Source of the DNA: an uncultured Clostridia bacterium | Lineage (GTDB): Bacteria > Bacillota > Clostridia > Christensenellales > UBA1242 | Assembly (NCBI GenBank): GCA_944383685.1 | Contig: CALWQM010000005.1 | Coordinates: 15,171-79,170, forward strand | DNA: 64,000 bases | Direction: 5' to 3' | Shown here: piece after piece, positions 1 through 64,000 of the stretch | Layout of the letters: every line of letters begins with the position of its first letter | Position numbering within the stretch: position 1 is the stretch's first letter | Program-made: the position numbers and the translations under genes | Notes under the pieces: generated by a model | The model's input: the letters and a program-made list of their open reading frames with translations, nothing else | What the model was told of the DNA's origin: nothing | Databases searched by the model: none

Positions 1-1
1 T

Positions 2-3000
2 AATGGTACTTCAACATATATTTCTCCAAGCACACAAATTTCTGGTGCTTTCGGTAATAATATTAAATTGAAGGCAATTTGGGAAATTGTTCCTTACACA
101 ATCACATATGTTTTAAATGGTGGAACAACTGCGGAAGAAACAACAGTTTCCTATGATTTCAATACTTCTCTCAATATTTTATCTAGCACACAAGTGACAA
201 AAACTGGTTATACATTGAATAGTTGGACAGTTACTCCAACTTCTCCTGATACTTCAATTGGTAACTGGGCTGCAACAGTAACACAAGGTGCGCCATTAAC
301 AAAAATGTATGGTAATGTTACTTTGACAGCAAACTGGGAAACAAATCCTTACACAATCACATATAACACAGATGGCGGTGTGGATGCAGATGGAACAAGC
401 CAAGGCTTTGATATTGAAGATACTTTCACATTGCACACAAACATCACAAAATCTGGTTATGAACTTTTAGGTTTCACAATTTCTAATGACCAAGGTAACT
501 GGGAAGAAAAATTCCCACTTAGTGGCAACCTTAATATCAACATTGAGAATGATCAACACATTGATTTAACTGGAATGTATGGTAATGTTACTTTGAAAGC
601 TGTTTGGGAAGCAATTGCTGTTTCTTATGATATTGTTATTCAAGTTAGAACAGCAAGTGGTGAAGATCAAATTTTAACAACTTTAACTGGTGTAACAACT
701 GGGGAAGTAACTGGTGCAACTTTAAATATCGACACTGTGAAAGCTTATGCAGAAGCTCAAAGTGGCGTTAATGTTGCTGGTTTTAGTTATGACACTTACA
801 CAACAAACAAAGAGGGAAATTCTCTTGTGCTTGTTGGAGACGGTTCTCTTGACATTAATCTTTTCTATAATCCTGTAACATACACAATTAACTATGTTGC
901 AAGCGAAGGCGCATTTGGTAGCGGGGTTACAACAAGCGTTTCTTATAACGTTTATGGACTTTTAAATCCTGCTGGCGGTGAAATTTCAATCTTAACTGAA
1001 AATGATGCAACAAGAAATGGTTACAGACTTCAAGGATTCACTATCAGTGGAGCTGGGGCAACAAATGGAAGTTGGAATAAATTCCTTAAAAATGGAATTA
1101 TTGAACAAGGCTCATCATTCAGTTTAGATTTAGATAACAGAACTTATGGAAATGTTACTCTTACAACATCATGGCAATTACTTGCATATTCTATGACATT
1201 TAATGCCAATGGTGGAGAAGATGTAGCAAGTGTTTATTATAACATTGAAGGCACAACAAGTGGTTCTTACAGAAAGGTTGGAAACAGCTATGTTGAACAA
1301 ACAACAGTTGCTGTAATTTCTGGAACAACACGCACAGGTTACACACTTGATGGCTGGACAGTTGCTGCAAACAGTGGAAATTGGTCAACAAGTGATGCTG
1401 TTTATAAAGCAAATAGTTCAGTTGCTGGAAAATACGGCGATGTTACCTTAAATGCAAAATGGCTTAACAATGTTTATAAACTTAATGTAAATCTTAACGA
1501 TGCTGATGAATCTAACGGTTCAACAAAAGTTACAGACGACACAATGCTTGGTTATGAAACAAATGGTGTTTATGTTAAGTATGGAACAAAAGAGTTCTAT
1601 GCTGGAAGAACAGGTACAACAACTGCAACAAGCCCTATTTCAAACTTTGCTCCAACACGTGGTGGCTACACCTTCAAAGGTTGGGCATTGTCAACTGACA
1701 CAGGCACACTTATCACAGACAACAAAGGTGTTCTAATTAATAATTGGAATTTGTCTAGTGATGATGATGCAACTTTGGTTGCTCAATGGCAAGCAAACAC
1801 TTATACTGTTGTGTTTAACGGAAACGGCTCAACAAGTGGCAGTGTTGCAAATCAACCTTTCACTTTTGACGTGGCACAAAAATTAAATAAAAATAACTAT
1901 GTTCGTAATGGTTATATCTTCAAAGGTTGGGCATTAAGCAGAGAAGCAACTGTTGAAAATTATGAAGATGAACAAGAAGTAAGCAACTTAACAGAAGAAG
2001 CAAACGGCACAGTTAACCTTTATGCTGTTTGGGAAGCAAGAACAGTTGTTGTTACATTCAACCTTAATGATGCAAGTGCTGGTAATGGTTCAACAACTGC
2101 AACTCTTACATCTGGCGCAACAACAATGAATGTTAAATATTCTCTTACTTTTGCAAGTCTTTATGTTACCGACCCTAACTCTCCAACAGGACTTCCTGAG
2201 GCTCAAAGACATGGTTACACCTTTGATGGTTGGTATATTGGAGACACAAAGATTGAAAACAGTCATTTGGTTGCAACTTATGATGACGGCTTAACTTTAA
2301 GTTTAACTTTAACTGCTCACTGGACTGCAAAGAAATATAATGTTGTTTACCATGGAAATGATGGAACAGTTGGCGAAAATGAATATGTAAATGGTGTTCA
2401 AGCAACTTTCGACCAAAATTATTTGATTTTACCTAACAGCAACGAAGCACTTGGCTTTATAAGAACTGGTTACACATTTGCTGGTTGGGGCTTTGCAAGA
2501 GGTGGCGACATTGAATATGCAACTGGTGAACTTGGCTCAGATGGACTTTCAGTTCGATTCAATTTTAGTGCAAGCCAACTTTCAAATGACACATTAACTT
2601 TATATGCTCATTGGAGTGAAAACACTTACACAATTAAGTTTGACGGCAATGACGGAGAATACTTTGGAACAGCAACTTTAATTCCTGGAAAGAGTGACAC
2701 TTTAAGCGGTATTAGATTTACACAAGAAGTTACTTTTGAACAAATCTTCAATAGAGCAGGCTTCACATTCCTTGGTTGGGCGGAAGAGCCAACAGGAGAA
2801 GTTAAGTATAAAGTTGGTGCAACTGCTTCTGGAATTTTAACAGAACCAGGAACAAAAACTTTCTATGCAATTTGGAAGGCTAATCCTGTTAAATACACAA
2901 TTAACTATTACTATCAAAAAGTTTCAAGTGCAAGCCTTGGACAAAGTGATAACTATGCAAGCGATTATGCTCTCTTTGGCCAAGCAGAAACCTATCAAGG

Positions 3001-6000
3001 TGACACTGGAACTAACGTAAACTATACAACTTATAGAGATAATTTCATCTCAACAAATGGAATTTTAAAACCTGCATTTAAAGGTTACACAACAAATGGA
3101 CAAGATAACAGTTTGGCAATTTTGGGTGACGGAACATTACAAGTTAACCTATACTTTACACGTGGCACTTATGATGTTTCAGTAACTCTTGGCACGGGCA
3201 TTCAAAGTGTAACTGTTACAAATGCTGACAGAGGACCAATCACTGGCTCACAACAAGGTATGAAATTCACTTATGCAATCTTCTATCAAGAAGTGATTTC
3301 AATAACTGCACAAACCAAGGCTGGTTATGGCAACCCTGTGTTTAAAGAAGGCGACTCAAATGTCACAACTTCATCTTTAACAATTGAAGGAAACAGAGAT
3401 TTCACAGTTTCAGCAACAGCAGGAATTGCAACCTTCAAAGTTGAAATCTATTATGAAACATTGACAGATGATGTTTATAATTCCTCTGCCGATGAAACAA
3501 AATCAAACAGCGGAACAACTGATTCACCTCTTGTTGTTAATGCAACTGGTAAAAACATCAGCATTAACGGCCAACAATATACAAAAGCTGGATTCAGCTA
3601 TGACAACACCAAGACCGTTGCAGAAAACGGAAATAAAGAACTTAACACAATCACAGTTTTAGGTGATAACAGTTTGGTTGTTAAACTTTACTTTTCAAGA
3701 GATTCTTACACATTAACCTTAAATAATGGAACTGGAATTTCTTCTGTATCTGGTGGCGGAAGCTATAAATTTGAACAAGATGTAAGCATCAGCGCTGTTG
3801 TTGCAGTAGGTTACGAATGGAATACTTGGGAACAAACTTCTGGCACAGCACTCACAGGTTTTGCTGCTGGAACAAAAGACCAAGCAAATCTTAAAATGGG
3901 TGCAGGAAATGCGACCTTAACTGCAACTGCAACAATTTTGCAATTTAGATTGACAATTGACCTTGCAGGTGGAACTTACACAGGCTCAGTTACAGGCACA
4001 GATGAACAAAACAGACCTTATGTTAAACAAGATTACAACACAACTTATGTTCTTGTTAACCCAACAAAGACAGGCTATGTGTTCACAGGTTGGAGTGATC
4101 CAACAGCAGGTAGCCTTGCCGAAGATGGATACACTTACACATTTGCTGCAACTGATGCAACAATAACTGCAACTTGGAGACCTATCACTTACCAAGTTAA
4201 GTTCGATGGAAACAACGCAACAAGCGGACAAATGGATAATCAATCATTCACATATAATGATCCACAACCTTTAACTTTAAATAAGTTTACAAGAACTGGT
4301 TACACATTTAAAGGTTGGTCAACAACTTCAACTGGAACTGTTAATTTTGCAGATGGTGCAACACCTGGAAACTTAACTGCAAAAGATAATGATGTTGTTA
4401 CTCTCTATGCTGTTTGGGAAGAAAACACTTACACAATCAACTTCAATGGCAATGATGGTGAATACTTTGGAAAAGCAAGCCTTATTGACGGGGAAAGCGC
4501 CTCTGTAACTTTGAAATATACACAATCTTACTCATTAAAGAGTGTTTATGAAAGAACAGGTTACACATTTAGTCACTGGACAACAGAGGCTGACGGAACA
4601 GGAACAAGATATAATGAAAATCAAAGTATCAATTCACTTCTTGAAACAGGATCAATGACTCTTTATGCTCAATGGACTGCAAATAGATATGCAATTAATT
4701 TAAATGAAAACGAAGGCTCTCTTGTTGGAAGTGACATTGAAAACTTAACAGTTTATGCAGAATTTAACACTCAAAAACTTTATACAAGCAAAACTGGTTC
4801 TGTTGAAGCAAAACCAGTTGCTGAAAGAGAAGGTTATGAATTTGGCGGTTGGTCAACAACACAAAATCAAGCATCAAGCCGTTTGATTGATGCAAGCGGT
4901 GTGCTTACAGCAATTTATCACACAGCAAGCGACCAAACAGTTTACGCTTTATGGACAGCAAATACTTATGAAATTACTCTTAACTTGAATGTTCCAGAAA
5001 GTGAAACAACAGCTCAAATTGTTGATAACAGCGACCCTGCAAACACAATTACTGATGGAAAAGTTTACATCACATTTGACTCCACAACCATTATGAATGC
5101 AGAAACAAGTGGTGTGGCTGTTAAACCTATTGCAACAAGAACAGGTTACACATTCCTTGGTTGGGCAACAAGTGCAGGAGTTACAACAGCTGCTGGCTGT
5201 GTAATTGACAATCAAGGTAATTTGAAGAGTGCTTCTAAATTTAGCTCTGACACAGAATTGTTTGCTATTTGGACAGTTCTCTCTTACAACCTTACAATCA
5301 ACACAGACAGTGCACAAATCAGTGATTTAACTGTTACTGGTAATGACACTGAAAATATTTCTGGCAACACTTATAGAGTTGCTTATGAATCAAAAGTAAG
5401 AATCACATTTAATAATATAGCTGGTTATTCTTTCGTTAGATTTAACAAATCAGTTGAAAGTGTTGTTATTAATAATGTTAGCGGTGGTTATGAATTGACT
5501 ATGCCATCACAAGATTTAACTTTAACCATGATTTCTTCTGCTAACTTGATTAAAGTTAACATGAACGCAAATGATGAAGTTGGTGCAACAAAAGCTGATG
5601 CATTAACAAACAATGAAGTTTACATTAGATACAACACAAAAGAAATTTATGCAAATCGTTCAGCAGAAAATCTTTACATGCCTGTTGGCGAAGCAATTAA
5701 ACCTGTTGCAAGCCGTGATGGTTACACATTCAAAGGCTGGGCAACAAGCAAGACTGCAACAGAAGCTGATGTTTTAATTGACAGTGAAGGACAACTTAAA
5801 GCAAACTTCACATCTTCAACAGTTGATGGAGCTGTTACATTGTATGCAGTTTGGACAGCAAACACAAACACAAGATTTGTTGTTGAATACTATTTCCAAA
5901 ATATTGCTGGAAATGGATATGATAAACAAGACAGCTTGACACTTGATGATTTGACTGGACAAACTGATGTTAATATCAATATTGAAACATATAAATCTTA

Positions 6001-9000
6001 TTACACAACTGAAATCAACGGCTTTACATTTGCAAGATACACAACATTAAACAGTGCAAATGGAACAGAAGTTGAAAATGGTTCACTTAATATTGATGGT
6101 GATGGTTCAAGAGTTGTAAGAATTTACTTCACAAGAAACACTTACACCTTGACAATCAATAAAGATAATGGTGAAAGCAATTTGACTGTTACTCAACGTC
6201 ACGGTTCAACTTACTCATTGCCAACAGTGACAAAGACTGGTTACAACTTTAACAGCTGGACAAAGACAAGTGGTGAAGGAACAGTAAGCGAAAACACATT
6301 CACATTTGGAATTGGCAATGCTGTGGTTAAGGCTCTTTGGGATGCAAAGATTATCACTGTTACACTTGATAAAGGTGAAGGTGACAGTGTTACAACTGAA
6401 ACTGTTTATGTTAAATATGACAGCAACATTATCTATAAAGATGCTGGATGTGAAACACCAATTGTTACACCTCCAACAGCAAGCAAACTTGCTTATGATT
6501 TCAATGGCTTCTATTATGATGGTAGTTTGGTGATTTCAAGTGTTGGTGCTCTCACCTCTCCTTGGACTTTAAGTGAAGGTCCAACAATCACCTTGACTGC
6601 TGAATTTAAGCCACATACTTACACAATCACTTATGAAGGAAATTATGGCAACCCTTCTGTCAGCGACACAGAATACACCTATGTAAGCGAAATTGTGTTT
6701 GCAACTGCAACCCGTGATGGTTACACCTTTGGTGGATGGAAAGTTAAAAATGAAGGTGATATTGGAAATTGGGTGGTTGACCAAGTTTACCAAGGCACAA
6801 TTGATGCTCCATCAAACTTGTATGGAGATATAACTTTGGTTGCTGAGTGGACTGCAACACCATACACCGCAACATTTAACACAAATGGTGGAAGCACAGT
6901 TGACCCTATTCCATATGACATTAAATCAACTTTAACAATGCCAACTGTATCAAAAGCTGGATATAAATTCACAGGTTGGACAGTTGATGAAACGGTTGGA
7001 AACTGGAACAAAGATGCAACATATCAAATTGGCGAACAAATTAATAACAAATTTGGTAATGTTTCATTTACTGCAAACTGGGCTGAAAGCACAGACACAG
7101 AATATCAAGTTCATATCTATTATCAAAACTTAGACAAAGGCTACACAACCTTTGAAACAAGTCAAAGATATGGCACAACAGGGCAGACAATCACAATTGA
7201 TTATGTAACAAATCCTAATGCTGTAACAATCACAGATTCAAATAAATCTCAAACTTACAGCCGTGATGGTTTCCATGTTGACACCACTCAATCTAACACC
7301 CAAAGTGCAACAGTTGGTGCAAACGGCGACACAGTTATCAATGTTTATTTTGCAAGAAATGAATACACATTAACCGTAAATGCTGGTAACGGAATTTCTT
7401 CTGTAACACCAAATGGTGCAAAAAGTGTTATCTTTGGACAAGAAGTTGCCATTGATGCAACAGTTCAAGACGGTTACAACTTTGTTAACTGGACTGTGAC
7501 AAGTGGAACAACTCCAACAACAAAAGATGAAGAAGAATTTATTGCAACAGCAAAATCTCAAACAATTGTTATTGGACTTGGAAATGTTACACTTCTCGCT
7601 AATGCAAGCACACAAAGCTACACAATCACCTATGTTAATGGTGAAGAACAAACACCAGCAAGCTATGATGTGACAGACCCTATTAACTTAATGCAAGTGA
7701 CAAAAACTGGTTACACCTTTGGTGGTTGGGCAGTTTCAAATAATGAAGGTAACTGGACAGAAGAAGTTATCACATCAACAACAATTCCTGCTGGTAAGTG
7801 GGGAAATGTTACCTTAACTGCAAAGTGGAATGTTAATACTGTTGAGGTTACACTCAAGGCAAATGACAGTGTTGGTTCAACAAGAATTGACAGTTTGCCA
7901 AATGGCGGAAAAGTTTATATCACTTATGATAGTAAAAACATTTATAGCACAAGGGGTGGAGATGCTTATCCTTACACAGTAAATCCTGATAACCTCATTG
8001 AAAACTTGAAAGTTACAAGAAATGGTTATGAGTTCTTAGGATGGGCTTTGACTCCTGATGCAACTGCTGATGATTGCATAATTGGAAGCGACGGACTTTT
8101 GAAAGAAGTTTGGACAACAAACGGACAAGATGGTTCAGTGCTTTATGCAATTTGGAAAGCAAACACAATTAAAGTTACTTTGAATATTGATGCTGAAACA
8201 ACCTTAACTGACACAGAAGTTTATGTTGTTTTCGATAAGAATGTCATCTATGCTGACAATACTTTATCCACGACCTATGCTCCTGTTGCAACAAAACCTG
8301 GTTACACCTTTGACGGGTTCTATCAAGACGAAACACAAGTTATCAATGCTTCTGGAAAACTTGTAAGCAACTGGACATATAGTTACACTGACACTTCACT
8401 TGATGCTAAATTCACTGCAACTTCATACACAATCACTTATGAAGGTGCAAATGGCACACCAAGTGTTAATTCTCAGCCATACACAACAGATAGTTCAGTT
8501 ACACTTGCAACTGCAACAAGAACTGGTTACACCTTTGCTGGCTGGATTGTTAAAGAAAATGTTGTTGTTGATGGAGTGACAACTTGGACAAAAGATGAAC
8601 AAATTTCATCTCCTGTTGACACAAGTGAAAGATATGGTGATGTTACTTTGGTTGCAACATGGACTGCAAACACTTACACAATTAAATATGATGCAAATGA
8701 TGATGCTTTAATTGGAACAGCAACTGGCACAACTCATGACACACCTGCAACTTATGACCAAAATGTTACACTTCAAATGAACGGATATACTTTAACTGGT
8801 TACAAGTTTAAAGAATGGAACACACAAGCAGATGGAAATGGAACATCTTACACACAAGGTCAAGCATTAACAAAACCTAACTTCTGCACAGGTGCAAGTG
8901 GAAACACTGAATTTACACTCTATGCAATTTGGGAAATTCAATCATATGAATTGACACTTGAAAAAGCAACAGGAATCGCTTCTGTTTCTGCAAAAGAAGT

Positions 9001-12000
9001 TGCTGGACAAGTGACAAAAGTTGAAGGAAGTGAAAATAAATATACAGTTGTTTATGGAACTGCTGTAACATTAAATTACACACTTGAAAGTGGATATAAT
9101 TTTGACAAGTGGACAGTTACAACTGGCACTGCAACTATTAGTGATAATGTTTTAACAATGCCTGCTAACAATATCACTGTTACTGCTTATGCAAGAGCTA
9201 TTGGTTACTACATCAACTATAATGGTAATGGTGGTCGAATCAATGGAGACACATCATATTCTGTAGCTGTTGATTATGCCCAAACAGTAAATATCTATGG
9301 TGCTGGCGAAGAAGCAAACACAATTTCAAGAACAGGTTACACATTTGCTGGTTGGAATACTCAAGAAAATGGAAGTGGAACCCCTTATACAGCTGGACAA
9401 TCATACACACATGAAATAGTTGGAGATTTGACATTGTTTGCACAATGGACAGCACTTAAATATGATGTTATCTATAATGCTGACAATGGTTTAGACGACA
9501 GTTACACACAAGTTGATGGTGCAACTTATGATGCAAATTACACATTCCTTGCAAACACAGACACAAATCTTCAATTCAAGAAAACTGGTTATACCTTCCA
9601 AGGTTGGTCAACAACACAAGGTGCACCAGAAGTTGAATACAATGCTGGAGATTCAATTGTTTATACAACAGATGAAGATTTGACATTGTATGCTGTTTGG
9701 AAGGCTAACAACTATTCAATTGAATACAATGCAAATGACACAAGTGGTTATTACTATGGCTCTGCCGCAGGTTCAACTCCATACACTTCTGCAACTTATG
9801 GCCAAGATGTTGAAATCCGTGCATGTGGCTACACTTTAAGTGGTTACACATTTAAAGGATGGAACACACAAGCAGATGGAAATGGAACTTCTTATACACC
9901 AGGGCAAGAAGGAGTTAGAAACCTTAAAACAGAAGAAGGGGAGGTTCTCACTCTCTATGCAATCTGGAATGCAAACCCATACACAATCACTGTGAAAGAT
10001 ACAGACACAGGTTCTGCAAATGAAAATAAGATTATAGATGTTCATTATGCTGACATTTTAACAGCGGAAAACTTTATTGACAATGCAAGCACTTACACAA
10101 AGACAGGTTACACACTTTCTGGCTTCTTTGTTGAAGGCACAGAAGTTATGTTTGCTGCGGCAGATGGAACACTTGTTGAAAATGTTAAAACAACAACTGA
10201 CATTATTAAAAATAGACAATATGTTTATGCTAATAACCTTGTTGTTGAAGCAAAATATAATGCAAACCCATATACAGTTAACTTCAATGTTAACGATAGA
10301 CCTGATGATCCTAATGACCATCCAACAGTTGAAACTCCAAGCAAGACTGTTCATCAAGATGGAACATTTGACGAAGGTAACTTGTGGCCAACACCAGTGA
10401 ACGAAGGTTATATCTTCTATGGCTGGTCAACAAGAAATGATTACTATATGTATCTTGAAGAAGCATTTAGAACAAATTATTCTAAGTTTGCTGATGCTCT
10501 TAATGACACATATCTCTTTACAACTACAATTGAAAGTGAAAATGAAGAGACACAAGAAAAAGAAAATGTTAAAGTTGTATTTATGAAAACTAATGCTCCA
10601 AGTGTGGATGAAGCAACTTCAATTGACGAAATTTTGTGGAAAGTTACAGATATTAAAGGTGCGAGTGGCGAAGATGACCATGATTTCATTTTAGGTGATG
10701 AAGTTGTTGATGGAACAACATGGACAGATAATACTCTTAACCTTTATGCAATGTGGGTAGGTAAAAACGATATTAAATATACAATTCTTTATCTTAAAGA
10801 AGAATTGGTATATAATCAAGATGCAACAGAATTTACAGATATAGATCAATATCCTGATGAAGAAAATATGTTAGCTGTTGGTGACAGTGTTAACTATCAA
10901 GATCCTCATGCTACAGAAGAAAATAAAGATGTGCCTAAGTTAACATATAAGGTAGAAAAAATTGATAAACCTGCAAATGCTATGACTGGTGATAATGTCT
11001 ATAACTATATTGCTTCTCAAAATTATAGAGGTTTTAAATATTATGCTTATGAATATTATCAAGAAACTATAACTGGTGAAGGAAATACTGTAATTTATGT
11101 ATTCTACACAAGAATAGCTTATGACCTTAACTTGTCAACATCAAAGGGTATTGCAAGTGTTGGTGCAACCATAACAGGAAGCGAAACAGGTGCTGTTACG
11201 GAAGTTACTCCTGGAAAAGCTTATAAAGTTAAATATGGCGCAACTGTTACATTGAGTTATGTTAAAAGTGCAGGTTACACATTCAGCACATGGACACAAA
11301 ATAAAAGTGATGTTGAAAAGGTTTCTGTAAGTGGAAATTCATTCGTTATGAATGCAGTTAACCCTGTTAACTTAACCGCTTATGCAACACCAAATGTTGA
11401 TACTCAATTTATTGTTGAACATCATTTTGAACAACTTGATGGAACACATAAGCAAAACACAGGCTTAAAGCCAAATGATGTTGAAAAAGGAACAACTGAC
11501 ACATCAATCACAGTTACAGGTTTTGTTGACAACAGTATTACTGGCTTTACTTATGAATCAAGATATGAAACTGGTAAATATGTTGACGGAAGATGGACAA
11601 AGGATGAAGACTCTTCACTCAATATTGATGGCGACGGTTCAAAAGTTGTTAGATTGTTCTATTCAAGAAATGATTATGCTTTCACATTTAACAGTAATCA
11701 AGCAAATGGTTACAGTGATTTAAGTGTTACTGTTGGAAGTGTAGACCAAGGTGATACTCTTGCAAATATCACTGTTCCTTATGAACAACAAGTAACAATT
11801 TCAGTTACTGTTAAAAATGGTTATACTTTTGAAGGATTTATTTCTTCAAACCCTGAACTTATTGCAAATGTAGATAAAGGCAACGAAGGAATTGTCAAAA
11901 GCGGTTCTACATACTCTTACACATTCACAATGCCTGCTGACAACTTCACATTTACTGCAAACATTTCAAGAAATACAAACACCGCATTTACAATTAAATA

Positions 12001-15000
12001 CATGTTTGAAAAATTAGACATTCAAGATTTAACTGGACACAACAAATATGAAGAATTGGGTGCACACCCAAGCACAACTGGACATGGAACAACAGAAGAT
12101 GTTATCACTCTTGCTCATCTTGGAACACTTCCAACCGAAACAGGATTTACATATGTAAACTTTGGTTACTTAGAGGCTGATGGCTCATTCAGTCCTGTTT
12201 ACATCAGTGGCGAAGGTGACAGCACGGTTTATGTTTACTTTAATCGTAAGACTTACACAGGAACTGTAAATTATCTCTATGGTGCTGGCAGTATCCATGA
12301 AAATGATCAAATCAAGGCTTCAACTGTGATTGAAGGAATGAGATTTGGTGAAAGACAACCTGTTTCTGTTGACCCAATCACAGGATACACTGCAAGTGAC
12401 AATTCAGTTACTGTTGCAATCACAGAAGATAAAGATTTCACATACAACGTTACATTCACACCAAACACTTACGATATCACATGGGATTTTGCTGGTGGAC
12501 AAGGAAGTGCTGGTGCAGGAAATTACACAATTGAAACTGCAATCACATTACCAACATTAACAAAAGCAGGTTATGTTTTTGGTGGTTACACTGTTGGCCT
12601 TGTTGGTGATGGTGAACATAGTTTTGTTGGAAATGAAACATTTAAAGATACTATTGCAGCAGGAAATTATGGCGACATTAAACTTACTGCAATTTGGGGT
12701 GAAATTGAAAATAATGTTAAATTTAAGCTCACTAACTTAACATACACTGGTGAGGACGCTGTTCTTAGTGGTAATGAATACACTGCAACTCTTTCTGCAA
12801 ACAAGGGATATAGTTTACCTGAAACAATTAAGGTTACTATTGGCGGAACAGAACAAACTGTTACTTATGACAAAGAAAGTGGAAAGATAACAATACCTGG
12901 CAACCTTGTTGTTGGAGATATTGTGATTACCGCTGACGGTGTTGCAAATAGATATAAAGTTACACTTAACATCAATGATGCAAACTTCTTAAACGGTTCA
13001 ACAAATGCTGTTACAACCGTTGAAAATGCAAGCATCAACAATGGTATTATTGAGCTTTGGGCTGTTTATAATGGAGATTACAACACTCTTTACACAACAA
13101 AAGATGGCAGTGTATCTATTGACCTTGACGCATTCACAAGCGAAACGTTGACAAGAACAGGTTATGATTTCACTGGTGAATGGCTTACTGCAAGATATAC
13201 CGCAGACAATAAAGCAAGCGATGCTGTTCAAGTTACTGGTGACACTAAGTTTGCTCTTGACGAAGATACAACAGTGCTTTATGCTTACTGGACAACAAAG
13301 ATTATCACTCTCACATTAACTGAAAACGAAGGCGAAACCGCAACCCATGATAAGGTTTACGTTCGTTATGATGGAAATGGAATTTATAGCGATGAAGATG
13401 CAACAAATCTTTGCAACCCAACAGCAACAAAGACTGGCTACACCTTCAATGGTTTCTATAATGCTGATACATTGATTATCACAAGCACAGGAACATTGAA
13501 TGCTGCTCCTTGGAGAAATGGTGATGCTGACATGACCTTGACAGCTGACTTCGACGCAACACCATACACTATCACATTTGTGGCAGATGGTGGAGCTGAT
13601 GTTGAAGCAATGCCATACACAATTGAAAGCTTGGAAAGATTACCTTCAACCACAAAGAATGGTTATGATTTCTTAGGCTGGAAACCAACACAAAATGTTG
13701 GACCAATAAGTGACGGCTATGCTTGGCTTGCAAGCGAAACTTATGCAGCTGGCACTGCCCTTACTGGTAAATATGGCGATGTTACTTTGGTTGCTCAATG
13801 GAATCCAGTTGAATACACAATCACATATAATGCTGGTCAAGTCGATGAACAAAATGTTGGTTCATTCACAGAAGATTACTTAGATAAGACAACTCAAAAA
13901 TATACAATTGAAAGCACAGAAACAGTTTATCCTGCAAGTGCTGTTGAATTACAAGGTTATAGATTCACAGGCTGGAAAGTTACAAGCGAATCACAAGGCA
14001 GTTGGACAAAAGATGCAATAATCACAGCTGATTATGCACTTCTTAACAAGACTGGCAATGTGACCTTGACAGCTCAATGGGAAGCTCAACCAAACACAGT
14101 TACAATCAATGTGACAAATGCAACAGCAGATTATGAACAAACTGTTTTGAGTGGCGAAGAATATACAGCAACAATCACTGTAAATGCTGGATATACTTTA
14201 CCTACGGCTATCACAGTTAAGGTAAATGGAACAGAAATTACACTCACAGAAGATTACACTTATGAACAAGCAACAGGAACAATCACAATTAAAGAGGGTG
14301 TTATCAACGGAAATGTTGAAATTACTGGCGCAAGTGTTGCAAACAAATATGATGTTACAATCACAGGACAAAATGGTCACGCACAAGTGAGTGCAACTAA
14401 CGAAAATGATTACGATTATACAGTAAAATATAATGCAACAACTGGTGTTAACTTCACAGTTTACGCGAAAGCAGATGCTGGTTACAGTGATGTTGAATTT
14501 ACAGTGACAGCAGGAAGCGCAACAATTGGTGAAGTAACATTTAAAGATGGTGTTTATAGCGCAGAAGTATCTGGCTTTACAGCATCATTCACAATCACAG
14601 CAACAACAACTGCAAACACAAATAACGTTATTTACACATTAAATAATGTTCAAAGAGATAGCGGTGCAGACAAAGTTGCAAGTGGTGAAGAATATAAAGG
14701 AAAGATTAGTGCAGTTAATGGTTACAGTATTCCGTCCGCAATCACAATCAAGAACGGAACTGAAACATTAGAAGCAAACACACATTACACATATAGTGCA
14801 GAGACTGGTGAGTTTACAATCAATGCTGGTGTTATCACATCAACGGTTGAAATCATTGCAACAGGTGTGGCAAACAACTATCAAGTTACCTTCAACTTGA
14901 ATGACTTTGCTTCAACACAAAATGGTTCAACAAGTGTTGAAAGCGTGGTAGTTGGTGAGCAAAATATTGCAATCTCAAACGGAAGAATTTCTCTTTGGGT

Positions 15001-18000
15001 TAAATATGGCACTGATTACAACACACTTTATATTGACGAACAAGGTTCAGCAAGTGTTACATTTGATGCTTTTGCAAGTGCAAGTGTAATCACAAGAAAA
15101 GGTTATGTATTTGGTGGCTTCTACACTGAACAACTTGCTGTTGGTGCTTCAATAGAAGGCAAAACTGAGGTTAATGGAGATGATACATTTACAACCCCAA
15201 ATAACACAACAGAAGTTTTCGCTTACTGGACAGCAGGCACAGCAGAATATAAAGTTGAACACTACAAGATGAACTTGCAAGGAAATTATGACAGTGTTAC
15301 ACCAACAACTGAAACATTAAGTGCAACAACTGACACAATGGTAACTCCTGCTGTTAAATCAACCGCTTTAAGCACTGATGAGTTCTATGGTTTCACTGCT
15401 CCTGAAACTCAAACAGTTAAGGTTGAAGCAAATGGCTCAACAGTTATCAAATATTACTACACAAGAAATGTTTACACATTATCTCTCACATTGGGTAATG
15501 GTGTGAAATCAGTCAGCGCAACTATCTCAAATCCTGTTGCAACAGGTGGTGATGAATTAGGTGAAAATCAATATCATGTTTACTTTGGTGACAGTGTGAC
15601 AATTGATGCTGTGGCAGAAGAGGGCTACACATTCAAAGGTGTTTGGACAAAGACAGAGTCAGGTTCTCCTGATATCACTGTTGGTCAAGATACAACCGAA
15701 GGAACATTCACATTAAATGTTGCTCAAAATGTTGGATATCAAGCAGAAGCAACTGCAAATGAATATGAAGTAACCTTTGATGTAAATGGCGGTAACGCAT
15801 TAGAAGAAGGACAAGACAAGAAGACTGTTACATATAACCAAAAATATGGTGCACTTCCAACTCCAACAAGAGACGGTTTTGCATTCGGTGGCTGGTATGT
15901 TGAAGACCTTGATGATAATGCTCCTGTTGAAGGAAAAACATTAATCACAAGCGAAACAATTGTTTCAATCACTGGACCACAAACACTTTATGCTTATTGG
16001 ACAGTTAATAATTATGACTTGACAGTTATCTATAAGTATGCTGACCAAGAAAAACCAGCAGCTGAAACTTTGGTTGTTAGCATGGCTTATGGTGCTGAAA
16101 TCACAGAAGCAACCTTACAAATTCAAAAAATTGAAGGTTACTCACATGATTATGTTGTTGGCGGAGGTATTTCACTTCCAACAACTATGCCAGTTGGTGG
16201 ATTGACTGTTACAGTCACATACACACCAAATGAACATAAAATCATATTAGTTCCAAATTATCCAGATTCTGCTTCTGCAAGCGAACCTGAAAATGTTGAA
16301 ATTCCAACTGTTTACAATCAAAACATAGCAATCACAACAATTAAAACTCTTGGTTGGACAGTTGCTGGATACACATTCCAAGGCTGGAAAGCAGCTGACG
16401 GACAAACTTATGCTGATGGTTACACATTTGCTCCATGGAATATTGATGCAGATTTGACTCTTGAAGCACAATGGCAAGCAAATACCGACACTACATTCAC
16501 AGTTAACATCCACATGATGGGAACTGATGGAGAATATGATGTTGTTGAAACCCCAATGACTGGAACAACAGACAGCAAGATTGTATTCACATCAAATGAA
16601 ACAACTCTCACAATCAATGGAACTTCTTACACATATCCAGGAATGAAATTCAATAGTGAAAAATCAACTGTAATCACAACTGAAATCTATATTTCTGGAA
16701 ATGGTGACACTGAGTTTGATGTTTACTTCGATAGAATGCAATTCACATTGACCTTAAATAAAGGAACTGGAATTGGCAGTGTAAGCATGACACCAGACCC
16801 AGTTGAAGGAAAATATTATTACGGACAAGAAGTTACAATCAATGCAGTTGTCAGTGAAGGTTACACATGGTCAACATGGAATGTTGCTGATGGTATTGCT
16901 CCAACAACAAAAGACCAAACAGGATTTGTTGGAACAACTCAAAATCAAACAATCATTATTGGTCTTGGAGATGTAACTTTACAGGCCGAGGCAACCATTA
17001 ATTCTTACAAACTCTTTATTGACCCTAATGGTGGTAATTATGCCGGAATTGATGATGTTGATGAAACATCAGGTTTACAATATGTTGAAATGCCATATAT
17101 GTCAACATATACTTTAAACAGACCTTCAAAAGATGGCTTTGACTTTGCTGGTTGGGCTCTTAAAGAAGGCAGCAAAGGAAATGTTGAATATGATGCCGAA
17201 ACTGGCTGGGTATATACCTTTGGCGCAGGTGATGGCACAGTGATTGCTCAGTGGTCTGCAAATAGATATGAAGTTGTTATCAACCTTAATGACTTCTATA
17301 ATGACAACGGAACAACCACAGCAGAAACTACCTTAACAACCTTACCAAATGGCACTGAACTTAGCATTGTTGATGGCAAGATAACTCTTTACGCAACTTA
17401 TGGACAAAAATATGACAAACTCTATATAAGCACTTCAAGTGATGAATATGTTTCAATTGCAGACTTCACTATAGACACTTTGACAAGAGATGGTTACACA
17501 TTTGTTAACTTTACTGACAGTCAAGGTAACCCTGTTACAGCTGATACAACTTGTGACGAAACATCAAGTGTTGAAATAAAAGCAAACTGGCAAGCAAAAG
17601 TTTACGACTTAACTGTTAATGTAAATAAAGCTGGAAAAGTTTCAGTTGCTGTTACTGGTGCAGCAGAAGAAGAGGGAGTTTACAAGGTAACATTCGACAC
17701 TGAAATCACTCTCACTGCAACTCCAAGCGAAGGATATCACTTTGTTAACTACACTGCAACAAGTGAACTTTCACAAAATGCAACATATAAGTTTAGATAC
17801 ACAAATGTTGGACCTATGACAATTACTGCCAACGTTGCAAATAACACATACACAATCACATACAACAATAACGGCGGTTCCGGAACAATTGACCCAACAG
17901 ATGCAACTTATGATGAAAATGTTACATTGTCAAGTGGTAAAGGATTTGTTAAGGCAGGCTACACACTTACTGGCTGGGCTTATGAAGAAGAAACTTATGA

Positions 18001-21000
18001 GCCAAGTGAAGAAGGTATATTCAACTTCACAAGTGTCAATGGTGGTTCAGTTGAACTTAGGGCAATCTGGACAGCAAACACATATAATGTTAACTTTGTA
18101 ACAAACGGCGGAACAGATATGAACCCAATGAATGGTGTTACTTATGATGTTCCAACAATGATAACAGAAAGCACAACAAAAGCTGGTTACAACTTCTTAG
18201 GCTACGCATTAACAAATGGCACAAGTGCAGAAGTGACAACAGTTACTGACGAAGATATCCAAGGTGCATCTTGCGCAGACTTAACTGAATACCTTGTTCA
18301 ATTAGGTGAAGGCGGAATTTACTTATATGATGAAAATTATTATGTGTTCAACCTTGCTGAAACTAATGGAGCAACAGTTCCAGTTTATGCAATTTGGACA
18401 CCAGGAAAGGCTGATTATAAAGTTGAATACTATCTTGAAGGGCTCACAGATAATGATTGGATTTTGGATACTGTTTTTGAGGAAGAAGGTATCACATTCA
18501 CTCCAAATTCAACAACAATCAATGGAAATACAGAATCATTAGTTACTATTGACGAAACTAAGACTTACACAGGCTTCACACTTGATAAATCTGTTGCAGG
18601 AACAAAGACAAGTGGTGAAGTTGCTGGTGATGGTTCTCTTACACTCAGATTGTATTACAGAAGAAACACATACAGTGTTAATATTATCATTCCAGATTTG
18701 AGTGATGCTGAAAGAGGTGAAACTGGAATAACAGGTGTTAACAGTGTTGACACAACTGGAACATATAAAGTTGAAAATAGATTCAAGTTCAACACAGAAG
18801 TAACTGTTTCCGCTGATATTAAAGCTGGATACACCTTCAACAATTATACTGTTACTGATGGCGAAGTTTACACAACAGGTGCAAGCTACACATTCACAAT
18901 TAAAAATGACACTGAAATCACAATCAACCTTACTCGTGGAACATTTAATTACACAATCAACTACAAGTTCCAAAACCTTGAAGGAACAGCTTATGTTGAT
19001 GATGAAAACTATGAATCAACCACATTAAGTGGACTTGTTGACAGCAAAGTGCTTTACAGTGACATTGCTGGAAAGATTGTTGAAGTTCCTGGATTCCTTT
19101 ATGCAGGTTTCACAGAAAATGTAACTGTTACAAGTGATGGCTTAGCAGAAGTTAATATCAATTATGATAGAGATTTCTTTGAAATTACATTGCAAACAAC
19201 CACTGGTGTTGCAAGTTTAACTGCAACAGGTGACTATTGCACACCAAATGGAACAACAGAAGGAACAACAACTTATAGAGTTAAATTTGATTCAAGCGTG
19301 ACACTTAATTATGTTCTTAACGCAGGTTATGCATTCAAGTCTTGGAGTGAAACTCTTGTTCAAGTTGGAACAGACGCTGATGACAATGACTTGACCGGCT
19401 TTGGAACATTGACAATGCCAGCTGATGACCTTAACATTGTTGTTAACACAACTCCTGTTATTGTTGACTTCACATTAAATTACTTAGGTGAAGCATTCAA
19501 AGATTACGACCCAGAAAGTGGCAACTTTGATGTGTTCACAGTAAGCCTTGGAACTGAAACAAAACAAGGTTACACAGACACTGAAATTGATGACATTAGA
19601 GATTATAATCCAAAAGATTTTGATGGATTTACTCGTGCAACATTTGAAAGTGGCAAAAAGATTTCTGGTGACGGAACAACTGTTATCAATGTTTACTACA
19701 CAAGAAACGACATTAACATTACTGTTGATTTAACAGAAGGAGTTGAGAGCATAACTTTAAATGTTAACGAAACAGATTACACATTAACAAAAGAATTTAC
19801 TGCTGATGAAAGCATATCTATTAAGTATGAAGCAAAAGTTTATGTTTCATATACTCTTACTGATGATGCTGGATATAAATTTGTAAGCTTCAATGGTGTT
19901 CAAGTTAATGCAGATGAAAGCGAAAATTACTTCACTGTTCCAAAAGATGCATTCACACTTTCAATCACAACTGAACCTAACGAATTTACAATCACATTCC
20001 AAGGAAATAACGGAACTTACACACCAAGTGAACCTGAACAAGACAATACTTACTACACACAAACTGGCGTTAAGTTTAACCGTGAAGTTACACTTATAGC
20101 AAACGAGTTCACAAGAGCTGGTTACGAATTCTTGGGCTGGGCAACATCACAAGAAAATGCTGATTCAAGAACTGTTGAATATACTGATGGTGAATCATTC
20201 ATGTTCGACAATGCAGAAAATATGACTCTTTATGCTGTTTGGGGAAATAACACATACACAATCACCTATAATGGTAATGGCGGCTACATTGAACAAGAAG
20301 AAGGTGACCCAATTGTAACTTATCCTCATGGTGAAGAAGTTAACTATGATGAAGAGATCACACTTCTTGAAAATAGATTTGATAGAACTGGCTTCACATT
20401 TGTTGGTTGGTCAAGAAGTGATAAGACTCTTGACACAACAGGACTCACAAACAGCGATGGCACTTGGACTGCAATTAACCTTACAACAAAAGCAAACGAA
20501 AATGTTGTGCTTTATGCTTGGTGGGAAGAAAACACTTATACTCTTAAATACAACAGCAACTACTCACAATATAGCGACAACGAAGATGTTGAAATTGAAG
20601 ATAAGGTTTACACTTACACAGAAAAATTCAACGCACTTGCACATAGTGATGAAAAACTTAACTTTGCATTAACAGGTTACACATTTGCTGGCTGGAACAG
20701 AAAACCAGATGGCACAGGTGACAGTGTTAACGCAGGAGAAGAACTTGAATCACTTACTGCAAAAGATAACGACACAGTTGTTCTCTATGCAATTTGGGAA
20801 GCAAACGAGTACACAATTGTGTTTGACGGCAATGGTGCAACAAGTGGAAATATGGACTCTGTAACTGCAACATATGACACACCTTATGCAATTGCAGCAA
20901 ACGGATTTAATAAGACTGCTTATGACTTCAATGGTTGGAGTTTGAGTAATGACAATGTTTCAGTTGTTAAAAATGTTGACAGCTTAGATGAAATCACAAC

Positions 21001-24000
21001 AAGCGGAATTTACTACTTGACAACAACAGGAACATACTATGTTTACAACTTAGCAACTGGCGAAACTGATGACACATCAAAGACAATTTATGTGGCATGG
21101 CTTGCTCATACTTACACAATCACTTATATGGCAAACGGCGGAACTTTTGACGAAATCTTAACAGCTGAAAGCACTTATGAAAAGACCTTCACAATTGAGG
21201 ATACAGTGACATTTGTTTCTGGTGATGAGCTTACTCTTGAAGGTTACACGCTTGTTGGTTATTCACTTTCAAACATCAATGGTAACTGGACTGATAAGTT
21301 TAGTGGTGATATCACTTTAAGTGCAACACCAAGTGTTACAGGTGTTTACGGAAATGTTACTTTAACCGCAATTTGGAGAATTAATTCTTACAATCTCACA
21401 ATCACATATAAGTATGGCGCAAACGGAAATGATAAAGATGAAACAGAAGCTTATGACGAGTTCACAAGCCAAGTTGAATTTAATGCTTCATATAATCAAC
21501 CATCTCCAAGCATTAATGGATATACTGCTGACCAACTTACTGTTTCTGGAACAATGCCTGCTCATGATGTTGAGGTTGAAGTTCTTTACACAGCTAATGT
21601 TTACACATTAACCTTTAACTATATGGACACAACTGGAACAGGTGATGTTGACAAGTTTGAATACGATAAAGTTAAAGTTAAATATGATGCTAAATACGAA
21701 ACAGCTTACGTTGAAGGACAAGAAGGCAAACCAGTTGGACTTGGTGCTCCAACAAGAGAAGGATACACCTTTGCTGGTTGGTATACTGACAGCAAGTATA
21801 GCGCTGGAACATTGATTACAGATGATGATGTTGTTTCAATTTTGAGAGATACAGAAATCTTTGCAAGATGGACTCCAAATGCTGACACAGCATACACAGT
21901 TGAATATTACTTTGAAAGCCTTGACAGTGCTGAAAACTTTGAAATTGATGCATCTTACACAAAGACTGGCACAGGAACAACAGACACTGCAATCACTGAA
22001 ACAATGGTTAAAACCTTAACAAGCGGACAATGGCCAACAAAGACAGGCTTCACATACAGCCGTAACAGTTTGAACAACACCACAATTAATGCTGATGGTT
22101 CAACTGTTGTTAAAGTTTACTATTCAAGAGATTATAACACTTTAACTCTCAATTCAACTGATGGAATAGACTCCTTTGTTGCATCTGCAAATAAAGTGGC
22201 AGAAGGACAACAAGATACTTTCTACATCACAGGCTCTGGCAACACTTACCGTGTAAGATATGGCAGTGAAATTAAACTTACTTACACAATAAGCGACAAA
22301 GGGTATAGATTTGTTAATTACACTGCAACAGGAATTGATGCTGAACAAGACATTGATGACAACGGTGTGTTCACAATGGTTGACAGCAACATCCAAATCA
22401 CTGCAAACGCAGAAGCAAAAGAATTTACAATTATCTTCCATAAGAATGATGGTGCTAAGCCAGAAGAAACCACAACTCAAACTGCAACTTATAGGGAAAC
22501 AGTTAAATTAAATAACAACACCTTTGAACGTGCTGGTTATGGTTTTGCAGGTTGGGCAAGAAGTCCAGAATCAACCGAAGTTGCTTATGCAAATGGTGCT
22601 GATTTCACACTTAGCTCAAATTATGCAACCGAATATAACTTATATGCAATCTGGACAGCGGATGCAATAAGCTTTACTATTGATGCTGGCACAGGAATTA
22701 TCAAGGAAAATATTGTTCTTAAAGTTAACGGTGAAGTTAAAGATGTTAACACTGCAACTTTGAGATATGAAGACAATGTTGAAATTGATGTTTCAGGTGC
22801 AATTAAGAATGGTTATGATTTTGAATCAATTGTCAATGGTGCAACAACAATTAGAGAAATGACATACTCATTTGTTTTGACAGAAACAACTGTTCTTAAA
22901 GTTAATGCAACCCCAAGAAATGACTCACAATTTAAAGTTGTGTTTGCTCAAAGAAATATTGAAGATACCGCTTATGTTGAAACAGAATCTCAAATTGTAA
23001 GTGGTGCAACAACTGATAAGGTTGTTACAAGAGTTTACTTAGATGAATTTATTTCAAATATTGACACTAAGTTTGCTGGTTTCTTCTACACAAGCTTCTC
23101 TAACAGCTTGACAGAAGGTGAACAAGTATTCACAATTATCTATAACAAAGAAATCACTGAGGAAGATGAAGAAGGTTCTTACACAACTGTTTATATCTTA
23201 TATAACAGATATCACTATGGTATGAGCTTAAATGCAACAACTGGATATTCAACATTCACTGCTGACGGCACAGTTGACGGCACAGTTAACTACTATGATG
23301 CAGATGGCGAATACCGTGTTGACTTTGGTGCAGAAGTAAGAATTTATCTTGATTTGAACCCTGGTTATAGCCTTGAAGGATTCAGCATTAAAGCTATTGA
23401 GGCAACCGGTTCTAAGGATGGCACAGAAGAAACAGTTCTTGGCGAAGAACATGACCTTACATTTAATGAAGATGAAAATGCTTACTATTTGGATGACACA
23501 AAACTCTTCACATTCATTTACAATGATGCTGGTTACTATGTTCTTTCAGTTATGCCATATTATGACCTTGAAATCACTGCAAACATCACAGCAAATGAAT
23601 ATGAAGTAAGATATTATAGATACTGGAACACTGCTGATGTAACTTATGACCCAGATACTGTTACATTCAACACTCCATATTCAATCAAGAACATTAATAA
23701 ATTCCCAGACTTTAATAAATCAGGTTGGGATTTCGCTGGTTGGGCAACAAGCAAAGTTGATGCTGACCAAAAGACTGTAACTTACAGAGCAGAAGACTTT
23801 GTTGACGAAAATGACCTTTCAATTGGTAATTACACATTTGATCATGACCTTGAACTTTATGCAGTTTGGACACAAGGAAATTCTTCATATAAGATTGAAT
23901 ACTATCTCGAAGAATTAAATGGTGATTACAATATTGACAGCGAAAGAACAAAGAACTTATCTGGTTTAACAGACAGCACAGTTACAACAACTGATTATGA

Positions 24001-27000
24001 AGTTTCAATCACTGGTTATGTTATCAACAGAGAATTGTCAACAACAAGCGGAACTGTTACTGCTGACGGACAATTAACACTTAAACTTTATTACGAAAGA
24101 ATTAATTATAAGTTAACAATCAACGGAAACAACAGATTTACTTCACTTGGTCTTGTTGCAAGTAAAAATGTAACAAACGAAAACTTTGATGAAGAAACTT
24201 GTGTTTACACCGCTGATGTAACTTATGGTGCAACTGTAACTCTTACTTATGAAACTGTTCCAGGCTACACATTTGCAAGCTGGAATGTAACTTCTGGCTC
24301 GGCTGACATTGAAGGCAACACATTAACAATGCCAGCAGACAATGTTGTTGTTTCAGTTGTTGAAAAACCTGAAACTTACACATTGACATTTGAAGCTAAC
24401 GGCGGACATGTTGAAGGTGAAGAAGAAACAACTTCTTATGAACAACAATTTGAATACATGTCAAGTGCAAACTTAACAGCAAACAAGTTTGTTAAAGATG
24501 GTTACACATTTAAGAACTGGACAATCAATGGAAAAACATATCAAGATAATGAACTCTTTACTTACAACTTTACTGAAAATGTAACAGCAACTGCTGAGTG
24601 GACACCAAACACAAACACTGCTTACAAGATTATTGTTCACATTCAAAACTTAAACGGTGAAGGTTACACATCTTCAACTGCTGCTGACATGACTGGAACA
24701 ACAGGTGCCACAATCACACAAGACAATGCTAAGACTGCATTAATTAACAAGTTAACAGAACTTGGCATAACAATAACTCGTGGTGAAGAAGGTTTCAACT
24801 TTGTTAGATTTGAAGAAGATGATTTAACAATCAACGGCAATGGAACAACAGTTGTTAATGCATACTTTGACAGAAAGATTTTGACAAATGAATTTAGAAT
24901 TGACAGTGAAGGTGTTGAAAAGATTGTTGTTAACTACTTCTCTATTGAAGACAAGCAAGAACATACATTTGAATACACAACAGGTGCTGAAAATAAGACT
25001 ATTAAAGTTGCATTTGGACAAGAGTTCACAATTCAACCTATCTTTGAGGCTGGTTATGAATTTGATTTGATTGCTCGTTACTTTGGCGAAGATGTTGACT
25101 TTACTTGGAACCATGAAGACCTTGGTGCTGGCCAAGATACCAACACTTTAACAACTTCAAGTGGAATTAATGATAATGCAATCTATGCAGTTACTGCAAA
25201 GAGATTGTCATACACAATCACTTATCATGAAAACTTCTTGGAAACAGGAACTGGCACAGATACTCAAACAGTAACTTATCTTGATGCATTCAGTTTAAGA
25301 ACTCCATTCAGCCATGCTGGATATAACTTCTTGGGCTGGGCAGAAGAGGAAGATGGTGCAAAAGTTTATGAGCCAACACAAAGCTTTAATAACTATACTT
25401 GGACAGATAACATTGATCTTTATGGTGTTTGGGAAGCTATCACTTACACAATCAAATATAATCCATATCAAGCAAGTGAAGGCGAAATGATGGAAGACAC
25501 AGCTGTAACTTATGATGTTATCACTGCTCTTTCAAACAATGTATTCACATATCTTGGACACAACTTTGTTGGCTGGTCATTATCTGCTGGTGGTGAAAAT
25601 GTTGTTCAAACAGTTGCCACAAAAGCAGAAATTGTAAACCCAGGCTACTATTATTGCGAAGAAGATTCAACTTACTATGTTTATAATGTTACTGTTACTG
25701 ATAAAGATGTTATCACACTTTCTCCTGTATGGGAGGCTAACACTTATAAAGTTATCCTTCACAGCAACACAGAAGCTGATTTAACAAGTGACATTGGCGA
25801 CTTTGAATATGGTGTTGAAGGAAAGATTCCTGCATTCAACACACTCAGCTGGACAAATGAAGGATATGACTTCAATGGCTGGTATTACATGAATGGCGAT
25901 GATAAGGTTCTTCTTGGTGAAGGAGTTGGTGCTGACAAAGAAGTGACATTCATGAACTTAACCCTTAATGATAATGCAACTGTTGACCTCTATGTAAATT
26001 GGGTTAAAGGTTTAACAACATATAAAGCAATTATTTTGAAACAGATGCTTAATGAGGAGTACGATTCAACAGATCCTGAAAATTATATCTTGTTCAGTTC
26101 TTCATTAAATGCAATCACTGGTGACTTTGTTACTGCTAAATATGTTTACGACACTTACATTGTTGAAAGTGAATATGCTGAAATTACAGGCTTCACTTAT
26201 GACGCTGAAAGAAATGCAGAAGAATCATTCGAAATCAAAGGTGATGGTTCGACAACTGTTTACATTTACTACACAAGAAACACTTATACTCTTAACATAA
26301 CTCTTGGAACAGGTATTGAAAGTGCAGAAGCAATTATTGCAGACACAAATTACAGCTTTGCAGGACAAGATGGAAATGTTATGAAATATAATATTTACTA
26401 TCAAGGTCAAGTTTCAATGACTGCAACTGCAAAACAAGGCTATCAAGATGTTCCTCCAACCTTCGTTTCAAACACAAGTGATGTTGAAATTGAAGAAGGA
26501 AACTTAATTACAATGCCTGCAAAGGATGTGTTTGTAACAGTTTCTGCTGAACCTGATAAAGACACAGTTTATGGAATTGAGGTTTACCTTGCTGACGCAA
26601 CTGGTGGCTATGAAGATACAACAACTTTGAAGACCACTGGCACAGGAACAACTGATGAAGCAATCGACCTTTCAACAGCACAAGGAATTGCAAACAGCAC
26701 ATTTACAGACGAACTTGTTGGATACACATATACTAGATATGAATTTGCAAACAGCGTTTCAACAATCGCTGGTGATGGCTCATCAATTATCAAACTTTAC
26801 TATCAAAGAGTGCCATACAGAGTTACATTCTCATCAAGCTTAACCAATGGCGCACAAATTCCTGAACAACAATCTGTTATTCATGGAACAGAAGTTGAAG
26901 TTGTCTTTGTTATAAATCAAGGATACAACTTGCCAACCGAAAACAGATTTAAAGTTACAAGTGGTGAAAGTGATTACTCTCTTGAACTTCAAGTTGAAGA

Positions 27001-29152
27001 AAGCGAAACACCAGAAGGACTTAAACAATACACAGTGACATTCACAATGCCAACAAGCAACATCAACATCAATATCAATGTTGCTGCAAACACTGACACT
27101 AAGTATACTGTAATTTATAAGTTTGAAAGTGTTAAGAACTTAAACACTTATGATGAAGCTCTTAATGAGACTCATGACTTTACAGGAACAACAGGTGAAG
27201 TTATAACAAAAGATATGATTGGACTTGGCGAAGAATTTGTTGCTCCAACAGGATTTATTCTCAGCCACACAAGCATTGATGACCTTGCTCTCACAATTGG
27301 TGGAGATGGAAAGACTGTTGTTGAAGTGTTCTTCCTTAGACTTAGACAAAATCTTAAAGTTGAACTTCATGATGATAATCAAGGTATTGACGGAGATGTT
27401 GTTGTTAAGGTTGAAGGTGTTGAAGTTCCAACAATGCAAACAAGAGAGTGGACCATTGCTTATGAACAAAAGGTTGAACTCACCTTTAACATGAAGAGTG
27501 GTTACACCTTTGATGGCTTTGTTGTGAGTGGAAATGTTAAGGATAAGACCGAAGATGTTTCTAACCGCAAACTCACCTTTACAACTGATGTTGAAGATGT
27601 CAATGTTTCAATCACTTTAACTGCAAGAAATTCTAAATACACAGTGAGATACTTCTTACAGAAAGTTGTTGATATTGACAATTACTATGATCAAGACCCT
27701 GCAAACTATGATGTTCTCAACTGGGCTGTTGAACAAACTGCTCCAACAAACACCCACTTGACAACTGAAAACATCACAACTCAATTTATCACAAATATTG
27801 AATCTCTCAGTGGATACAATAGTGTTAAGGATAAATTTATTGGTTACGATTTAACCGATGATGTGTTCACAACAGGTGGTGGTTGGATAAGTGCAACCGT
27901 TAACAGCACAGACGACATCACAGATTGGATTTATGTTGACGGCAACGGAACAACAGTAATCAATCTTTACATCAACAGGCTTATTGTTAATGTTGATATC
28001 AATGTTGACGATGACACACATATTGGAAATGTTGATGGTGAAAAAGATTATGTTTATGGTGATGTTGTTACCATGACAGCAAACACAAACCCAGGTTATA
28101 TCTTTGATTACTTAATGTTTAACGACACAAGACTTGACAAAGATTCACCTAACTTGAAGGTTGTTGACAATGATGACAACACTCAAACAATAACTTACAC
28201 ATTCACAATCACAGAAGACACAATTGCTGAAAATGGTGGAATTGATATTCAAGTTTACAGCACATTTGGAACTGCAAAATACACCATTGAACTTTATAAG
28301 CAAGTTCTTGATAACTCATTAAATATTGTGTTTGGTGAACCTGAAAAGATTGAACTTACAGGAACAACTGAAAGTGCAATCAACTATGAAGAATATACAA
28401 CCGCACCAGCAGGATACACTTATGAGGTTGAAAGAACTGATGCTGATGAAATAATCAAAGGTGACGGAACAAGCATTGTTAAACTTTACTTCATGCTTAA
28501 TGCGATAACATTCCATTTGACCTATGGTGAAGGTGTAACAAATGTTCAAGTTTACAGCACATTTGGAAGTGTTGCTCAAAGTGAAGTTGTTGACAATGTT
28601 TACACATACACTGTTTCTTATACTGACACAATTTACTTTGAAGTTGAGCTTGAAGTTGGTTACGACTTTGATGGTATTGGCTTGTTAGTTGACGGCGAAT
28701 ATGAAATTCAAGATAACTCTGCAAATCCTGAATACAGAATGGTTATTCCTGCGGAAGAATTTAATATTCAAGCAAAAGCTTCAAGAAGATTAGTTTATGT
28801 TTACTATTTCACAGACACATCATCATCTTCTTATGCAGATTTCAGTATGTATAAATATGGTGCCACTGCAACACTTAAACCAAACACATTCACAAAAGAT
28901 GGTGCAACCTTCATGGGTTGGGCAACAACAACTGACAAGGCAAACCAAGGTGTTGTTGACTACGAAGATGGTGCAACCTTCACAATTACTGGCAATGTTA
29001 ACTTGTATGCTGTTTGGGCAGAAAGTGGCGGAAGCAACTGGTGGATTTGGATTATAATTGCCTTTGCAATCATACTTGTAATAGTAATAATAATTATTAT
29101 TATAGTTGTGGTTAAGAAGAAAAAAGAAAAGGATAAGATCCGCGCGAAATAA
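2..29152 (+). CDS. Giant repetitive surface protein/adhesin (InlB B-repeat/Flg_new-like plus MucBP-like modules) with C-terminal TM anchor; 5'-partial
   Basis: The frame has no stop from position 2 (aat ggt act ... aaa ttg aag) to TAA 29150-29152, so the TTG at 68 is not the true start. Dozens of GY(T/E)FxGW ... LYAxW repeats. Ends in WWIWIIIAFAIILVIVIIIIIIVVV-KKKKEKDKIRAK, with no LPxTG. Confidence 0.93.
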   Translation, partial: NGTSTYISPSTQISGAFGNNIKLKAIWEIVPYTITYVLNGGTTAEETTVSYDFNTSLNILSSTQVTKTGYTLNSWTVTPTSPDTSIGNWAATVTQGAPLTKMYGNVTLTANWETNPYTITYNTDGGVDADGTSQGFDIEDTFTLHTNITKSGYELLGFTISNDQGNWEEKFPLSGNLNINIENDQHIDLTGMYGNVTLKAVWEAIAVSYDIVIQVRTASGEDQILTTLTGVTTGEVTGATLNIDTVKAYAEAQSGVNVAGFSYDTYTTNKEGNSLVLVGDGSLDINLFYNPVTYTINYVASEGAFGSGVTTSVSYNVYGLLNPAGGEISILTENDATRNGYRLQGFTISGAGATNGSWNKFLKNGIIEQGSSFSLDLDNRTYGNVTLTTSWQLLAYSMTFNANGGEDVASVYYNIEGTTSGSYRKVGNSYVEQTTVAVISGTTRTGYTLDGWTVAANSGNWSTSDAVYKANSSVAGKYGDVTLNAKWLNNVYKLNVNLNDADESNGSTKVTDDTMLGYETNGVYVKYGTKEFYAGRTGTTTATSPISNFAPTRGGYTFKGWALSTDTGTLITDNKGVLINNWNLSSDDDATLVAQWQANTYTVVFNGNGSTSGSVANQPFTFDVAQKLNKNNYVRNGYIFKGWALSREATVENYEDEQEVSNLTEEANGTVNLYAVWEARTVVVTFNLNDASAGNGSTTATLTSGATTMNVKYSLTFASLYVTDPNSPTGLPEAQRHGYTFDGWYIGDTKIENSHLVATYDDGLTLSLTLTAHWTAKKYNVVYHGNDGTVGENEYVNGVQATFDQNYLILPNSNEALGFIRTGYTFAGWGFARGGDIEYATGELGSDGLSVRFNFSASQLSNDTLTLYAHWSENTYTIKFDGNDGEYFGTATLIPGKSDTLSGIRFTQEVTFEQIFNRAGFTFLGWAEEPTGEVKYKVGATASGILTEPGTKTFYAIWKANPVKYTINYYYQKVSSASLGQSDNYASDYALFGQAETYQGDTGTNVNYTTYRDNFISTNGILKPAFKGYTTNGQDNSLAILGDGTLQVNLYFTRGTYDVSVTLGTGIQSVTVTNADRGPITGSQQGMKFTYAIFYQEVISITAQTKAGYGNPVFKEGDSNVTTSSLTIEGNRDFTVSATAGIATFKVEIYYETLTDDVYNSSADETKSNSGTTDSPLVVNATGKNISINGQQYTKAGFSYDNTKTVAENGNKELNTITVLGDNSLVVKLYFSRDSYTLTLNNGTGISSVSGGGSYKFEQDVSISAVVAVGYEWNTWEQTSGTALTGFAAGTKDQANLKMGAGNATLTATATILQFRLTIDLAGGTYTGSVTGTDEQNRPYVKQDYNTTYVLVNPTKTGYVFTGWSDPTAGSLAEDGYTYTFAATDATITATWRPITYQVKFDGNNATSGQMDNQSFTYNDPQPLTLNKFTRTGYTFKGWSTTSTGTVNFADGATPGNLTAKDNDVVTLYAVWEENTYTINFNGNDGEYFGKASLIDGESASVTLKYTQSYSLKSVYERTGYTFSHWTTEADGTGTRYNENQSINSLLETGSMTLYAQWTANRYAINLNENEGSLVGSDIENLTVYAEFNTQKLYTSKTGSVEAKPVAEREGYEFGGWSTTQNQASSRLIDASGVLTAIYHTASDQTVYALWTANTYEITLNLNVPESETTAQIVDNSDPANTITDGKVYITFDSTTIMNAETSGVAVKPIATRTGYTFLGWATSAGVTTAAGCVIDNQGNLKSASKFSSDTELFAIWTVLSYNLTINTDSAQISDLTVTGNDTENISGNTYRVAYESKVRITFNNIAGYSFVRFNKSVESVVINNVSGGYELTMPSQDLTLTMISSANLIKVNMNANDEVGATKADALTNNEVYIRYNTKEIYANRSAENLYMPVGEAIKPVASRDGYTFKGWATSKTATEADVLIDSEGQLKANFTSSTVDGAVTLYAVWTANTNTRFVVEYYFQNIAGNGYDKQDSLTLDDLTGQTDVNINIETYKSYYTTEINGFTFARYTTLNSANGTEVENGSLNIDGDGSRVVRIYFTRNTYTLTINKDNGESNLTVTQRHGSTYSLPTVTKTGYNFNSWTKTSGEGTVSENTFTFGIGNAVVKALWDAKIITVTLDKGEGDSVTTETVYVKYDSNIIYKDAGCETPIVTPPTASKLAYDFNGFYYDGSLVISSVGALTSPWTLSEGPTITLTAEFKPHTYTITYEGNYGNPSVSDTEYTYVSEIVFATATRDGYTFGGWKVKNEGDIGNWVVDQVYQGTIDAPSNLYGDITLVAEWTATPYTATFNTNGGSTVDPIPYDIKSTLTMPTVSKAGYKFTGWTVDETVGNWNKDATYQIGEQINNKFGNVSFTANWAESTDTEYQVHIYYQNLDKGYTTFETSQRYGTTGQTITIDYVTNPNAVTITDSNKSQTYSRDGFHVDTTQSNTQSATVGANGDTVINVYFARNEYTLTVNAGNGISSVTPNGAKSVIFGQEVAIDATVQDGYNFVNWTVTSGTTPTTKDEEEFIATAKSQTIVIGLGNVTLLANASTQSYTITYVNGEEQTPASYDVTDPINLMQVTKTGYTFGGWAVSNNEGNWTEEVITSTTIPAGKWGNVTLTAKWNVNTVEVTLKANDSVGSTRIDSLPNGGKVYITYDSKNIYSTRGGDAYPYTVNPDNLIENLKVTRNGYEFLGWALTPDATADDCIIGSDGLLKEVWTTNGQDGSVLYAIWKANTIKVTLNIDAETTLTDTEVYVVFDKNVIYADNTLSTTYAPVATKPGYTFDGFYQDETQVINASGKLVSNWTYSYTDTSLDAKFTATSYTITYEGANGTPSVNSQPYTTDSSVTLATATRTGYTFAGWIVKENVVVDGVTTWTKDEQISSPVDTSERYGDVTLVATWTANTYTIKYDANDDALIGTATGTTHDTPATYDQNVTLQMNGYTLTGYKFKEWNTQADGNGTSYTQGQALTKPNFCTGASGNTEFTLYAIWEIQSYELTLEKATGIASVSAKEVAGQVTKVEGSENKYTVVYGTAVTLNYTLESGYNFDKWTVTTGTATISDNVLTMPANNITVTAYARAIGYYINYNGNGGRINGDTSYSVAVDYAQTVNIYGAGEEANTISRTGYTFAGWNTQENGSGTPYTAGQSYTHEIVGDLTLFAQWTALKYDVIYNADNGLDDSYTQVDGATYDANYTFLANTDTNLQFKKTGYTFQGWSTTQGAPEVEYNAGDSIVYTTDEDLTLYAVWKANNYSIEYNANDTSGYYYGSAAGSTPYTSATYGQDVEIRACGYTLSGYTFKGWNTQADGNGTSYTPGQEGVRNLKTEEGEVLTLYAIWNANPYTITVKDTDTGSANENKIIDVHYADILTAENFIDNASTYTKTGYTLSGFFVEGTEVMFAAADGTLVENVKTTTDIIKNRQYVYANNLVVEAKYNANPYTVNFNVNDRPDDPNDHPTVETPSKTVHQDGTFDEGNLWPTPVNEGYIFYGWSTRNDYYMYLEEAFRTNYSKFADALNDTYLFTTTIESENEETQEKENVKVVFMKTNAPSVDEATSIDEILWKVTDIKGASGEDDHDFILGDEVVDGTTWTDNTLNLYAMWVGKNDIKYTILYLKEELVYNQDATEFTDIDQYPDEENMLAVGDSVNYQDPHATEENKDVPKLTYKVEKIDKPANAMTGDNVYNYIASQNYRGFKYYAYEYYQETITGEGNTVIYVFYTRIAYDLNLSTSKGIASVGATITGSETGAVTEVTPGKAYKVKYGATVTLSYVKSAGYTFSTWTQNKSDVEKVSVSGNSFVMNAVNPVNLTAYATPNVDTQFIVEHHFEQLDGTHKQNTGLKPNDVEKGTTDTSITVTGFVDNSITGFTYESRYETGKYVDGRWTKDEDSSLNIDGDGSKVVRLFYSRNDYAFTFNSNQANGYSDLSVTVGSVDQGDTLANITVPYEQQVTISVTVKNGYTFEGFISSNPELIANVDKGNEGIVKSGSTYSYTFTMPADNFTFTANISRNTNTAFTIKYMFEKLDIQDLTGHNKYEELGAHPSTTGHGTTEDVITLAHLGTLPTETGFTYVNFGYLEADGSFSPVYISGEGDSTVYVYFNRKTYTGTVNYLYGAGSIHENDQIKASTVIEGMRFGERQPVSVDPITGYTASDNSVTVAITEDKDFTYNVTFTPNTYDITWDFAGGQGSAGAGNYTIETAITLPTLTKAGYVFGGYTVGLVGDGEHSFVGNETFKDTIAAGNYGDIKLTAIWGEIENNVKFKLTNLTYTGEDAVLSGNEYTATLSANKGYSLPETIKVTIGGTEQTVTYDKESGKITIPGNLVVGDIVITADGVANRYKVTLNINDANFLNGSTNAVTTVENASINNGIIELWAVYNGDYNTLYTTKDGSVSIDLDAFTSETLTRTGYDFTGEWLTARYTADNKASDAVQVTGDTKFALDEDTTVLYAYWTTKIITLTLTENEGETATHDKVYVRYDGNGIYSDEDATNLCNPTATKTGYTFNGFYNADTLIITSTGTLNAAPWRNGDADMTLTADFDATPYTITFVADGGADVEAMPYTIESLERLPSTTKNGYDFLGWKPTQNVGPISDGYAWLASETYAAGTALTGKYGDVTLVAQWNPVEYTITYNAGQVDEQNVGSFTEDYLDKTTQKYTIESTETVYPASAVELQGYRFTGWKVTSESQGSWTKDAIITADYALLNKTGNVTLTAQWEAQPNTVTINVTNATADYEQTVLSGEEYTATITVNAGYTLPTAITVKVNGTEITLTEDYTYEQATGTITIKEGVINGNVEITGASVANKYDVTITGQNGHAQVSATNENDYDYTVKYNATTGVNFTVYAKADAGYSDVEFTVTAGSATIGEVTFKDGVYSAEVSGFTASFTITATTTANTNNVIYTLNNVQRDSGADKVASGEEYKGKISAVNGYSIPSAITIKNGTETLEANTHYTYSAETGEFTINAGVITSTVEIIATGVANNYQVTFNLNDFASTQNGSTSVESVVVGEQNIAISNGRISLWVKYGTDYNTLYIDEQGSASVTFDAFASASVITRKGYVFGGFYTEQLAVGASIEGKTEVNGDDTFTTPNNTTEVFAYWTAGTAEYKVEHYKMNLQGNYDSVTPTTETLSATTDTMVTPAVKSTALSTDEFYGFTAPETQTVKVEANGSTVIKYYYTRNVYTLSLTLGNGVKSVSATISNPVATGGDELGENQYHVYFGDSVTIDAVAEEGYTFKGVWTKTESGSPDITVGQDTTEGTFTLNVAQNVGYQAEATANEYEVTFDVNGGNALEEGQDKKTVTYNQKYGALPTPTRDGFAFGGWYVEDLDDNAPVEGKTLITSETIVSITGPQTLYAYWTVNNYDLTVIYKYADQEKPAAETLVVSMAYGAEITEATLQIQKIEGYSHDYVVGGGISLPTTMPVGGLTVTVTYTPNEHKIILVPNYPDSASASEPENVEIPTVYNQNIAITTIKTLGWTVAGYTFQGWKAADGQTYADGYTFAPWNIDADLTLEAQWQANTDTTFTVNIHMMGTDGEYDVVETPMTGTTDSKIVFTSNETTLTINGTSYTYPGMKFNSEKSTVITTEIYISGNGDTEFDVYFDRMQFTLTLNKGTGIGSVSMTPDPVEGKYYYGQEVTINAVVSEGYTWSTWNVADGIAPTTKDQTGFVGTTQNQTIIIGLGDVTLQAEATINSYKLFIDPNGGNYAGIDDVDETSGLQYVEMPYMSTYTLNRPSKDGFDFAGWALKEGSKGNVEYDAETGWVYTFGAGDGTVIAQWSANRYEVVINLNDFYNDNGTTTAETTLTTLPNGTELSIVDGKITLYATYGQKYDKLYISTSSDEYVSIADFTIDTLTRDGYTFVNFTDSQGNPVTADTTCDETSSVEIKANWQAKVYDLTVNVNKAGKVSVAVTGAAEEEGVYKVTFDTEITLTATPSEGYHFVNYTATSELSQNATYKFRYTNVGPMTITANVANNTYTITYNNNGGSGTIDPTDATYDENVTLSSGKGFVKAGYTLTGWAYEEETYEPSEEGIFNFTSVNGGSVELRAIWTANTYNVNFVTNGGTDMNPMNGVTYDVPTMITESTTKAGYNFLGYALTNGTSAEVTTVTDEDIQGASCADLTEYLVQLGEGGIYLYDENYYVFNLAETNGATVPVYAIWTPGKADYKVEYYLEGLTDNDWILDTVFEEEGITFTPNSTTINGNTESLVTIDETKTYTGFTLDKSVAGTKTSGEVAGDGSLTLRLYYRRNTYSVNIIIPDLSDAERGETGITGVNSVDTTGTYKVENRFKFNTEVTVSADIKAGYTFNNYTVTDGEVYTTGASYTFTIKNDTEITINLTRGTFNYTINYKFQNLEGTAYVDDENYESTTLSGLVDSKVLYSDIAGKIVEVPGFLYAGFTENVTVTSDGLAEVNINYDRDFFEITLQTTTGVASLTATGDYCTPNGTTEGTTTYRVKFDSSVTLNYVLNAGYAFKSWSETLVQVGTDADDNDLTGFGTLTMPADDLNIVVNTTPVIVDFTLNYLGEAFKDYDPESGNFDVFTVSLGTETKQGYTDTEIDDIRDYNPKDFDGFTRATFESGKKISGDGTTVINVYYTRNDINITVDLTEGVESITLNVNETDYTLTKEFTADESISIKYEAKVYVSYTLTDDAGYKFVSFNGVQVNADESENYFTVPKDAFTLSITTEPNEFTITFQGNNGTYTPSEPEQDNTYYTQTGVKFNREVTLIANEFTRAGYEFLGWATSQENADSRTVEYTDGESFMFDNAENMTLYAVWGNNTYTITYNGNGGYIEQEEGDPIVTYPHGEEVNYDEEITLLENRFDRTGFTFVGWSRSDKTLDTTGLTNSDGTWTAINLTTKANENVVLYAWWEENTYTLKYNSNYSQYSDNEDVEIEDKVYTYTEKFNALAHSDEKLNFALTGYTFAGWNRKPDGTGDSVNAGEELESLTAKDNDTVVLYAIWEANEYTIVFDGNGATSGNMDSVTATYDTPYAIAANGFNKTAYDFNGWSLSNDNVSVVKNVDSLDEITTSGIYYLTTTGTYYVYNLATGETDDTSKTIYVAWLAHTYTITYMANGGTFDEILTAESTYEKTFTIEDTVTFVSGDELTLEGYTLVGYSLSNINGNWTDKFSGDITLSATPSVTGVYGNVTLTAIWRINSYNLTITYKYGANGNDKDETEAYDEFTSQVEFNASYNQPSPSINGYTADQLTVSGTMPAHDVEVEVLYTANVYTLTFNYMDTTGTGDVDKFEYDKVKVKYDAKYETAYVEGQEGKPVGLGAPTREGYTFAGWYTDSKYSAGTLITDDDVVSILRDTEIFARWTPNADTAYTVEYYFESLDSAENFEIDASYTKTGTGTTDTAITETMVKTLTSGQWPTKTGFTYSRNSLNNTTINADGSTVVKVYYSRDYNTLTLNSTDGIDSFVASANKVAEGQQDTFYITGSGNTYRVRYGSEIKLTYTISDKGYRFVNYTATGIDAEQDIDDNGVFTMVDSNIQITANAEAKEFTIIFHKNDGAKPEETTTQTATYRETVKLNNNTFERAGYGFAGWARSPESTEVAYANGADFTLSSNYATEYNLYAIWTADAISFTIDAGTGIIKENIVLKVNGEVKDVNTATLRYEDNVEIDVSGAIKNGYDFESIVNGATTIREMTYSFVLTETTVLKVNATPRNDSQFKVVFAQRNIEDTAYVETESQIVSGATTDKVVTRVYLDEFISNIDTKFAGFFYTSFSNSLTEGEQVFTIIYNKEITEEDEEGSYTTVYILYNRYHYGMSLNATTGYSTFTADGTVDGTVNYYDADGEYRVDFGAEVRIYLDLNPGYSLEGFSIKAIEATGSKDGTEETVLGEEHDLTFNEDENAYYLDDTKLFTFIYNDAGYYVLSVMPYYDLEITANITANEYEVRYYRYWNTADVTYDPDTVTFNTPYSIKNINKFPDFNKSGWDFAGWATSKVDADQKTVTYRAEDFVDENDLSIGNYTFDHDLELYAVWTQGNSSYKIEYYLEELNGDYNIDSERTKNLSGLTDSTVTTTDYEVSITGYVINRELSTTSGTVTADGQLTLKLYYERINYKLTINGNNRFTSLGLVASKNVTNENFDEETCVYTADVTYGATVTLTYETVPGYTFASWNVTSGSADIEGNTLTMPADNVVVSVVEKPETYTLTFEANGGHVEGEEETTSYEQQFEYMSSANLTANKFVKDGYTFKNWTINGKTYQDNELFTYNFTENVTATAEWTPNTNTAYKIIVHIQNLNGEGYTSSTAADMTGTTGATITQDNAKTALINKLTELGITITRGEEGFNFVRFEEDDLTINGNGTTVVNAYFDRKILTNEFRIDSEGVEKIVVNYFSIEDKQEHTFEYTTGAENKTIKVAFGQEFTIQPIFEAGYEFDLIARYFGEDVDFTWNHEDLGAGQDTNTLTTSSGINDNAIYAVTAKRLSYTITYHENFLETGTGTDTQTVTYLDAFSLRTPFSHAGYNFLGWAEEEDGAKVYEPTQSFNNYTWTDNIDLYGVWEAITYTIKYNPYQASEGEMMEDTAVTYDVITALSNNVFTYLGHNFVGWSLSAGGENVVQTVATKAEIVNPGYYYCEEDSTYYVYNVTVTDKDVITLSPVWEANTYKVILHSNTEADLTSDIGDFEYGVEGKIPAFNTLSWTNEGYDFNGWYYMNGDDKVLLGEGVGADKEVTFMNLTLNDNATVDLYVNWVKGLTTYKAIILKQMLNEEYDSTDPENYILFSSSLNAITGDFVTAKYVYDTYIVESEYAEITGFTYDAERNAEESFEIKGDGSTTVYIYYTRNTYTLNITLGTGIESAEAIIADTNYSFAGQDGNVMKYNIYYQGQVSMTATAKQGYQDVPPTFVSNTSDVEIEEGNLITMPAKDVFVTVSAEPDKDTVYGIEVYLADATGGYEDTTTLKTTGTGTTDEAIDLSTAQGIANSTFTDELVGYTYTRYEFANSVSTIAGDGSSIIKLYYQRVPYRVTFSSSLTNGAQIPEQQSVIHGTEVEVVFVINQGYNLPTENRFKVTSGESDYSLELQVEESETPEGLKQYTVTFTMPTSNINININVAANTDTKYTVIYKFESVKNLNTYDEALNETHDFTGTTGEVITKDMIGLGEEFVAPTGFILSHTSIDDLALTIGGDGKTVVEVFFLRLRQNLKVELHDDNQGIDGDVVVKVEGVEVPTMQTREWTIAYEQKVELTFNMKSGYTFDGFVVSGNVKDKTEDVSNRKLTFTTDVEDVNVSITLTARNSKYTVRYFLQKVVDIDNYYDQDPANYDVLNWAVEQTAPTNTHLTTENITTQFITNIESLSGYNSVKDKFIGYDLTDDVFTTGGGWISATVNSTDDITDWIYVDGNGTTVINLYINRLIVNVDINVDDDTHIGNVDGEKDYVYGDVVTMTANTNPGYIFDYLMFNDTRLDKDSPNLKVVDNDDNTQTITYTFTITEDTIAENGGIDIQVYSTFGTAKYTIELYKQVLDNSLNIVFGEPEKIELTGTTESAINYEEYTTAPAGYTYEVERTDADEIIKGDGTSIVKLYFMLNAITFHLTYGEGVTNVQVYSTFGSVAQSEVVDNVYTYTVSYTDTIYFEVELEVGYDFDGIGLLVDGEYEIQDNSANPEYRMVIPAEEFNIQAKASRRLVYVYYFTDTSSSSYADFSMYKYGATATLKPNTFTKDGATFMGWATTTDKANQGVVDYEDGATFTITGNVNLYAVWAESGGSNWWIWIIIAFAIILVIVIIIIIIVVVKKKKEKDKIRAK

Positions 29153-29153
29153 T

Positions 29154-29190
29154 AACAAAAAGACTTAGCAAATGCTAAGTCTTTTTTGTT
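29154..29190 (+). terminator. Rho-independent terminator of the giant gene
   Basis: aaaaagacttagca-aa-tgctaagtcttttt hairpin plus T tract directly after the stop codon. Confidence 0.9.
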
Positions 29191-29287
29191 TGTTTAAGGG
29201 ATAAAATAGAAAAAAATTAATTTTAAAAATTTGAATTTTATTTGGTAATTTTTGTTATTTGTTATAAAATAATTAAAGGAGGATTTT

Positions 29288-30454
29288 ATGAAAATTAATG
29301 TTGTTCAATATGGTTGTGGCAAAATGAGCAAATACACAATGCGTTATGCCATGGAAAAAGGTTGCAAAATTGTTGCTGCTTTTGATTGTGATGAAAATAA
29401 GATTGGAAAAGATATTGGAGATATAATTGAAGACGGCAAGACTTATAAAGTTAAAGTGCAAGATTCCAAAAATTTTGAGAAGTATATCTCATCTCACACC
29501 GTGGACATTGTGATTGTGACAACCATGTCATATATCAAAGATATGTATGAACCACTTTTAATTTGTGCAAAGTGTGGAGTAAATGCAATAACAACTGCCG
29601 AAGAAGCATTTTTCCCACAAAACAGCAGTCCAAAAACATACAAGATGATTGATGATTTGGCTGTGGAAAACAACTGCACAATTTGTGGAAGTGGTTACCA
29701 AGATGTTTTTTGGGGAAATTTAATCAGTGTGCTTGCTGGGGCAACTCAAAAAATAACAAAAATTAAGGGTTCAAGTTCTTATAATGTTGAAGATTATGGC
29801 ATTGCACTTGCAAAGGCACATGGGGCAGGGCTTTCACTTGAAGATTTTGAAAAAGAAGTTGCTTCTGCTGATAATATTTCTAATGTTGAACGCAAAAAAC
29901 TTATTCAAAAGGGTGAGTTTGTTCCAAGTTATATGTGGAATGTTAATGGTTGGCTTTGCAGCAAACTTGGGCTTACTGTGGTTAATCAAACTCAAAAATG
30001 CATTCCGCATGTTGCAAAAGAGGACTTATACAGTTCAACTTTAAATATGACAATTCCAAAAGGTTATGCAACTGGCATGAGTGCAATTGTAACCACTGAA
30101 ACAAAAGAAGGGATTGTTATCGAAAGTGAATGCATTGGCAAGGTGTATGATAAAACTGAGTGCGATAAAAACGATTGGACAATCATGGGTGAACCAAACA
30201 CCAGAGTTGTGATTGAAAGACCAAGCACTGTGGAACTTACTTGCGCAACAGTTGTCAACAGGATTCCAGAAGTTATCATGGCACCAGCTGGATATTTCAC
30301 AACAGATTTAATGCCAGAAAATTTTTATAAGTTTGGCAAACTTGACGATTATCTTTTTGAAGTTGAAGAAGATGAATGTTGCTGTCACGATGACTGTCAT
30401 TGTCACGAACATGAAGAATGTGACTGCGGAGATAAAAAACATTCAAAAAAATAA
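29288..30454 (+). CDS. 2,4-diaminopentanoate dehydrogenase-like (Ord / DapB_N Rossmann) amine dehydrogenase with Cys/His-rich tail
   Basis: VVQYGCGKM Rossmann start, GVNAITTAEE, GSGYQD and TCATVVNRIP motifs; RBS aaggagg. Confidence 0.75.
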   Translation: MKINVVQYGCGKMSKYTMRYAMEKGCKIVAAFDCDENKIGKDIGDIIEDGKTYKVKVQDSKNFEKYISSHTVDIVIVTTMSYIKDMYEPLLICAKCGVNAITTAEEAFFPQNSSPKTYKMIDDLAVENNCTICGSGYQDVFWGNLISVLAGATQKITKIKGSSSYNVEDYGIALAKAHGAGLSLEDFEKEVASADNISNVERKKLIQKGEFVPSYMWNVNGWLCSKLGLTVVNQTQKCIPHVAKEDLYSSTLNMTIPKGYATGMSAIVTTETKEGIVIESECIGKVYDKTECDKNDWTIMGEPNTRVVIERPSTVELTCATVVNRIPEVIMAPAGYFTTDLMPENFYKFGKLDDYLFEVEEDECCCHDDCHCHEHEECDCGDKKHSKK

Positions 30455-30459
30455 AAATT

Positions 30460-30486
30460 AAAAGTAAGATTTAATCTTACTTTTTT
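30460..30486 (+). terminator. Intrinsic terminator
   Basis: aaaagtaagat-tta-atcttactttt hairpin plus T run. Confidence 0.75.
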
Positions 30487-30512
30487 GTAAATAAAAAATT
30501 TAAAGGAGAGAT

Positions 30513-31145
30513 ATGAACAAAGGATTTTTGGTCACCTTTGAGGGCGGTGAAGGATGTGGCAAAAGCACACAAATTAAATTGTTTATAAAATTTTTGGAAG
30601 AACAAAAATTGAACTTTATTTTGTCACGTGAGCCAGGTGGCTGTGTGCTTGGTGAAAAGATAAGAGCAATTCTTTTGCATTCAAAAGAAGACATGAGTGC
30701 TTTGAGTGAGTTTTTTCTTTTTTGCGCAAACAGGGCTGAACATGTGAAGGAAGTTATTAAACCTGCTCTTGAAGAAGGAAAAATTGTTGTGATTGATAGA
30801 TATTACGATTCTTCTTTGGCATATCAAGGTTATGCAGGTAATTTGGATATTAAAAAATTAAAAAACATAACTGCTTTTGCAACAGACAATGTTGTGCCAG
30901 ATTTAACTTTTCTTCTTGACATAAGTTATGAGGAGGGTTTTGGAAGAAAGGCGAAAGATGAAAACTTAAAAAATCTGGATAGAATTGAGCAAAGAGATAG
31001 GGCATATCATGAAAAAGTAAGACAAGGATATTTAAAACTTGCAAAAGAAGAACCAAATCGTTTTGTGGTTATTGACGCATCTAAAAGCCTTGAAGAAATA
31101 CACGAAGAAATTATTAAAATATTCTTAAAAAGAATAAAAAAATAA
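30513..31145 (+). CDS. tmk: Thymidylate (dTMP) kinase
   Basis: FEGGEGCGKST P-loop, REPGG, DRYYDSSLAYQG, PDLTFLLD. Confidence 0.96.
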   Translation: MNKGFLVTFEGGEGCGKSTQIKLFIKFLEEQKLNFILSREPGGCVLGEKIRAILLHSKEDMSALSEFFLFCANRAEHVKEVIKPALEEGKIVVIDRYYDSSLAYQGYAGNLDIKKLKNITAFATDNVVPDLTFLLDISYEEGFGRKAKDENLKNLDRIEQRDRAYHEKVRQGYLKLAKEEPNRFVVIDASKSLEEIHEEIIKIFLKRIKK

Positions 31146-31286
31146 ATAATTAAAAAATAAATAAAAATATTTTAAATAAAATTAAAATAAATTTATGAAA
31201 ATATTGTATATTCGTGTTAAAAAATATATGAAAAAATAAAATATAAATTAAAAAACACATTAATTAATTTTAATGTGTTTTATTTT

Positions 31287-31796
31287 TTATTCAAAAAATT
31301 CTTTTGGATATTCCACTGTGGCATTAAGTTTTTCCTTGTTATGATGTAAGCTTAAAGCCATAAAGTTTTTGCTTGGAACTTTGAAAGGTGAATTGATACC
31401 CAAATCTTTTGACGGTGAAAAACCAAATTTTGGATAATATTTTTCACTCCCAAGAACCACCACATAATTGTAGCCAAGTTCTTTTGCAATTTTAAGGCCC
31501 TGCCTAATTAATAATGTTCCAAGGCGCCTATGTTGATATTTTGGAAGAACAGCAAGTGGGGCGAGGGATAAGCCTTTTTCTTTGCCAATCTTGTTTTTTG
31601 TGAACATAATGTATGCAACAATTTCTCCTTCTTCTTCACAAACAAGGGAAAGTTCGTTGATGTATGCTTCACTTTTTCTTAAATTATTGACAAGGTTCTG
31701 TTCATTTCCATCACTATGTTCAGCCAATGAAAAGGCAATTTTTATTACATCATAAATTTGTTTAAAATCTTCCTCTTTTTCTTTTCTAATCTTCAT
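31287..31796 (-). CDS. GNAT N-acetyltransferase (YhbS-like)
   Basis: LAPLAVLPKYQHRRLG and VVVLGSEKYYPKFGF motifs. Confidence 0.88.
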   Translation of the reverse strand: MKIRKEKEEDFKQIYDVIKIAFSLAEHSDGNEQNLVNNLRKSEAYINELSLVCEEEGEIVAYIMFTKNKIGKEKGLSLAPLAVLPKYQHRRLGTLLIRQGLKIAKELGYNYVVVLGSEKYYPKFGFSPSKDLGINSPFKVPSKNFMALSLHHNKEKLNATVEYPKEFFE

Positions 31797-31808
31797 GCTT
31801 CCCTTCTA

Positions 31809-32507
31809 TTACAAACCAAAAAGCATGAAAAGTGCAAACATGATTTGAGCAAGATAATATGCAATATGGTTGATGTAGATGAATATTTTTTGGTCTTTTC
31901 CACCAAAGTATTGCATTGAAAGAATTAAATCTGAGAATAAGAATACCAACATACCTGCTGCAAATATCCAGAAGATTGGGTTGTATATTGCAACAAAAAC
32001 TGAATAGAAGAACATAAATGTTAAGATAATGCTGTATCCAATAACTGCCCATTTAACTTTTCCAAAATCCATTCCCATTTTCTTTGATGAAAATAATATT
32101 ACAAGAGTCATCAAAACTGCAAGCAAAAGTGCAACAGGAATTGCCCATGCAACACTTGCTTGGTTAGATTCAAGATTAATTAAAAGTGTTGCCACAAAGT
32201 AGAAAACATGTCCAACTGCGAAGGATGCTGTTCCAGAAAGGAAAAGTGCATCATTTTTTTCAGGATACATAACTTTGAGGTCAAGAATAATGTCGCCTGC
32301 AAGTCCGCAAATTAAACCAACCAAAATTAAAATTCCAATTGTTGAAAAACCATTAAGTTTTAATGCAATTATGCCTGAAAATATAAAACATAGAGAAGCC
32401 AAGGTTTTAAGTGTTAAAGAGTAAAAAGTTGCTTTTTGACTTCTAAACACACAAAAGACTATGCAAAAAATCATTGATAAAACTGCAAAAATTATACTTC
32501 CTATCAT
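31809..32507 (-). CDS. YhhN/TMEM86 family lysoplasmalogenase-like membrane protein
   Basis: Multi-TM; LKTLAS, GLAGDIILD, FAVGHVFY, FLFSDLIL and YYLAQ motifs typical of YhhN. Confidence 0.82.
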   Translation of the reverse strand: MIGSIIFAVLSMIFCIVFCVFRSQKATFYSLTLKTLASLCFIFSGIIALKLNGFSTIGILILVGLICGLAGDIILDLKVMYPEKNDALFLSGTASFAVGHVFYFVATLLINLESNQASVAWAIPVALLLAVLMTLVILFSSKKMGMDFGKVKWAVIGYSIILTFMFFYSVFVAIYNPIFWIFAAGMLVFLFSDLILSMQYFGGKDQKIFIYINHIAYYLAQIMFALFMLFGL

Positions 32508-32515
32508 ACTTCCTC

Positions 32516-33967
32516 CTAATCTTCATAAAAATTCAAAACATCTTGATATACTTCGTCTTTGTTGAGTTCGTTGAGAAGTTCATGTCTGCATTCTGGGTAA
32601 ATTTTACATCTTGAATCAATATTGTTACTTAAATATAATTTGTTTAACTTAACAACTTGTTTTCCACATGAACCAACTGGGTCTTTTGCACCTGCAATCA
32701 AGAAGATTTTCTTGTTGCCTATTTTGTTGATTCCTTTGTTAACTTTTTTCATGTTTGTTAACATGCTTTTATAGAAACCAAATGGGAAATTTCCACCACA
32801 ATATTCATCTTCTTTATATCTTTTGATTACTTCATTGTCTCTTGAAAGCCAGTTGCCATGTTCAAAGCCTTTGCCATATTTTTTAATGCTCATTTTTTCA
32901 ACAAGTCCGGCATTTGAATTGTCGTTTTTGAAAAGGGAAATAAGTTTTGCAAATGAGCCACCTGATTTCATTATTCCACTTGAACCATTTGCCGTTCCAC
33001 AAAGCACACATTTTTCAACTATATCTGTGTTTTGGATGATTGATTGACACACCATTGAACCATATGAATGCCCAAAGAGATAAACTGGGAGGTTGTAGGC
33101 ATCTTTGATTTTTTCTATCATAACAATTTCATCTTGCACAGTTTCTTGATATATATCATTTTCACCAAACCCAAACTTTTTATCTATTGCTGTGTGGCCA
33201 TGACCTCTTAAATCGTTTGCAATAACAATGTAGCCATGTTGATTTAAGAAGGTTGCAAATTCTTCATATCTGCCTGCGTGTTCTTGCATTCCATGCACAA
33301 TAAGCACAACCGCTTTTGCATTTTGAATTTTATCATAAACATAACTATAAAGTTTTAAATGGTGATAACCTTCAACCAGCAAAACATCATAAGGTTCTTC
33401 TTGTTTAATTTCCTTTGGAGTCTCTTCCTTTTTGCTTGATTTTGAAGTTTTTGCTTTTGTGATTGCTCTTGGTTTTGTAGCCTTTTTTTCACTTGATTTT
33501 GCAGCTTTCTTTGTTGCCACTTTTTTAGGGGTTTCTTTTTCTTCTTGCTTTGTTTCTTCTTTCAAGTCTTCTTGTTTTTCTTCAACAACTTTTTTATTTT
33601 TTTTGTTATCGGTTTTTTTTGCGGCTGTTTTTGAAGTTTTAGCCTTTGAAGCCTTTTTCTCCTCTGCTGCCATAGTTACATTTTCAGCAGTATTCAATGT
33701 TTCAACATTTTCCTTGTTTTCAACTATAATCTCTGCTTTTTCTTCTACCTTTTTGGTTGTTTTCTTTGCTGTCGTTTTTGGCTCAGCCTTCATGGCTTTT
33801 GAACTTTTGGTTGCACCTTTTGTTTTTGTTTCGGTTTTTGCCTTTTCAGTTGTCTTTTTCGTTGTTGCAGGTTTTTTGTTAGTTGTCACCTTTTTTTCGG
33901 TTTCAGTTTTTTTGGTTGTCTTTTTAGCACTTTCTTTTTTTGGCTTTTGTTCTTCCAATTCTTCCAT
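32516..33967 (-). CDS. Alpha/beta hydrolase (PldB/monoacylglycerol lipase-type lysophospholipase) with long Lys/Thr/Glu-rich N-terminal extension
   Basis: HGMQEH, DLRGHG, GHSYG nucleophile elbow, KDPV, RHELLNE. Start moved to ATG 33967 behind RBS ggaggg. Confidence 0.85.
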   Translation of the reverse strand: MEELEEQKPKKESAKKTTKKTETEKKVTTNKKPATTKKTTEKAKTETKTKGATKSSKAMKAEPKTTAKKTTKKVEEKAEIIVENKENVETLNTAENVTMAAEEKKASKAKTSKTAAKKTDNKKNKKVVEEKQEDLKEETKQEEKETPKKVATKKAAKSSEKKATKPRAITKAKTSKSSKKEETPKEIKQEEPYDVLLVEGYHHLKLYSYVYDKIQNAKAVVLIVHGMQEHAGRYEEFATFLNQHGYIVIANDLRGHGHTAIDKKFGFGENDIYQETVQDEIVMIEKIKDAYNLPVYLFGHSYGSMVCQSIIQNTDIVEKCVLCGTANGSSGIMKSGGSFAKLISLFKNDNSNAGLVEKMSIKKYGKGFEHGNWLSRDNEVIKRYKEDEYCGGNFPFGFYKSMLTNMKKVNKGINKIGNKKIFLIAGAKDPVGSCGKQVVKLNKLYLSNNIDSRCKIYPECRHELLNELNKDEVYQDVLNFYED

Positions 33968-33977
33968 TTTTCCCTCC

Positions 33978-35432
33978 TTAAACTTTTTTAACGGCTTTTT
34001 GCCAGCCATCATAATATTTTTTTCTTTGCGCTTCTGTCATTTTAGGACAAAAGACTTCTTTTCCACTTGTCAGTTTTTTAATTTTTTGCTTGTCAATTAG
34101 GTCAAGAGATAGCATTGCCACAAAGATTGTTCCCATCACGGTTGCTTCAATGTTTTTGCTTCTCACCACATCATGATTAAGCATATCAGCTAAAAATTGC
34201 AATAGGAAGTCGTTGTTGCTTCCTCCGCCATCTGCCGAGATGATGGAAAATTTGTGACCATCTTTTCGCATCTCATCAAAAACAGCTTTGGTGTTGTATG
34301 CCATACTTTCCAGCATTGCACGAACAATATGTTCTTTTTTTGTTGAGAAGGTAATTCCTGAAATCTCCCCACGAGCATCATTGTTCCAATAAGGTGCTCC
34401 AAGCCCAGTGAAGGCGGGAACAAAATAAACTCCATCATTATCTTCAAGGGATGAAGCCATGTGACTTGTTTCACGCACTTCATCAAAAAGGTTAAGGTTA
34501 TGTTTCAAAAAGTTAAGTCCACTGCAAGCACTGTAAATGCTTCCTTCAACGGCATATTCTGTTTTGCCATTTAATGTTGAAGCCACAGTGAGCAAAAGTT
34601 TTTCTGGCTTTTTGTCAATTTTTTCACCAATATTTGTGAGTATAAAGCCACCAGTTCCATAAGTCACTTTTGTGCTTCCGTAATCTATTGCACCTTGTCC
34701 AATCATGCTTGATTGTTGGTCGCCAATCATGGAGCAAAGTGGTGCATCAAAGAATTTTTTGCAAAATCCAAATTTAGCATCACTCGGCATGATTTTTGGC
34801 AAACTCTCTTTTGGAATTTTGAAAAAGTTTAAAAGTTCATCGTCCCAATCAAGAGTTTTAATGTTCATAAGCATTGTTCTGCTTGCATTTGTGGTGTCGG
34901 TAACAAAATTTCCTGTTAGGTTATATGCCAAGAATGAGTCAATTGTTCCAAAACAAAGGTCACCACTTTTTGCAAGTTTTTTCGCATCCTTAACATTATC
35001 TAAAATCCATTTCATTTTGGATGCACTGAAATATGGGTCAGGGATAAGCCCTGTTTTTTCTTTTATCATTTCCTTAACAGAAAGAGGCAAAGATTTTATA
35101 TATTTTGTTGTTCTTCTGCATTGCCAAACAATGGCATGATAAATTGGCTTTTTTGTTTTTCTATCCCATGCAACAACAGTTTCCCTTTGGTTTGTTATTC
35201 CAACACCGCATAGTTCACCTTTTTGAACTTTGTTTCTGGTTAAAACTGTTTTTGATGTGGAAAGAATGGCATTAAGAATTTCCAAAGCATCTTGTTCAAC
35301 ATATCCACTTTCAGGATAAAACTGTTTGAAGGTTTTGTTTTGAATATCAACAATTTGATGTTTATCAATATCATAAAGGACACTTCTTGCACTGGTTGTG
35401 CCTTCGTCGAGCCCCAAAATAAATCTTCTCAT
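33978..35432 (-). CDS. glpK: Glycerol kinase
   Basis: DEGTTSAR, GITNQRET, AIVWQCRRT, DTTNASRT, GDQQ, TYGTG, VPAFTGLGAPYW. Start ATG 35432 with RBS ggag. Confidence 0.95.
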   Translation of the reverse strand: MRRFILGLDEGTTSARSVLYDIDKHQIVDIQNKTFKQFYPESGYVEQDALEILNAILSTSKTVLTRNKVQKGELCGVGITNQRETVVAWDRKTKKPIYHAIVWQCRRTTKYIKSLPLSVKEMIKEKTGLIPDPYFSASKMKWILDNVKDAKKLAKSGDLCFGTIDSFLAYNLTGNFVTDTTNASRTMLMNIKTLDWDDELLNFFKIPKESLPKIMPSDAKFGFCKKFFDAPLCSMIGDQQSSMIGQGAIDYGSTKVTYGTGGFILTNIGEKIDKKPEKLLLTVASTLNGKTEYAVEGSIYSACSGLNFLKHNLNLFDEVRETSHMASSLEDNDGVYFVPAFTGLGAPYWNNDARGEISGITFSTKKEHIVRAMLESMAYNTKAVFDEMRKDGHKFSIISADGGGSNNDFLLQFLADMLNHDVVRSKNIEATVMGTIFVAMLSLDLIDKQKIKKLTSGKEVFCPKMTEAQRKKYYDGWQKAVKKV

Positions 35433-35507
35433 AATGCTCCTTTTCAATAAGTATTTTAGCACAATTAAAAAAAATTAGGAAACAAATTGCTTATCTTTTT
35501 GTTTTAA

Positions 35508-35536
35508 TTGACAAAGAATTTTTAAAAAAGTAAAAT
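35508..35536 (+). promoter_or_regulatory. SigA-type promoter for the G3P dehydrogenase operon
   Basis: TTGACA-N17-TAAAAT. Confidence 0.7.
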
Positions 35537-35589
35537 TATTTATGATAACAAGAACAACAGAAGTATTCTTTATAAGAAAGGGAGAGTTA

Positions 35590-37005
35590 ATGAAAGAATT
35601 TTATGATGTTGCCGTGATTGGTGGTGGCGTTGTTGGGTGCTCAGTTTTCAACAAACTTATCCGCCTTGGAAAAAGTGTTGTGCTGATTGATAAAGCAGCA
35701 GATGTTGCAACAGGTGCAAGCAAGGCAAACAGTGGGCTTATTCATGCAGGGTATGACCCAGCGCCAAACACTTTGAAAGCAAAACTTAATGTTGAAGGGA
35801 GTAAACTTTATCCTTCAATTTGCAAAAGATTGAGTGTTCCTTTAAAAACAGTGGGAGCACTTGTTGTTGGTGACGACATTGAAAAAATCAAAAATTTGCA
35901 TGAAAGAGGGATAACAAACGGGGTTGAAGGGCTTTCTATTTTAAGTAGGAAAGAACTTCTTAAAATTATTCCAGATCTTCAAGAGCATATAACCTGTGGA
36001 CTTCAAGCAAAGACTGCCGCACTTATAAGCCCATATTATTTCACAATTTCAATTTGTGATGAGGGAATATTAAATGGCGGAGAAGTTTATCTTGAACAAG
36101 ACATAAAAAGTGTTAAGAAAGAAAAGGAATATTTTGTTATTAAAACAGAAAACAATGTTTTTAAAGTTAAAAATGTTGTCAACAGTGCTGGGGCTGGCTA
36201 TAATGATGTGGCAAAACTTCTTGGCAGTGAAAGTTATGACATTAAATTTGCACGAGGAGAGTATTTTGTCTTTTCAAAGACTTCAACCACCAAAGTTCCT
36301 TGCACAATTTTTCCTTTGCCAACTGCAAGAGGTAAAGGCGTGCTTTTAACCCCAACAGTGGATGGAAATTATCTTGTTGGTCCAACAAGCATTGAAAGTG
36401 ATGACAGAACTGTCACAACAGATGCTGGACTTAATGAGATTAAAGAAAAGGCAAAACTCATTTTAAAAGATGTCAATTTCAAAAATGCTATAAGGGAGTT
36501 TTCTGGAATAAGGACAATTTGTGGTGATGACTTCATTATTGAGAAAAGCAAAAAGAGGAAAGGGGTTGTCAACCTTGCTGGAATTTGTTCGCCAGGGCTT
36601 TCAAGCGCACCTGCCATTGCAAATATGGTGGCAAAGCTTTTGGGATATAATGAAGAAGAAAGAAAAAATTTAAAGAAACTTAAACCATATAAGATGTTTA
36701 AGGACATGACCCAAGAAGAACAACAAAAAGTGCTTAAAAAAGATAAAAATTATGGACAAGTTGTTTGTAAGTGTGAAAAGATAACAAGAGGGGATATTAT
36801 TCAGGCTCTTAACAGACCTCTTAAAATTCGTTCTGTGGACGGTGTGAAAAGAAGGACAAATGCTGGCATGGGAATTTGCCAAGGCGGTTTTTGTTTCACA
36901 AAAGTTGTCAATTTAATTAAAGAGCAAAGAAAGATTAGATATGAAGATGTTTTGAAAGAAAACCGTGGAAGCGAAGTTGCTCTTGGTGACATAAGAGAGG
37001 TGTAA
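35590..37005 (+). CDS. FAD-dependent glycerol-3-phosphate dehydrogenase-like subunit (GlpA/LhgO family) with C-terminal BFD-like [2Fe-2S] domain
   Basis: GGGVVG, ASKANSGLIHAG, GICSPGLSSAPAIA, CKCE...RTNAGMGICQGGFC; divergent from glpK. Confidence 0.85.
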   Translation: MKEFYDVAVIGGGVVGCSVFNKLIRLGKSVVLIDKAADVATGASKANSGLIHAGYDPAPNTLKAKLNVEGSKLYPSICKRLSVPLKTVGALVVGDDIEKIKNLHERGITNGVEGLSILSRKELLKIIPDLQEHITCGLQAKTAALISPYYFTISICDEGILNGGEVYLEQDIKSVKKEKEYFVIKTENNVFKVKNVVNSAGAGYNDVAKLLGSESYDIKFARGEYFVFSKTSTTKVPCTIFPLPTARGKGVLLTPTVDGNYLVGPTSIESDDRTVTTDAGLNEIKEKAKLILKDVNFKNAIREFSGIRTICGDDFIIEKSKKRKGVVNLAGICSPGLSSAPAIANMVAKLLGYNEEERKNLKKLKPYKMFKDMTQEEQQKVLKKDKNYGQVVCKCEKITRGDIIQALNRPLKIRSVDGVKRRTNAGMGICQGGFCFTKVVNLIKEQRKIRYEDVLKENRGSEVALGDIREV

Positions 37006-37006
37006 G

Positions 37007-38224
37007 ATGAGAACAGATGTTTTGGTTATTGGCGGTGGCCCAGCTGGCATGAGTGCAGCCCTTTCTGCTTCGCAAAATGGAAGCAAAGTTGTTATTGTGG
37101 AGAGAGATGCAATTTTGGGCGGAATATTAAATCAGTGCATTCACAATGGCTTTGGGCTACATTATTTTAATGAAGAATTAACTGGACCTGAGTTTGCTCA
37201 TCGTTTCAGGAAAATGGTGGAAGCGGACAAAAACATCAAGGTCTTAACAAACACCTTGGTAACAGAGTTTAAAAATAAAAAAGTTGTTGTTATGGGAGCC
37301 AATGGAACAGAAGAAATCTCTTGCAAGGCATGTGTTATTGCCATGGGTTGCAGAGAGAGAACTGCTGGCAACATTTCTTTAAATGGAACTCGACCAATGG
37401 GGGTGCTTACTGCTGGAACTGCACAAAAAATGGTGAATATTGACGGCAAAATGGTGGGCAAAGATATTGTGATTTTAGGAAGCGGAGATATTGGGCTTAT
37501 CATGGCAAGAAGATTGACTCTTGAAGGAGCAAAAGTGCATGCCGTCCTTGAGATCAACCCAACAAGCAGTGGGCTTCGCAGAAATATTTTGCAGTGCTTA
37601 GATGATTTTAACATTCCACTTTTATATAACACAACAATCTTTGAAGTTGTTGGCAAAGATAGAGTTGAAGGTATTTACTATGGGCAAGTGGATGAACATT
37701 TTAACCACATTGAAAGCACAAGAAAATTTTTGAAATGTGACACAGTCATTTTGTCGGTTGGGCTTATCCCAGAAATGCAATATCTTCAAGATGTGCCAAT
37801 CAACCCAAAAACAAATGGTGCTTTTGTTAACGAGCATTATCAAACAAACAAGCCTTGGCTCTTTTCATGTGGAAATATTTTACATGTGCATGACCTTGTG
37901 GATAATGTGGCACTTGAAGGGAAACAAGTTGGACTTTTTGCAAGTTTGTATGCAAAACAACAACTTAATGAAGGAAATTTGATTAAGGTAAGCCATTCAC
38001 AAGATTTTGCTTACATTTTGCCTTACACACTTTTTGAAGGGGAAGAAGATGTTGAAATGAAATTTCGCTTGAAGAACAAAATTGTAAGAAAATGGATAGT
38101 TGCAAAAAGCCAAGGAAAAGAAATTGCCAAAAAATTTGTGCTTGCTGGTGTGCCTGGTGAAATGATGACCTTTACTCTTTCAAAGAAAGATGTCAAAGGT
38201 GAATTGACGTTTGTGGTTCAGTGA
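37007..38224 (+). CDS. FAD/NAD(P)-dependent oxidoreductase (partner subunit of the G3P dehydrogenase-type operon)
   Basis: GGGPAG, GGILNQCIHNGFG, AMGCRER, GSGDIG, CGNILHVHDLVD. Confidence 0.85.
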   Translation: MRTDVLVIGGGPAGMSAALSASQNGSKVVIVERDAILGGILNQCIHNGFGLHYFNEELTGPEFAHRFRKMVEADKNIKVLTNTLVTEFKNKKVVVMGANGTEEISCKACVIAMGCRERTAGNISLNGTRPMGVLTAGTAQKMVNIDGKMVGKDIVILGSGDIGLIMARRLTLEGAKVHAVLEINPTSSGLRRNILQCLDDFNIPLLYNTTIFEVVGKDRVEGIYYGQVDEHFNHIESTRKFLKCDTVILSVGLIPEMQYLQDVPINPKTNGAFVNEHYQTNKPWLFSCGNILHVHDLVDNVALEGKQVGLFASLYAKQQLNEGNLIKVSHSQDFAYILPYTLFEGEEDVEMKFRLKNKIVRKWIVAKSQGKEIAKKFVLAGVPGEMMTFTLSKKDVKGELTFVVQ

Positions 38225-38231
38225 GGTGAGT

Positions 38232-38573
38232 ATGGAAAAAAGAGAAATGACATGTATCATGTGTCCACTTGGTTGCAGTTTGGTGGTGACAAAAGATGGC
38301 GACAAAATTGAAGTCACTGGCAACAACTGTCAAAGGGGAGTTATTTTTGCAAAAGAAGAGCTTACCTGCCCAATGCGCATTGTGACAAGTTCTGTGAAAA
38401 CTGCTGAGGGAGTAAGAGCTTGCAAAACCAGCAAACCAGTTCCAAAAGCAATGATTTTTGATGTCATGAAAGAAATTGAAAAACTAAGGCTTAAAAAGGT
38501 TAAGTTTGGAGATGTTGTTATTCATAATGTGCTTAACACTGGTGCAGACATAGTGATAACAGCAAATGAATAA
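38232..38573 (+). CDS. DUF1667 family CxxC metal-binding protein
   Basis: TCIMCPLGC ... GNNCQRG ... P.RIVTSSV; usual third gene of this triad; RBS gaggtg. Confidence 0.85.
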   Translation: MEKREMTCIMCPLGCSLVVTKDGDKIEVTGNNCQRGVIFAKEELTCPMRIVTSSVKTAEGVRACKTSKPVPKAMIFDVMKEIEKLRLKKVKFGDVVIHNVLNTGADIVITANE

Positions 38574-38601
38574 ATATAAAAGGGTAATTAAAAAAGCCAC
38601 G

Positions 38602-38630
38602 TTGACTTTTAAAGCATTTTGTGATATAAA
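38602..38630 (+). promoter_or_regulatory. SigA promoter with extended -10, probably producing a leaderless mRNA
   Basis: TTGACT-N17-TATAAA with TG at 38622-38623; ATG 38637 starts 7 nt after the -10 box and there is no SD. Confidence 0.65.
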
Positions 38631-38636
38631 CAAAAT

Positions 38637-39173
38637 ATGTTTGAAGAAGAAATAAGTTTAAAAAATCAAGAAGTTGTTTTTGTTAGCCTTATCAAAACAA
38701 AGGATAACTATATTTTCAGTGCCGTAACAAAAACAGGTGAGATTGTTGGAAAATGTGTTTTTGAAATTTGCACCCTTGAAGTTATACCTTTTAAAAATGG
38801 TCAAGATAAATTTTTGCTTAAAGAGAAGGATGAATTTAACGGAAATATATCTTCAAAAATTGTTAACTTAGATTTTTTAAAAGCAAATAATATTAAAGTT
38901 AATTCAAAAATAAATATTTGTAAATTAAATCAAATTGAAATTTCAAATGAAAAGTTTTTCAAGGTTGGGCTTGGAACAACACTTGTTAAGAGAATGGAAA
39001 AGTTTGCGATTTCAAAAAATTGTAATGAGATTTATGGTTGGTTTTATCCCAATGGAAATTTTTGGCACGGAGCAAGCACTTTTTATTCAAAAAATGGTTT
39101 TTCTTTTAAGAAAGATGAAAACAATATGACAATCATTACAAAAAACATTTCAAAAGTGAATGTTAAAGAATAA
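38637..39173 (+). CDS. GNAT-fold-like hypothetical protein
   Basis: KFFKVGLGTTLVKRMEKFA and ASTFYSKNGF resemble GNAT motifs A and B. Confidence 0.6.
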   Translation: MFEEEISLKNQEVVFVSLIKTKDNYIFSAVTKTGEIVGKCVFEICTLEVIPFKNGQDKFLLKEKDEFNGNISSKIVNLDFLKANNIKVNSKINICKLNQIEISNEKFFKVGLGTTLVKRMEKFAISKNCNEIYGWFYPNGNFWHGASTFYSKNGFSFKKDENNMTIITKNISKVNVKE

Positions 39174-39180
39174 AAAATAA

Positions 39181-39212
39181 AAAAAGGACCTTAATTTAAA
39201 GGTTCTTTTTTT
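39181..39212. terminator. Bidirectional terminator between convergent genes
   Basis: aaaaaggacctt...aaggttcttttt. Confidence 0.7.
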
Positions 39213-39230
39213 AATTGAAATTTATAATTT

Positions 39231-40040
39231 TTAGGATGTAAATTCATTGTCACGCAAACAGTTCATAATTATATTAAAACTTTTGTCTTCTTTCTTCATT
39301 TTAACTTTGTCAATTATATAGAAAGGCATGATGCTGACAAGCGCAATAACTCCCACCAAAATGACGTAATCAAGAAGATATGAATACTCCCAATTTAAGA
39401 AGGCAAAGATGTCAAAAGGAAGCCCATTTTCCATAAGATATAAATAGTTTGCATCTTCCACCAATAAGTTTCCAATCATTGACCAACAAGCAATAAGGAA
39501 AATACCTAAAAATGCCTGCCAAAAATCTTTAACTCTAACTTTGTAATAGCCAGTTGCAATGCAAGCCATAACCACTGTTGGCATAATGAAATGAAGAAGT
39601 AAACTTTCAATATGAAGGAAGGATAAAGTTAAAAGGTAATAATAATCACCAAAAAGGAAGGTTAAAAAACCACCAAAGAATGTGACTGTTAAGATTGCAA
39701 GAAACCCCTTTTTAATTTTGAATAGGTAAAAAATTGGAAAAACAAAACTCATAAGGTGACATAGGTGCCAAGGCAAAACTTCCACAAAGGTTTGTTTACC
39801 ACTGATAAGTAAAAGTGCCATTCTAAAAATTCTAAAAAACACCATCACAAAGCAAAGCACAGTTGTAAGTTTAAGGGCAAAGTTTTTATATTTTTTGAAA
39901 AGAAAAAATGAGCCGACAATCCAAGCAATAAGAAGGACAAGTAAAGTGATGTGCAAAGGACACCAATGCCCAGGACCATCTCCCATCACTTCGGTGTTTT
40001 CAACAAGCCAATCATAGAAAGTGAAAACAGCATTTAACAT
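39231..40040 (-). CDS. YwaF/TMEM164-related integral membrane protein (paralog 1)
   Basis: Multi-TM; HITLL, LPWHLCH, SLLLH, ANYLYL. Confidence 0.78.
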   Translation of the reverse strand: MLNAVFTFYDWLVENTEVMGDGPGHWCPLHITLLVLLIAWIVGSFFLFKKYKNFALKLTTVLCFVMVFFRIFRMALLLISGKQTFVEVLPWHLCHLMSFVFPIFYLFKIKKGFLAILTVTFFGGFLTFLFGDYYYLLTLSFLHIESLLLHFIMPTVVMACIATGYYKVRVKDFWQAFLGIFLIACWSMIGNLLVEDANYLYLMENGLPFDIFAFLNWEYSYLLDYVILVGVIALVSIMPFYIIDKVKMKKEDKSFNIIMNCLRDNEFTS

Positions 40041-40199
40041 CTTATCTCTCCAAAAGTATATTTATCTGCCAAATAAAATATAACAAAAATAAAAGTTGTT
40101 TAAATTATTATACTTTTAATGACAAAAAAAGTAAAGAAAAAGGTAAAATCATTTTCTTATTTTTAAATTACATGATATAATCTTTTTGAGGTATCAAAA

Positions 40200-40766
40200 A
40201 TGCCATTAAATGATTGCGTAAAAGAAGTTAAAGAAGAAATCAAAAAAGAATCTAAAAAAGATTTTAATGATATTGAAACAATCAATGTGAAAGCAGAGTC
40301 TTCACTTGAAATTTTTTCAGGCTATAATTATGATACAAACGAAGTTTTGAATCAAGAACTTGCAGGTTATCTTGTGGAAAGAGCAGAGACCATCCCTTTG
40401 AAAAGTAAATTGAGAATTAAAATTTTCACAAAGACAGATGTTGATGAAAAAGAAGTTGAAAATGCATATAGAAGCAAGTTTAAAAAAGAGTTTGAAGATT
40501 ATGACAGAAAGCTGAAACAAAATGCAAGGTTTGCTTTTATTATGCTTCTGCTTGGTATTTTGTTTTTAGGATTTCTTATTTTGGAACAATATTTAATTGA
40601 CGAAATGGTTTTGTCAATTATCTTAGAAATCGCTTCTTGGGTTTTCATTTGGGAAGCAGTTGATGCATATTTTTTGCAACGGATACAGATTCGAGAAAAG
40701 CGTTTTCAAATGGCAAGGCTATATAAAGCAGAGTTTGAAATTGTTGAGATAGATTTGAATAAATAA
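40200..40766 (+). CDS. Hypothetical protein with two C-terminal TM helices
   Basis: RBS gagg; hydrophobic hairpin ending ILEIASWVFIWEAVDAYF. Confidence 0.7.
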   Translation: MPLNDCVKEVKEEIKKESKKDFNDIETINVKAESSLEIFSGYNYDTNEVLNQELAGYLVERAETIPLKSKLRIKIFTKTDVDEKEVENAYRSKFKKEFEDYDRKLKQNARFAFIMLLLGILFLGFLILEQYLIDEMVLSIILEIASWVFIWEAVDAYFLQRIQIREKRFQMARLYKAEFEIVEIDLNK

Positions 40767-40877
40767 TTTTATGGTGCTTGAACAATTCAAGTTTATTAAT
40801 CATATGCTGTTTTTATAATATTAAAATTTTAAATATTGGCTAGAAGTTTTCTAGTGTTTTGTTTATTGGAGGTAAAA

Positions 40878-41708
40878 ATGAAATATCAAATTATTGTGGA
40901 TAGTTGTGCAGATTTGGACAACAACCATCTTGATGGCACAGGTATAGGTTTAAAAATTGTTCCTTTAACAATCAATGTTGGGGATAAAGAATATGTTGAT
41001 TTAGAAGGTGTTAATATTGATGAAATGTTAAACGAACTTAAAACACCTAAAATAAAAAGTTCAAGTGCTTGCCCAAGCCCAGAAAGTTTTGAAAGAGAAT
41101 TTCAAAATGCAGAATACACTTTTGTGGTGACAATAACATCTAAACTTTCTGGATGTTACAACAGTGCATTATTGGCAGAAAACAACTATGCAGATTCTGC
41201 ACATGTTCATGTTATAGACTCGAAAGCAGTTTCAGGAACTGAAATTTTGATTGTTGACAAGCTTGTGGAACTTATTAAAGCAGACCTTGATTTTGACACA
41301 ATTGTGCATGAAATTGAAAAGTTTAGAGATAATTGCACACTACTGTTCTCACTTCAAAGATTTGACAACCTTGTCAACAATGGGCGTATGAGCAGGATTG
41401 CAGGAATTATTGCCAGCACAATTTCCTTAAAACCAATTTGCAAGGCTGTGGATGGCGAAATTAAAATAATTAAAAAGATAATTGGAAGTAAACAACTTTT
41501 TCCAAAAATTGCATGGATGATTAAAGATGAATTAAAGGGTGACACAAACAGAAAAATAATAATAAGTCATTGCCATGGTGAGGAAGAAGCAAACATATTA
41601 AAAGAACAAATTGAGAAAATTTGTGAAGATAAAAATATTGTCATTATTCCTATGAAAGCCCTCACAAGTTACTATGCCCTTGAAAAAGGTGTTATTGTTT
41701 GTTTCTAA
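40878..41708 (+). CDS. DegV family fatty acid-binding protein (FakB-like)
   Basis: IIVDSCAD, SSACPSP, ITSKLSGCYNSA, IDSK, NLVNNGR; RBS ggagg before ATG 40878. Confidence 0.92.
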   Translation: MKYQIIVDSCADLDNNHLDGTGIGLKIVPLTINVGDKEYVDLEGVNIDEMLNELKTPKIKSSSACPSPESFEREFQNAEYTFVVTITSKLSGCYNSALLAENNYADSAHVHVIDSKAVSGTEILIVDKLVELIKADLDFDTIVHEIEKFRDNCTLLFSLQRFDNLVNNGRMSRIAGIIASTISLKPICKAVDGEIKIIKKIIGSKQLFPKIAWMIKDELKGDTNRKIIISHCHGEEEANILKEQIEKICEDKNIVIIPMKALTSYYALEKGVIVCF

Positions 41709-41723
41709 ATTGCTTAAAATCCT

Positions 41724-41752
41724 TTGACAAATTTTTCTTAAAAGGTTAAAAT
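41724..41752 (+). promoter_or_regulatory. SigA-type promoter
   Basis: TTGACA-N17-TAAAAT. Confidence 0.7.
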
Positions 41753-41776
41753 GAAAATAGTTAAAAGGAGAGGGAT

Positions 41777-42259
41777 ATGAAAGAAGGAATGAAAAAAGCA
41801 CTTTTGACATTTGCTGCGGTTGTCTTTGCTGGCCTTACTTATGTTTTCTTTGCCGTTGAAAATGTTTTCATGGGCGAGGGAGATCACACAATTGGAACAA
41901 CAGGTTTCGATTTGTATGAAGGCGGAAGTGACTTTATGAAAGCAATGCTTATCTTAACTTGCATTTTTGTTGGGCTTACAGTTTTGTTTGGGCTTATCAA
42001 ACTTGTGACTGATTCCAAAATGGTTAAAAGCAAGTCCGCATCAAAGATTGTTAATTTCATCTTTGTTGTAAGTGCAATTGCAATGGTTGTTTGTGCAGTG
42101 CTTTACACAATTGCAATCGCTTCAATGTGCAATGACACAACATTGGTTGGGGATTACAGACTTTTAAATCCAACAGTATGGTCACTTGTTTTGCTTGCTG
42201 TTTTTCCATTTATTGGACTTGTGCTTGGCATGTTTTCACTTCAAAGCAAAAAGAAGTAA
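41777..42259 (+). CDS. Hypothetical 4-TM membrane protein
   Basis: Own promoter, RBS and terminator; four hydrophobic segments. Confidence 0.75.
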   Translation: MKEGMKKALLTFAAVVFAGLTYVFFAVENVFMGEGDHTIGTTGFDLYEGGSDFMKAMLILTCIFVGLTVLFGLIKLVTDSKMVKSKSASKIVNFIFVVSAIAMVVCAVLYTIAIASMCNDTTLVGDYRLLNPTVWSLVLLAVFPFIGLVLGMFSLQSKKK

Positions 42260-42265
42260 ATAACT

Positions 42266-42295
42266 AAAAACACATTGAAAATCAATGTGTTTTTT
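42266..42295 (+). terminator. Intrinsic terminator
   Basis: aaaaacacattga-aaa-tcaatgtgtttttt. Confidence 0.8.
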
Positions 42296-42435
42296 ATTGC
42301 AAATAAGATTAAATATGCATTAACAAGAAATTTTTATGAACCTATATAGTTAGTAATTATTAAATTGCAAAAGCTTTAATTTATTTTGTAATAACAAATT
42401 TAAGTGTTATAATAAAAAGAGGCGAAAGATAAATT

Positions 42436-43206
42436 ATGTTTGTTTGGTCAAAGGCAGAAGGAGTTGTTTTGCCAATTTCTTTATTGATTATACTTGTTTT
42501 AGCAGTGGGAACTTATTATATAACAAGAAACAAAAGTCAATTAATTAGACAAATTCCACTTATGATTATTTCAACAATTATGTTGGCACTTGAAATTGCA
42601 AAGCAAATCATAAGCATTGTTAACGGTTATAGTTTATGGAGTATTCCACTTCATTTTTGCAGTTTATTTCTTTATTTTTTTCCATTGGCAAGTTTTGCAA
42701 AAGGAAAATTAGGTGATTTTGGAAGAACAATGTCGTTTGCTTGTGGTACTCTATTTCTTGTTTTGTTTTACATAAATCCAGGATCAATAATTGGGGATGC
42801 ATGTGCAAATATCTTTACTTCTTTCTCGACTTTTCATACATTTATATATCATCATTTGATAACTCTTTTTTATTTAGTTATGCTTTTATCAAAAATTTAT
42901 AAGCCTACCATATTTGATTTTCTTTATGTTTTTATTGGCATCACAGTTTATGCAGTTGTTGCAATTCCACTTGCTCATATACTTAATGTTAACTTCTGTT
43001 CGCTTTTAACAAATGTTGTGCCATTCTTAGAAGCAATTAGGCTTCAAGTTGGGCAGGTTTTTTATACAATTTTTATGTATTTATGCGGAATAGGTGGTGG
43101 ATTGCTTGCTGTTGGGCTTTCAAATTTGGTAAAATACTTAGTGAATAAAAATAAAAAGAAAAAAGATTCTTTTGAAATTATTATGCACACAATAAAACTT
43201 GATTAA
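42436..43206 (+). CDS. YwaF/TMEM164-related integral membrane protein (paralog 2)
   Basis: LEIAKQ, IPLHFCS, HTFIYHH, VNFCSL. Confidence 0.78.
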   Translation: MFVWSKAEGVVLPISLLIILVLAVGTYYITRNKSQLIRQIPLMIISTIMLALEIAKQIISIVNGYSLWSIPLHFCSLFLYFFPLASFAKGKLGDFGRTMSFACGTLFLVLFYINPGSIIGDACANIFTSFSTFHTFIYHHLITLFYLVMLLSKIYKPTIFDFLYVFIGITVYAVVAIPLAHILNVNFCSLLTNVVPFLEAIRLQVGQVFYTIFMYLCGIGGGLLAVGLSNLVKYLVNKNKKKKDSFEIIMHTIKLD

Positions 43207-43216
43207 GGAGTGAAAA

Positions 43217-44110
43217 ATGAATTGGTTTGAAAAAATACTGGCAGGGCTTAATGGTAAAATGGAAACGCCTCTTGCCTATGGATGGTTCCATTTAATGTGT
43301 TGGTTTTTGGTTATTGTTTTGACAGTTATCTTGGTTATGCTGGCAATCAGGTATCGTAAAGACGATGCAAAAATTGCAAAAATAACCAGAATAGTTGTTT
43401 TAACTTATTCAATTTTAGGTATAATTCTTGAAATCTATAAACAACTTAATTTTTCTTTTACTCCAACCGAATATGGTGGTGTTTGGGATTATCGTTGGTA
43501 TGCTTTTCCTTTTCAATTTTGTTCCACTCCTATGTATATTGGGCTTATTGCAGGGTGTCTTAAAAAAGGTAAATTTCAAGAATATTTATATTCATATTTA
43601 GCCACCTTTGCCTTGTTTGCGGGACTATGTGTTATGATTTATCCAGGTGATGTTTTCACAAGAACAGTCGGCTTAAACATTCAAACAATGGTTTGCCATG
43701 GTGGAATGGTTGTTATGGGAATTTATCTGTTGTTTTCTGGTATGGTCAAACTTGAATGGAAAACAATTTTCAAAGCATTGAGTGTTTTTGCTGTGCTTGT
43801 TTGCATTGCAGATGTGTTCAACATTATTTATCACTTTGCAGGTGGAACAGAAACTTGCAATCTATTCCTTATAAGTCCATACTTCCCATGCACGTTGCCA
43901 ATTCTCAGTATGATTTATGAAGTTGTGCCTTATCCTGTCTTTTTAATCATTTATATCATTGGCTTTACACTTGCGGCTTTTGTTATGCTTGCAGTTGCCA
44001 TTGGAATTGACAGGCTGATTAAACATAAGAAGAAAATCAAAGTTTGGCATGGCTTAGAAGATGATGCTGTTATGGATAAAATTTTTGATGCTATGAAAAA
44101 TTTAGAATAG
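43217..44110 (+). CDS. YwaF/TMEM164-related integral membrane protein (paralog 3)
   Basis: YGWFH, LEIYKQ, FPFQFCSTPMY, QTMVCHG, NLFLISP. Confidence 0.8.
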   Translation: MNWFEKILAGLNGKMETPLAYGWFHLMCWFLVIVLTVILVMLAIRYRKDDAKIAKITRIVVLTYSILGIILEIYKQLNFSFTPTEYGGVWDYRWYAFPFQFCSTPMYIGLIAGCLKKGKFQEYLYSYLATFALFAGLCVMIYPGDVFTRTVGLNIQTMVCHGGMVVMGIYLLFSGMVKLEWKTIFKALSVFAVLVCIADVFNIIYHFAGGTETCNLFLISPYFPCTLPILSMIYEVVPYPVFLIIYIIGFTLAAFVMLAVAIGIDRLIKHKKKIKVWHGLEDDAVMDKIFDAMKNLE

Positions 44111-44180
44111 TTGATAAACAATAATATATAAAAATTAAATTTTACTATTAAAGATTTTAAATTTAAAGTTTGAATTAGAA

Positions 44181-44212
44181 AAAAGGATAGATATTAATTA
44201 CTCTATCCTTTT
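44181..44212. terminator. Bidirectional terminator
   Basis: aaaaggataga...tctatcctttt between convergent genes. Confidence 0.7.
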
Positions 44213-44227
44213 AATTTTACGATTATT

Positions 44228-45160
44228 TTATAACGCAATGGTTTCGGTAAATCCATTTTTATATTCAAACAAATATCCTGTTTCTAAAACTGTAATAGTA
44301 AAGGTTTCTTTAATTTCATTTTCGTTTGTTGAATTTTTAACTTCAACACTATATTTATTTGGATTATTATTATATTGTGTCAATTCATATTTAACTTCAC
44401 TTTTAATCTCTGTAGAATTATCTATGAATTCAAGCTCCAATTTTTTTTCAGATCTTTCATTTTCATATTCTACTTCTGTTTTATTTAACAATCTATTGTT
44501 TTTGTAAATAGAATATTCATATTCAATTTCATCATTTTCAGCACTATGTTCGATTTCCACATAATCATTTGGAGTATCCATTGACCAAGTTTTAAATTCA
44601 ATAGAAACCTCAGTTTCTCTTCCTTCCTTTTCATACTCTCTCATACCTGACACATTAAAGGTTTCATTTCCAACTGTAATTACTCCTTCAAGTGTTGTGT
44701 TTATTTCAAGTTCAATTTCATTATCATCAATTTCTTCTTTTGTTTCTGTATTTATTTCTTTATAATACATAACAAAAGTTTCTGTTTCTCCAGTGATTGT
44801 AGGGATACTCATTGTCATTTTAAGATTATATGTTCCATAATATTCATCGTTTTCTGTGACTTCACCATTTGAAAAATAATCATTCCCACTTGATAATAGA
44901 CCTTGAAACATATCCATATAACTTGCTATGCTGTTAACATCTGTTTCACTTATAGTTGAAGGTCGTGAAACTTCGTTCATTGAACTTAAACTTTGTGTTC
45001 CAGATTCTTGTAAATAACTTACACTTGAAACAGCTGCCATAGCATAAAAATTCTGAGCATCAATGTTAGATTGATTTTCTCCACAACAACCCGCAGAAAT
45101 CACACCAACTGAAGCAACCATTGCACATGCCAGTCCAAACCCTAAAAGCTTTTTTTTCAT
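44228..45160 (-). CDS. Acidic lipoprotein of unknown function
   Basis: MKKK, hydrophobic stretch and ISAG-C lipobox; Glu-rich beta-strand-like body; RBS aggagg. Confidence 0.75.
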   Translation of the reverse strand: MKKKLLGFGLACAMVASVGVISAGCCGENQSNIDAQNFYAMAAVSSVSYLQESGTQSLSSMNEVSRPSTISETDVNSIASYMDMFQGLLSSGNDYFSNGEVTENDEYYGTYNLKMTMSIPTITGETETFVMYYKEINTETKEEIDDNEIELEINTTLEGVITVGNETFNVSGMREYEKEGRETEVSIEFKTWSMDTPNDYVEIEHSAENDEIEYEYSIYKNNRLLNKTEVEYENERSEKKLELEFIDNSTEIKSEVKYELTQYNNNPNKYSVEVKNSTNENEIKETFTITVLETGYLFEYKNGFTETIAL

Positions 45161-45389
45161 AAAATATCCTCCTTATAATTTTATAACATATTTATTTTCA
45201 TTTGGTCAACTAAATAAACATACACAAGATTATATAAAGAATGATTGAAACATAAAAAATATAAAAAGTAAAAAGATAGTGTTTTAAAATGATTACACTA
45301 TCTTTTTATTAAAATTTAACAAATGATATGTTTTATTTTAAATATTTATGTACAGACTTAAAGACTTTTTTATGATAATATAAAATTAA

Positions 45390-45803
45390 TTATTTTTTCT
45401 TTTGGAACTTACCATCTTTTTTATGTACTATAACTTTTAAATTTTGAGACTCACAAAGTTCTTTAACTCGTTTAAGAGCTTCTTCTTTTGTTGGGTAAGA
45501 GGTTATAACTCTCTTTGCTCCATCTTTCTTAATTTGCCAAGTTTTATCTTCTTTGTTGTAAATAACTCTGTAAACACCCTTCTTTTCTTTTTGTTCCACT
45601 TTTTCCTCCTTATCTTCTTTTGGAGTTTTGTTTTCCTTTGTTTTAACTGTTTTTGCAGCAGTCTTTTTTTGTTTTGTTTCTTTCACAGTTTTTTCTTCTT
45701 CTTTTACGGAACTATCGTTTTCTTTTTCTTCAACTTCTTGTGTTTGTGCCTTTTCAATTTTTTCTTCGTTTTTAGATTTCTTTTTCTTTCCAAATAACCA
45801 CAT
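45390..45803 (-). CDS. DUF2188 domain protein with charged N-terminal extension
   Basis: WQIKKDGAKR...TKEEA...VIVHKKDGKFQ. Confidence 0.78.
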   Translation of the reverse strand: MWLFGKKKKSKNEEKIEKAQTQEVEEKENDSSVKEEEKTVKETKQKKTAAKTVKTKENKTPKEDKEEKVEQKEKKGVYRVIYNKEDKTWQIKKDGAKRVITSYPTKEEALKRVKELCESQNLKVIVHKKDGKFQKKK

Positions 45804-45878
45804 ATTTTTTTCTCCTTATATTAATAATTATATAACTTTTTGTTTGAAAAATCAATAGCTATTTATCATTAAAAAAAT

Positions 45879-46262
45879 TTAATTTTCATATAAGGCTTCA
45901 TAAATTTCTTTTGCAGTGTTGATTGCTTTAAAAAGGTTTTTAATTGCAATATTTTTCACAAGGTCTTCACTTGCAGAAAGATAGGAACCTAAATACATTG
46001 AAATTTGATTTAATGCTTTAATTAATTCCATATTATTTGGATAATCATAGTCATTGGTTTCTTGAATATTTTCACCAATAACCTCTTCAATTTCTTTAAA
46101 GCAATCTTTGATTAATGCTTTCATTAAAATTTGACCATTTTTACTGTATTTTTGAGATTCTTGAATTTCTCCATCATTAACCATCATTTCACATTTTATG
46201 AAAGAGTCACATGCATTTGCTGTGGTCTCTAAAAGTTCAGCGATGATATCTAAATTTGCCAT
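45879..46262 (-). CDS. Hypothetical helical protein
   Basis: RBS ggagg before ATG 46262; TTGAAA-N17-TATAAT promoter upstream. Confidence 0.65.
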   Translation of the reverse strand: MANLDIIAELLETTANACDSFIKCEMMVNDGEIQESQKYSKNGQILMKALIKDCFKEIEEVIGENIQETNDYDYPNNMELIKALNQISMYLGSYLSASEDLVKNIAIKNLFKAINTAKEIYEALYEN

Positions 46263-46349
46263 TTTTGCCTCCAATATTTTCTTTTTCAATTATAACAATT
46301 TTTAAAATTTTTTCAAAGTATATATTAATTAATTTTTATTTTATATTAA

Positions 46350-46378
46350 TTGACTTAAAAAAATAAGAGAGTTATAAT
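46350..46378 (+). promoter_or_regulatory. SigA promoter of mscS-dinB
   Basis: TTGACT-N17-TATAAT. Confidence 0.75.
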
Positions 46379-46399
46379 TTCTCCAAAGGAGTACAAAAG

Positions 46400-47494
46400 A
46401 TGGATTGGGGAAAAATTTGGGATGACATTGTTAACTATTTTTCAACTAATGCTTGGAACATTTTATTTTTCTTTGTCATTTTAATTTTAGGTATCATAAT
46501 CATTAAAATTTTGCTTACAGTGATAAGAAAGGTTTTAAGCAAAACCAAGATGGAAAAAATTGCACAGCAATTTATCTGCACAACGATTAAATTTTGCTTG
46601 TGGCTTGTTTTGATATTACTTTTGTTAAGTCAAATAGGTATTGAGATTACAGGTATTTTGACAACAATAAGTGCACTTATTCTTGCTGTTGGTATGGCAC
46701 TTGAAAGTAACATGGCAAACCTTGCAAATGGCATTGTTATGGTTTCTAACCACATGTTTAAAAAGGGTGATTACATAATTGTTGATGGAGTTGAGGGGAA
46801 CATCACAGACATCAATTTCCTTTTCACAACTCTCATGACTTCGGATAATAAAAAGGTGACAATTCCAAACTCAACTTTGGTTAACAGCAGTGTTTCAAAC
46901 TTGGGCGCAAATCCAAAAAGGAGAGTTGATTTCACATTTTCAGTTGCCTATGAAAGTGATGTTGAGCTTGTTAAAAAAATTGTTATTGCTGTGATGAAGA
47001 GTGATGGCAGAGTTTATCTTGCCCCAGAACCATTTTGCCGCCTTAAAACAATGAATGCATCAAGTTTGGATTTCTTCGCAAATTGCTGGTGTGACAATGA
47101 AGATTATTGGGATGTTTATTATTATGTTATGGAATGGGTTTATAACGAGTTTAAACGAAACAAAATTTCTGTTCCATACAATCAACTTGAAGTTAGGGAA
47201 CGCAAAGATAAAGTGCCAAACATTGTTATTGGAAAAGCTTTACCAAAACGAGTTGAAAAAATTAGACCAGAAAAGAAGCTAGATATGTTAACTTCTTGGA
47301 AGGTTAAAATGACCAGGAAGGAAAGAAAACAAGAGAAGAAAAAGAATAAAAAATTAAAAAAGCTTGAACAAACAGAAAATCAAAACTTTGACGAAGCGGA
47401 TACACAAAATAAAACTGTTGAAGAAGTGAATACAGTTGAAGTAAAAGAAGCTGAGACAAAGAAAAATCCAAAAAAAGATAAGAAAAAAGCATGA
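46400..47494 (+). CDS. mscS: Small-conductance mechanosensitive channel (MscS family)
   Basis: Three N-terminal TMs, NLANG, FKKGDYI, IPNS, RRVD, VPYNQ. Confidence 0.9.
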   Translation: MDWGKIWDDIVNYFSTNAWNILFFFVILILGIIIIKILLTVIRKVLSKTKMEKIAQQFICTTIKFCLWLVLILLLLSQIGIEITGILTTISALILAVGMALESNMANLANGIVMVSNHMFKKGDYIIVDGVEGNITDINFLFTTLMTSDNKKVTIPNSTLVNSSVSNLGANPKRRVDFTFSVAYESDVELVKKIVIAVMKSDGRVYLAPEPFCRLKTMNASSLDFFANCWCDNEDYWDVYYYVMEWVYNEFKRNKISVPYNQLEVRERKDKVPNIVIGKALPKRVEKIRPEKKLDMLTSWKVKMTRKERKQEKKKNKKLKKLEQTENQNFDEADTQNKTVEEVNTVEVKEAETKKNPKKDKKKA

Positions 47495-48714
47495 GTGAAC
47501 TAAGAGCCATTTTGCATTGCGACTTGAACAATTTTTATGCAAGTTGCGAATGTTTAATTAACAAGGAACTTAAAGGAAAGCCTGTTGCTGTTGGTGGGAA
47601 TGAAGAAGACAGGCACGGTGTGATTGTGGCGGCAAACTATGAGGCAAAAAAATTTGGTGTGCGTTGTGGAGTTACCACATATCAAGCAAAGAAACTTTGC
47701 CCAGAGATACAAATTTGTCAACCACATTTTGAAGTGTATAACAAATATTCAAAACTTGTTAGAAATATTTATGAAGAATATACCGACCAAGTGGAAGTGT
47801 TTTCAATTGACGAATGTTGGCTTGATGTTACACACAGCAAAATTTTTGGAAATCCAATTAAAATCGCTAATGAAATAAGGGAAAGAGTGAAAAAGGAAAT
47901 CGGGCTGACAATTTCAGTTGGGGTGAGTTTTAATAAGACCTTTGCAAAAATTGGAAGTGATTTGAAAAAGCCAGATGCAACAACTGTTATCACACAAGAA
48001 AATTTCAAACAAAAGGTTTGGAATTTGCCAATTGGATACATGTTTGGTGTTGGAAGAAAAAGTCAGGAAAAACTTTTAAAACTTGGAATCAACACAATAG
48101 GAGATTTGGCAAACACAGATAAAGAATTTTTAAGCAAGGAATTTGGAAAGGTTGGCGAAGAACTTTATCTTAAAGCAAATGGGCTGGACAATGATGAAGT
48201 TGGATATGTTACTGATGAAGTTATGCCCAAAAGCATTGGTAACAGTTCAACTTTTTATAAAGACTTGACAACTAAAAAAGAAATTGAACTTGCGTTCACA
48301 GTTATTGCAGAAAGTGTTGTGGAACGCATGATAAAAAAAGGAATTGAGCATGCAAGAACAGTGGCAATAGTTGTAAGGGACAGCGATTTAAAATTCTACC
48401 AAAGGCAAACCAAAATTCAGCCATGCAGAAGCAGTGAGATTTTTGCAAAAACTGCAATAAAATTGTTTTATGAAAGTTTTTCAAACATAAAAAAAGTGAG
48501 ATTGCTGGGAATTTCTGTAAGTGGTTTTCAAGAGGAAAATCAGCTCAGTATGTTTGACAGTGCAGGAAACAAAGATGTGCTTGATGAAGTTATGCTTAAA
48601 ATTAGAGATAAGTTTGGACATAATATAATCAAAAGAGGTAATGCCTTAGTTGATGAAAAAATTGCAAAATCAATGGATCGTGTTCAGTTAGATAAACTTA
48701 ATAAGGATGAATAA
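47491..48714 (+). CDS. dinB: DNA polymerase IV (Y family)
   Basis: HCDLNNFYASCE, AANYEAK, SIDECWLD, AKIGSDLKKPD; ATGA overlap with mscS. Confidence 0.94.
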   Translation: MSELRAILHCDLNNFYASCECLINKELKGKPVAVGGNEEDRHGVIVAANYEAKKFGVRCGVTTYQAKKLCPEIQICQPHFEVYNKYSKLVRNIYEEYTDQVEVFSIDECWLDVTHSKIFGNPIKIANEIRERVKKEIGLTISVGVSFNKTFAKIGSDLKKPDATTVITQENFKQKVWNLPIGYMFGVGRKSQEKLLKLGINTIGDLANTDKEFLSKEFGKVGEELYLKANGLDNDEVGYVTDEVMPKSIGNSSTFYKDLTTKKEIELAFTVIAESVVERMIKKGIEHARTVAIVVRDSDLKFYQRQTKIQPCRSSEIFAKTAIKLFYESFSNIKKVRLLGISVSGFQEENQLSMFDSAGNKDVLDEVMLKIRDKFGHNIIKRGNALVDEKIAKSMDRVQLDKLNKDE

Positions 48715-48735
48715 ACCACTTGTAAATTGTGTATT

Positions 48736-48851
48736 TGTGGATAACTTATTTGCTTATTTTTAAGGAAAAACAAAATTTTTAAACAAAAAGTGTTTGATGA
48801 TTTAAAATTTTCAACTTTTACTAAAATTAGAAGCCAGGTTTATGTGGATAA
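48736..48851. promoter_or_regulatory. Two perfect DnaA boxes (TGTGGATAA) in an AT-rich intergenic region
   Basis: TGTGGATAA at 48736-48744 and 48843-48851, same orientation. Confidence 0.5.
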
Positions 48852-48884
48852 GTTTTAAAACATAATTTAAAGGAGGATAAAATT

Positions 48885-50114
48885 ATGTGTGATACAATTT
48901 ATTTAAAAAGGAATGGCAAAAGTTATTTTGGAAAGAACAGCGACCGATCTCCAAATGAAGCACACCTTATGATTAGGGAGCCTGCAAAAGATTTCAAAAA
49001 AGGTGAGATGTTAAAGGCGACTTATATTGAAATTCCACAAGTGGAACACACAAACGCCTGTGTGCTTTTAAAACCACACTGGATTTGGGGTGCTGAAATG
49101 GGGTGGAATGAGTTTGGGCTCAACATTGGCAATGAAGCAGTTTTTACAAATGTTAAGAGAGAAAAACAAAATGGACTTATTGGTATGGATATGTTGCGTC
49201 TTGCACTGGAAAGGTGTAAAACTTCAAGCGAAGCGGTAGATTACATTATCTCCTTGCTTGAGATTTATGGGCAACATGGCAACTGCGGATTTGATAAAAA
49301 ATTTTACTATGACAATGCATTTTTAATTGCAGACAACAGTGAAGCATATATTCTTGAAACAGCTGGAAGAAACTATGTTGTAAAAAAGGTTATGGACACA
49401 GCAACAATTTCCAACTGTTTAAGCATAAGGGAAGACTTTGACAGATGTTCGCCAAATTTTGAAGGGGATTTTAAAGAGAAATATCAAAACAACCTTTTCA
49501 CATTAGTGGCAGGTGCGGAAAAGAGAAAAAAAGCAACATTTAATGTTTTAGTTGGTGAAGGTGAGCCATTTAATTTGATGAAAAAAGCATTAAGTTGCCA
49601 TAGTTCAAACAAAGTTAATGTCAACAAAAGTTCGACTGACAGTGTTTGTATGCATGCGGGTAATCTTTTTGGTGACCAAACAACGGGAAGTTATTTTGGT
49701 GAAATAAATAAATGCTATTTTGTCACAGGTTCATCTTTTCCATGCCTTTCAATTTATAAACCACTCACAAAAGATGCAGAAATTTTGCCAGAAGACGAAG
49801 AAACAGCTTTGAAATATTGGCTTAAACATGAAAAATTAAATAGGCATATCATGAGTGGGAATATAAATATTAAGGAATATTCACAAAATGCAGAACTATT
49901 GCAGGAAGAATTTATTAACTTGGCACTCAATGCAAAAAGTAAAGTTGAACTTGAACGTATTTCAAAATATTGTTTTGAAAAAGAAAATGCTTTTGTTGAA
50001 TCTTATCTCGACAAAGTTAAGGACAAGAAAATTCACGTAAAAGGTGGATTATATTTTAAAAATTATTGGAATAAGAAAACAAGTGTTTTAAGCAAAGAAT
50101 ACAAAGGACTTTAA
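48885..50114 (+). CDS. C69 family dipeptidase / secernin-like Ntn hydrolase
   Basis: N-terminal nucleophile MCDT, FGKNSDR.PNE, WIWGAEMG.NE.G, GMDMLRLALER. Confidence 0.88.
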   Translation: MCDTIYLKRNGKSYFGKNSDRSPNEAHLMIREPAKDFKKGEMLKATYIEIPQVEHTNACVLLKPHWIWGAEMGWNEFGLNIGNEAVFTNVKREKQNGLIGMDMLRLALERCKTSSEAVDYIISLLEIYGQHGNCGFDKKFYYDNAFLIADNSEAYILETAGRNYVVKKVMDTATISNCLSIREDFDRCSPNFEGDFKEKYQNNLFTLVAGAEKRKKATFNVLVGEGEPFNLMKKALSCHSSNKVNVNKSSTDSVCMHAGNLFGDQTTGSYFGEINKCYFVTGSSFPCLSIYKPLTKDAEILPEDEETALKYWLKHEKLNRHIMSGNINIKEYSQNAELLQEEFINLALNAKSKVELERISKYCFEKENAFVESYLDKVKDKKIHVKGGLYFKNYWNKKTSVLSKEYKGL

Positions 50115-50115
50115 T

Positions 50116-51205
50116 ATGAAATTAAAAACTGTTCTGGTTGCGCCAGATAAATTTAAAGGAAGTTTAACGGCGGAGCAATTTTGTGAAATTGCAAAAGATG
50201 AAATAAAAAAATTTGATAAAGATATTGAAGTCATAACCTGTCCGCTTGCAGATGGCGGAGAGGGAAGTTTAGATTGTTTTATTAAAAATCTAAATGCAAA
50301 AACTATCCAAAAAAATTTACAAATGCAAATTTTGAAAGAATAGATGCTTGCTATGCAATTAAAGATGATGTCGCATTTATTGAGTGTGCAGAAACTTCTG
50401 GACTTTTAAAGACAGAATTTAAAAATCCATTAAAGACAACCACTCTTGGAATGGGAGAACAAATTTTTGATGCAATAAAAAATGGTGCAAAATTAATTTA
50501 CTTGACACTGGGTGGAAGTGCAACGAATGATGCAGGTTGTGGAATGGCGGTTGGTGTTGGGTATAAGTTTTTTAATGAAAAGGGAAATGGGTTTATTCCA
50601 ACCGGTGGAACATTGCAAGAGATTAAAAAAATCACTTTTCCGCAAAATATAAGAAATGTAAAGTTTATTGCCTTATGTGATGTTAAAAATGTTTTATATG
50701 GAAAGACAGGAGCTGCTTTTGTTTATGCAAAGCAAAAAGGAGCAACTGATGACGATATTGTTTTATTAGATAAGAATTTGCAAGCTTTAACTCTATTTGC
50801 AAATCTTACGGACATGATTTTACATTTGTTGAAGGAGCAGGAGCTGCTGGCGGTCTTGGAGCAGGGGCAATGTTCTTTTTAAATGCACAACTTAAAAGCG
50901 GAGTTGAAACATTTTTCAACCTTGTGGATATTGAAAGTAAAATAAAAAGAGCAGATTTGGTGATAACAGGGGAAGGGAAAATTGACAGCCAATCAAAATT
51001 TGGAAAAGTTGTTTATTCCCTTAAAGAAAAGTGTGGAAGCAAAAATTTTGTTGCCTTTTGTGGGGTGAATAATTCAAAAGAAAATGCTTTTGAGATTGTA
51101 AGCATAAATGATGAAAATTTATCACTTGAAGAAAATATAAAAAACACGGAAATTAATTTAAGAAAAAATTTGCAAAAATATTTAAAAAAATATTTAAAAA
51201 ACTGA
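50116..51205 (+). pseudogene. Glycerate kinase (GlxK/GarK family) broken by two frameshifts
   Basis: APDKFKGSL, ADGGEG, GGSATNDAG, DVKN.L.G, GAGAAGGLG and TGEG.ID.QS..GK motifs lie in three ORF fragments. Apparent 1-nt deletions at the A run ~50309-50315 and the T run ~50786-50788. Confidence 0.85.
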
Positions 51206-51319
51206 TAAATAATTCAGTTTTTTTTATTTTTTATATTTATTTAATTAAAAATAAATTTTTTATAATTATTTATGATTATAAAAAATAATATTTTTGCAAT
51301 AATTAACTTGGAGGAAATT

Positions 51320-52099
51320 ATGGCATATTCATATAAGGGCGCAATATCTTTTGGACTTGTTTATATTCCTATTGTTTTAACTGCAAGCATTAAAAATAAT
51401 GATATTGGTTTTAATCTTATTGACAAGAAAACTATGAGCAGGGTGAAGTATAAAAAAACTTGTGTTGATTGTGATGATAAGGAAGTGAAAAACGAAAATA
51501 TTGTTAAGGGCTTTCAATACGAAAAAGACAAATATGTCATTTTCACTGACAAAGATTTTGAAAAAATTAAAACTGAAAAGGATAAGAACATCACAATTGA
51601 ACAGTTTGTGAATTTGGATGAAGTTGACCCAATTTATTTTGACAAAGCATATTATGTCAGTCCCACTGGTGGAGAAAAAGCTTTTGAAGTTTTGTTGTCT
51701 GCAATGGAAAAACAAAATAAGGCCGGAATTGCAAAAGCTGTTTTGGGAACCAAGGAATCGCTGATTTTAATTAGAGCTAAAAACGGAAATATGCTTGTTA
51801 ACACCTTATATTTTTATGACGAAGTTGTCAAAGCACCTGAAATTAAAAAAGTTAAAGTCCTAAGCAAAGAAATTTCACTTGCAGTTTCACTTATAAACGA
51901 AATGACAGAAAAGTTTAAGCCTGAAAATTTTAAAGATGAGTATAACTTAAAACTTAAAAAGGCAATTAAATCTAAAATTGCAGGGAATGATATTGTTGTG
52001 CATGAGGATAGGGATGAACCAAGTAAGGTTATTAATCTTATGGAAGCACTGCAAAAAAGTTTAAAGAAGGGAAAGGAAAAACTAAAAAATGAGGCTTAA
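51320..52099 (+). CDS. ku: Ku protein (bacterial NHEJ)
   Basis: KGAISFGLVYIP, IVKGFQY, VDPIYFDKAYY, VINLMEALQKS; RBS ggagg before ATG 51320. Confidence 0.95.
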   Translation: MAYSYKGAISFGLVYIPIVLTASIKNNDIGFNLIDKKTMSRVKYKKTCVDCDDKEVKNENIVKGFQYEKDKYVIFTDKDFEKIKTEKDKNITIEQFVNLDEVDPIYFDKAYYVSPTGGEKAFEVLLSAMEKQNKAGIAKAVLGTKESLILIRAKNGNMLVNTLYFYDEVVKAPEIKKVKVLSKEISLAVSLINEMTEKFKPENFKDEYNLKLKKAIKSKIAGNDIVVHEDRDEPSKVINLMEALQKSLKKGKEKLKNEA

Positions 52100-53513
52100 A
52101 AAATATAATGAAAAACGCAATTTTAGTGTTACGGATGAGCCAAGAGGAAAATTGAAAAAATCAAAACAAAAACGTTTTGTTGTTCAATTTCATAGGGCTA
52201 GGCGAGACCACTATGATTTTAGATTGGAGTATAAAGGGGTCTTGGTGAGTTTTGCCATTCCAAAAGGTTTTTCATTTGATAGCCGCGATAAGCGACTTGC
52301 GGTACATGTTGAAGACCATCCACTTGATTATATTAATTTTGAAGGGAGAATACCCAAAGGTGAGTATGGCGCAGGAACAGTTGAAATTTGGGATAAAGGC
52401 TTTTATGAAATTTCAAAAGATCTAGATGAAGGTTTTAAAGATGGTGAATTTAAAGTTTGTCTTTATGGAAAAAAACTTGTTGGATGCTGGGCATTTGTGC
52501 ATTTCAAAGATGATAATTTTCTTGTAATTTATGAAAATATAGATAATAAAAAGGTTAATGAAATTAAAAAGGATAAAGTAAAGCAAACCCTTAAATTGCC
52601 ATTTAAAACAGCATCTATTCAACTTGCAGTTTTGTCAAAGAAAATTCCAAAAGGAAAAATTTTTGGTTTTGAAATTAAGTATGACGGATACAGAGCATTG
52701 GCTTTTGTTGAAAATGGAAAGGTGAAACTTGTGTCCAGAAATGGCAAGGATTTCACAAACAGGTTTAAAAATATTGCAGACCTTTTGCAAGATTCTTTGC
52801 AAGATAAACTTTTGGTTCTTGATGGCGAAATAGTTGTCTTTGATGAGAATGGAAAAAGTGATTTTTCCTTACTTCATGAGAGTTTAAGAAAAGGGAAAAA
52901 TAATTTTTGTTATGTTGTTTTTGATATTTTGGCTTTGGGCGAAGAAGATGTAAGAAATAAACCGCTTGTTGATAGAAAGAAATTGTTAAACGATCTTTCC
53001 AAATTTTTTCCTAAGAACATTATTTTGAGTGAATTTGTGGAAAGTAATGGAGAAGAATGCTTTGAAATTGCAAACAGATTAGGGCTTGAAGGAATTATGG
53101 CAAAAAAGAAAGATTCAATATATAGCGGAACAAGAAATGATGATTGGTTAAAGATTAAGTGTTTTCATAGGCAAGAATTTGTTGTTGGTGGATATATTGT
53201 TAAAAACAACAACTTAGCTTCCCTTCTTTTAGGGTATTATGATAATGACAAATTAATTTTTATTGGCAAAGTTGGAACTGGGTTTAACAAAGATAAAAAG
53301 ATTGAAATATTAAATAAGCTTAATAAAATTGAAATTGCAAAATCCCCATTTTCAAATTATGATGACAAAACTTGTAAATTTGTTAAACCTAAAATTGTTG
53401 CAGAAGTTCAATTTGCTGAAATAACTCCTTCAAAACTTTTAAGACAGGCAAGTTTTATTGCATTTAGGGAGGATAAAGATGCTAAGGAAATTGTTTTGGA
53501 AGAAGATAATTAA
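52089..53513 (+). CDS. ligD: LigD: 3'-phosphoesterase plus ATP-dependent ligase domains
   Basis: FVVQFH.ARR.HYDFRLE, VEDHP..Y..FEG (PE); EIKYDGYR, LDGE, EGIMAK, WLKIK (ligase). Confidence 0.93.
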   Translation: MRLKKYNEKRNFSVTDEPRGKLKKSKQKRFVVQFHRARRDHYDFRLEYKGVLVSFAIPKGFSFDSRDKRLAVHVEDHPLDYINFEGRIPKGEYGAGTVEIWDKGFYEISKDLDEGFKDGEFKVCLYGKKLVGCWAFVHFKDDNFLVIYENIDNKKVNEIKKDKVKQTLKLPFKTASIQLAVLSKKIPKGKIFGFEIKYDGYRALAFVENGKVKLVSRNGKDFTNRFKNIADLLQDSLQDKLLVLDGEIVVFDENGKSDFSLLHESLRKGKNNFCYVVFDILALGEEDVRNKPLVDRKKLLNDLSKFFPKNIILSEFVESNGEECFEIANRLGLEGIMAKKKDSIYSGTRNDDWLKIKCFHRQEFVVGGYIVKNNNLASLLLGYYDNDKLIFIGKVGTGFNKDKKIEILNKLNKIEIAKSPFSNYDDKTCKFVKPKIVAEVQFAEITPSKLLRQASFIAFREDKDAKEIVLEEDN

Positions 53514-53529
53514 CAAGTAGGAGAACTTA

Positions 53530-54375
53530 ATGAAAAAAGTGTTAGGCATTGAGATAACAAATCCTTCAAAAATTATTTATCCCAAAGAAAAAGTGACTAA
53601 GCTTGATGTGGCAAATTATTATGCAGGTGTGGCAAAATTTATGTTGCCATTTTTGGATAAAAGGCTTATAAGTGTGATAAGGTGTCATCAAGGAATTGAT
53701 GGTAAATGTTTTTTTAAAAAGCATCCAACAACAGAAACTGAACATATAAAGCCTTTTAAATTGAAAGGAGATAAGGAAGAATATTTTTATCTTTATGATG
53801 AAGTTGGAATTGTCAATCAAGCGCAAATGGGAACAGTGGAATTTCATTTTTGGGCCAGCAATGTTTTAAATATAGATAAGCCTGACATAATGACTTTTGA
53901 TCTTGACCCAGATAAAAATGTTTCAATAGACAAGTTGAGAGATGCTGTATTAAATTTAAAAACCATACTTGATAGTTTAAATTTAAAAGCTTTCCTTAAA
54001 ACCAGCGGAGGAAAAGGGTATCATATATTGGTTCCGTTTGCCTCAAATTGTGGCTGGGAAGAATTTGAAAAATTTGCAAAAAATGTTGCTTTACTTGCAG
54101 AGCAAAAGTGGGCAAACATTTTTACAACAAATATAAGAAAAGAAAATCGAGATAAAAAGATTTTTGTTGACTATTTGCGTAATGGCAAAGGGGCAACATG
54201 CGTTTGTCCTTTTTCACTTAGGGCAAGGGAAGGTGCAAAAATTTCCATGCCAATACAATGGAAAGATTTGGAAAAGATAAAACCGAATGATGTGAACATT
54301 TTTAATTTTAAAGAATATTTAAAAATTTCCCCATGGAAAAATTTTTTCAAAAACAAACAAAAAATATTTGAATAA
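53530..54375 (+). CDS. Stand-alone LigD polymerase (AEP primase-polymerase) domain
   Basis: ITNPSK..YP, FFKKH, FDLDPD, KTSGGKGYH, IFVDYLRN, PFSLRAR; own RBS aggag. Confidence 0.92.
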   Translation: MKKVLGIEITNPSKIIYPKEKVTKLDVANYYAGVAKFMLPFLDKRLISVIRCHQGIDGKCFFKKHPTTETEHIKPFKLKGDKEEYFYLYDEVGIVNQAQMGTVEFHFWASNVLNIDKPDIMTFDLDPDKNVSIDKLRDAVLNLKTILDSLNLKAFLKTSGGKGYHILVPFASNCGWEEFEKFAKNVALLAEQKWANIFTTNIRKENRDKKIFVDYLRNGKGATCVCPFSLRAREGAKISMPIQWKDLEKIKPNDVNIFNFKEYLKISPWKNFFKNKQKIFE

Positions 54376-54525
54376 TTAAAAAAATAACAAATTTTTAATA
54401 TTTTTATTATATTTTTAATTAATTTTTATTTAATAAATTTTTTTAAAGGTTTTTATTTAAAGCTTTTTATTTTCCACACAATAAAATTTATTGAATAAAA
54501 TGAGAGTATGCAATAGGAGATTAAC

Positions 54526-54774
54526 GTGGCTTTTATTCAAAGATTTTCAAGTATAACCAGGGGTGGAATTGTTTTTATTGGCAATACCCTTGGGTTAAGT
54601 AAATTGACAAATGCAAATCAACCTGGCATTCAAGGTTCTATCGGTGCATTCACCAGCCTTAATAACGGCTTGGTTGTAAACAATTTCCCTGCGGGGACAA
54701 CTTTAAATTATCTTCAAAACGGTTCATCTGCAATCCTTTTGAATTTTTCCTTTATTTTTGTGGAAATTAATTGA
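54526..54774 (+). pseudogene. Truncated N-terminus of a Bacillus/Clostridium DUF11-type conserved-repeat surface protein
   Basis: RGGIVFIGNTLGLSK...GSIGAF...FPAGTTLNY.QN.SSAIL resembles the N-terminus of those large proteins (recognised from memory). Similarity stops after about 70 aa and a terminator-like hairpin follows. Confidence 0.6.
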
Positions 54775-54884
54775 AAAAACTTTTAAACAGAAGAGTATAA
54801 GCTCTTTTGTTTTTTATTTCAATTTTTGAAATTTAATTTGAGATAATATTTTTTTGTGTTATATTTAAAATAAGGAAGATTATT

Positions 54885-56048
54885 GTGAGACACGAGAAAA
54901 TAACAAGAAAATTAATTTCATTTTTAAATAGAGATGATAATTTGAAAAGGTTAGTTGAAAAAAGTTTGGATATAGCAAGAAGTATTAATCCAGATAAAAA
55001 AACTAATCCTGCACAATCTCTTGAAGAACTTTATGATTTTATAGATTGGTCTGTCAAATGCATGCCGTGGGATGTTTTGCGAGAAAAAAACTATGATACA
55101 TTATTTAATGCTATGGATCAAGCGACAGGATATTTTTGGTATATTTTTGATCAACCACTTGATGAACTTAGAGATAGAGGATTTTATTATCCATCCTTAC
55201 AATATTTAGAACCGATTGCAAGCTGGATTAAAGACTATTCAACAGTATGGGGCAAATATTTATCAAAAAGAAAAAGTTGGAATGAAAAATTTTATAAACT
55301 TGCTTTAAAAGAGGAAGCATTTGGGTTGCAAAAAGGCTGGTACGGAAGTAAAAACATTTGGCATTCTTATAATGACTTTTTTTGCAGAAAACTTATAAAC
55401 CCAACACAAAGACCAATAAGTGAAGTTGATGTAATTGCACCTGCTGATTCCTTGCCAATGGGTTTTTATAAAATTGATAAAAATAACAAGCTTATTAATA
55501 ATGTCAATATCAAATCTGCCAATTTAAATGATGTTGGTGATTTAATAGGAAAGAATAGTAAATATTATGAGGCATTTAGCGGAGGAACTTTAACTCACAC
55601 TTTCTTGAATATGAATGATTATCACAGATATCATTTTCCAATAGATGGTAAAATTGTTGAAATGAGAAAAATAAAGGGTGCAAATGCAGGTGGCGGAATA
55701 ACTGAATGGGATAAAGTGCAAAAAAAATATGTATATTATAATGAAACCGGTTTTCAAATGATTGAAACTCGTCATTGTGTTATTTTGCAGACGGAAAAAT
55801 TTGGTTTAGTTGCAGTACTTCCAATTGGAATGTCTCAAGTTTGTTCTGTTAATTTTGAGAATTATTTGAAGGAAGGCACTGTTGTTAAAAAGGGAGATCC
55901 AATGGGATTTTTTCAATTTGGAGGAAGTGACATTGTGATGATTTTCCAAAAACATGTAAAGGTAAAAGATTTAACACTTAAAGACAATAAGGGAAATCCA
56001 AAACATTTGCTTATGGGCGAGCCTTATGCAAGTTTGAGCATAAAATAA
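54885..56048 (+). CDS. psd: Phosphatidylserine decarboxylase proenzyme
   Basis: SYNDFFCR, APADS, DYHRYHFPIDG, KKGD.MG.F.FGGSD autocleavage motif. Confidence 0.88.
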   Translation: MRHEKITRKLISFLNRDDNLKRLVEKSLDIARSINPDKKTNPAQSLEELYDFIDWSVKCMPWDVLREKNYDTLFNAMDQATGYFWYIFDQPLDELRDRGFYYPSLQYLEPIASWIKDYSTVWGKYLSKRKSWNEKFYKLALKEEAFGLQKGWYGSKNIWHSYNDFFCRKLINPTQRPISEVDVIAPADSLPMGFYKIDKNNKLINNVNIKSANLNDVGDLIGKNSKYYEAFSGGTLTHTFLNMNDYHRYHFPIDGKIVEMRKIKGANAGGGITEWDKVQKKYVYYNETGFQMIETRHCVILQTEKFGLVAVLPIGMSQVCSVNFENYLKEGTVVKKGDPMGFFQFGGSDIVMIFQKHVKVKDLTLKDNKGNPKHLLMGEPYASLSIK

Positions 56049-56214
56049 AAGACATAAAGGTTTTAGTGTTTAAACAATTTATGTAAAATTTATTTACACG
56101 ATAATAATTAAGCATTAGCATTATGTTTTATAATCAAAAAGTACTAATATATTCTTGAAATAATATAAATATTTTTTTAGTTAGATTTAATTTAAATTTA
56201 ACTTTATTTAACAA

Positions 56215-56250
56215 TAAAAAAATAAAGGAACACTTTTTTAAGTGTTCCCT
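56215..56250 (-). terminator. Terminator downstream of the tRNA 3' end
   Basis: ggaacactt-N4-aagtgttcc hairpin (56227-56248) followed by a U tract on the minus strand. Confidence 0.75.
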
Positions 56251-56257
56251 GTATTAC

Positions 56258-56302
56258 TGGTGCACTCGTGGGGATTCGAACCCAAGACCTTCCGTTCCGT
56301 AG
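56258..56302 (-). repeat. 3' half of tRNA-Arg(ACG), the attachment site (att core) of the integrated element
   Basis: The minus strand reads CTACGGA-ACGGA-AGGTC-TTGGG-TTCGAAT-CCCCA-CGAGTGC-A-CCA (anticodon loop to CCA). The 5' acceptor strand GCACTCG and the D-arm are absent upstream. Confidence 0.85.
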
Positions 56303-56520
56303 AACCCTGGTGACCATTGAGTAGTTTGTTTTTTATGCTCTGTTATTAAATATATTTCGATATATTAAATAATCTACTTTAATCATTTCAAAAATCAAAA
56401 GGTTTGTTCAATAACTTACGAAATCGTGTATGGTTTTTTCGTATGTGTTTTTCATTAGCCACTTTACCCTTAACTATAAATCTACCCTAAATGAGCTGAG
56501 TTCATGTTGAGTTATATTAA

Positions 56521-56598
56521 CTTGAATATCAAGATATAAGCCTTCTTCGCTCGCAAGTGAAAAAGCGATTTTTCGTTTGTCTCGCTCATTGGCTTATA
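56521..56598. other. Candidate rolling-circle origin (dso/sso-like hairpins) upstream of rep
   Basis: CTTGA-ATA-TCAAG hairpin (minus strand contains CTTATATCTTGATA); tataagcc/ggcttata inverted repeat enclosing a 12-bp stem with a GCGA loop. Confidence 0.5.
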
Positions 56599-56673
56599 AA
56601 AAACAAAACATCTTTCAGTTAATTAACTTGAATAAAAAATAAAGCATTGGGGTTTCAGTTAAGGAGTTAAAAA

Positions 56674-57558
56674 ATGAAATCAAGTTTAATCAAACCGAAT
56701 GACTTAGTCAAAGTCAAAAAGGTTAACAATCAAATTATACTACACAACATAACAAATTGCAATAGAAAAGCAAGTATAAAACGAATTTCTGGAAATAGGC
56801 ATATCAATCTTTCCACTGGCGAGATAGTCGAAAACAAAAAGACACTTATTCGTGGCGAGAGTATGCGTAGCCTACTTGAAAGCAATTTAAGACTGCAAGA
56901 CCTAATCAAAGAAAACACAATTGACATTCAAAAACTACTTTTAATTACGCTAACCTATCGAAAGAAAATACTTGACACGAAGAAAGTCAATGAAGATTTT
57001 AAGGTGTTCATTAAGTATCTCCGCAAGCACTTCACTGATTACGGCGAAATTGAGTATATCAACACACTCGAAAAGAAAGACGAGAATTCGGGCTTTCACA
57101 TACATGCAATACTTTTCTTTAATAAATCTACCCGAAGCGTCTTTCTGCCCGTTCAAACCCTAAATGACGCGTGGAAAAACGGATATACAAGTGTGGGCAA
57201 GCCAAAAGGAAAACAAGAAGTCTATTTCTATCTCACTCCACACCTTTCAAAAGAAGTGAACGAAAAGAACAGCCACATGCACAACAAAGCCCTTATGCAA
57301 ATGCAACTGCCAGCGGGCGTGAACTTATATCACTATTCAAAAGGCATAAAGAAACCGACAATCTATACAGACACTTACGAGAATGTAAAGAAATATCTCA
57401 AAGAAAACTCGTATATCTACAAAAGCGAACAAGTATATAAAAACCCTATGCAAACCTATCGTGGTAATAATCTTTACTACTGCAAAGAGAAATATATAAA
57501 AGCGGAAGAACAGCCGAAAGAATCCGATTCAAAACCGCACAAACGGACGCCAATATGA
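56674..57558 (+). CDS. HUH-superfamily rolling-circle replication initiator/relaxase
   Basis: Motif I LITLTY, motif II GFHIHAIL, motif III YFYL, then Y..SKGIKKP; RBS aaggag. Confidence 0.8.
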   Translation: MKSSLIKPNDLVKVKKVNNQIILHNITNCNRKASIKRISGNRHINLSTGEIVENKKTLIRGESMRSLLESNLRLQDLIKENTIDIQKLLLITLTYRKKILDTKKVNEDFKVFIKYLRKHFTDYGEIEYINTLEKKDENSGFHIHAILFFNKSTRSVFLPVQTLNDAWKNGYTSVGKPKGKQEVYFYLTPHLSKEVNEKNSHMHNKALMQMQLPAGVNLYHYSKGIKKPTIYTDTYENVKKYLKENSYIYKSEQVYKNPMQTYRGNNLYYCKEKYIKAEEQPKESDSKPHKRTPI

Positions 57559-57739
57559 TATCTATAAATAGTCATATAATGTAATCATTATATGGCTATA
57601 TTATTAACACGATTTCAAGCCCTACAAAGATACAAAGCAACCGCAACGACGCTACCTATTCTCAAAATTTTCCCCTAATGTTTAATTTTTTATATAAAGT
57701 TAGAGAAAAGTATGATATAATGCATACAAGGAGAAACAA

Positions 57740-58612
57740 ATGATAGATATTTTTGAAGAACTTAATAAGAAATTTAACATAGTAGAAAAAACTAGAAATT
57801 TAAGTAATTATATAATTGAAGAAAAAGAAATAAATCTTTATGGCAATTATATATCATTTTATGACCTACTTGATAGAGTCTTTCACTATTGGGAGTTAAA
57901 TAATAATTATAAAAACTTAGATGATATGTTATGTGATATGCAAATATTAAATCACGAAGAAGTTTATTATTTAAATGATTGTAGTGATACTCGCAATTTT
58001 ATAATTAAAGATGAAATGCAATGCTATAAGTTCTTGCAATTTTTAAAAAACTCTTTAAATTTTTTAGAAAAGTATTTAAAAAATAATTATAAAGAAATAT
58101 TTAATGCTCTGGAAATTAAGATAAAGTCAATAGTAAATCAAGTTAATCTTGATTTTACTTACGATCAATCAAAGGGTTATTATAAGTTAATTGAAAACAA
58201 ACAACTAGTTCGAGAAATTGCAGATAAATCGTGTAAGGATGTTGCAATTCGCTTATATGAATATAACGCAATAGATAATAAAAACAATTTAGAAAAGAAA
58301 AAAGAAATATTATTCTATTTAGCAACTATAACTGAACCTATTACAAAAACTTATAAGAAAAAAGCAGGGGACATATATGATTTATATCATATACTTGATT
58401 TTGCACTTAATAACTTTCATATTCGCCATAATAACAAAACAGGGACAAAAAAGAAAGCATATATTGCAAGTTTGACAGATGAAGAATTGATAAAGATTTA
58501 TGATAAAGTTTACGATTTAATTTTAGAAGTATTGAGCATTGAATATGCAAAGAATTCTTTATCTGGATTAACAGATTTAAAAGATAAGTTTGACAAAAAA
58601 ATTTTAAATTAG
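57740..58612 (+). CDS. Hypothetical cargo protein, possible Abi/HEPN-like
   Basis: Very AT-rich; own promoter (TGnTATAAT) and RBS; C-terminal LNNFHIRHNN motif. Confidence 0.6.
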   Translation: MIDIFEELNKKFNIVEKTRNLSNYIIEEKEINLYGNYISFYDLLDRVFHYWELNNNYKNLDDMLCDMQILNHEEVYYLNDCSDTRNFIIKDEMQCYKFLQFLKNSLNFLEKYLKNNYKEIFNALEIKIKSIVNQVNLDFTYDQSKGYYKLIENKQLVREIADKSCKDVAIRLYEYNAIDNKNNLEKKKEILFYLATITEPITKTYKKKAGDIYDLYHILDFALNNFHIRHNNKTGTKKKAYIASLTDEELIKIYDKVYDLILEVLSIEYAKNSLSGLTDLKDKFDKKILN

Positions 58613-58617
58613 ATTAT

Positions 58618-58646
58618 AAAAATACGAGCCTTGCACTCGTATTTTT
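58618..58646. terminator. Bidirectional terminator
   Basis: aaaaatacgag-N7-ctcgtattttt. Confidence 0.8.
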
Positions 58647-58954
58647 TATCTATTCTTCAAAAGGTTTATAATTGACTCCTTAGTTATAGGTGAAGAGTGT
58701 TTGAGTAAGTCAATGATTTCTTTATCTTTATTATATTGATTTATATCATAGTAAAAAAATTCGGTTTCAGTCATTCCACAGGCAGAAATGATTTCAAGCA
58801 AAGCCGAAACGGAAGGCTCAAAACTATCATTCTTAGATTCAAGCCTTGAAATGTAGGCTTCATTTTTTCCAATTCTTAAACTTAAATCACGAGCAGATAA
58901 GCCCGCTTTATTTCTCGCTTGACCAATTCTAAAAACAACATCATTCTTATTCAT
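58646..58954 (-). CDS. XRE-family HTH regulator
   Basis: ARNKAGLSARDLSLRIGKNEAYISRLES...PSV..L..I; likely ATG 58954 after RBS gaggtg. Confidence 0.88.
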   Translation of the reverse strand: MNKNDVVFRIGQARNKAGLSARDLSLRIGKNEAYISRLESKNDSFEPSVSALLEIISACGMTETEFFYYDINQYNKDKEIIDLLKHSSPITKESIINLLKNR

Positions 58955-59118
58955 TTCAGCCACCTCGTATATAAAAAATTATAAATGATTATTCCAGATT
59001 AACCCCTTTTATATAACTTGTAAAAATTACATATCATGAAAGATTTATTGCATTTATAGGTGCATTCGCTTGCATATAAGTGCAAAATATGCTATTATTT
59101 TTACAAGTGAGGTGTAAT

Positions 59119-59976
59119 TTGAAAATAATTCTAAGCAGAAAAGGTGTTGATAGTGGAAATTGTAAGGCTTCAAACCTAGTGTTATTTAATAATCTTGGTC
59201 AAAGCGAAGTAATTATGATTCCTATTCCAAATGATGACGATAAAATAGCCTACAAAGATATAATTTTTTCAAGAAATTATGAAAGAGATTTATATACAAA
59301 AGGCTATCTAAAAAGTTTTAATATTGACATTTCTTCACACTGCCATTTAGACCCGAATCTGACAAACTATTATGAAGATTTAAAGTTCTTAGGCTCAGCG
59401 GGTCAAGTCGGCTCTTCACAAACGCATTTAGAAAATCAAAGAATAAAAGTTGGAGATATTTTTATATTTTTCGGCAGATTTGAGTTCCAAAAGATTTCAA
59501 CTGACAGCGTAGAAACTATAATGAAAGACAAACATGTTATGTTCGGCTATCTTCAAATAGGCGAAATTATATACCCAAACAAATTGACAAAGCAAGAAAG
59601 AGATTTCTATGAGAAAAAATACCCGTGGATTACGACTCAACCACACTGGAATTTTGAAAAGTATAAAGACATAGAAAACAACTGCATTTATGTAGCAAGA
59701 GATAAGTGTTCTTTTGATGAAAACATCAAGGGTTATGGAGTGTTTGAGTTTAATGAAAACTTAATTTTAACTAAAAAAGGAAAGTCTATATCTCAATGGA
59801 AACTACCTAGACCTTTAAGACGGTTAAATATAAGTTATCATGATAAATCAAACCGAAAGTGGACTTACTTTCAATCGGCTGTGCGTGGACAAGAGTTCGT
59901 TATTGAAGAAAAAAAGAAAGTGGAAAAATGGGCTGTAAACTTAATTAAAAACTATGTAAATAAAGGAGATATATAA
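59119..59976 (+). CDS. Nmad3 (nucleotide modification-associated domain 3) family protein
   Basis: KIILSRKG.DS, IPIP, HLDP.L, GQ...SQTHL, GD.FIFFG.F, H..FGYLQIGEI, W.LP, SYH, RGQEFV; TTG start with RBS gaggtg. Confidence 0.8.
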   Translation: MKIILSRKGVDSGNCKASNLVLFNNLGQSEVIMIPIPNDDDKIAYKDIIFSRNYERDLYTKGYLKSFNIDISSHCHLDPNLTNYYEDLKFLGSAGQVGSSQTHLENQRIKVGDIFIFFGRFEFQKISTDSVETIMKDKHVMFGYLQIGEIIYPNKLTKQERDFYEKKYPWITTQPHWNFEKYKDIENNCIYVARDKCSFDENIKGYGVFEFNENLILTKKGKSISQWKLPRPLRRLNISYHDKSNRKWTYFQSAVRGQEFVIEEKKKVEKWAVNLIKNYVNKGDI

Positions 59977-59977
59977 T

Positions 59978-60121
59978 ATGAAGTGTCCAAAATGTAAAAA
60001 TTATGCAGTGCAAGATTTAGGGAAATTGCAAAGAAGTTTTTTAGACAGACTATGTAATGCTACTGAGAAAGATAAACATACCTATCAATGCAAAAAATGT
60101 GGGCATGTGTGGGTGGAATAG
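59978..60121 (+). CDS. 47-aa zinc-ribbon protein (absent from the ORF track)
   Basis: MKCPKCKNYAVQDLGKLQRSFLDRLCNATEKDKHTYQCKKCGHVWVE; RBS aaggag inside the end of nmad3. Confidence 0.75.
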   Translation: MKCPKCKNYAVQDLGKLQRSFLDRLCNATEKDKHTYQCKKCGHVWVE

Positions 60122-60122
60122 T

Positions 60123-60413
60123 ATAAAAAAACGAACGGGACTTGCAATTGCAGGCGAAATTTTAGAAATAATCGTAGGCGTCAGTTGGCTTGGCTATGCA
60201 TTATTCACTTTGAGTATAGAAGAAAACGGATAAGTTATAGAAAAATATAATCAAAATGTTCAAGCGGTTAACGAACAACCACAAACAAAAAATGAGTATA
60301 AGGAAGAAAAGGCTAACGAAACACAACCGCCACCAACAAGAGTTATGCCACCGCTTCCGCCAGAGATAAAGGCAAAACTCGAACAAGATAAAAAAGAAGA
60401 TAATACGCAATAA
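60123..60413 (+). pseudogene. Degraded small membrane protein gene
   Basis: ATA (former ATG?) KKRTGLAIAGEILEIIVGVSWLGYALFTLSIEENG, in-frame TAA at 60231-60233, then continues VIEKYN...PPLPPEIK...NTQ to TAA 60411-60413. Confidence 0.5.
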
Positions 60414-60455
60414 AAAGAAGAAATCTCCGTTATAGATTTATAAGGAGATTTTTTT

Positions 60456-60716
60456 ATGTTGTATTTATTTGATAAAAGCGGAAAAAGAATAGGTTATATA
60501 AGAGTTAACGGGCATGTTTCATTCTGTTTTGACAGTCAAGGCAGGCAGATAGGAAGAATGGCAGAAAGCGGAAACTATATTTTTCTATATAATGGAAGCG
60601 GAAATCTTATCGCAAGTTTTAATGGTAGACACACATACGACAGCCACAGCAACTTAATAGGAAAAGGCAACTTACTTTATAATATTCTATACCCTACACT
60701 TGCAAAAATACGCTGA
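60456..60716 (+). CDS. Small beta-repeat protein ((Y/F)D.xG..IG repeats, beta-flower-like)
   Basis: LFDKSGKRIG, CFDSQGRQIG, LYNGSGNLIA, TYDSHSNLIG; RBS aaggag. Confidence 0.7.
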   Translation: MLYLFDKSGKRIGYIRVNGHVSFCFDSQGRQIGRMAESGNYIFLYNGSGNLIASFNGRHTYDSHSNLIGKGNLLYNILYPTLAKIR

Positions 60717-60780
60717 CTTATATCTCAAAGGCTTTCAAATAGGCTTGGAAGCGGTAAAAAGCATTCTCTCGGTAAATTTA

Positions 60781-61497
60781 TTATTCTTCTACCCCATATA
60801 TCTCAATATAATCTTTAACCGCTTTTTTCACTGCATCTGTTTGTGTTTCGTCTTGCACTTTTTTAAAGATAGATCTAGCCATTTTTTGTAGTTCATAATA
60901 AACACTATCTTCATTTGTTTCACATTTATCGAAATATTTTTCCATATTTCCATTGTATAATGCTTGATATATTTTTTTATCATCTCTATTTCTTGAATTT
61001 TTAAAAGAAGCATTACGAAAATTCTCCAAAGACTCATCAAATTCTTTATTAGTTTTTTTAATTTTTTCAAACGCAGAACTTATACATGATAAACAACTTC
61101 TAAAATTAGAATCATTTAATAAATATTTTAATGCATAAATTTCATCTTCTTTCATTACTGGACAATTAGTAAAGTTAAAATCATTTTTTAATGAATTGAG
61201 AGTATCTAATATAAGCACTAATTCTTCATATTTATAATCTAATAATGATAAATCATTTTTATTATCAACGGGAAGTATTTTAAGAAATGGTATATTAAAT
61301 TTGATATTTTTCTTTTTTGATTCTATTCTACAAATATTCCAATAATTAAATATCGTTAAAAATGGCAAGTTATTACCTTCTTTTTCATAGTTCTGCAATG
61401 TTCTAGTTGAAACGCCAAGTAATTTAGCCATTTTTTCTTGTGATAATTTTGCATACAATCGGCAATGCTGTAAATATTCAGCCACATGGTCTTTCAT
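60781..61497 (-). CDS. XRE-family HTH repressor with helical C-terminal domain
   Basis: LSQEKMAKLLGVSTRTLQNYEK; divergent from xis/int. Confidence 0.8.
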   Translation of the reverse strand: MKDHVAEYLQHCRLYAKLSQEKMAKLLGVSTRTLQNYEKEGNNLPFLTIFNYWNICRIESKKKNIKFNIPFLKILPVDNKNDLSLLDYKYEELVLILDTLNSLKNDFNFTNCPVMKEDEIYALKYLLNDSNFRSCLSCISSAFEKIKKTNKEFDESLENFRNASFKNSRNRDDKKIYQALYNGNMEKYFDKCETNEDSVYYELQKMARSIFKKVQDETQTDAVKKAVKDYIEIYGVEE

Positions 61498-61510
61498 AAT
61501 TTCCTCTTTT

Positions 61511-61535
61511 AAACACGAATAAATACTTCGTGTTT
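61511..61535. promoter_or_regulatory. Inverted repeat, candidate repressor operator
   Basis: aaacacgaa-N7-ttcgtgttt between the minus-strand TATAAT (61540-61545) and the repressor RBS. Confidence 0.5.
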
Positions 61536-61707
61536 TTTTATTATAGCATATCTAAAACAATTTTCACACAATAATTCAGTAAAAAAATTGAATTATTGTT
61601 AAAAACATGACATTATATTAGCGTTGCAACATATATACGCCCTTTTTAGGGAAAATGGTTGGTTTTTCTATTTTGATAAGGCATGATAATTAAAGGAGGT
61701 GATGACT

Positions 61708-61902
61708 ATGTATAGGACTATCAGCGAAACGCTAGATATCATTAAGAGTTTAGATAAGAATACTTCTATAACTCTTTACTATCTTAGATGTCTATGTAAG
61801 ACTGGTCAGATTCAAGTGTTGAATGCTGGCGGGAAAATATTGATAAATTTAAATAGTCTAGGAGAGTTCTTGCAACTCGACTTAACTAAAAATATAATTT
61901 AA
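61708..61902 (+). CDS. Excisionase-like winged-HTH protein
   Basis: RTISE....K..D..TSIT.YYLR.LCKTGQI....AG.KILINL; RBS aaggaggt; upstream of int. Confidence 0.7.
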   Translation: MYRTISETLDIIKSLDKNTSITLYYLRCLCKTGQIQVLNAGGKILINLNSLGEFLQLDLTKNII

Positions 61903-61916
61903 AAGGAGATTTATAA

Positions 61917-62267
61917 ATGGAAGTATTAGATAAAATTGTAGAGAAGTTAGATTTATCTCATTATTATTCATACAATGGGTTTTACGAGATAGGTATATCT
62001 GACACTCTGGAATTGCATATTTTATGTAGAAATTCTATGACTGGAAAAAATAAATATCATAGAAAAAGTATTTCTAATGATAAAAGATTAAAGGGAGAAG
62101 AATTTAATGAGTGGCTACGAAAAGAACTCTATAAATTCATCAAGTTGAAAACACAGGGAATTTACTATTTCGTTCCTTATGAAGTAAAGGAGGCTGAAAA
62201 TGGCGACGATATACAAGAGAGTATTGAAAAACGGAAAAGTCAATTATGGCATTCAAATCAAGGTTAA
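61917..62267 (+). CDS. Hypothetical protein in the xis-int operon
   Basis: RBS aaggag; overlaps the int start. Confidence 0.6.
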   Translation: MEVLDKIVEKLDLSHYYSYNGFYEIGISDTLELHILCRNSMTGKNKYHRKSISNDKRLKGEEFNEWLRKELYKFIKLKTQGIYYFVPYEVKEAENGDDIQESIEKRKSQLWHSNQG

Positions 62268-63585
62268 AGGTGCGGACGGACGGTCAAAGTTTGTTTGCAC
62301 CACTTGGAAGAACGAGAATAATCTTTCGGGTGTGCGTGCTGAAAAGGCTGCCAATGCATTCGCTGAGCAATGGGAAAAGGAGTATCGTGAAGGTCATATT
62401 CACGAACTCTCTATGGCTACCTTTGAGCAGGTTGCGAATGTTTGGCTGAACACTAGAAAATACAACATGTCAGATAACTATTATCTGCGTGCTATTGAGT
62501 GCATAAAGAGAATGTCAAACTTTTTTGGAAATAAAAGGTTTGTCGATTTGAAGGCTTTTGATATTCAACAGTTTTTTGTAAATATGAATGAGAGTCTTTA
62601 TAAGGTTTCAAGGGCTAAAATCAAGCCGAATAAAGCGGTCGAATTTGACGAGTTAGTAAAAGCCTATGGAGTTAAGAAAGCGAGCCGAGAAAGTGGTTTC
62701 AACCGTCCTACACTTTACTATGCACGAAAGGGAGAAATGATTGAGTTAAACTCTGCGAAACTTATCTGCGAGTTCTTTAATCTTAACACCTTTGAGTATT
62801 TTGAAAAGATTACAATTGAAAAGCACTATCGTAAAGAAACGATAATGAAATACAAGCGAGTTTTAAGCACGATTTATAACTACGCTATGTCTATTGAACT
62901 TGTAAATCGAAACTATGCCACGAGTGCCTACCTTAATAATGTTATAGGTGGCGAGCCGTCCAAAGAGATAGAAATTTTAACCGCCGAAGAGTTTGATAAC
63001 TTTATGAAAGCCTTAGATAGAGAAAAAGATGTTTGGAAAATCATTCCGCTTTATATCTTGGCGACCACTGGAATAAGAACTTGTGAATTATGCGGACTTG
63101 AATGGCAAGATATAGACCTTGAAAATCGCTTGATAAAAATAAGAAGAAACCGTCTTTATATCAATAATAAGGGAGTTATTACGAAAGAGTTAAAGACGAA
63201 GTATTCTAAACGAACCTTGCATATCTGCAATAGGCTTTGTGATAAACTTGTGCAGTTTAAAGAGTTGTATGATATGTTAAAGGAAAACGATAAAAAGTTT
63301 GATAAGTGTGGTGCTATCTTTTGTAATACGGACGGCACTCCACGCTTTCCGCACTATCTAAATAAACTGCTCAAAACTTATCTTATGAAAGCGGGCTGTA
63401 AAAAGGTGTCGTGTCATAAGATAAGGCACACATGGATAACAAGAATGGTTAGTCAAGGCGTGCCTGTGAATGTTGTTTCGAAACTTGCGGGACACGCTAA
63501 TAGTGATATAACACTCAAAATTTACACGCACTATTGCCAAGATATAGATAATTCAATAGATGCAATGGAAAAAATCTTTGCATAA
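62200..63585 (+). CDS. Tyrosine recombinase/integrase
   Basis: Intact catalytic residues: TGIRTCEL (R), LKT (K), HKIRH, LAGH, IYTH (Y); N-terminal arm-binding-like region; RBS aaggagg. Confidence 0.95.
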   Translation: MATIYKRVLKNGKVNYGIQIKVKGADGRSKFVCTTWKNENNLSGVRAEKAANAFAEQWEKEYREGHIHELSMATFEQVANVWLNTRKYNMSDNYYLRAIECIKRMSNFFGNKRFVDLKAFDIQQFFVNMNESLYKVSRAKIKPNKAVEFDELVKAYGVKKASRESGFNRPTLYYARKGEMIELNSAKLICEFFNLNTFEYFEKITIEKHYRKETIMKYKRVLSTIYNYAMSIELVNRNYATSAYLNNVIGGEPSKEIEILTAEEFDNFMKALDREKDVWKIIPLYILATTGIRTCELCGLEWQDIDLENRLIKIRRNRLYINNKGVITKELKTKYSKRTLHICNRLCDKLVQFKELYDMLKENDKKFDKCGAIFCNTDGTPRFPHYLNKLLKTYLMKAGCKKVSCHKIRHTWITRMVSQGVPVNVVSKLAGHANSDITLKIYTHYCQDIDNSIDAMEKIFA

Positions 63586-63587
63586 AA

Positions 63588-63613
63588 AATGGTAGGTCTA
63601 AAAGCCTACCATT
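63588..63613. terminator. Hairpin between convergent int and cargo gene
   Basis: aatggtagg-N8-cctaccatt. Confidence 0.65.
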
Positions 63614-63624
63614 GATAATTGATT

Positions 63625-63999
63625 TTAATCTTCTGACCTTGTATTTTTAATTATGTATGATTTATATTTTTCCCCATCTTTAAATTCTTGATCATTAGTG
63701 TCATATAATTTAAAGTCATCATTATGTGACTCTTTAAATTTAGCAAATTCGTTTGTCCTTATATAATCTCTGAAAAGTGGCCATTCCATTATATCTTTAG
63801 CGCATATATAGTCTGATTTTTCCTTAATACCAATATAAATTGATTCTATCTGGTCATTAATATTTGTATAATTATCACTTATTAGGGACTTAGCAACTTT
63901 AAATATAGGGCTTAAGTTTTGGACATTAAATCTAGAAAGATGTTGCTTTAACTCATCCTTTTCTCCAAGAGCTTTCAAACAACACATGTAATTTACATC
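63625..63999 (-). CDS. Hypothetical protein, C-terminal part only (5'-partial)
   Basis: Frame stays open to the window edge (DVNY-MCC...); C-terminal EWPLF motif. Confidence 0.7.
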   Translation of the reverse strand, partial: DVNYMCCLKALGEKDELKQHLSRFNVQNLSPIFKVAKSLISDNYTNINDQIESIYIGIKEKSDYICAKDIMEWPLFRDYIRTNEFAKFKESHNDDFKLYDTNDQEFKDGEKYKSYIIKNTRSED

Positions 64000-64000
64000 A

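What the first reader, a model, noticed from the sequence alone, without database searches (positions are those of the whole stretch)
2..29152. Giant (>9,700 aa, start not reached) TM-anchored Ig-repeat surface filament
Seen: a single ORF of more than 29 kb, already open at base 2, made almost entirely of ~70-90 aa beta-rich modules. It has no recognisable catalytic domain in this part and ends in a 25-residue Ile/Val/Trp TM helix plus a Lys tail rather than a sortase motif. Known: InlB B-repeat/Flg_new and MucBP-like domains act as stalks in adhesins. Inference: more than 100 tandem modules could project hundreds of nm beyond the wall. The functional tip (adhesin, lectin or enzyme) would lie in the upstream window. 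Such an investment suggests attachment to mucus, host cells or other microbes.
Basis: partly seen in the sequence, partly recalled or inferred. Interest (0 to 1): 0.75.

Follow-up and report, generated by a model that had tools for sequence, protein, structure and literature searches.

The report
Giant membrane-anchored repeat surface fibre gene
This is a real 36-kb gene from a tiny-genome chicken-gut Clostridia bacterium that encodes a 1.3-megadalton surface fibre of about 130 small repeat domains with a distinct tip, most likely for attachment; similar giants are already reported in gut Clostridia.

Summary
Window 2-29152 (+) is one open frame. The gene starts 7.2 kb upstream of the window, giving 12,124 aa, 1,324 kDa and 3.2% of a 1.13-Mb genome.

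Anatomy, from N to C terminus:
- a signal peptide;
- a lineage-specific ~230-aa head with a predicted beta-solenoid core;
- 115 detectable modules: 68 Flg_new, 26 Flg_new_2 and 21 MucBP-like beta-grasp modules that match no Pfam family. Sixteen gaps could hold more;
- one C-terminal TM helix and a Lys-rich tail.

The genome has penicillin-binding proteins but no sortase or exosortase.

Mis-assembly is very unlikely. The longest exact DNA repeat is 30 nt. Contigs from four other runs tile 20 kb collinearly. Syntenic orthologues of 11,508 and 12,714 aa exist in congeners.

The modules are beta-grasp, not Ig. They are old and show no sign of homogenisation in the class tested.

Best reading: a fibrillar adhesin-like fibre with its tip far from the cell. 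Binding is inferred, not shown.

Giant Listeria-Bacteroides-repeat proteins of gut Clostridia are already in print. This scan has also reported such genes before on other DNA, including one in Candidatus Caccovivens. Verdict: a new member of a known kind.

The parts
2..29152 (+). The 3' 29.15 kb (codons 2,409-12,124 plus the stop) of the giant gene. The gene starts outside the window at G000:C5:7948 (window -7222; L009:7948). The upstream 7.2 kb encodes the signal peptide (residues 1 to about 43), the head (about 44-277) and the first roughly 25 modules.
620..28516 (+). Span that holds the 21 'C' modules (69-121 aa, median 90). They are MucBP-like beta-grasp modules without a Pfam family. The first is at window 620-892 and the last at 28274-28516. 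They often occur as C-B pairs with a Flg_new_2 module. One search lists all 21.
21374..21601 (+). Short MucBP-type module (residues 9533-9608). It is the only module that passes a Pfam mucin-binding model (Muc_B2, 27.1 bits against a cut-off of 23.5).
28832..29014 (+). Last Flg_new module. It is separated from the TM helix by only about 8 residues.
29039..29113 (+). C-terminal transmembrane helix, residues 12088-12112 (25 aa). It is one of only two strongly hydrophobic segments in the protein.
   Evidence: The architecture is conserved in three orthologues.
29114..29152 (+). Lys-rich cytoplasmic tail (12 aa) and the stop codon.
29157..29186 (+). Terminator-like hairpin (13-bp stem, 4-nt loop) 5 nt after the stop. 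The T-run is weak.

Best explanation
The gene encodes a 12,124-residue (1.32 MDa, pI 4.25) fibrillar adhesin-like surface protein of an uncultured chicken-gut Clostridia bacterium with a reduced genome. By its RpoC relatives the bacterium belongs to the Candidatus Caccovivens / GTDB UBA11517 lineage.

Inferred mechanism:
- An N-terminal Sec signal peptide drives export.
- The chain stays in the membrane by its single C-terminal helix, with the Lys-rich tail inside the cell (type I topology).
- The chain of about 130 beta-grasp modules crosses the wall. It carries the small N-terminal beta-solenoid head far from the cell. At an assumed 3-4 nm per module that is roughly 0.4-0.5 um.
- The head, and possibly some stalk modules, would bind a ligand. 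This could be a glycan, mucus or another cell.

Shown here:
- gene integrity and the two hydrophobic ends;
- the module families and the predicted folds;
- conservation, synteny and a conserved promoter;
- no sortase or exosortase found in the genome.

Inferred, not shown:
- signal-peptide cleavage and topology;
- the extended length;
- binding and its target.
For: Gene structure
- Only two hydrophobic segments exist, residues 7-31 and 12083-12118.
- A TTGACA-18-TATAAT promoter (12 of 12) lies at L009 7773-7802. Both hexamers are invariant in all 4 orthologous loci aligned.
- A terminator-like hairpin lies just after the stop.

Modules
- Flg_new and Flg_new_2 pass Pfam's cut-offs.
- My own HMMs find 68 A, 26 B and 21 C modules. 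They cover 9,278 of 12,124 residues.
- The A profile matches the InlB B-repeat 2y5p at E 5.5e-7.

Head
- It matches no Pfam or NCBIfam family.
- It has 8 hits among 1.84 billion representative proteins; 2 of the 7 I aligned extend into Flg_new repeat regions and the rest are short N-terminal fragments.
- In the AF2 model, blocks 21-130 have pLDDT 87-96.

Anchoring context
- The genome has 0 sortase matches, 0 exosortase matches and 2 PBP transpeptidases.

Conservation
- The last 883 aa match 20 of 60 other species of the genus at E <= 1e-10. Open frames there reach 13,248 aa.
- G061 (12,714 aa) and G072 (11,508 aa) share the head, the anchor and the module order.
- G000 aligns with G061 in one HSP of 12,803 columns at 35.9% identity.
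- The flanking ZIP-transporter and DAP_DH_C-like genes are 76-85% identical.

Assembly
- The best internal DNA match is 338 bp at 69% identity. The longest exact repeat is 30 nt.
- Contigs from 4 runs in 3 studies cover all 30 bins of 20 kb, with collinear pieces up to about 7.6 kb.
- The 4 insertions seen inside the gene come to whole codons within each run: +3, +2 with +1, and +3.

Literature (passages read)
- Flg_new serves as a stalk domain in fibrillar adhesin-like proteins, and N-terminal beta-solenoid adhesive domains occur in them (PMC9210967).
- Flg_new proteins are enriched in host-associated microbes (PMC9723798).
Against: - No binding, localisation or protein-level evidence exists.
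- The head model rests on 9 sequences. Its second half is poorly predicted (pLDDT 31-58 from residue 220 on).
- Signal-peptide cleavage was judged by eye, because no predictor was available. The h-region is long (about 23 aa), so an uncleaved N-terminal anchor is not excluded.
- The RNA-library contigs may derive from contaminating DNA. They also cover the downstream gene.
- 40 of the 60 congeners searched gave no match at E <= 1e-10. Three of these have no giant ORF beside the DAP_DH_C-like gene. The fibre is therefore dispensable in the genus.
- Short-sided joints (sides of 20-38 nt) appear in the laid contigs. One, 17270->26264, is seen in all four runs. In X18 a long piece crosses each of the two places; in X3, X14 and X19 a listed piece crosses 26264 but none of the listed pieces crosses 17270, so I read it as a shared short motif at contig ends.
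Confidence: 0.7

Rival explanations
1. The fibre is not an adhesin. It is a spacer or coat: many copies would form a brush-like outer layer that keeps phages, immune factors or other cells at a distance. It would act as a substitute for a capsule or S-layer in a genome that spends about 10% of its DNA on giant ORFs.
For: - Seven ORFs of 2,781-12,137 aa add up to 118 kb, or 10.5% of the genome.
- Most of the protein is stalk, and the head is small.
- The protein is acidic and Thr-rich (pI 4.25, Thr 14.5%).
- The promoter is a perfect, conserved consensus, which fits abundant expression.
Against: - The head is a distinct domain conserved at about 40% identity in the orthologues. A pure spacer would not need it.
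- Flg_new proteins are discussed in the literature read as adhesin stalks, not coats.
- Nothing tested here separates this reading from adhesion.
Confidence: 0.15
2. The protein is a fibrillar enzyme. The beta-solenoid head would be a divergent polysaccharide lyase or hydrolase held out on the stalk to act on mucus, plant pectin or a neighbour's envelope.
For: - 'Fibrillar enzymes' with Flg_new stalks are described in PMC9210967 (Fig. 10 legend).
Against: - The confident solenoid is only about 120 residues. The matched enzymes have catalytic domains of 200-700 residues.
- The 9 head homologues scanned match no lyase or hydrolase family in Pfam; the window's own head also matches none in NCBIfam.
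- Non-enzymatic solenoids (pentapeptide-repeat proteins, SRRP, TibA, pertactin) score equally well.
Confidence: 0.08
3. The frame is an artefact: a repeat-driven mis-assembly, or a decaying pseudogene that merely remains open.
For: - The source is a metagenome-assembled genome in 17 contigs.
- Short-sided joints between distant parts of the gene occur in other runs' contigs.
Against: - The repeats are too diverged to mislead an assembler: the longest exact repeat is 30 nt and the best match is 69% over 338 bp.
- Contigs from 4 runs in 3 studies reproduce the order over 20 kb.
- Insertions inside the gene keep the frame.
- Independent assemblies of other species carry syntenic frames of 11,508 and 12,714 aa with the same ends.
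- The promoter is conserved.
Confidence: 0.02

Closest known systems
Giant (10,000-30,000 aa) predicted proteins of mammalian-gut Clostridia with Listeria-Bacteroides repeat domains (West-Roberts et al. 2023, bioRxiv 10.1101/2023.11.21.568195; passages read)
   Same: - The class is Clostridia and the habitat is the gut.
- The protein exceeds 10,000 aa.
- It is built largely of Listeria-Bacteroides (Flg_new) repeats.
- A surface-binding role is proposed.
   Different: - The preprint mentions these proteins in one paragraph. In the passages I read it gives no anatomy, and it calls the repeat a 'beta propeller-forming' domain.
- Here the source is a chicken-gut, 1.1-Mb-genome lineage.
- The full architecture (signal peptide, solenoid head, three module classes, TM anchor) and its orthologues are worked out.
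Fibrillar adhesins / FA-like proteins of Firmicutes with Flg_new stalk domains (Monzon & Bateman 2022, PMC9210967; passages read)
   Same: - A secreted protein with a long stalk of tandem domains.
- An N-terminal tip distal to a C-terminal anchor.
- N-terminal beta-solenoid tips resembling the L. reuteri SRRP binding region are described there.
   Different: - This protein is about ten times longer than typical members.
- It is anchored by a TM helix, not a sortase motif or a known anchor domain.
- The head matches no known adhesive-domain family.
Apilactobacillus kunkeei Giant1-5 (PMC12863079; abstract and outline read)
   Same: - A small genome (1.5 Mb) spends about 6% of its DNA on giant extracellular proteins.
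- They have N-terminal beta-solenoid domains and elongated bodies.
   Different: - Those proteins are 3,000-8,000 aa, lie in a five-gene cluster, and belong to Lactobacillaceae.
- I did not compare their stalk domains or anchors with this protein.
- This gene is monocistronic, 12,124 aa long, and made of Flg_new and MucBP-like modules.
InlB B-repeat of Listeria monocytogenes (PDB 2y5p)
   Same: The A-module profile matches it at E 5.5e-7 over the whole 78-position profile. The GY.F.GW and LYA motifs are shared in the printed alignment.
   Different: InlB has one B-repeat, next to an LRR internalin domain and GW anchoring modules (recalled). Here there are 68 or more copies and no LRR.
MUB / MucBP-type mucus-binding repeats (Lactobacillus reuteri MUB 3i57, Mub-RV 4mt5, YwfG 7yl4)
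   Same: - One short module passes the Pfam Muc_B2 cut-off.
   Different: - Of the 21 C modules, 20 match no MucBP-type Pfam family at E <= 1. One matches MucBP_2 at E 0.02.
Periscope proteins (variable-length stalk proteins; the concept was seen in passages of bioRxiv 10.1101/2024.12.31.630911; their defining near-identical DNA repeats are recalled)
   Same: Tandem stalk domains project a functional end away from the cell.
   Different: - The repeats here are old and diverged.
- 20 of 21 C modules are closer to a module of the G061 orthologue than to any paralogue in the same protein.
- Rapid length switching by repeat recombination is therefore not expected.

Membership tests
Pfam Flg_new (PF09479) / Flg_new_2 (PF18998) repeat-containing proteins | The whole-protein score exceeds Pfam's gathering cut-off. 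| tested here: met
   In the four pieces Flg_new scores 258, 187.7, 149.5 and 97.2 bits against a cut-off of 27. Flg_new_2 scores 58.9, 43.4, 99.7 and 52 bits against 23.6.
Fibrillar adhesin (as defined in Monzon & Bateman, PMC9210967) | A stalk of multiple tandemly repeated domains. | tested here: met
   115 modules were detected. They cover 76.5% of the protein.
Fibrillar adhesin (as defined in Monzon & Bateman, PMC9210967) | Attachment to the cell surface. | tested here: inconclusive
   A C-terminal TM helix plus basic tail is present and is conserved in 3 orthologues. [quoted passage not shown] Surface localisation was not observed.
Fibrillar adhesin (as defined in Monzon & Bateman, PMC9210967) | At least one adhesive domain. 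| not testable with these tools
   A distinct beta-solenoid head exists. It belongs to no known adhesive family. Binding needs an experiment.
Sortase-anchored LPXTG surface proteins | A C-terminal LPXTG-type motif and a sortase in the genome. | tested here: not met
   No LPXTG precedes the helix in the translation. PF04203 gives 0 matches in the 99%-complete genome, while the control rings in 3 Gram-positive genomes.
Exosortase/archaeosortase or other curated C-terminal sorting domains | A curated CTERM domain above its cut-off, and the cognate sorting enzyme. | tested here: not met
   The best hit is GG_III-CTERM at 16.4 bits against a cut-off of 22. PF09721 gives 0 matches in the genome.
MucBP / Muc_B2 mucin-binding domains | A Pfam score over the cut-off. 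| tested here: inconclusive
   [not shown]
   No Big or Ig family passes a cut-off. The A modules match the InlB B-repeat. The C model is beta-grasp-like. Some unassigned gap modules were not folded.
Periscope proteins | Highly similar tandem DNA repeats that allow length variation (feature recalled). | tested here: not met
   The longest exact repeat is 30 nt and the best internal match is 69% over 338 bp. The modules are positionally orthologous between species.
Serine-rich repeat proteins (SRRP) | Long Ser-rich repeat regions and export through an accessory Sec system (features recalled). | tested here: not met
   [not shown]
Giant gut-Clostridia Listeria-Bacteroides-repeat proteins (West-Roberts et al. 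2023) | A protein of 10,000 aa or more from gut Clostridia that carries Listeria-Bacteroides repeats. | tested here: met
   The protein is 12,124 aa. The RpoC relatives are gut Clostridia MAGs. The runs that hold the gene are mostly chicken-gut metagenomes. Flg_new is present. The source is avian, not mammalian.

The most novel reading that the evidence does not exclude
The fibre could be the main attachment organ of an obligately attached, genome-reduced Clostridia lineage. Genomes of the genus are 0.7-1.5 Mb, and here about 10% of the DNA lies in seven giant ORFs. On this reading the fibre is a fixed-length, position-specific rod, not a generic adhesin. Its roughly 130 modules have each kept their place since before the species split. 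This suggests that rod length or module-specific contacts are under selection. Examples would be bridging a defined distance to a partner cell or a host layer, or carrying several different binding sites along the shaft.
Probability: 0.15. Interest if true: 0.7.

Novelty: new member of a known kind. Interest (0 to 1): 0.35.

Why it matters
The gene is one of the largest intact bacterial genes with a complete anatomy, and it sits in a 1.1-Mb genome that can ill afford it. That points to surface attachment as central to how these uncultured, reduced gut Clostridia live.

The report gives three concrete handles for experiments:
- a small, lineage-specific tip domain that can be expressed and tested for ligands;
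- a sortase-independent C-terminal anchor;
- a set of positional orthologues showing that megadalton repeat proteins can evolve by slow divergence, without sign of repeat homogenisation in the module class tested.

The kind itself, a giant Flg_new fibre of gut Clostridia, is already in print. This scan has also met it several times, so the gain is in detail and not in kind.

Tried and rejected
Searches that found nothing useful
- The first related-loci scan of genome contigs, with the last 883 aa, confirmed no relative. The genome search found the relatives instead.
- phmmer of a 2,500-aa piece against PDB sequences gave 0 hits. Only a profile of the modules reached InlB.
- Profiles of the B modules and the C modules gave nothing significant against PDB sequences.
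- The protein atlas gave only scores below 0.8 for the head, so these are leads at most.
- A word-based search for giant relatives (5,343-17,003 aa) returned 7 unnamed proteins.
- Rfam found nothing in the window.
- My first paper search was too broad and useless.

Method problems
- My first module HMMs drifted, because types A and B are homologous. I fixed this by using round-3 models and competitive assignment. Module counts are therefore approximate.

Ideas considered and dropped
- Genetic code 4: aragorn finds only tRNA-Trp(CCA).
- A lipoprotein anchor at the N-terminus: the Cys at residue 17 has no canonical lipobox before it (read by eye).
- A poly-G promoter switch, as noted elsewhere in this genome by an earlier scan note: there is no G-run in the 530 nt upstream.

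Sequencing-run caveats
- The RNA-library contigs do not prove transcription.
- Three sludge-metagenome runs hold about 0.6 of the words, but I did not lay them. I draw no conclusion about habitat from them.
Full report
OBSERVATION

The window holds one open frame from base 2 to 29152 on the + strand: 9,716 codons, open at its 5' end. The translation has no internal stop. Base composition is about 36% G+C inside the frame and about 30% in the DNA after it.

The window is G000:C5:15171-79170. The assembly has 1,130,304 bp in 17 contigs and is 99% complete. I laid the genome and walked the frame upstream. A stop closes it at C5:7906-7908. The first ATG is at C5:7948, 7 nt after GAGGAG. The gene is therefore 36,375 nt and encodes 12,124 aa, which is 3.2% of the genome.

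Aragorn finds only tRNA-Trp(CCA), so the standard bacterial code applies.

ANATOMY

The N-terminus reads as a Sec signal: a basic n-region, a hydrophobic stretch of about 23 residues, and an Ala-Ser-Ala site near residue 43. I read this by eye; no predictor was available.

A Kyte-Doolittle scan finds only two strongly hydrophobic segments in the whole protein. One is this signal. The other is the C-terminal helix, residues 12088-12112, followed by a 12-residue Lys-rich tail.

Pfam finds only Flg_new and Flg_new_2 in the window part. It finds nothing in the first 301 residues.

I built HMMs from the protein's own repeats and assigned modules competitively. The result:
- 68 type A modules (Flg_new);
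- 26 type B modules (Flg_new_2);
- 21 type C modules (median 90 aa).

Together they cover 9,278 of 12,124 residues. Sixteen internal gaps of 59-142 aa are long enough for further, more degenerate modules. One such gap passes the Pfam Muc_B2 cut-off, at 27.1 bits against 23.5. Types A and B are homologous and my first models drifted, so the A/B split and the totals are approximate.

Other properties: 1,324 kDa, pI 4.25, Thr 14.5%, and 15 Cys in total.

FOLDS

A profile of 30 A modules matches the InlB B-repeat (PDB 2y5p) at E 5.5e-7 over its full length.

The C module matches no Pfam family with confidence: 1 of 21 shows MucBP_2, at E 0.02. It folds with pLDDT 86 when the 21 copies serve as its own alignment. 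Foldseek gives nothing at E <= 0.001; its top row is a Pediococcus adhesion-exoprotein domain at E 0.013. VIA-align ranks these first:

The head (residues about 44-277) has only 8 relatives among 1.84 billion representative proteins. Where long enough (2 of the 7 aligned) they run on into Flg_new repeats, and 6 of the 7 begin with a matching N-terminal signal. With a 9-sequence alignment AF2 gives mean pLDDT 69.6. Model residues 21-130 score 87-96, and the part after residue 160 is poor. Foldseek finds nothing at E <= 0.001.

IS THE GENE REAL?

At DNA level the repeats are old. The best internal match is 338 bp at 69% identity. The longest exact repeat is 30 nt.

The middle 10 kb of the gene is held by 20 public runs from 10 studies, mostly chicken-gut metagenomes. 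Two of these runs may be the source of this DNA. Two metatranscriptome runs hold 0.57-0.60 of the sampled words.

I laid the contigs of two RNA-library runs and two DNA runs (three studies) on window 10001-30000. All 30 bins are covered in all four runs. Pieces of up to about 7.6 kb are collinear, with 1-3% differences. The four insertions seen inside the gene sum to whole codons within each run.

Short-sided joints (20-38 nt) between distant places also appear. One of them, 17270->26264, is seen in all four runs. A long piece of X18 crosses each of the two places. In X3, X14 and X19 a listed piece crosses 26264, but none of the listed pieces crosses 17270. I read the joint as a shared short motif at contig ends.

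These are contigs, so they show neither transcription nor its level. The RNA-library contigs also cover the downstream gene.

RELATIVES

RpoC places the genome among uncultured gut Clostridia MAGs. Relatives titled Candidatus Caccovivens share 87-93% identity. That name stands for GTDB genus UBA11517, family UBA1242, order Christensenellales (PMC8035907, passage read).

The last 883 residues match 20 of 60 other species of the genus at E <= 1e-10. Identity is 27-41% and the alignments are mostly end to end. Open frames reach 13,248 aa.

The head matched 2 of 24 congeners in a first draw and none of 16 genomes from other families. It matched 3 of 5 chosen carriers at 40% identity.

I read two orthologues whole. 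G061 has 12,714 aa and G072 has 11,508 aa. Both have the same signal, head, anchor and nearly the same order of module types. G000 and G061 align in one HSP of 12,803 columns at 35.9% identity.

The flanking ZIP-transporter and DAP_DH_C-like genes are 76-85% identical in these species. The fibre thus evolves much faster than its neighbours.

Of the 21 C modules, 20 are closer to a module of G061 than to any paralogue in their own protein. By my reading of the table, 16 pair with the module of the same rank. In the C class, the one tested, I see no sign of homogenisation, and the order of all three module types is nearly the same in the orthologues. The array therefore predates these species.

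In three non-carrier species no giant ORF lies beside the DAP_DH_C-like gene. The gene is accessory within the genus.

EXPRESSION SIGNALS AND ANCHORING CONTEXT

A 12-of-12 consensus promoter lies 145 nt upstream of the start. Its two hexamers are invariant in the four orthologous loci, while the leader varies in length. A 13-bp hairpin follows the stop. The neighbouring genes are unrelated housekeeping genes.

The genome has two PBP transpeptidases. It has no sortase and no exosortase. No curated C-terminal sorting domain passes its cut-off.

Several other large ORFs in the genome end in the same way, with a helix followed by a basic tail.

INTERPRETATION

The protein fits the definition of a fibrillar adhesin-like protein: it is secreted, has a long stalk of tandem domains, and carries a distinct tip distal to the anchor.

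Passages of PMC9210967 describe Flg_new as a stalk domain. They also describe N-terminal beta-solenoid tips similar to the L. reuteri SRRP binding region. PMC9723798 notes that Flg_new proteins are enriched in host-associated microbes and have beta-grasp-like structure. A. kunkeei gives a parallel case: a small genome with 3,000-8,000-aa giants that have beta-solenoid N-termini (PMC12863079, abstract read).

Giant 10,000-30,000-aa Clostridia proteins with Listeria-Bacteroides repeats from gut metagenomes are mentioned in West-Roberts et al. 2023 (passage read).

Earlier notes of this scan describe the same kind on other DNA. One concerns an 11,081-aa gene in Candidatus Caccovivens.

I therefore file this as a new member of a known kind. 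Topology, length and binding remain inferences. The rival readings are a non-adhesive coat, a fibrillar enzyme and an artefact. Each is weighed in its own section.

Noticed in passing
G000:C2:51571-72330 and G000:C6:51754-70872 (outside the window; L018, L019): Two further giant ORFs of 6,920 and 6,373 aa. The first has no Pfam match in the 6,476 aa scanned. The second has only marginal Flg_new/Flg_new_2 hits and the same TM-plus-Lys tail. With four more ORFs of 2,781-4,136 aa and the present gene, seven ORFs take up 118 kb, or 10.5% of the genome.
   Followed up: partly
G000 contigs C2, C11, C12, C15 (e.g. C15:332085-335015, C12:78403-81579): A family of at least 8 paralogous ORFs of 977-1,544 aa shares a conserved C-terminal block ending in a Cys-containing motif. 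Several carry strong Flg_new repeats. An earlier scan note reports a poly-G promoter cassette in front of such genes. The giant gene has none.
   Followed up: partly
window 51272-54375: Ku plus a split LigD (phosphoesterase-ligase, then primase-polymerase). This is a complete non-homologous end-joining set in a 1.13-Mb genome.
   Followed up: no
window 56674-63585: Rep (REP_ORF2-G2P), an unassigned 290-aa ORF, an Nmad3 nucleotide-modification protein, an HTH regulator and a tyrosine integrase. This is probably a small integrated mobile element.
   Followed up: no
window 39231-44110: Three paralogues of the TMEM164 family (PF14808) lie within 5 kb, next to a DegV gene.
   Followed up: no
L009 430-4185 (G000:C5, upstream of the window): A 1,251-aa protein with a STAND-type P-loop NTPase region. 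nSTAND3 scores just over its cut-off. It may be a defence or signalling gene.
   Followed up: no
L104 (G011:C9:18001-19074): In one congener the DAP_DH_C-like gene has 2 in-frame TAA stops, so it may be a pseudogene there.
   Followed up: no
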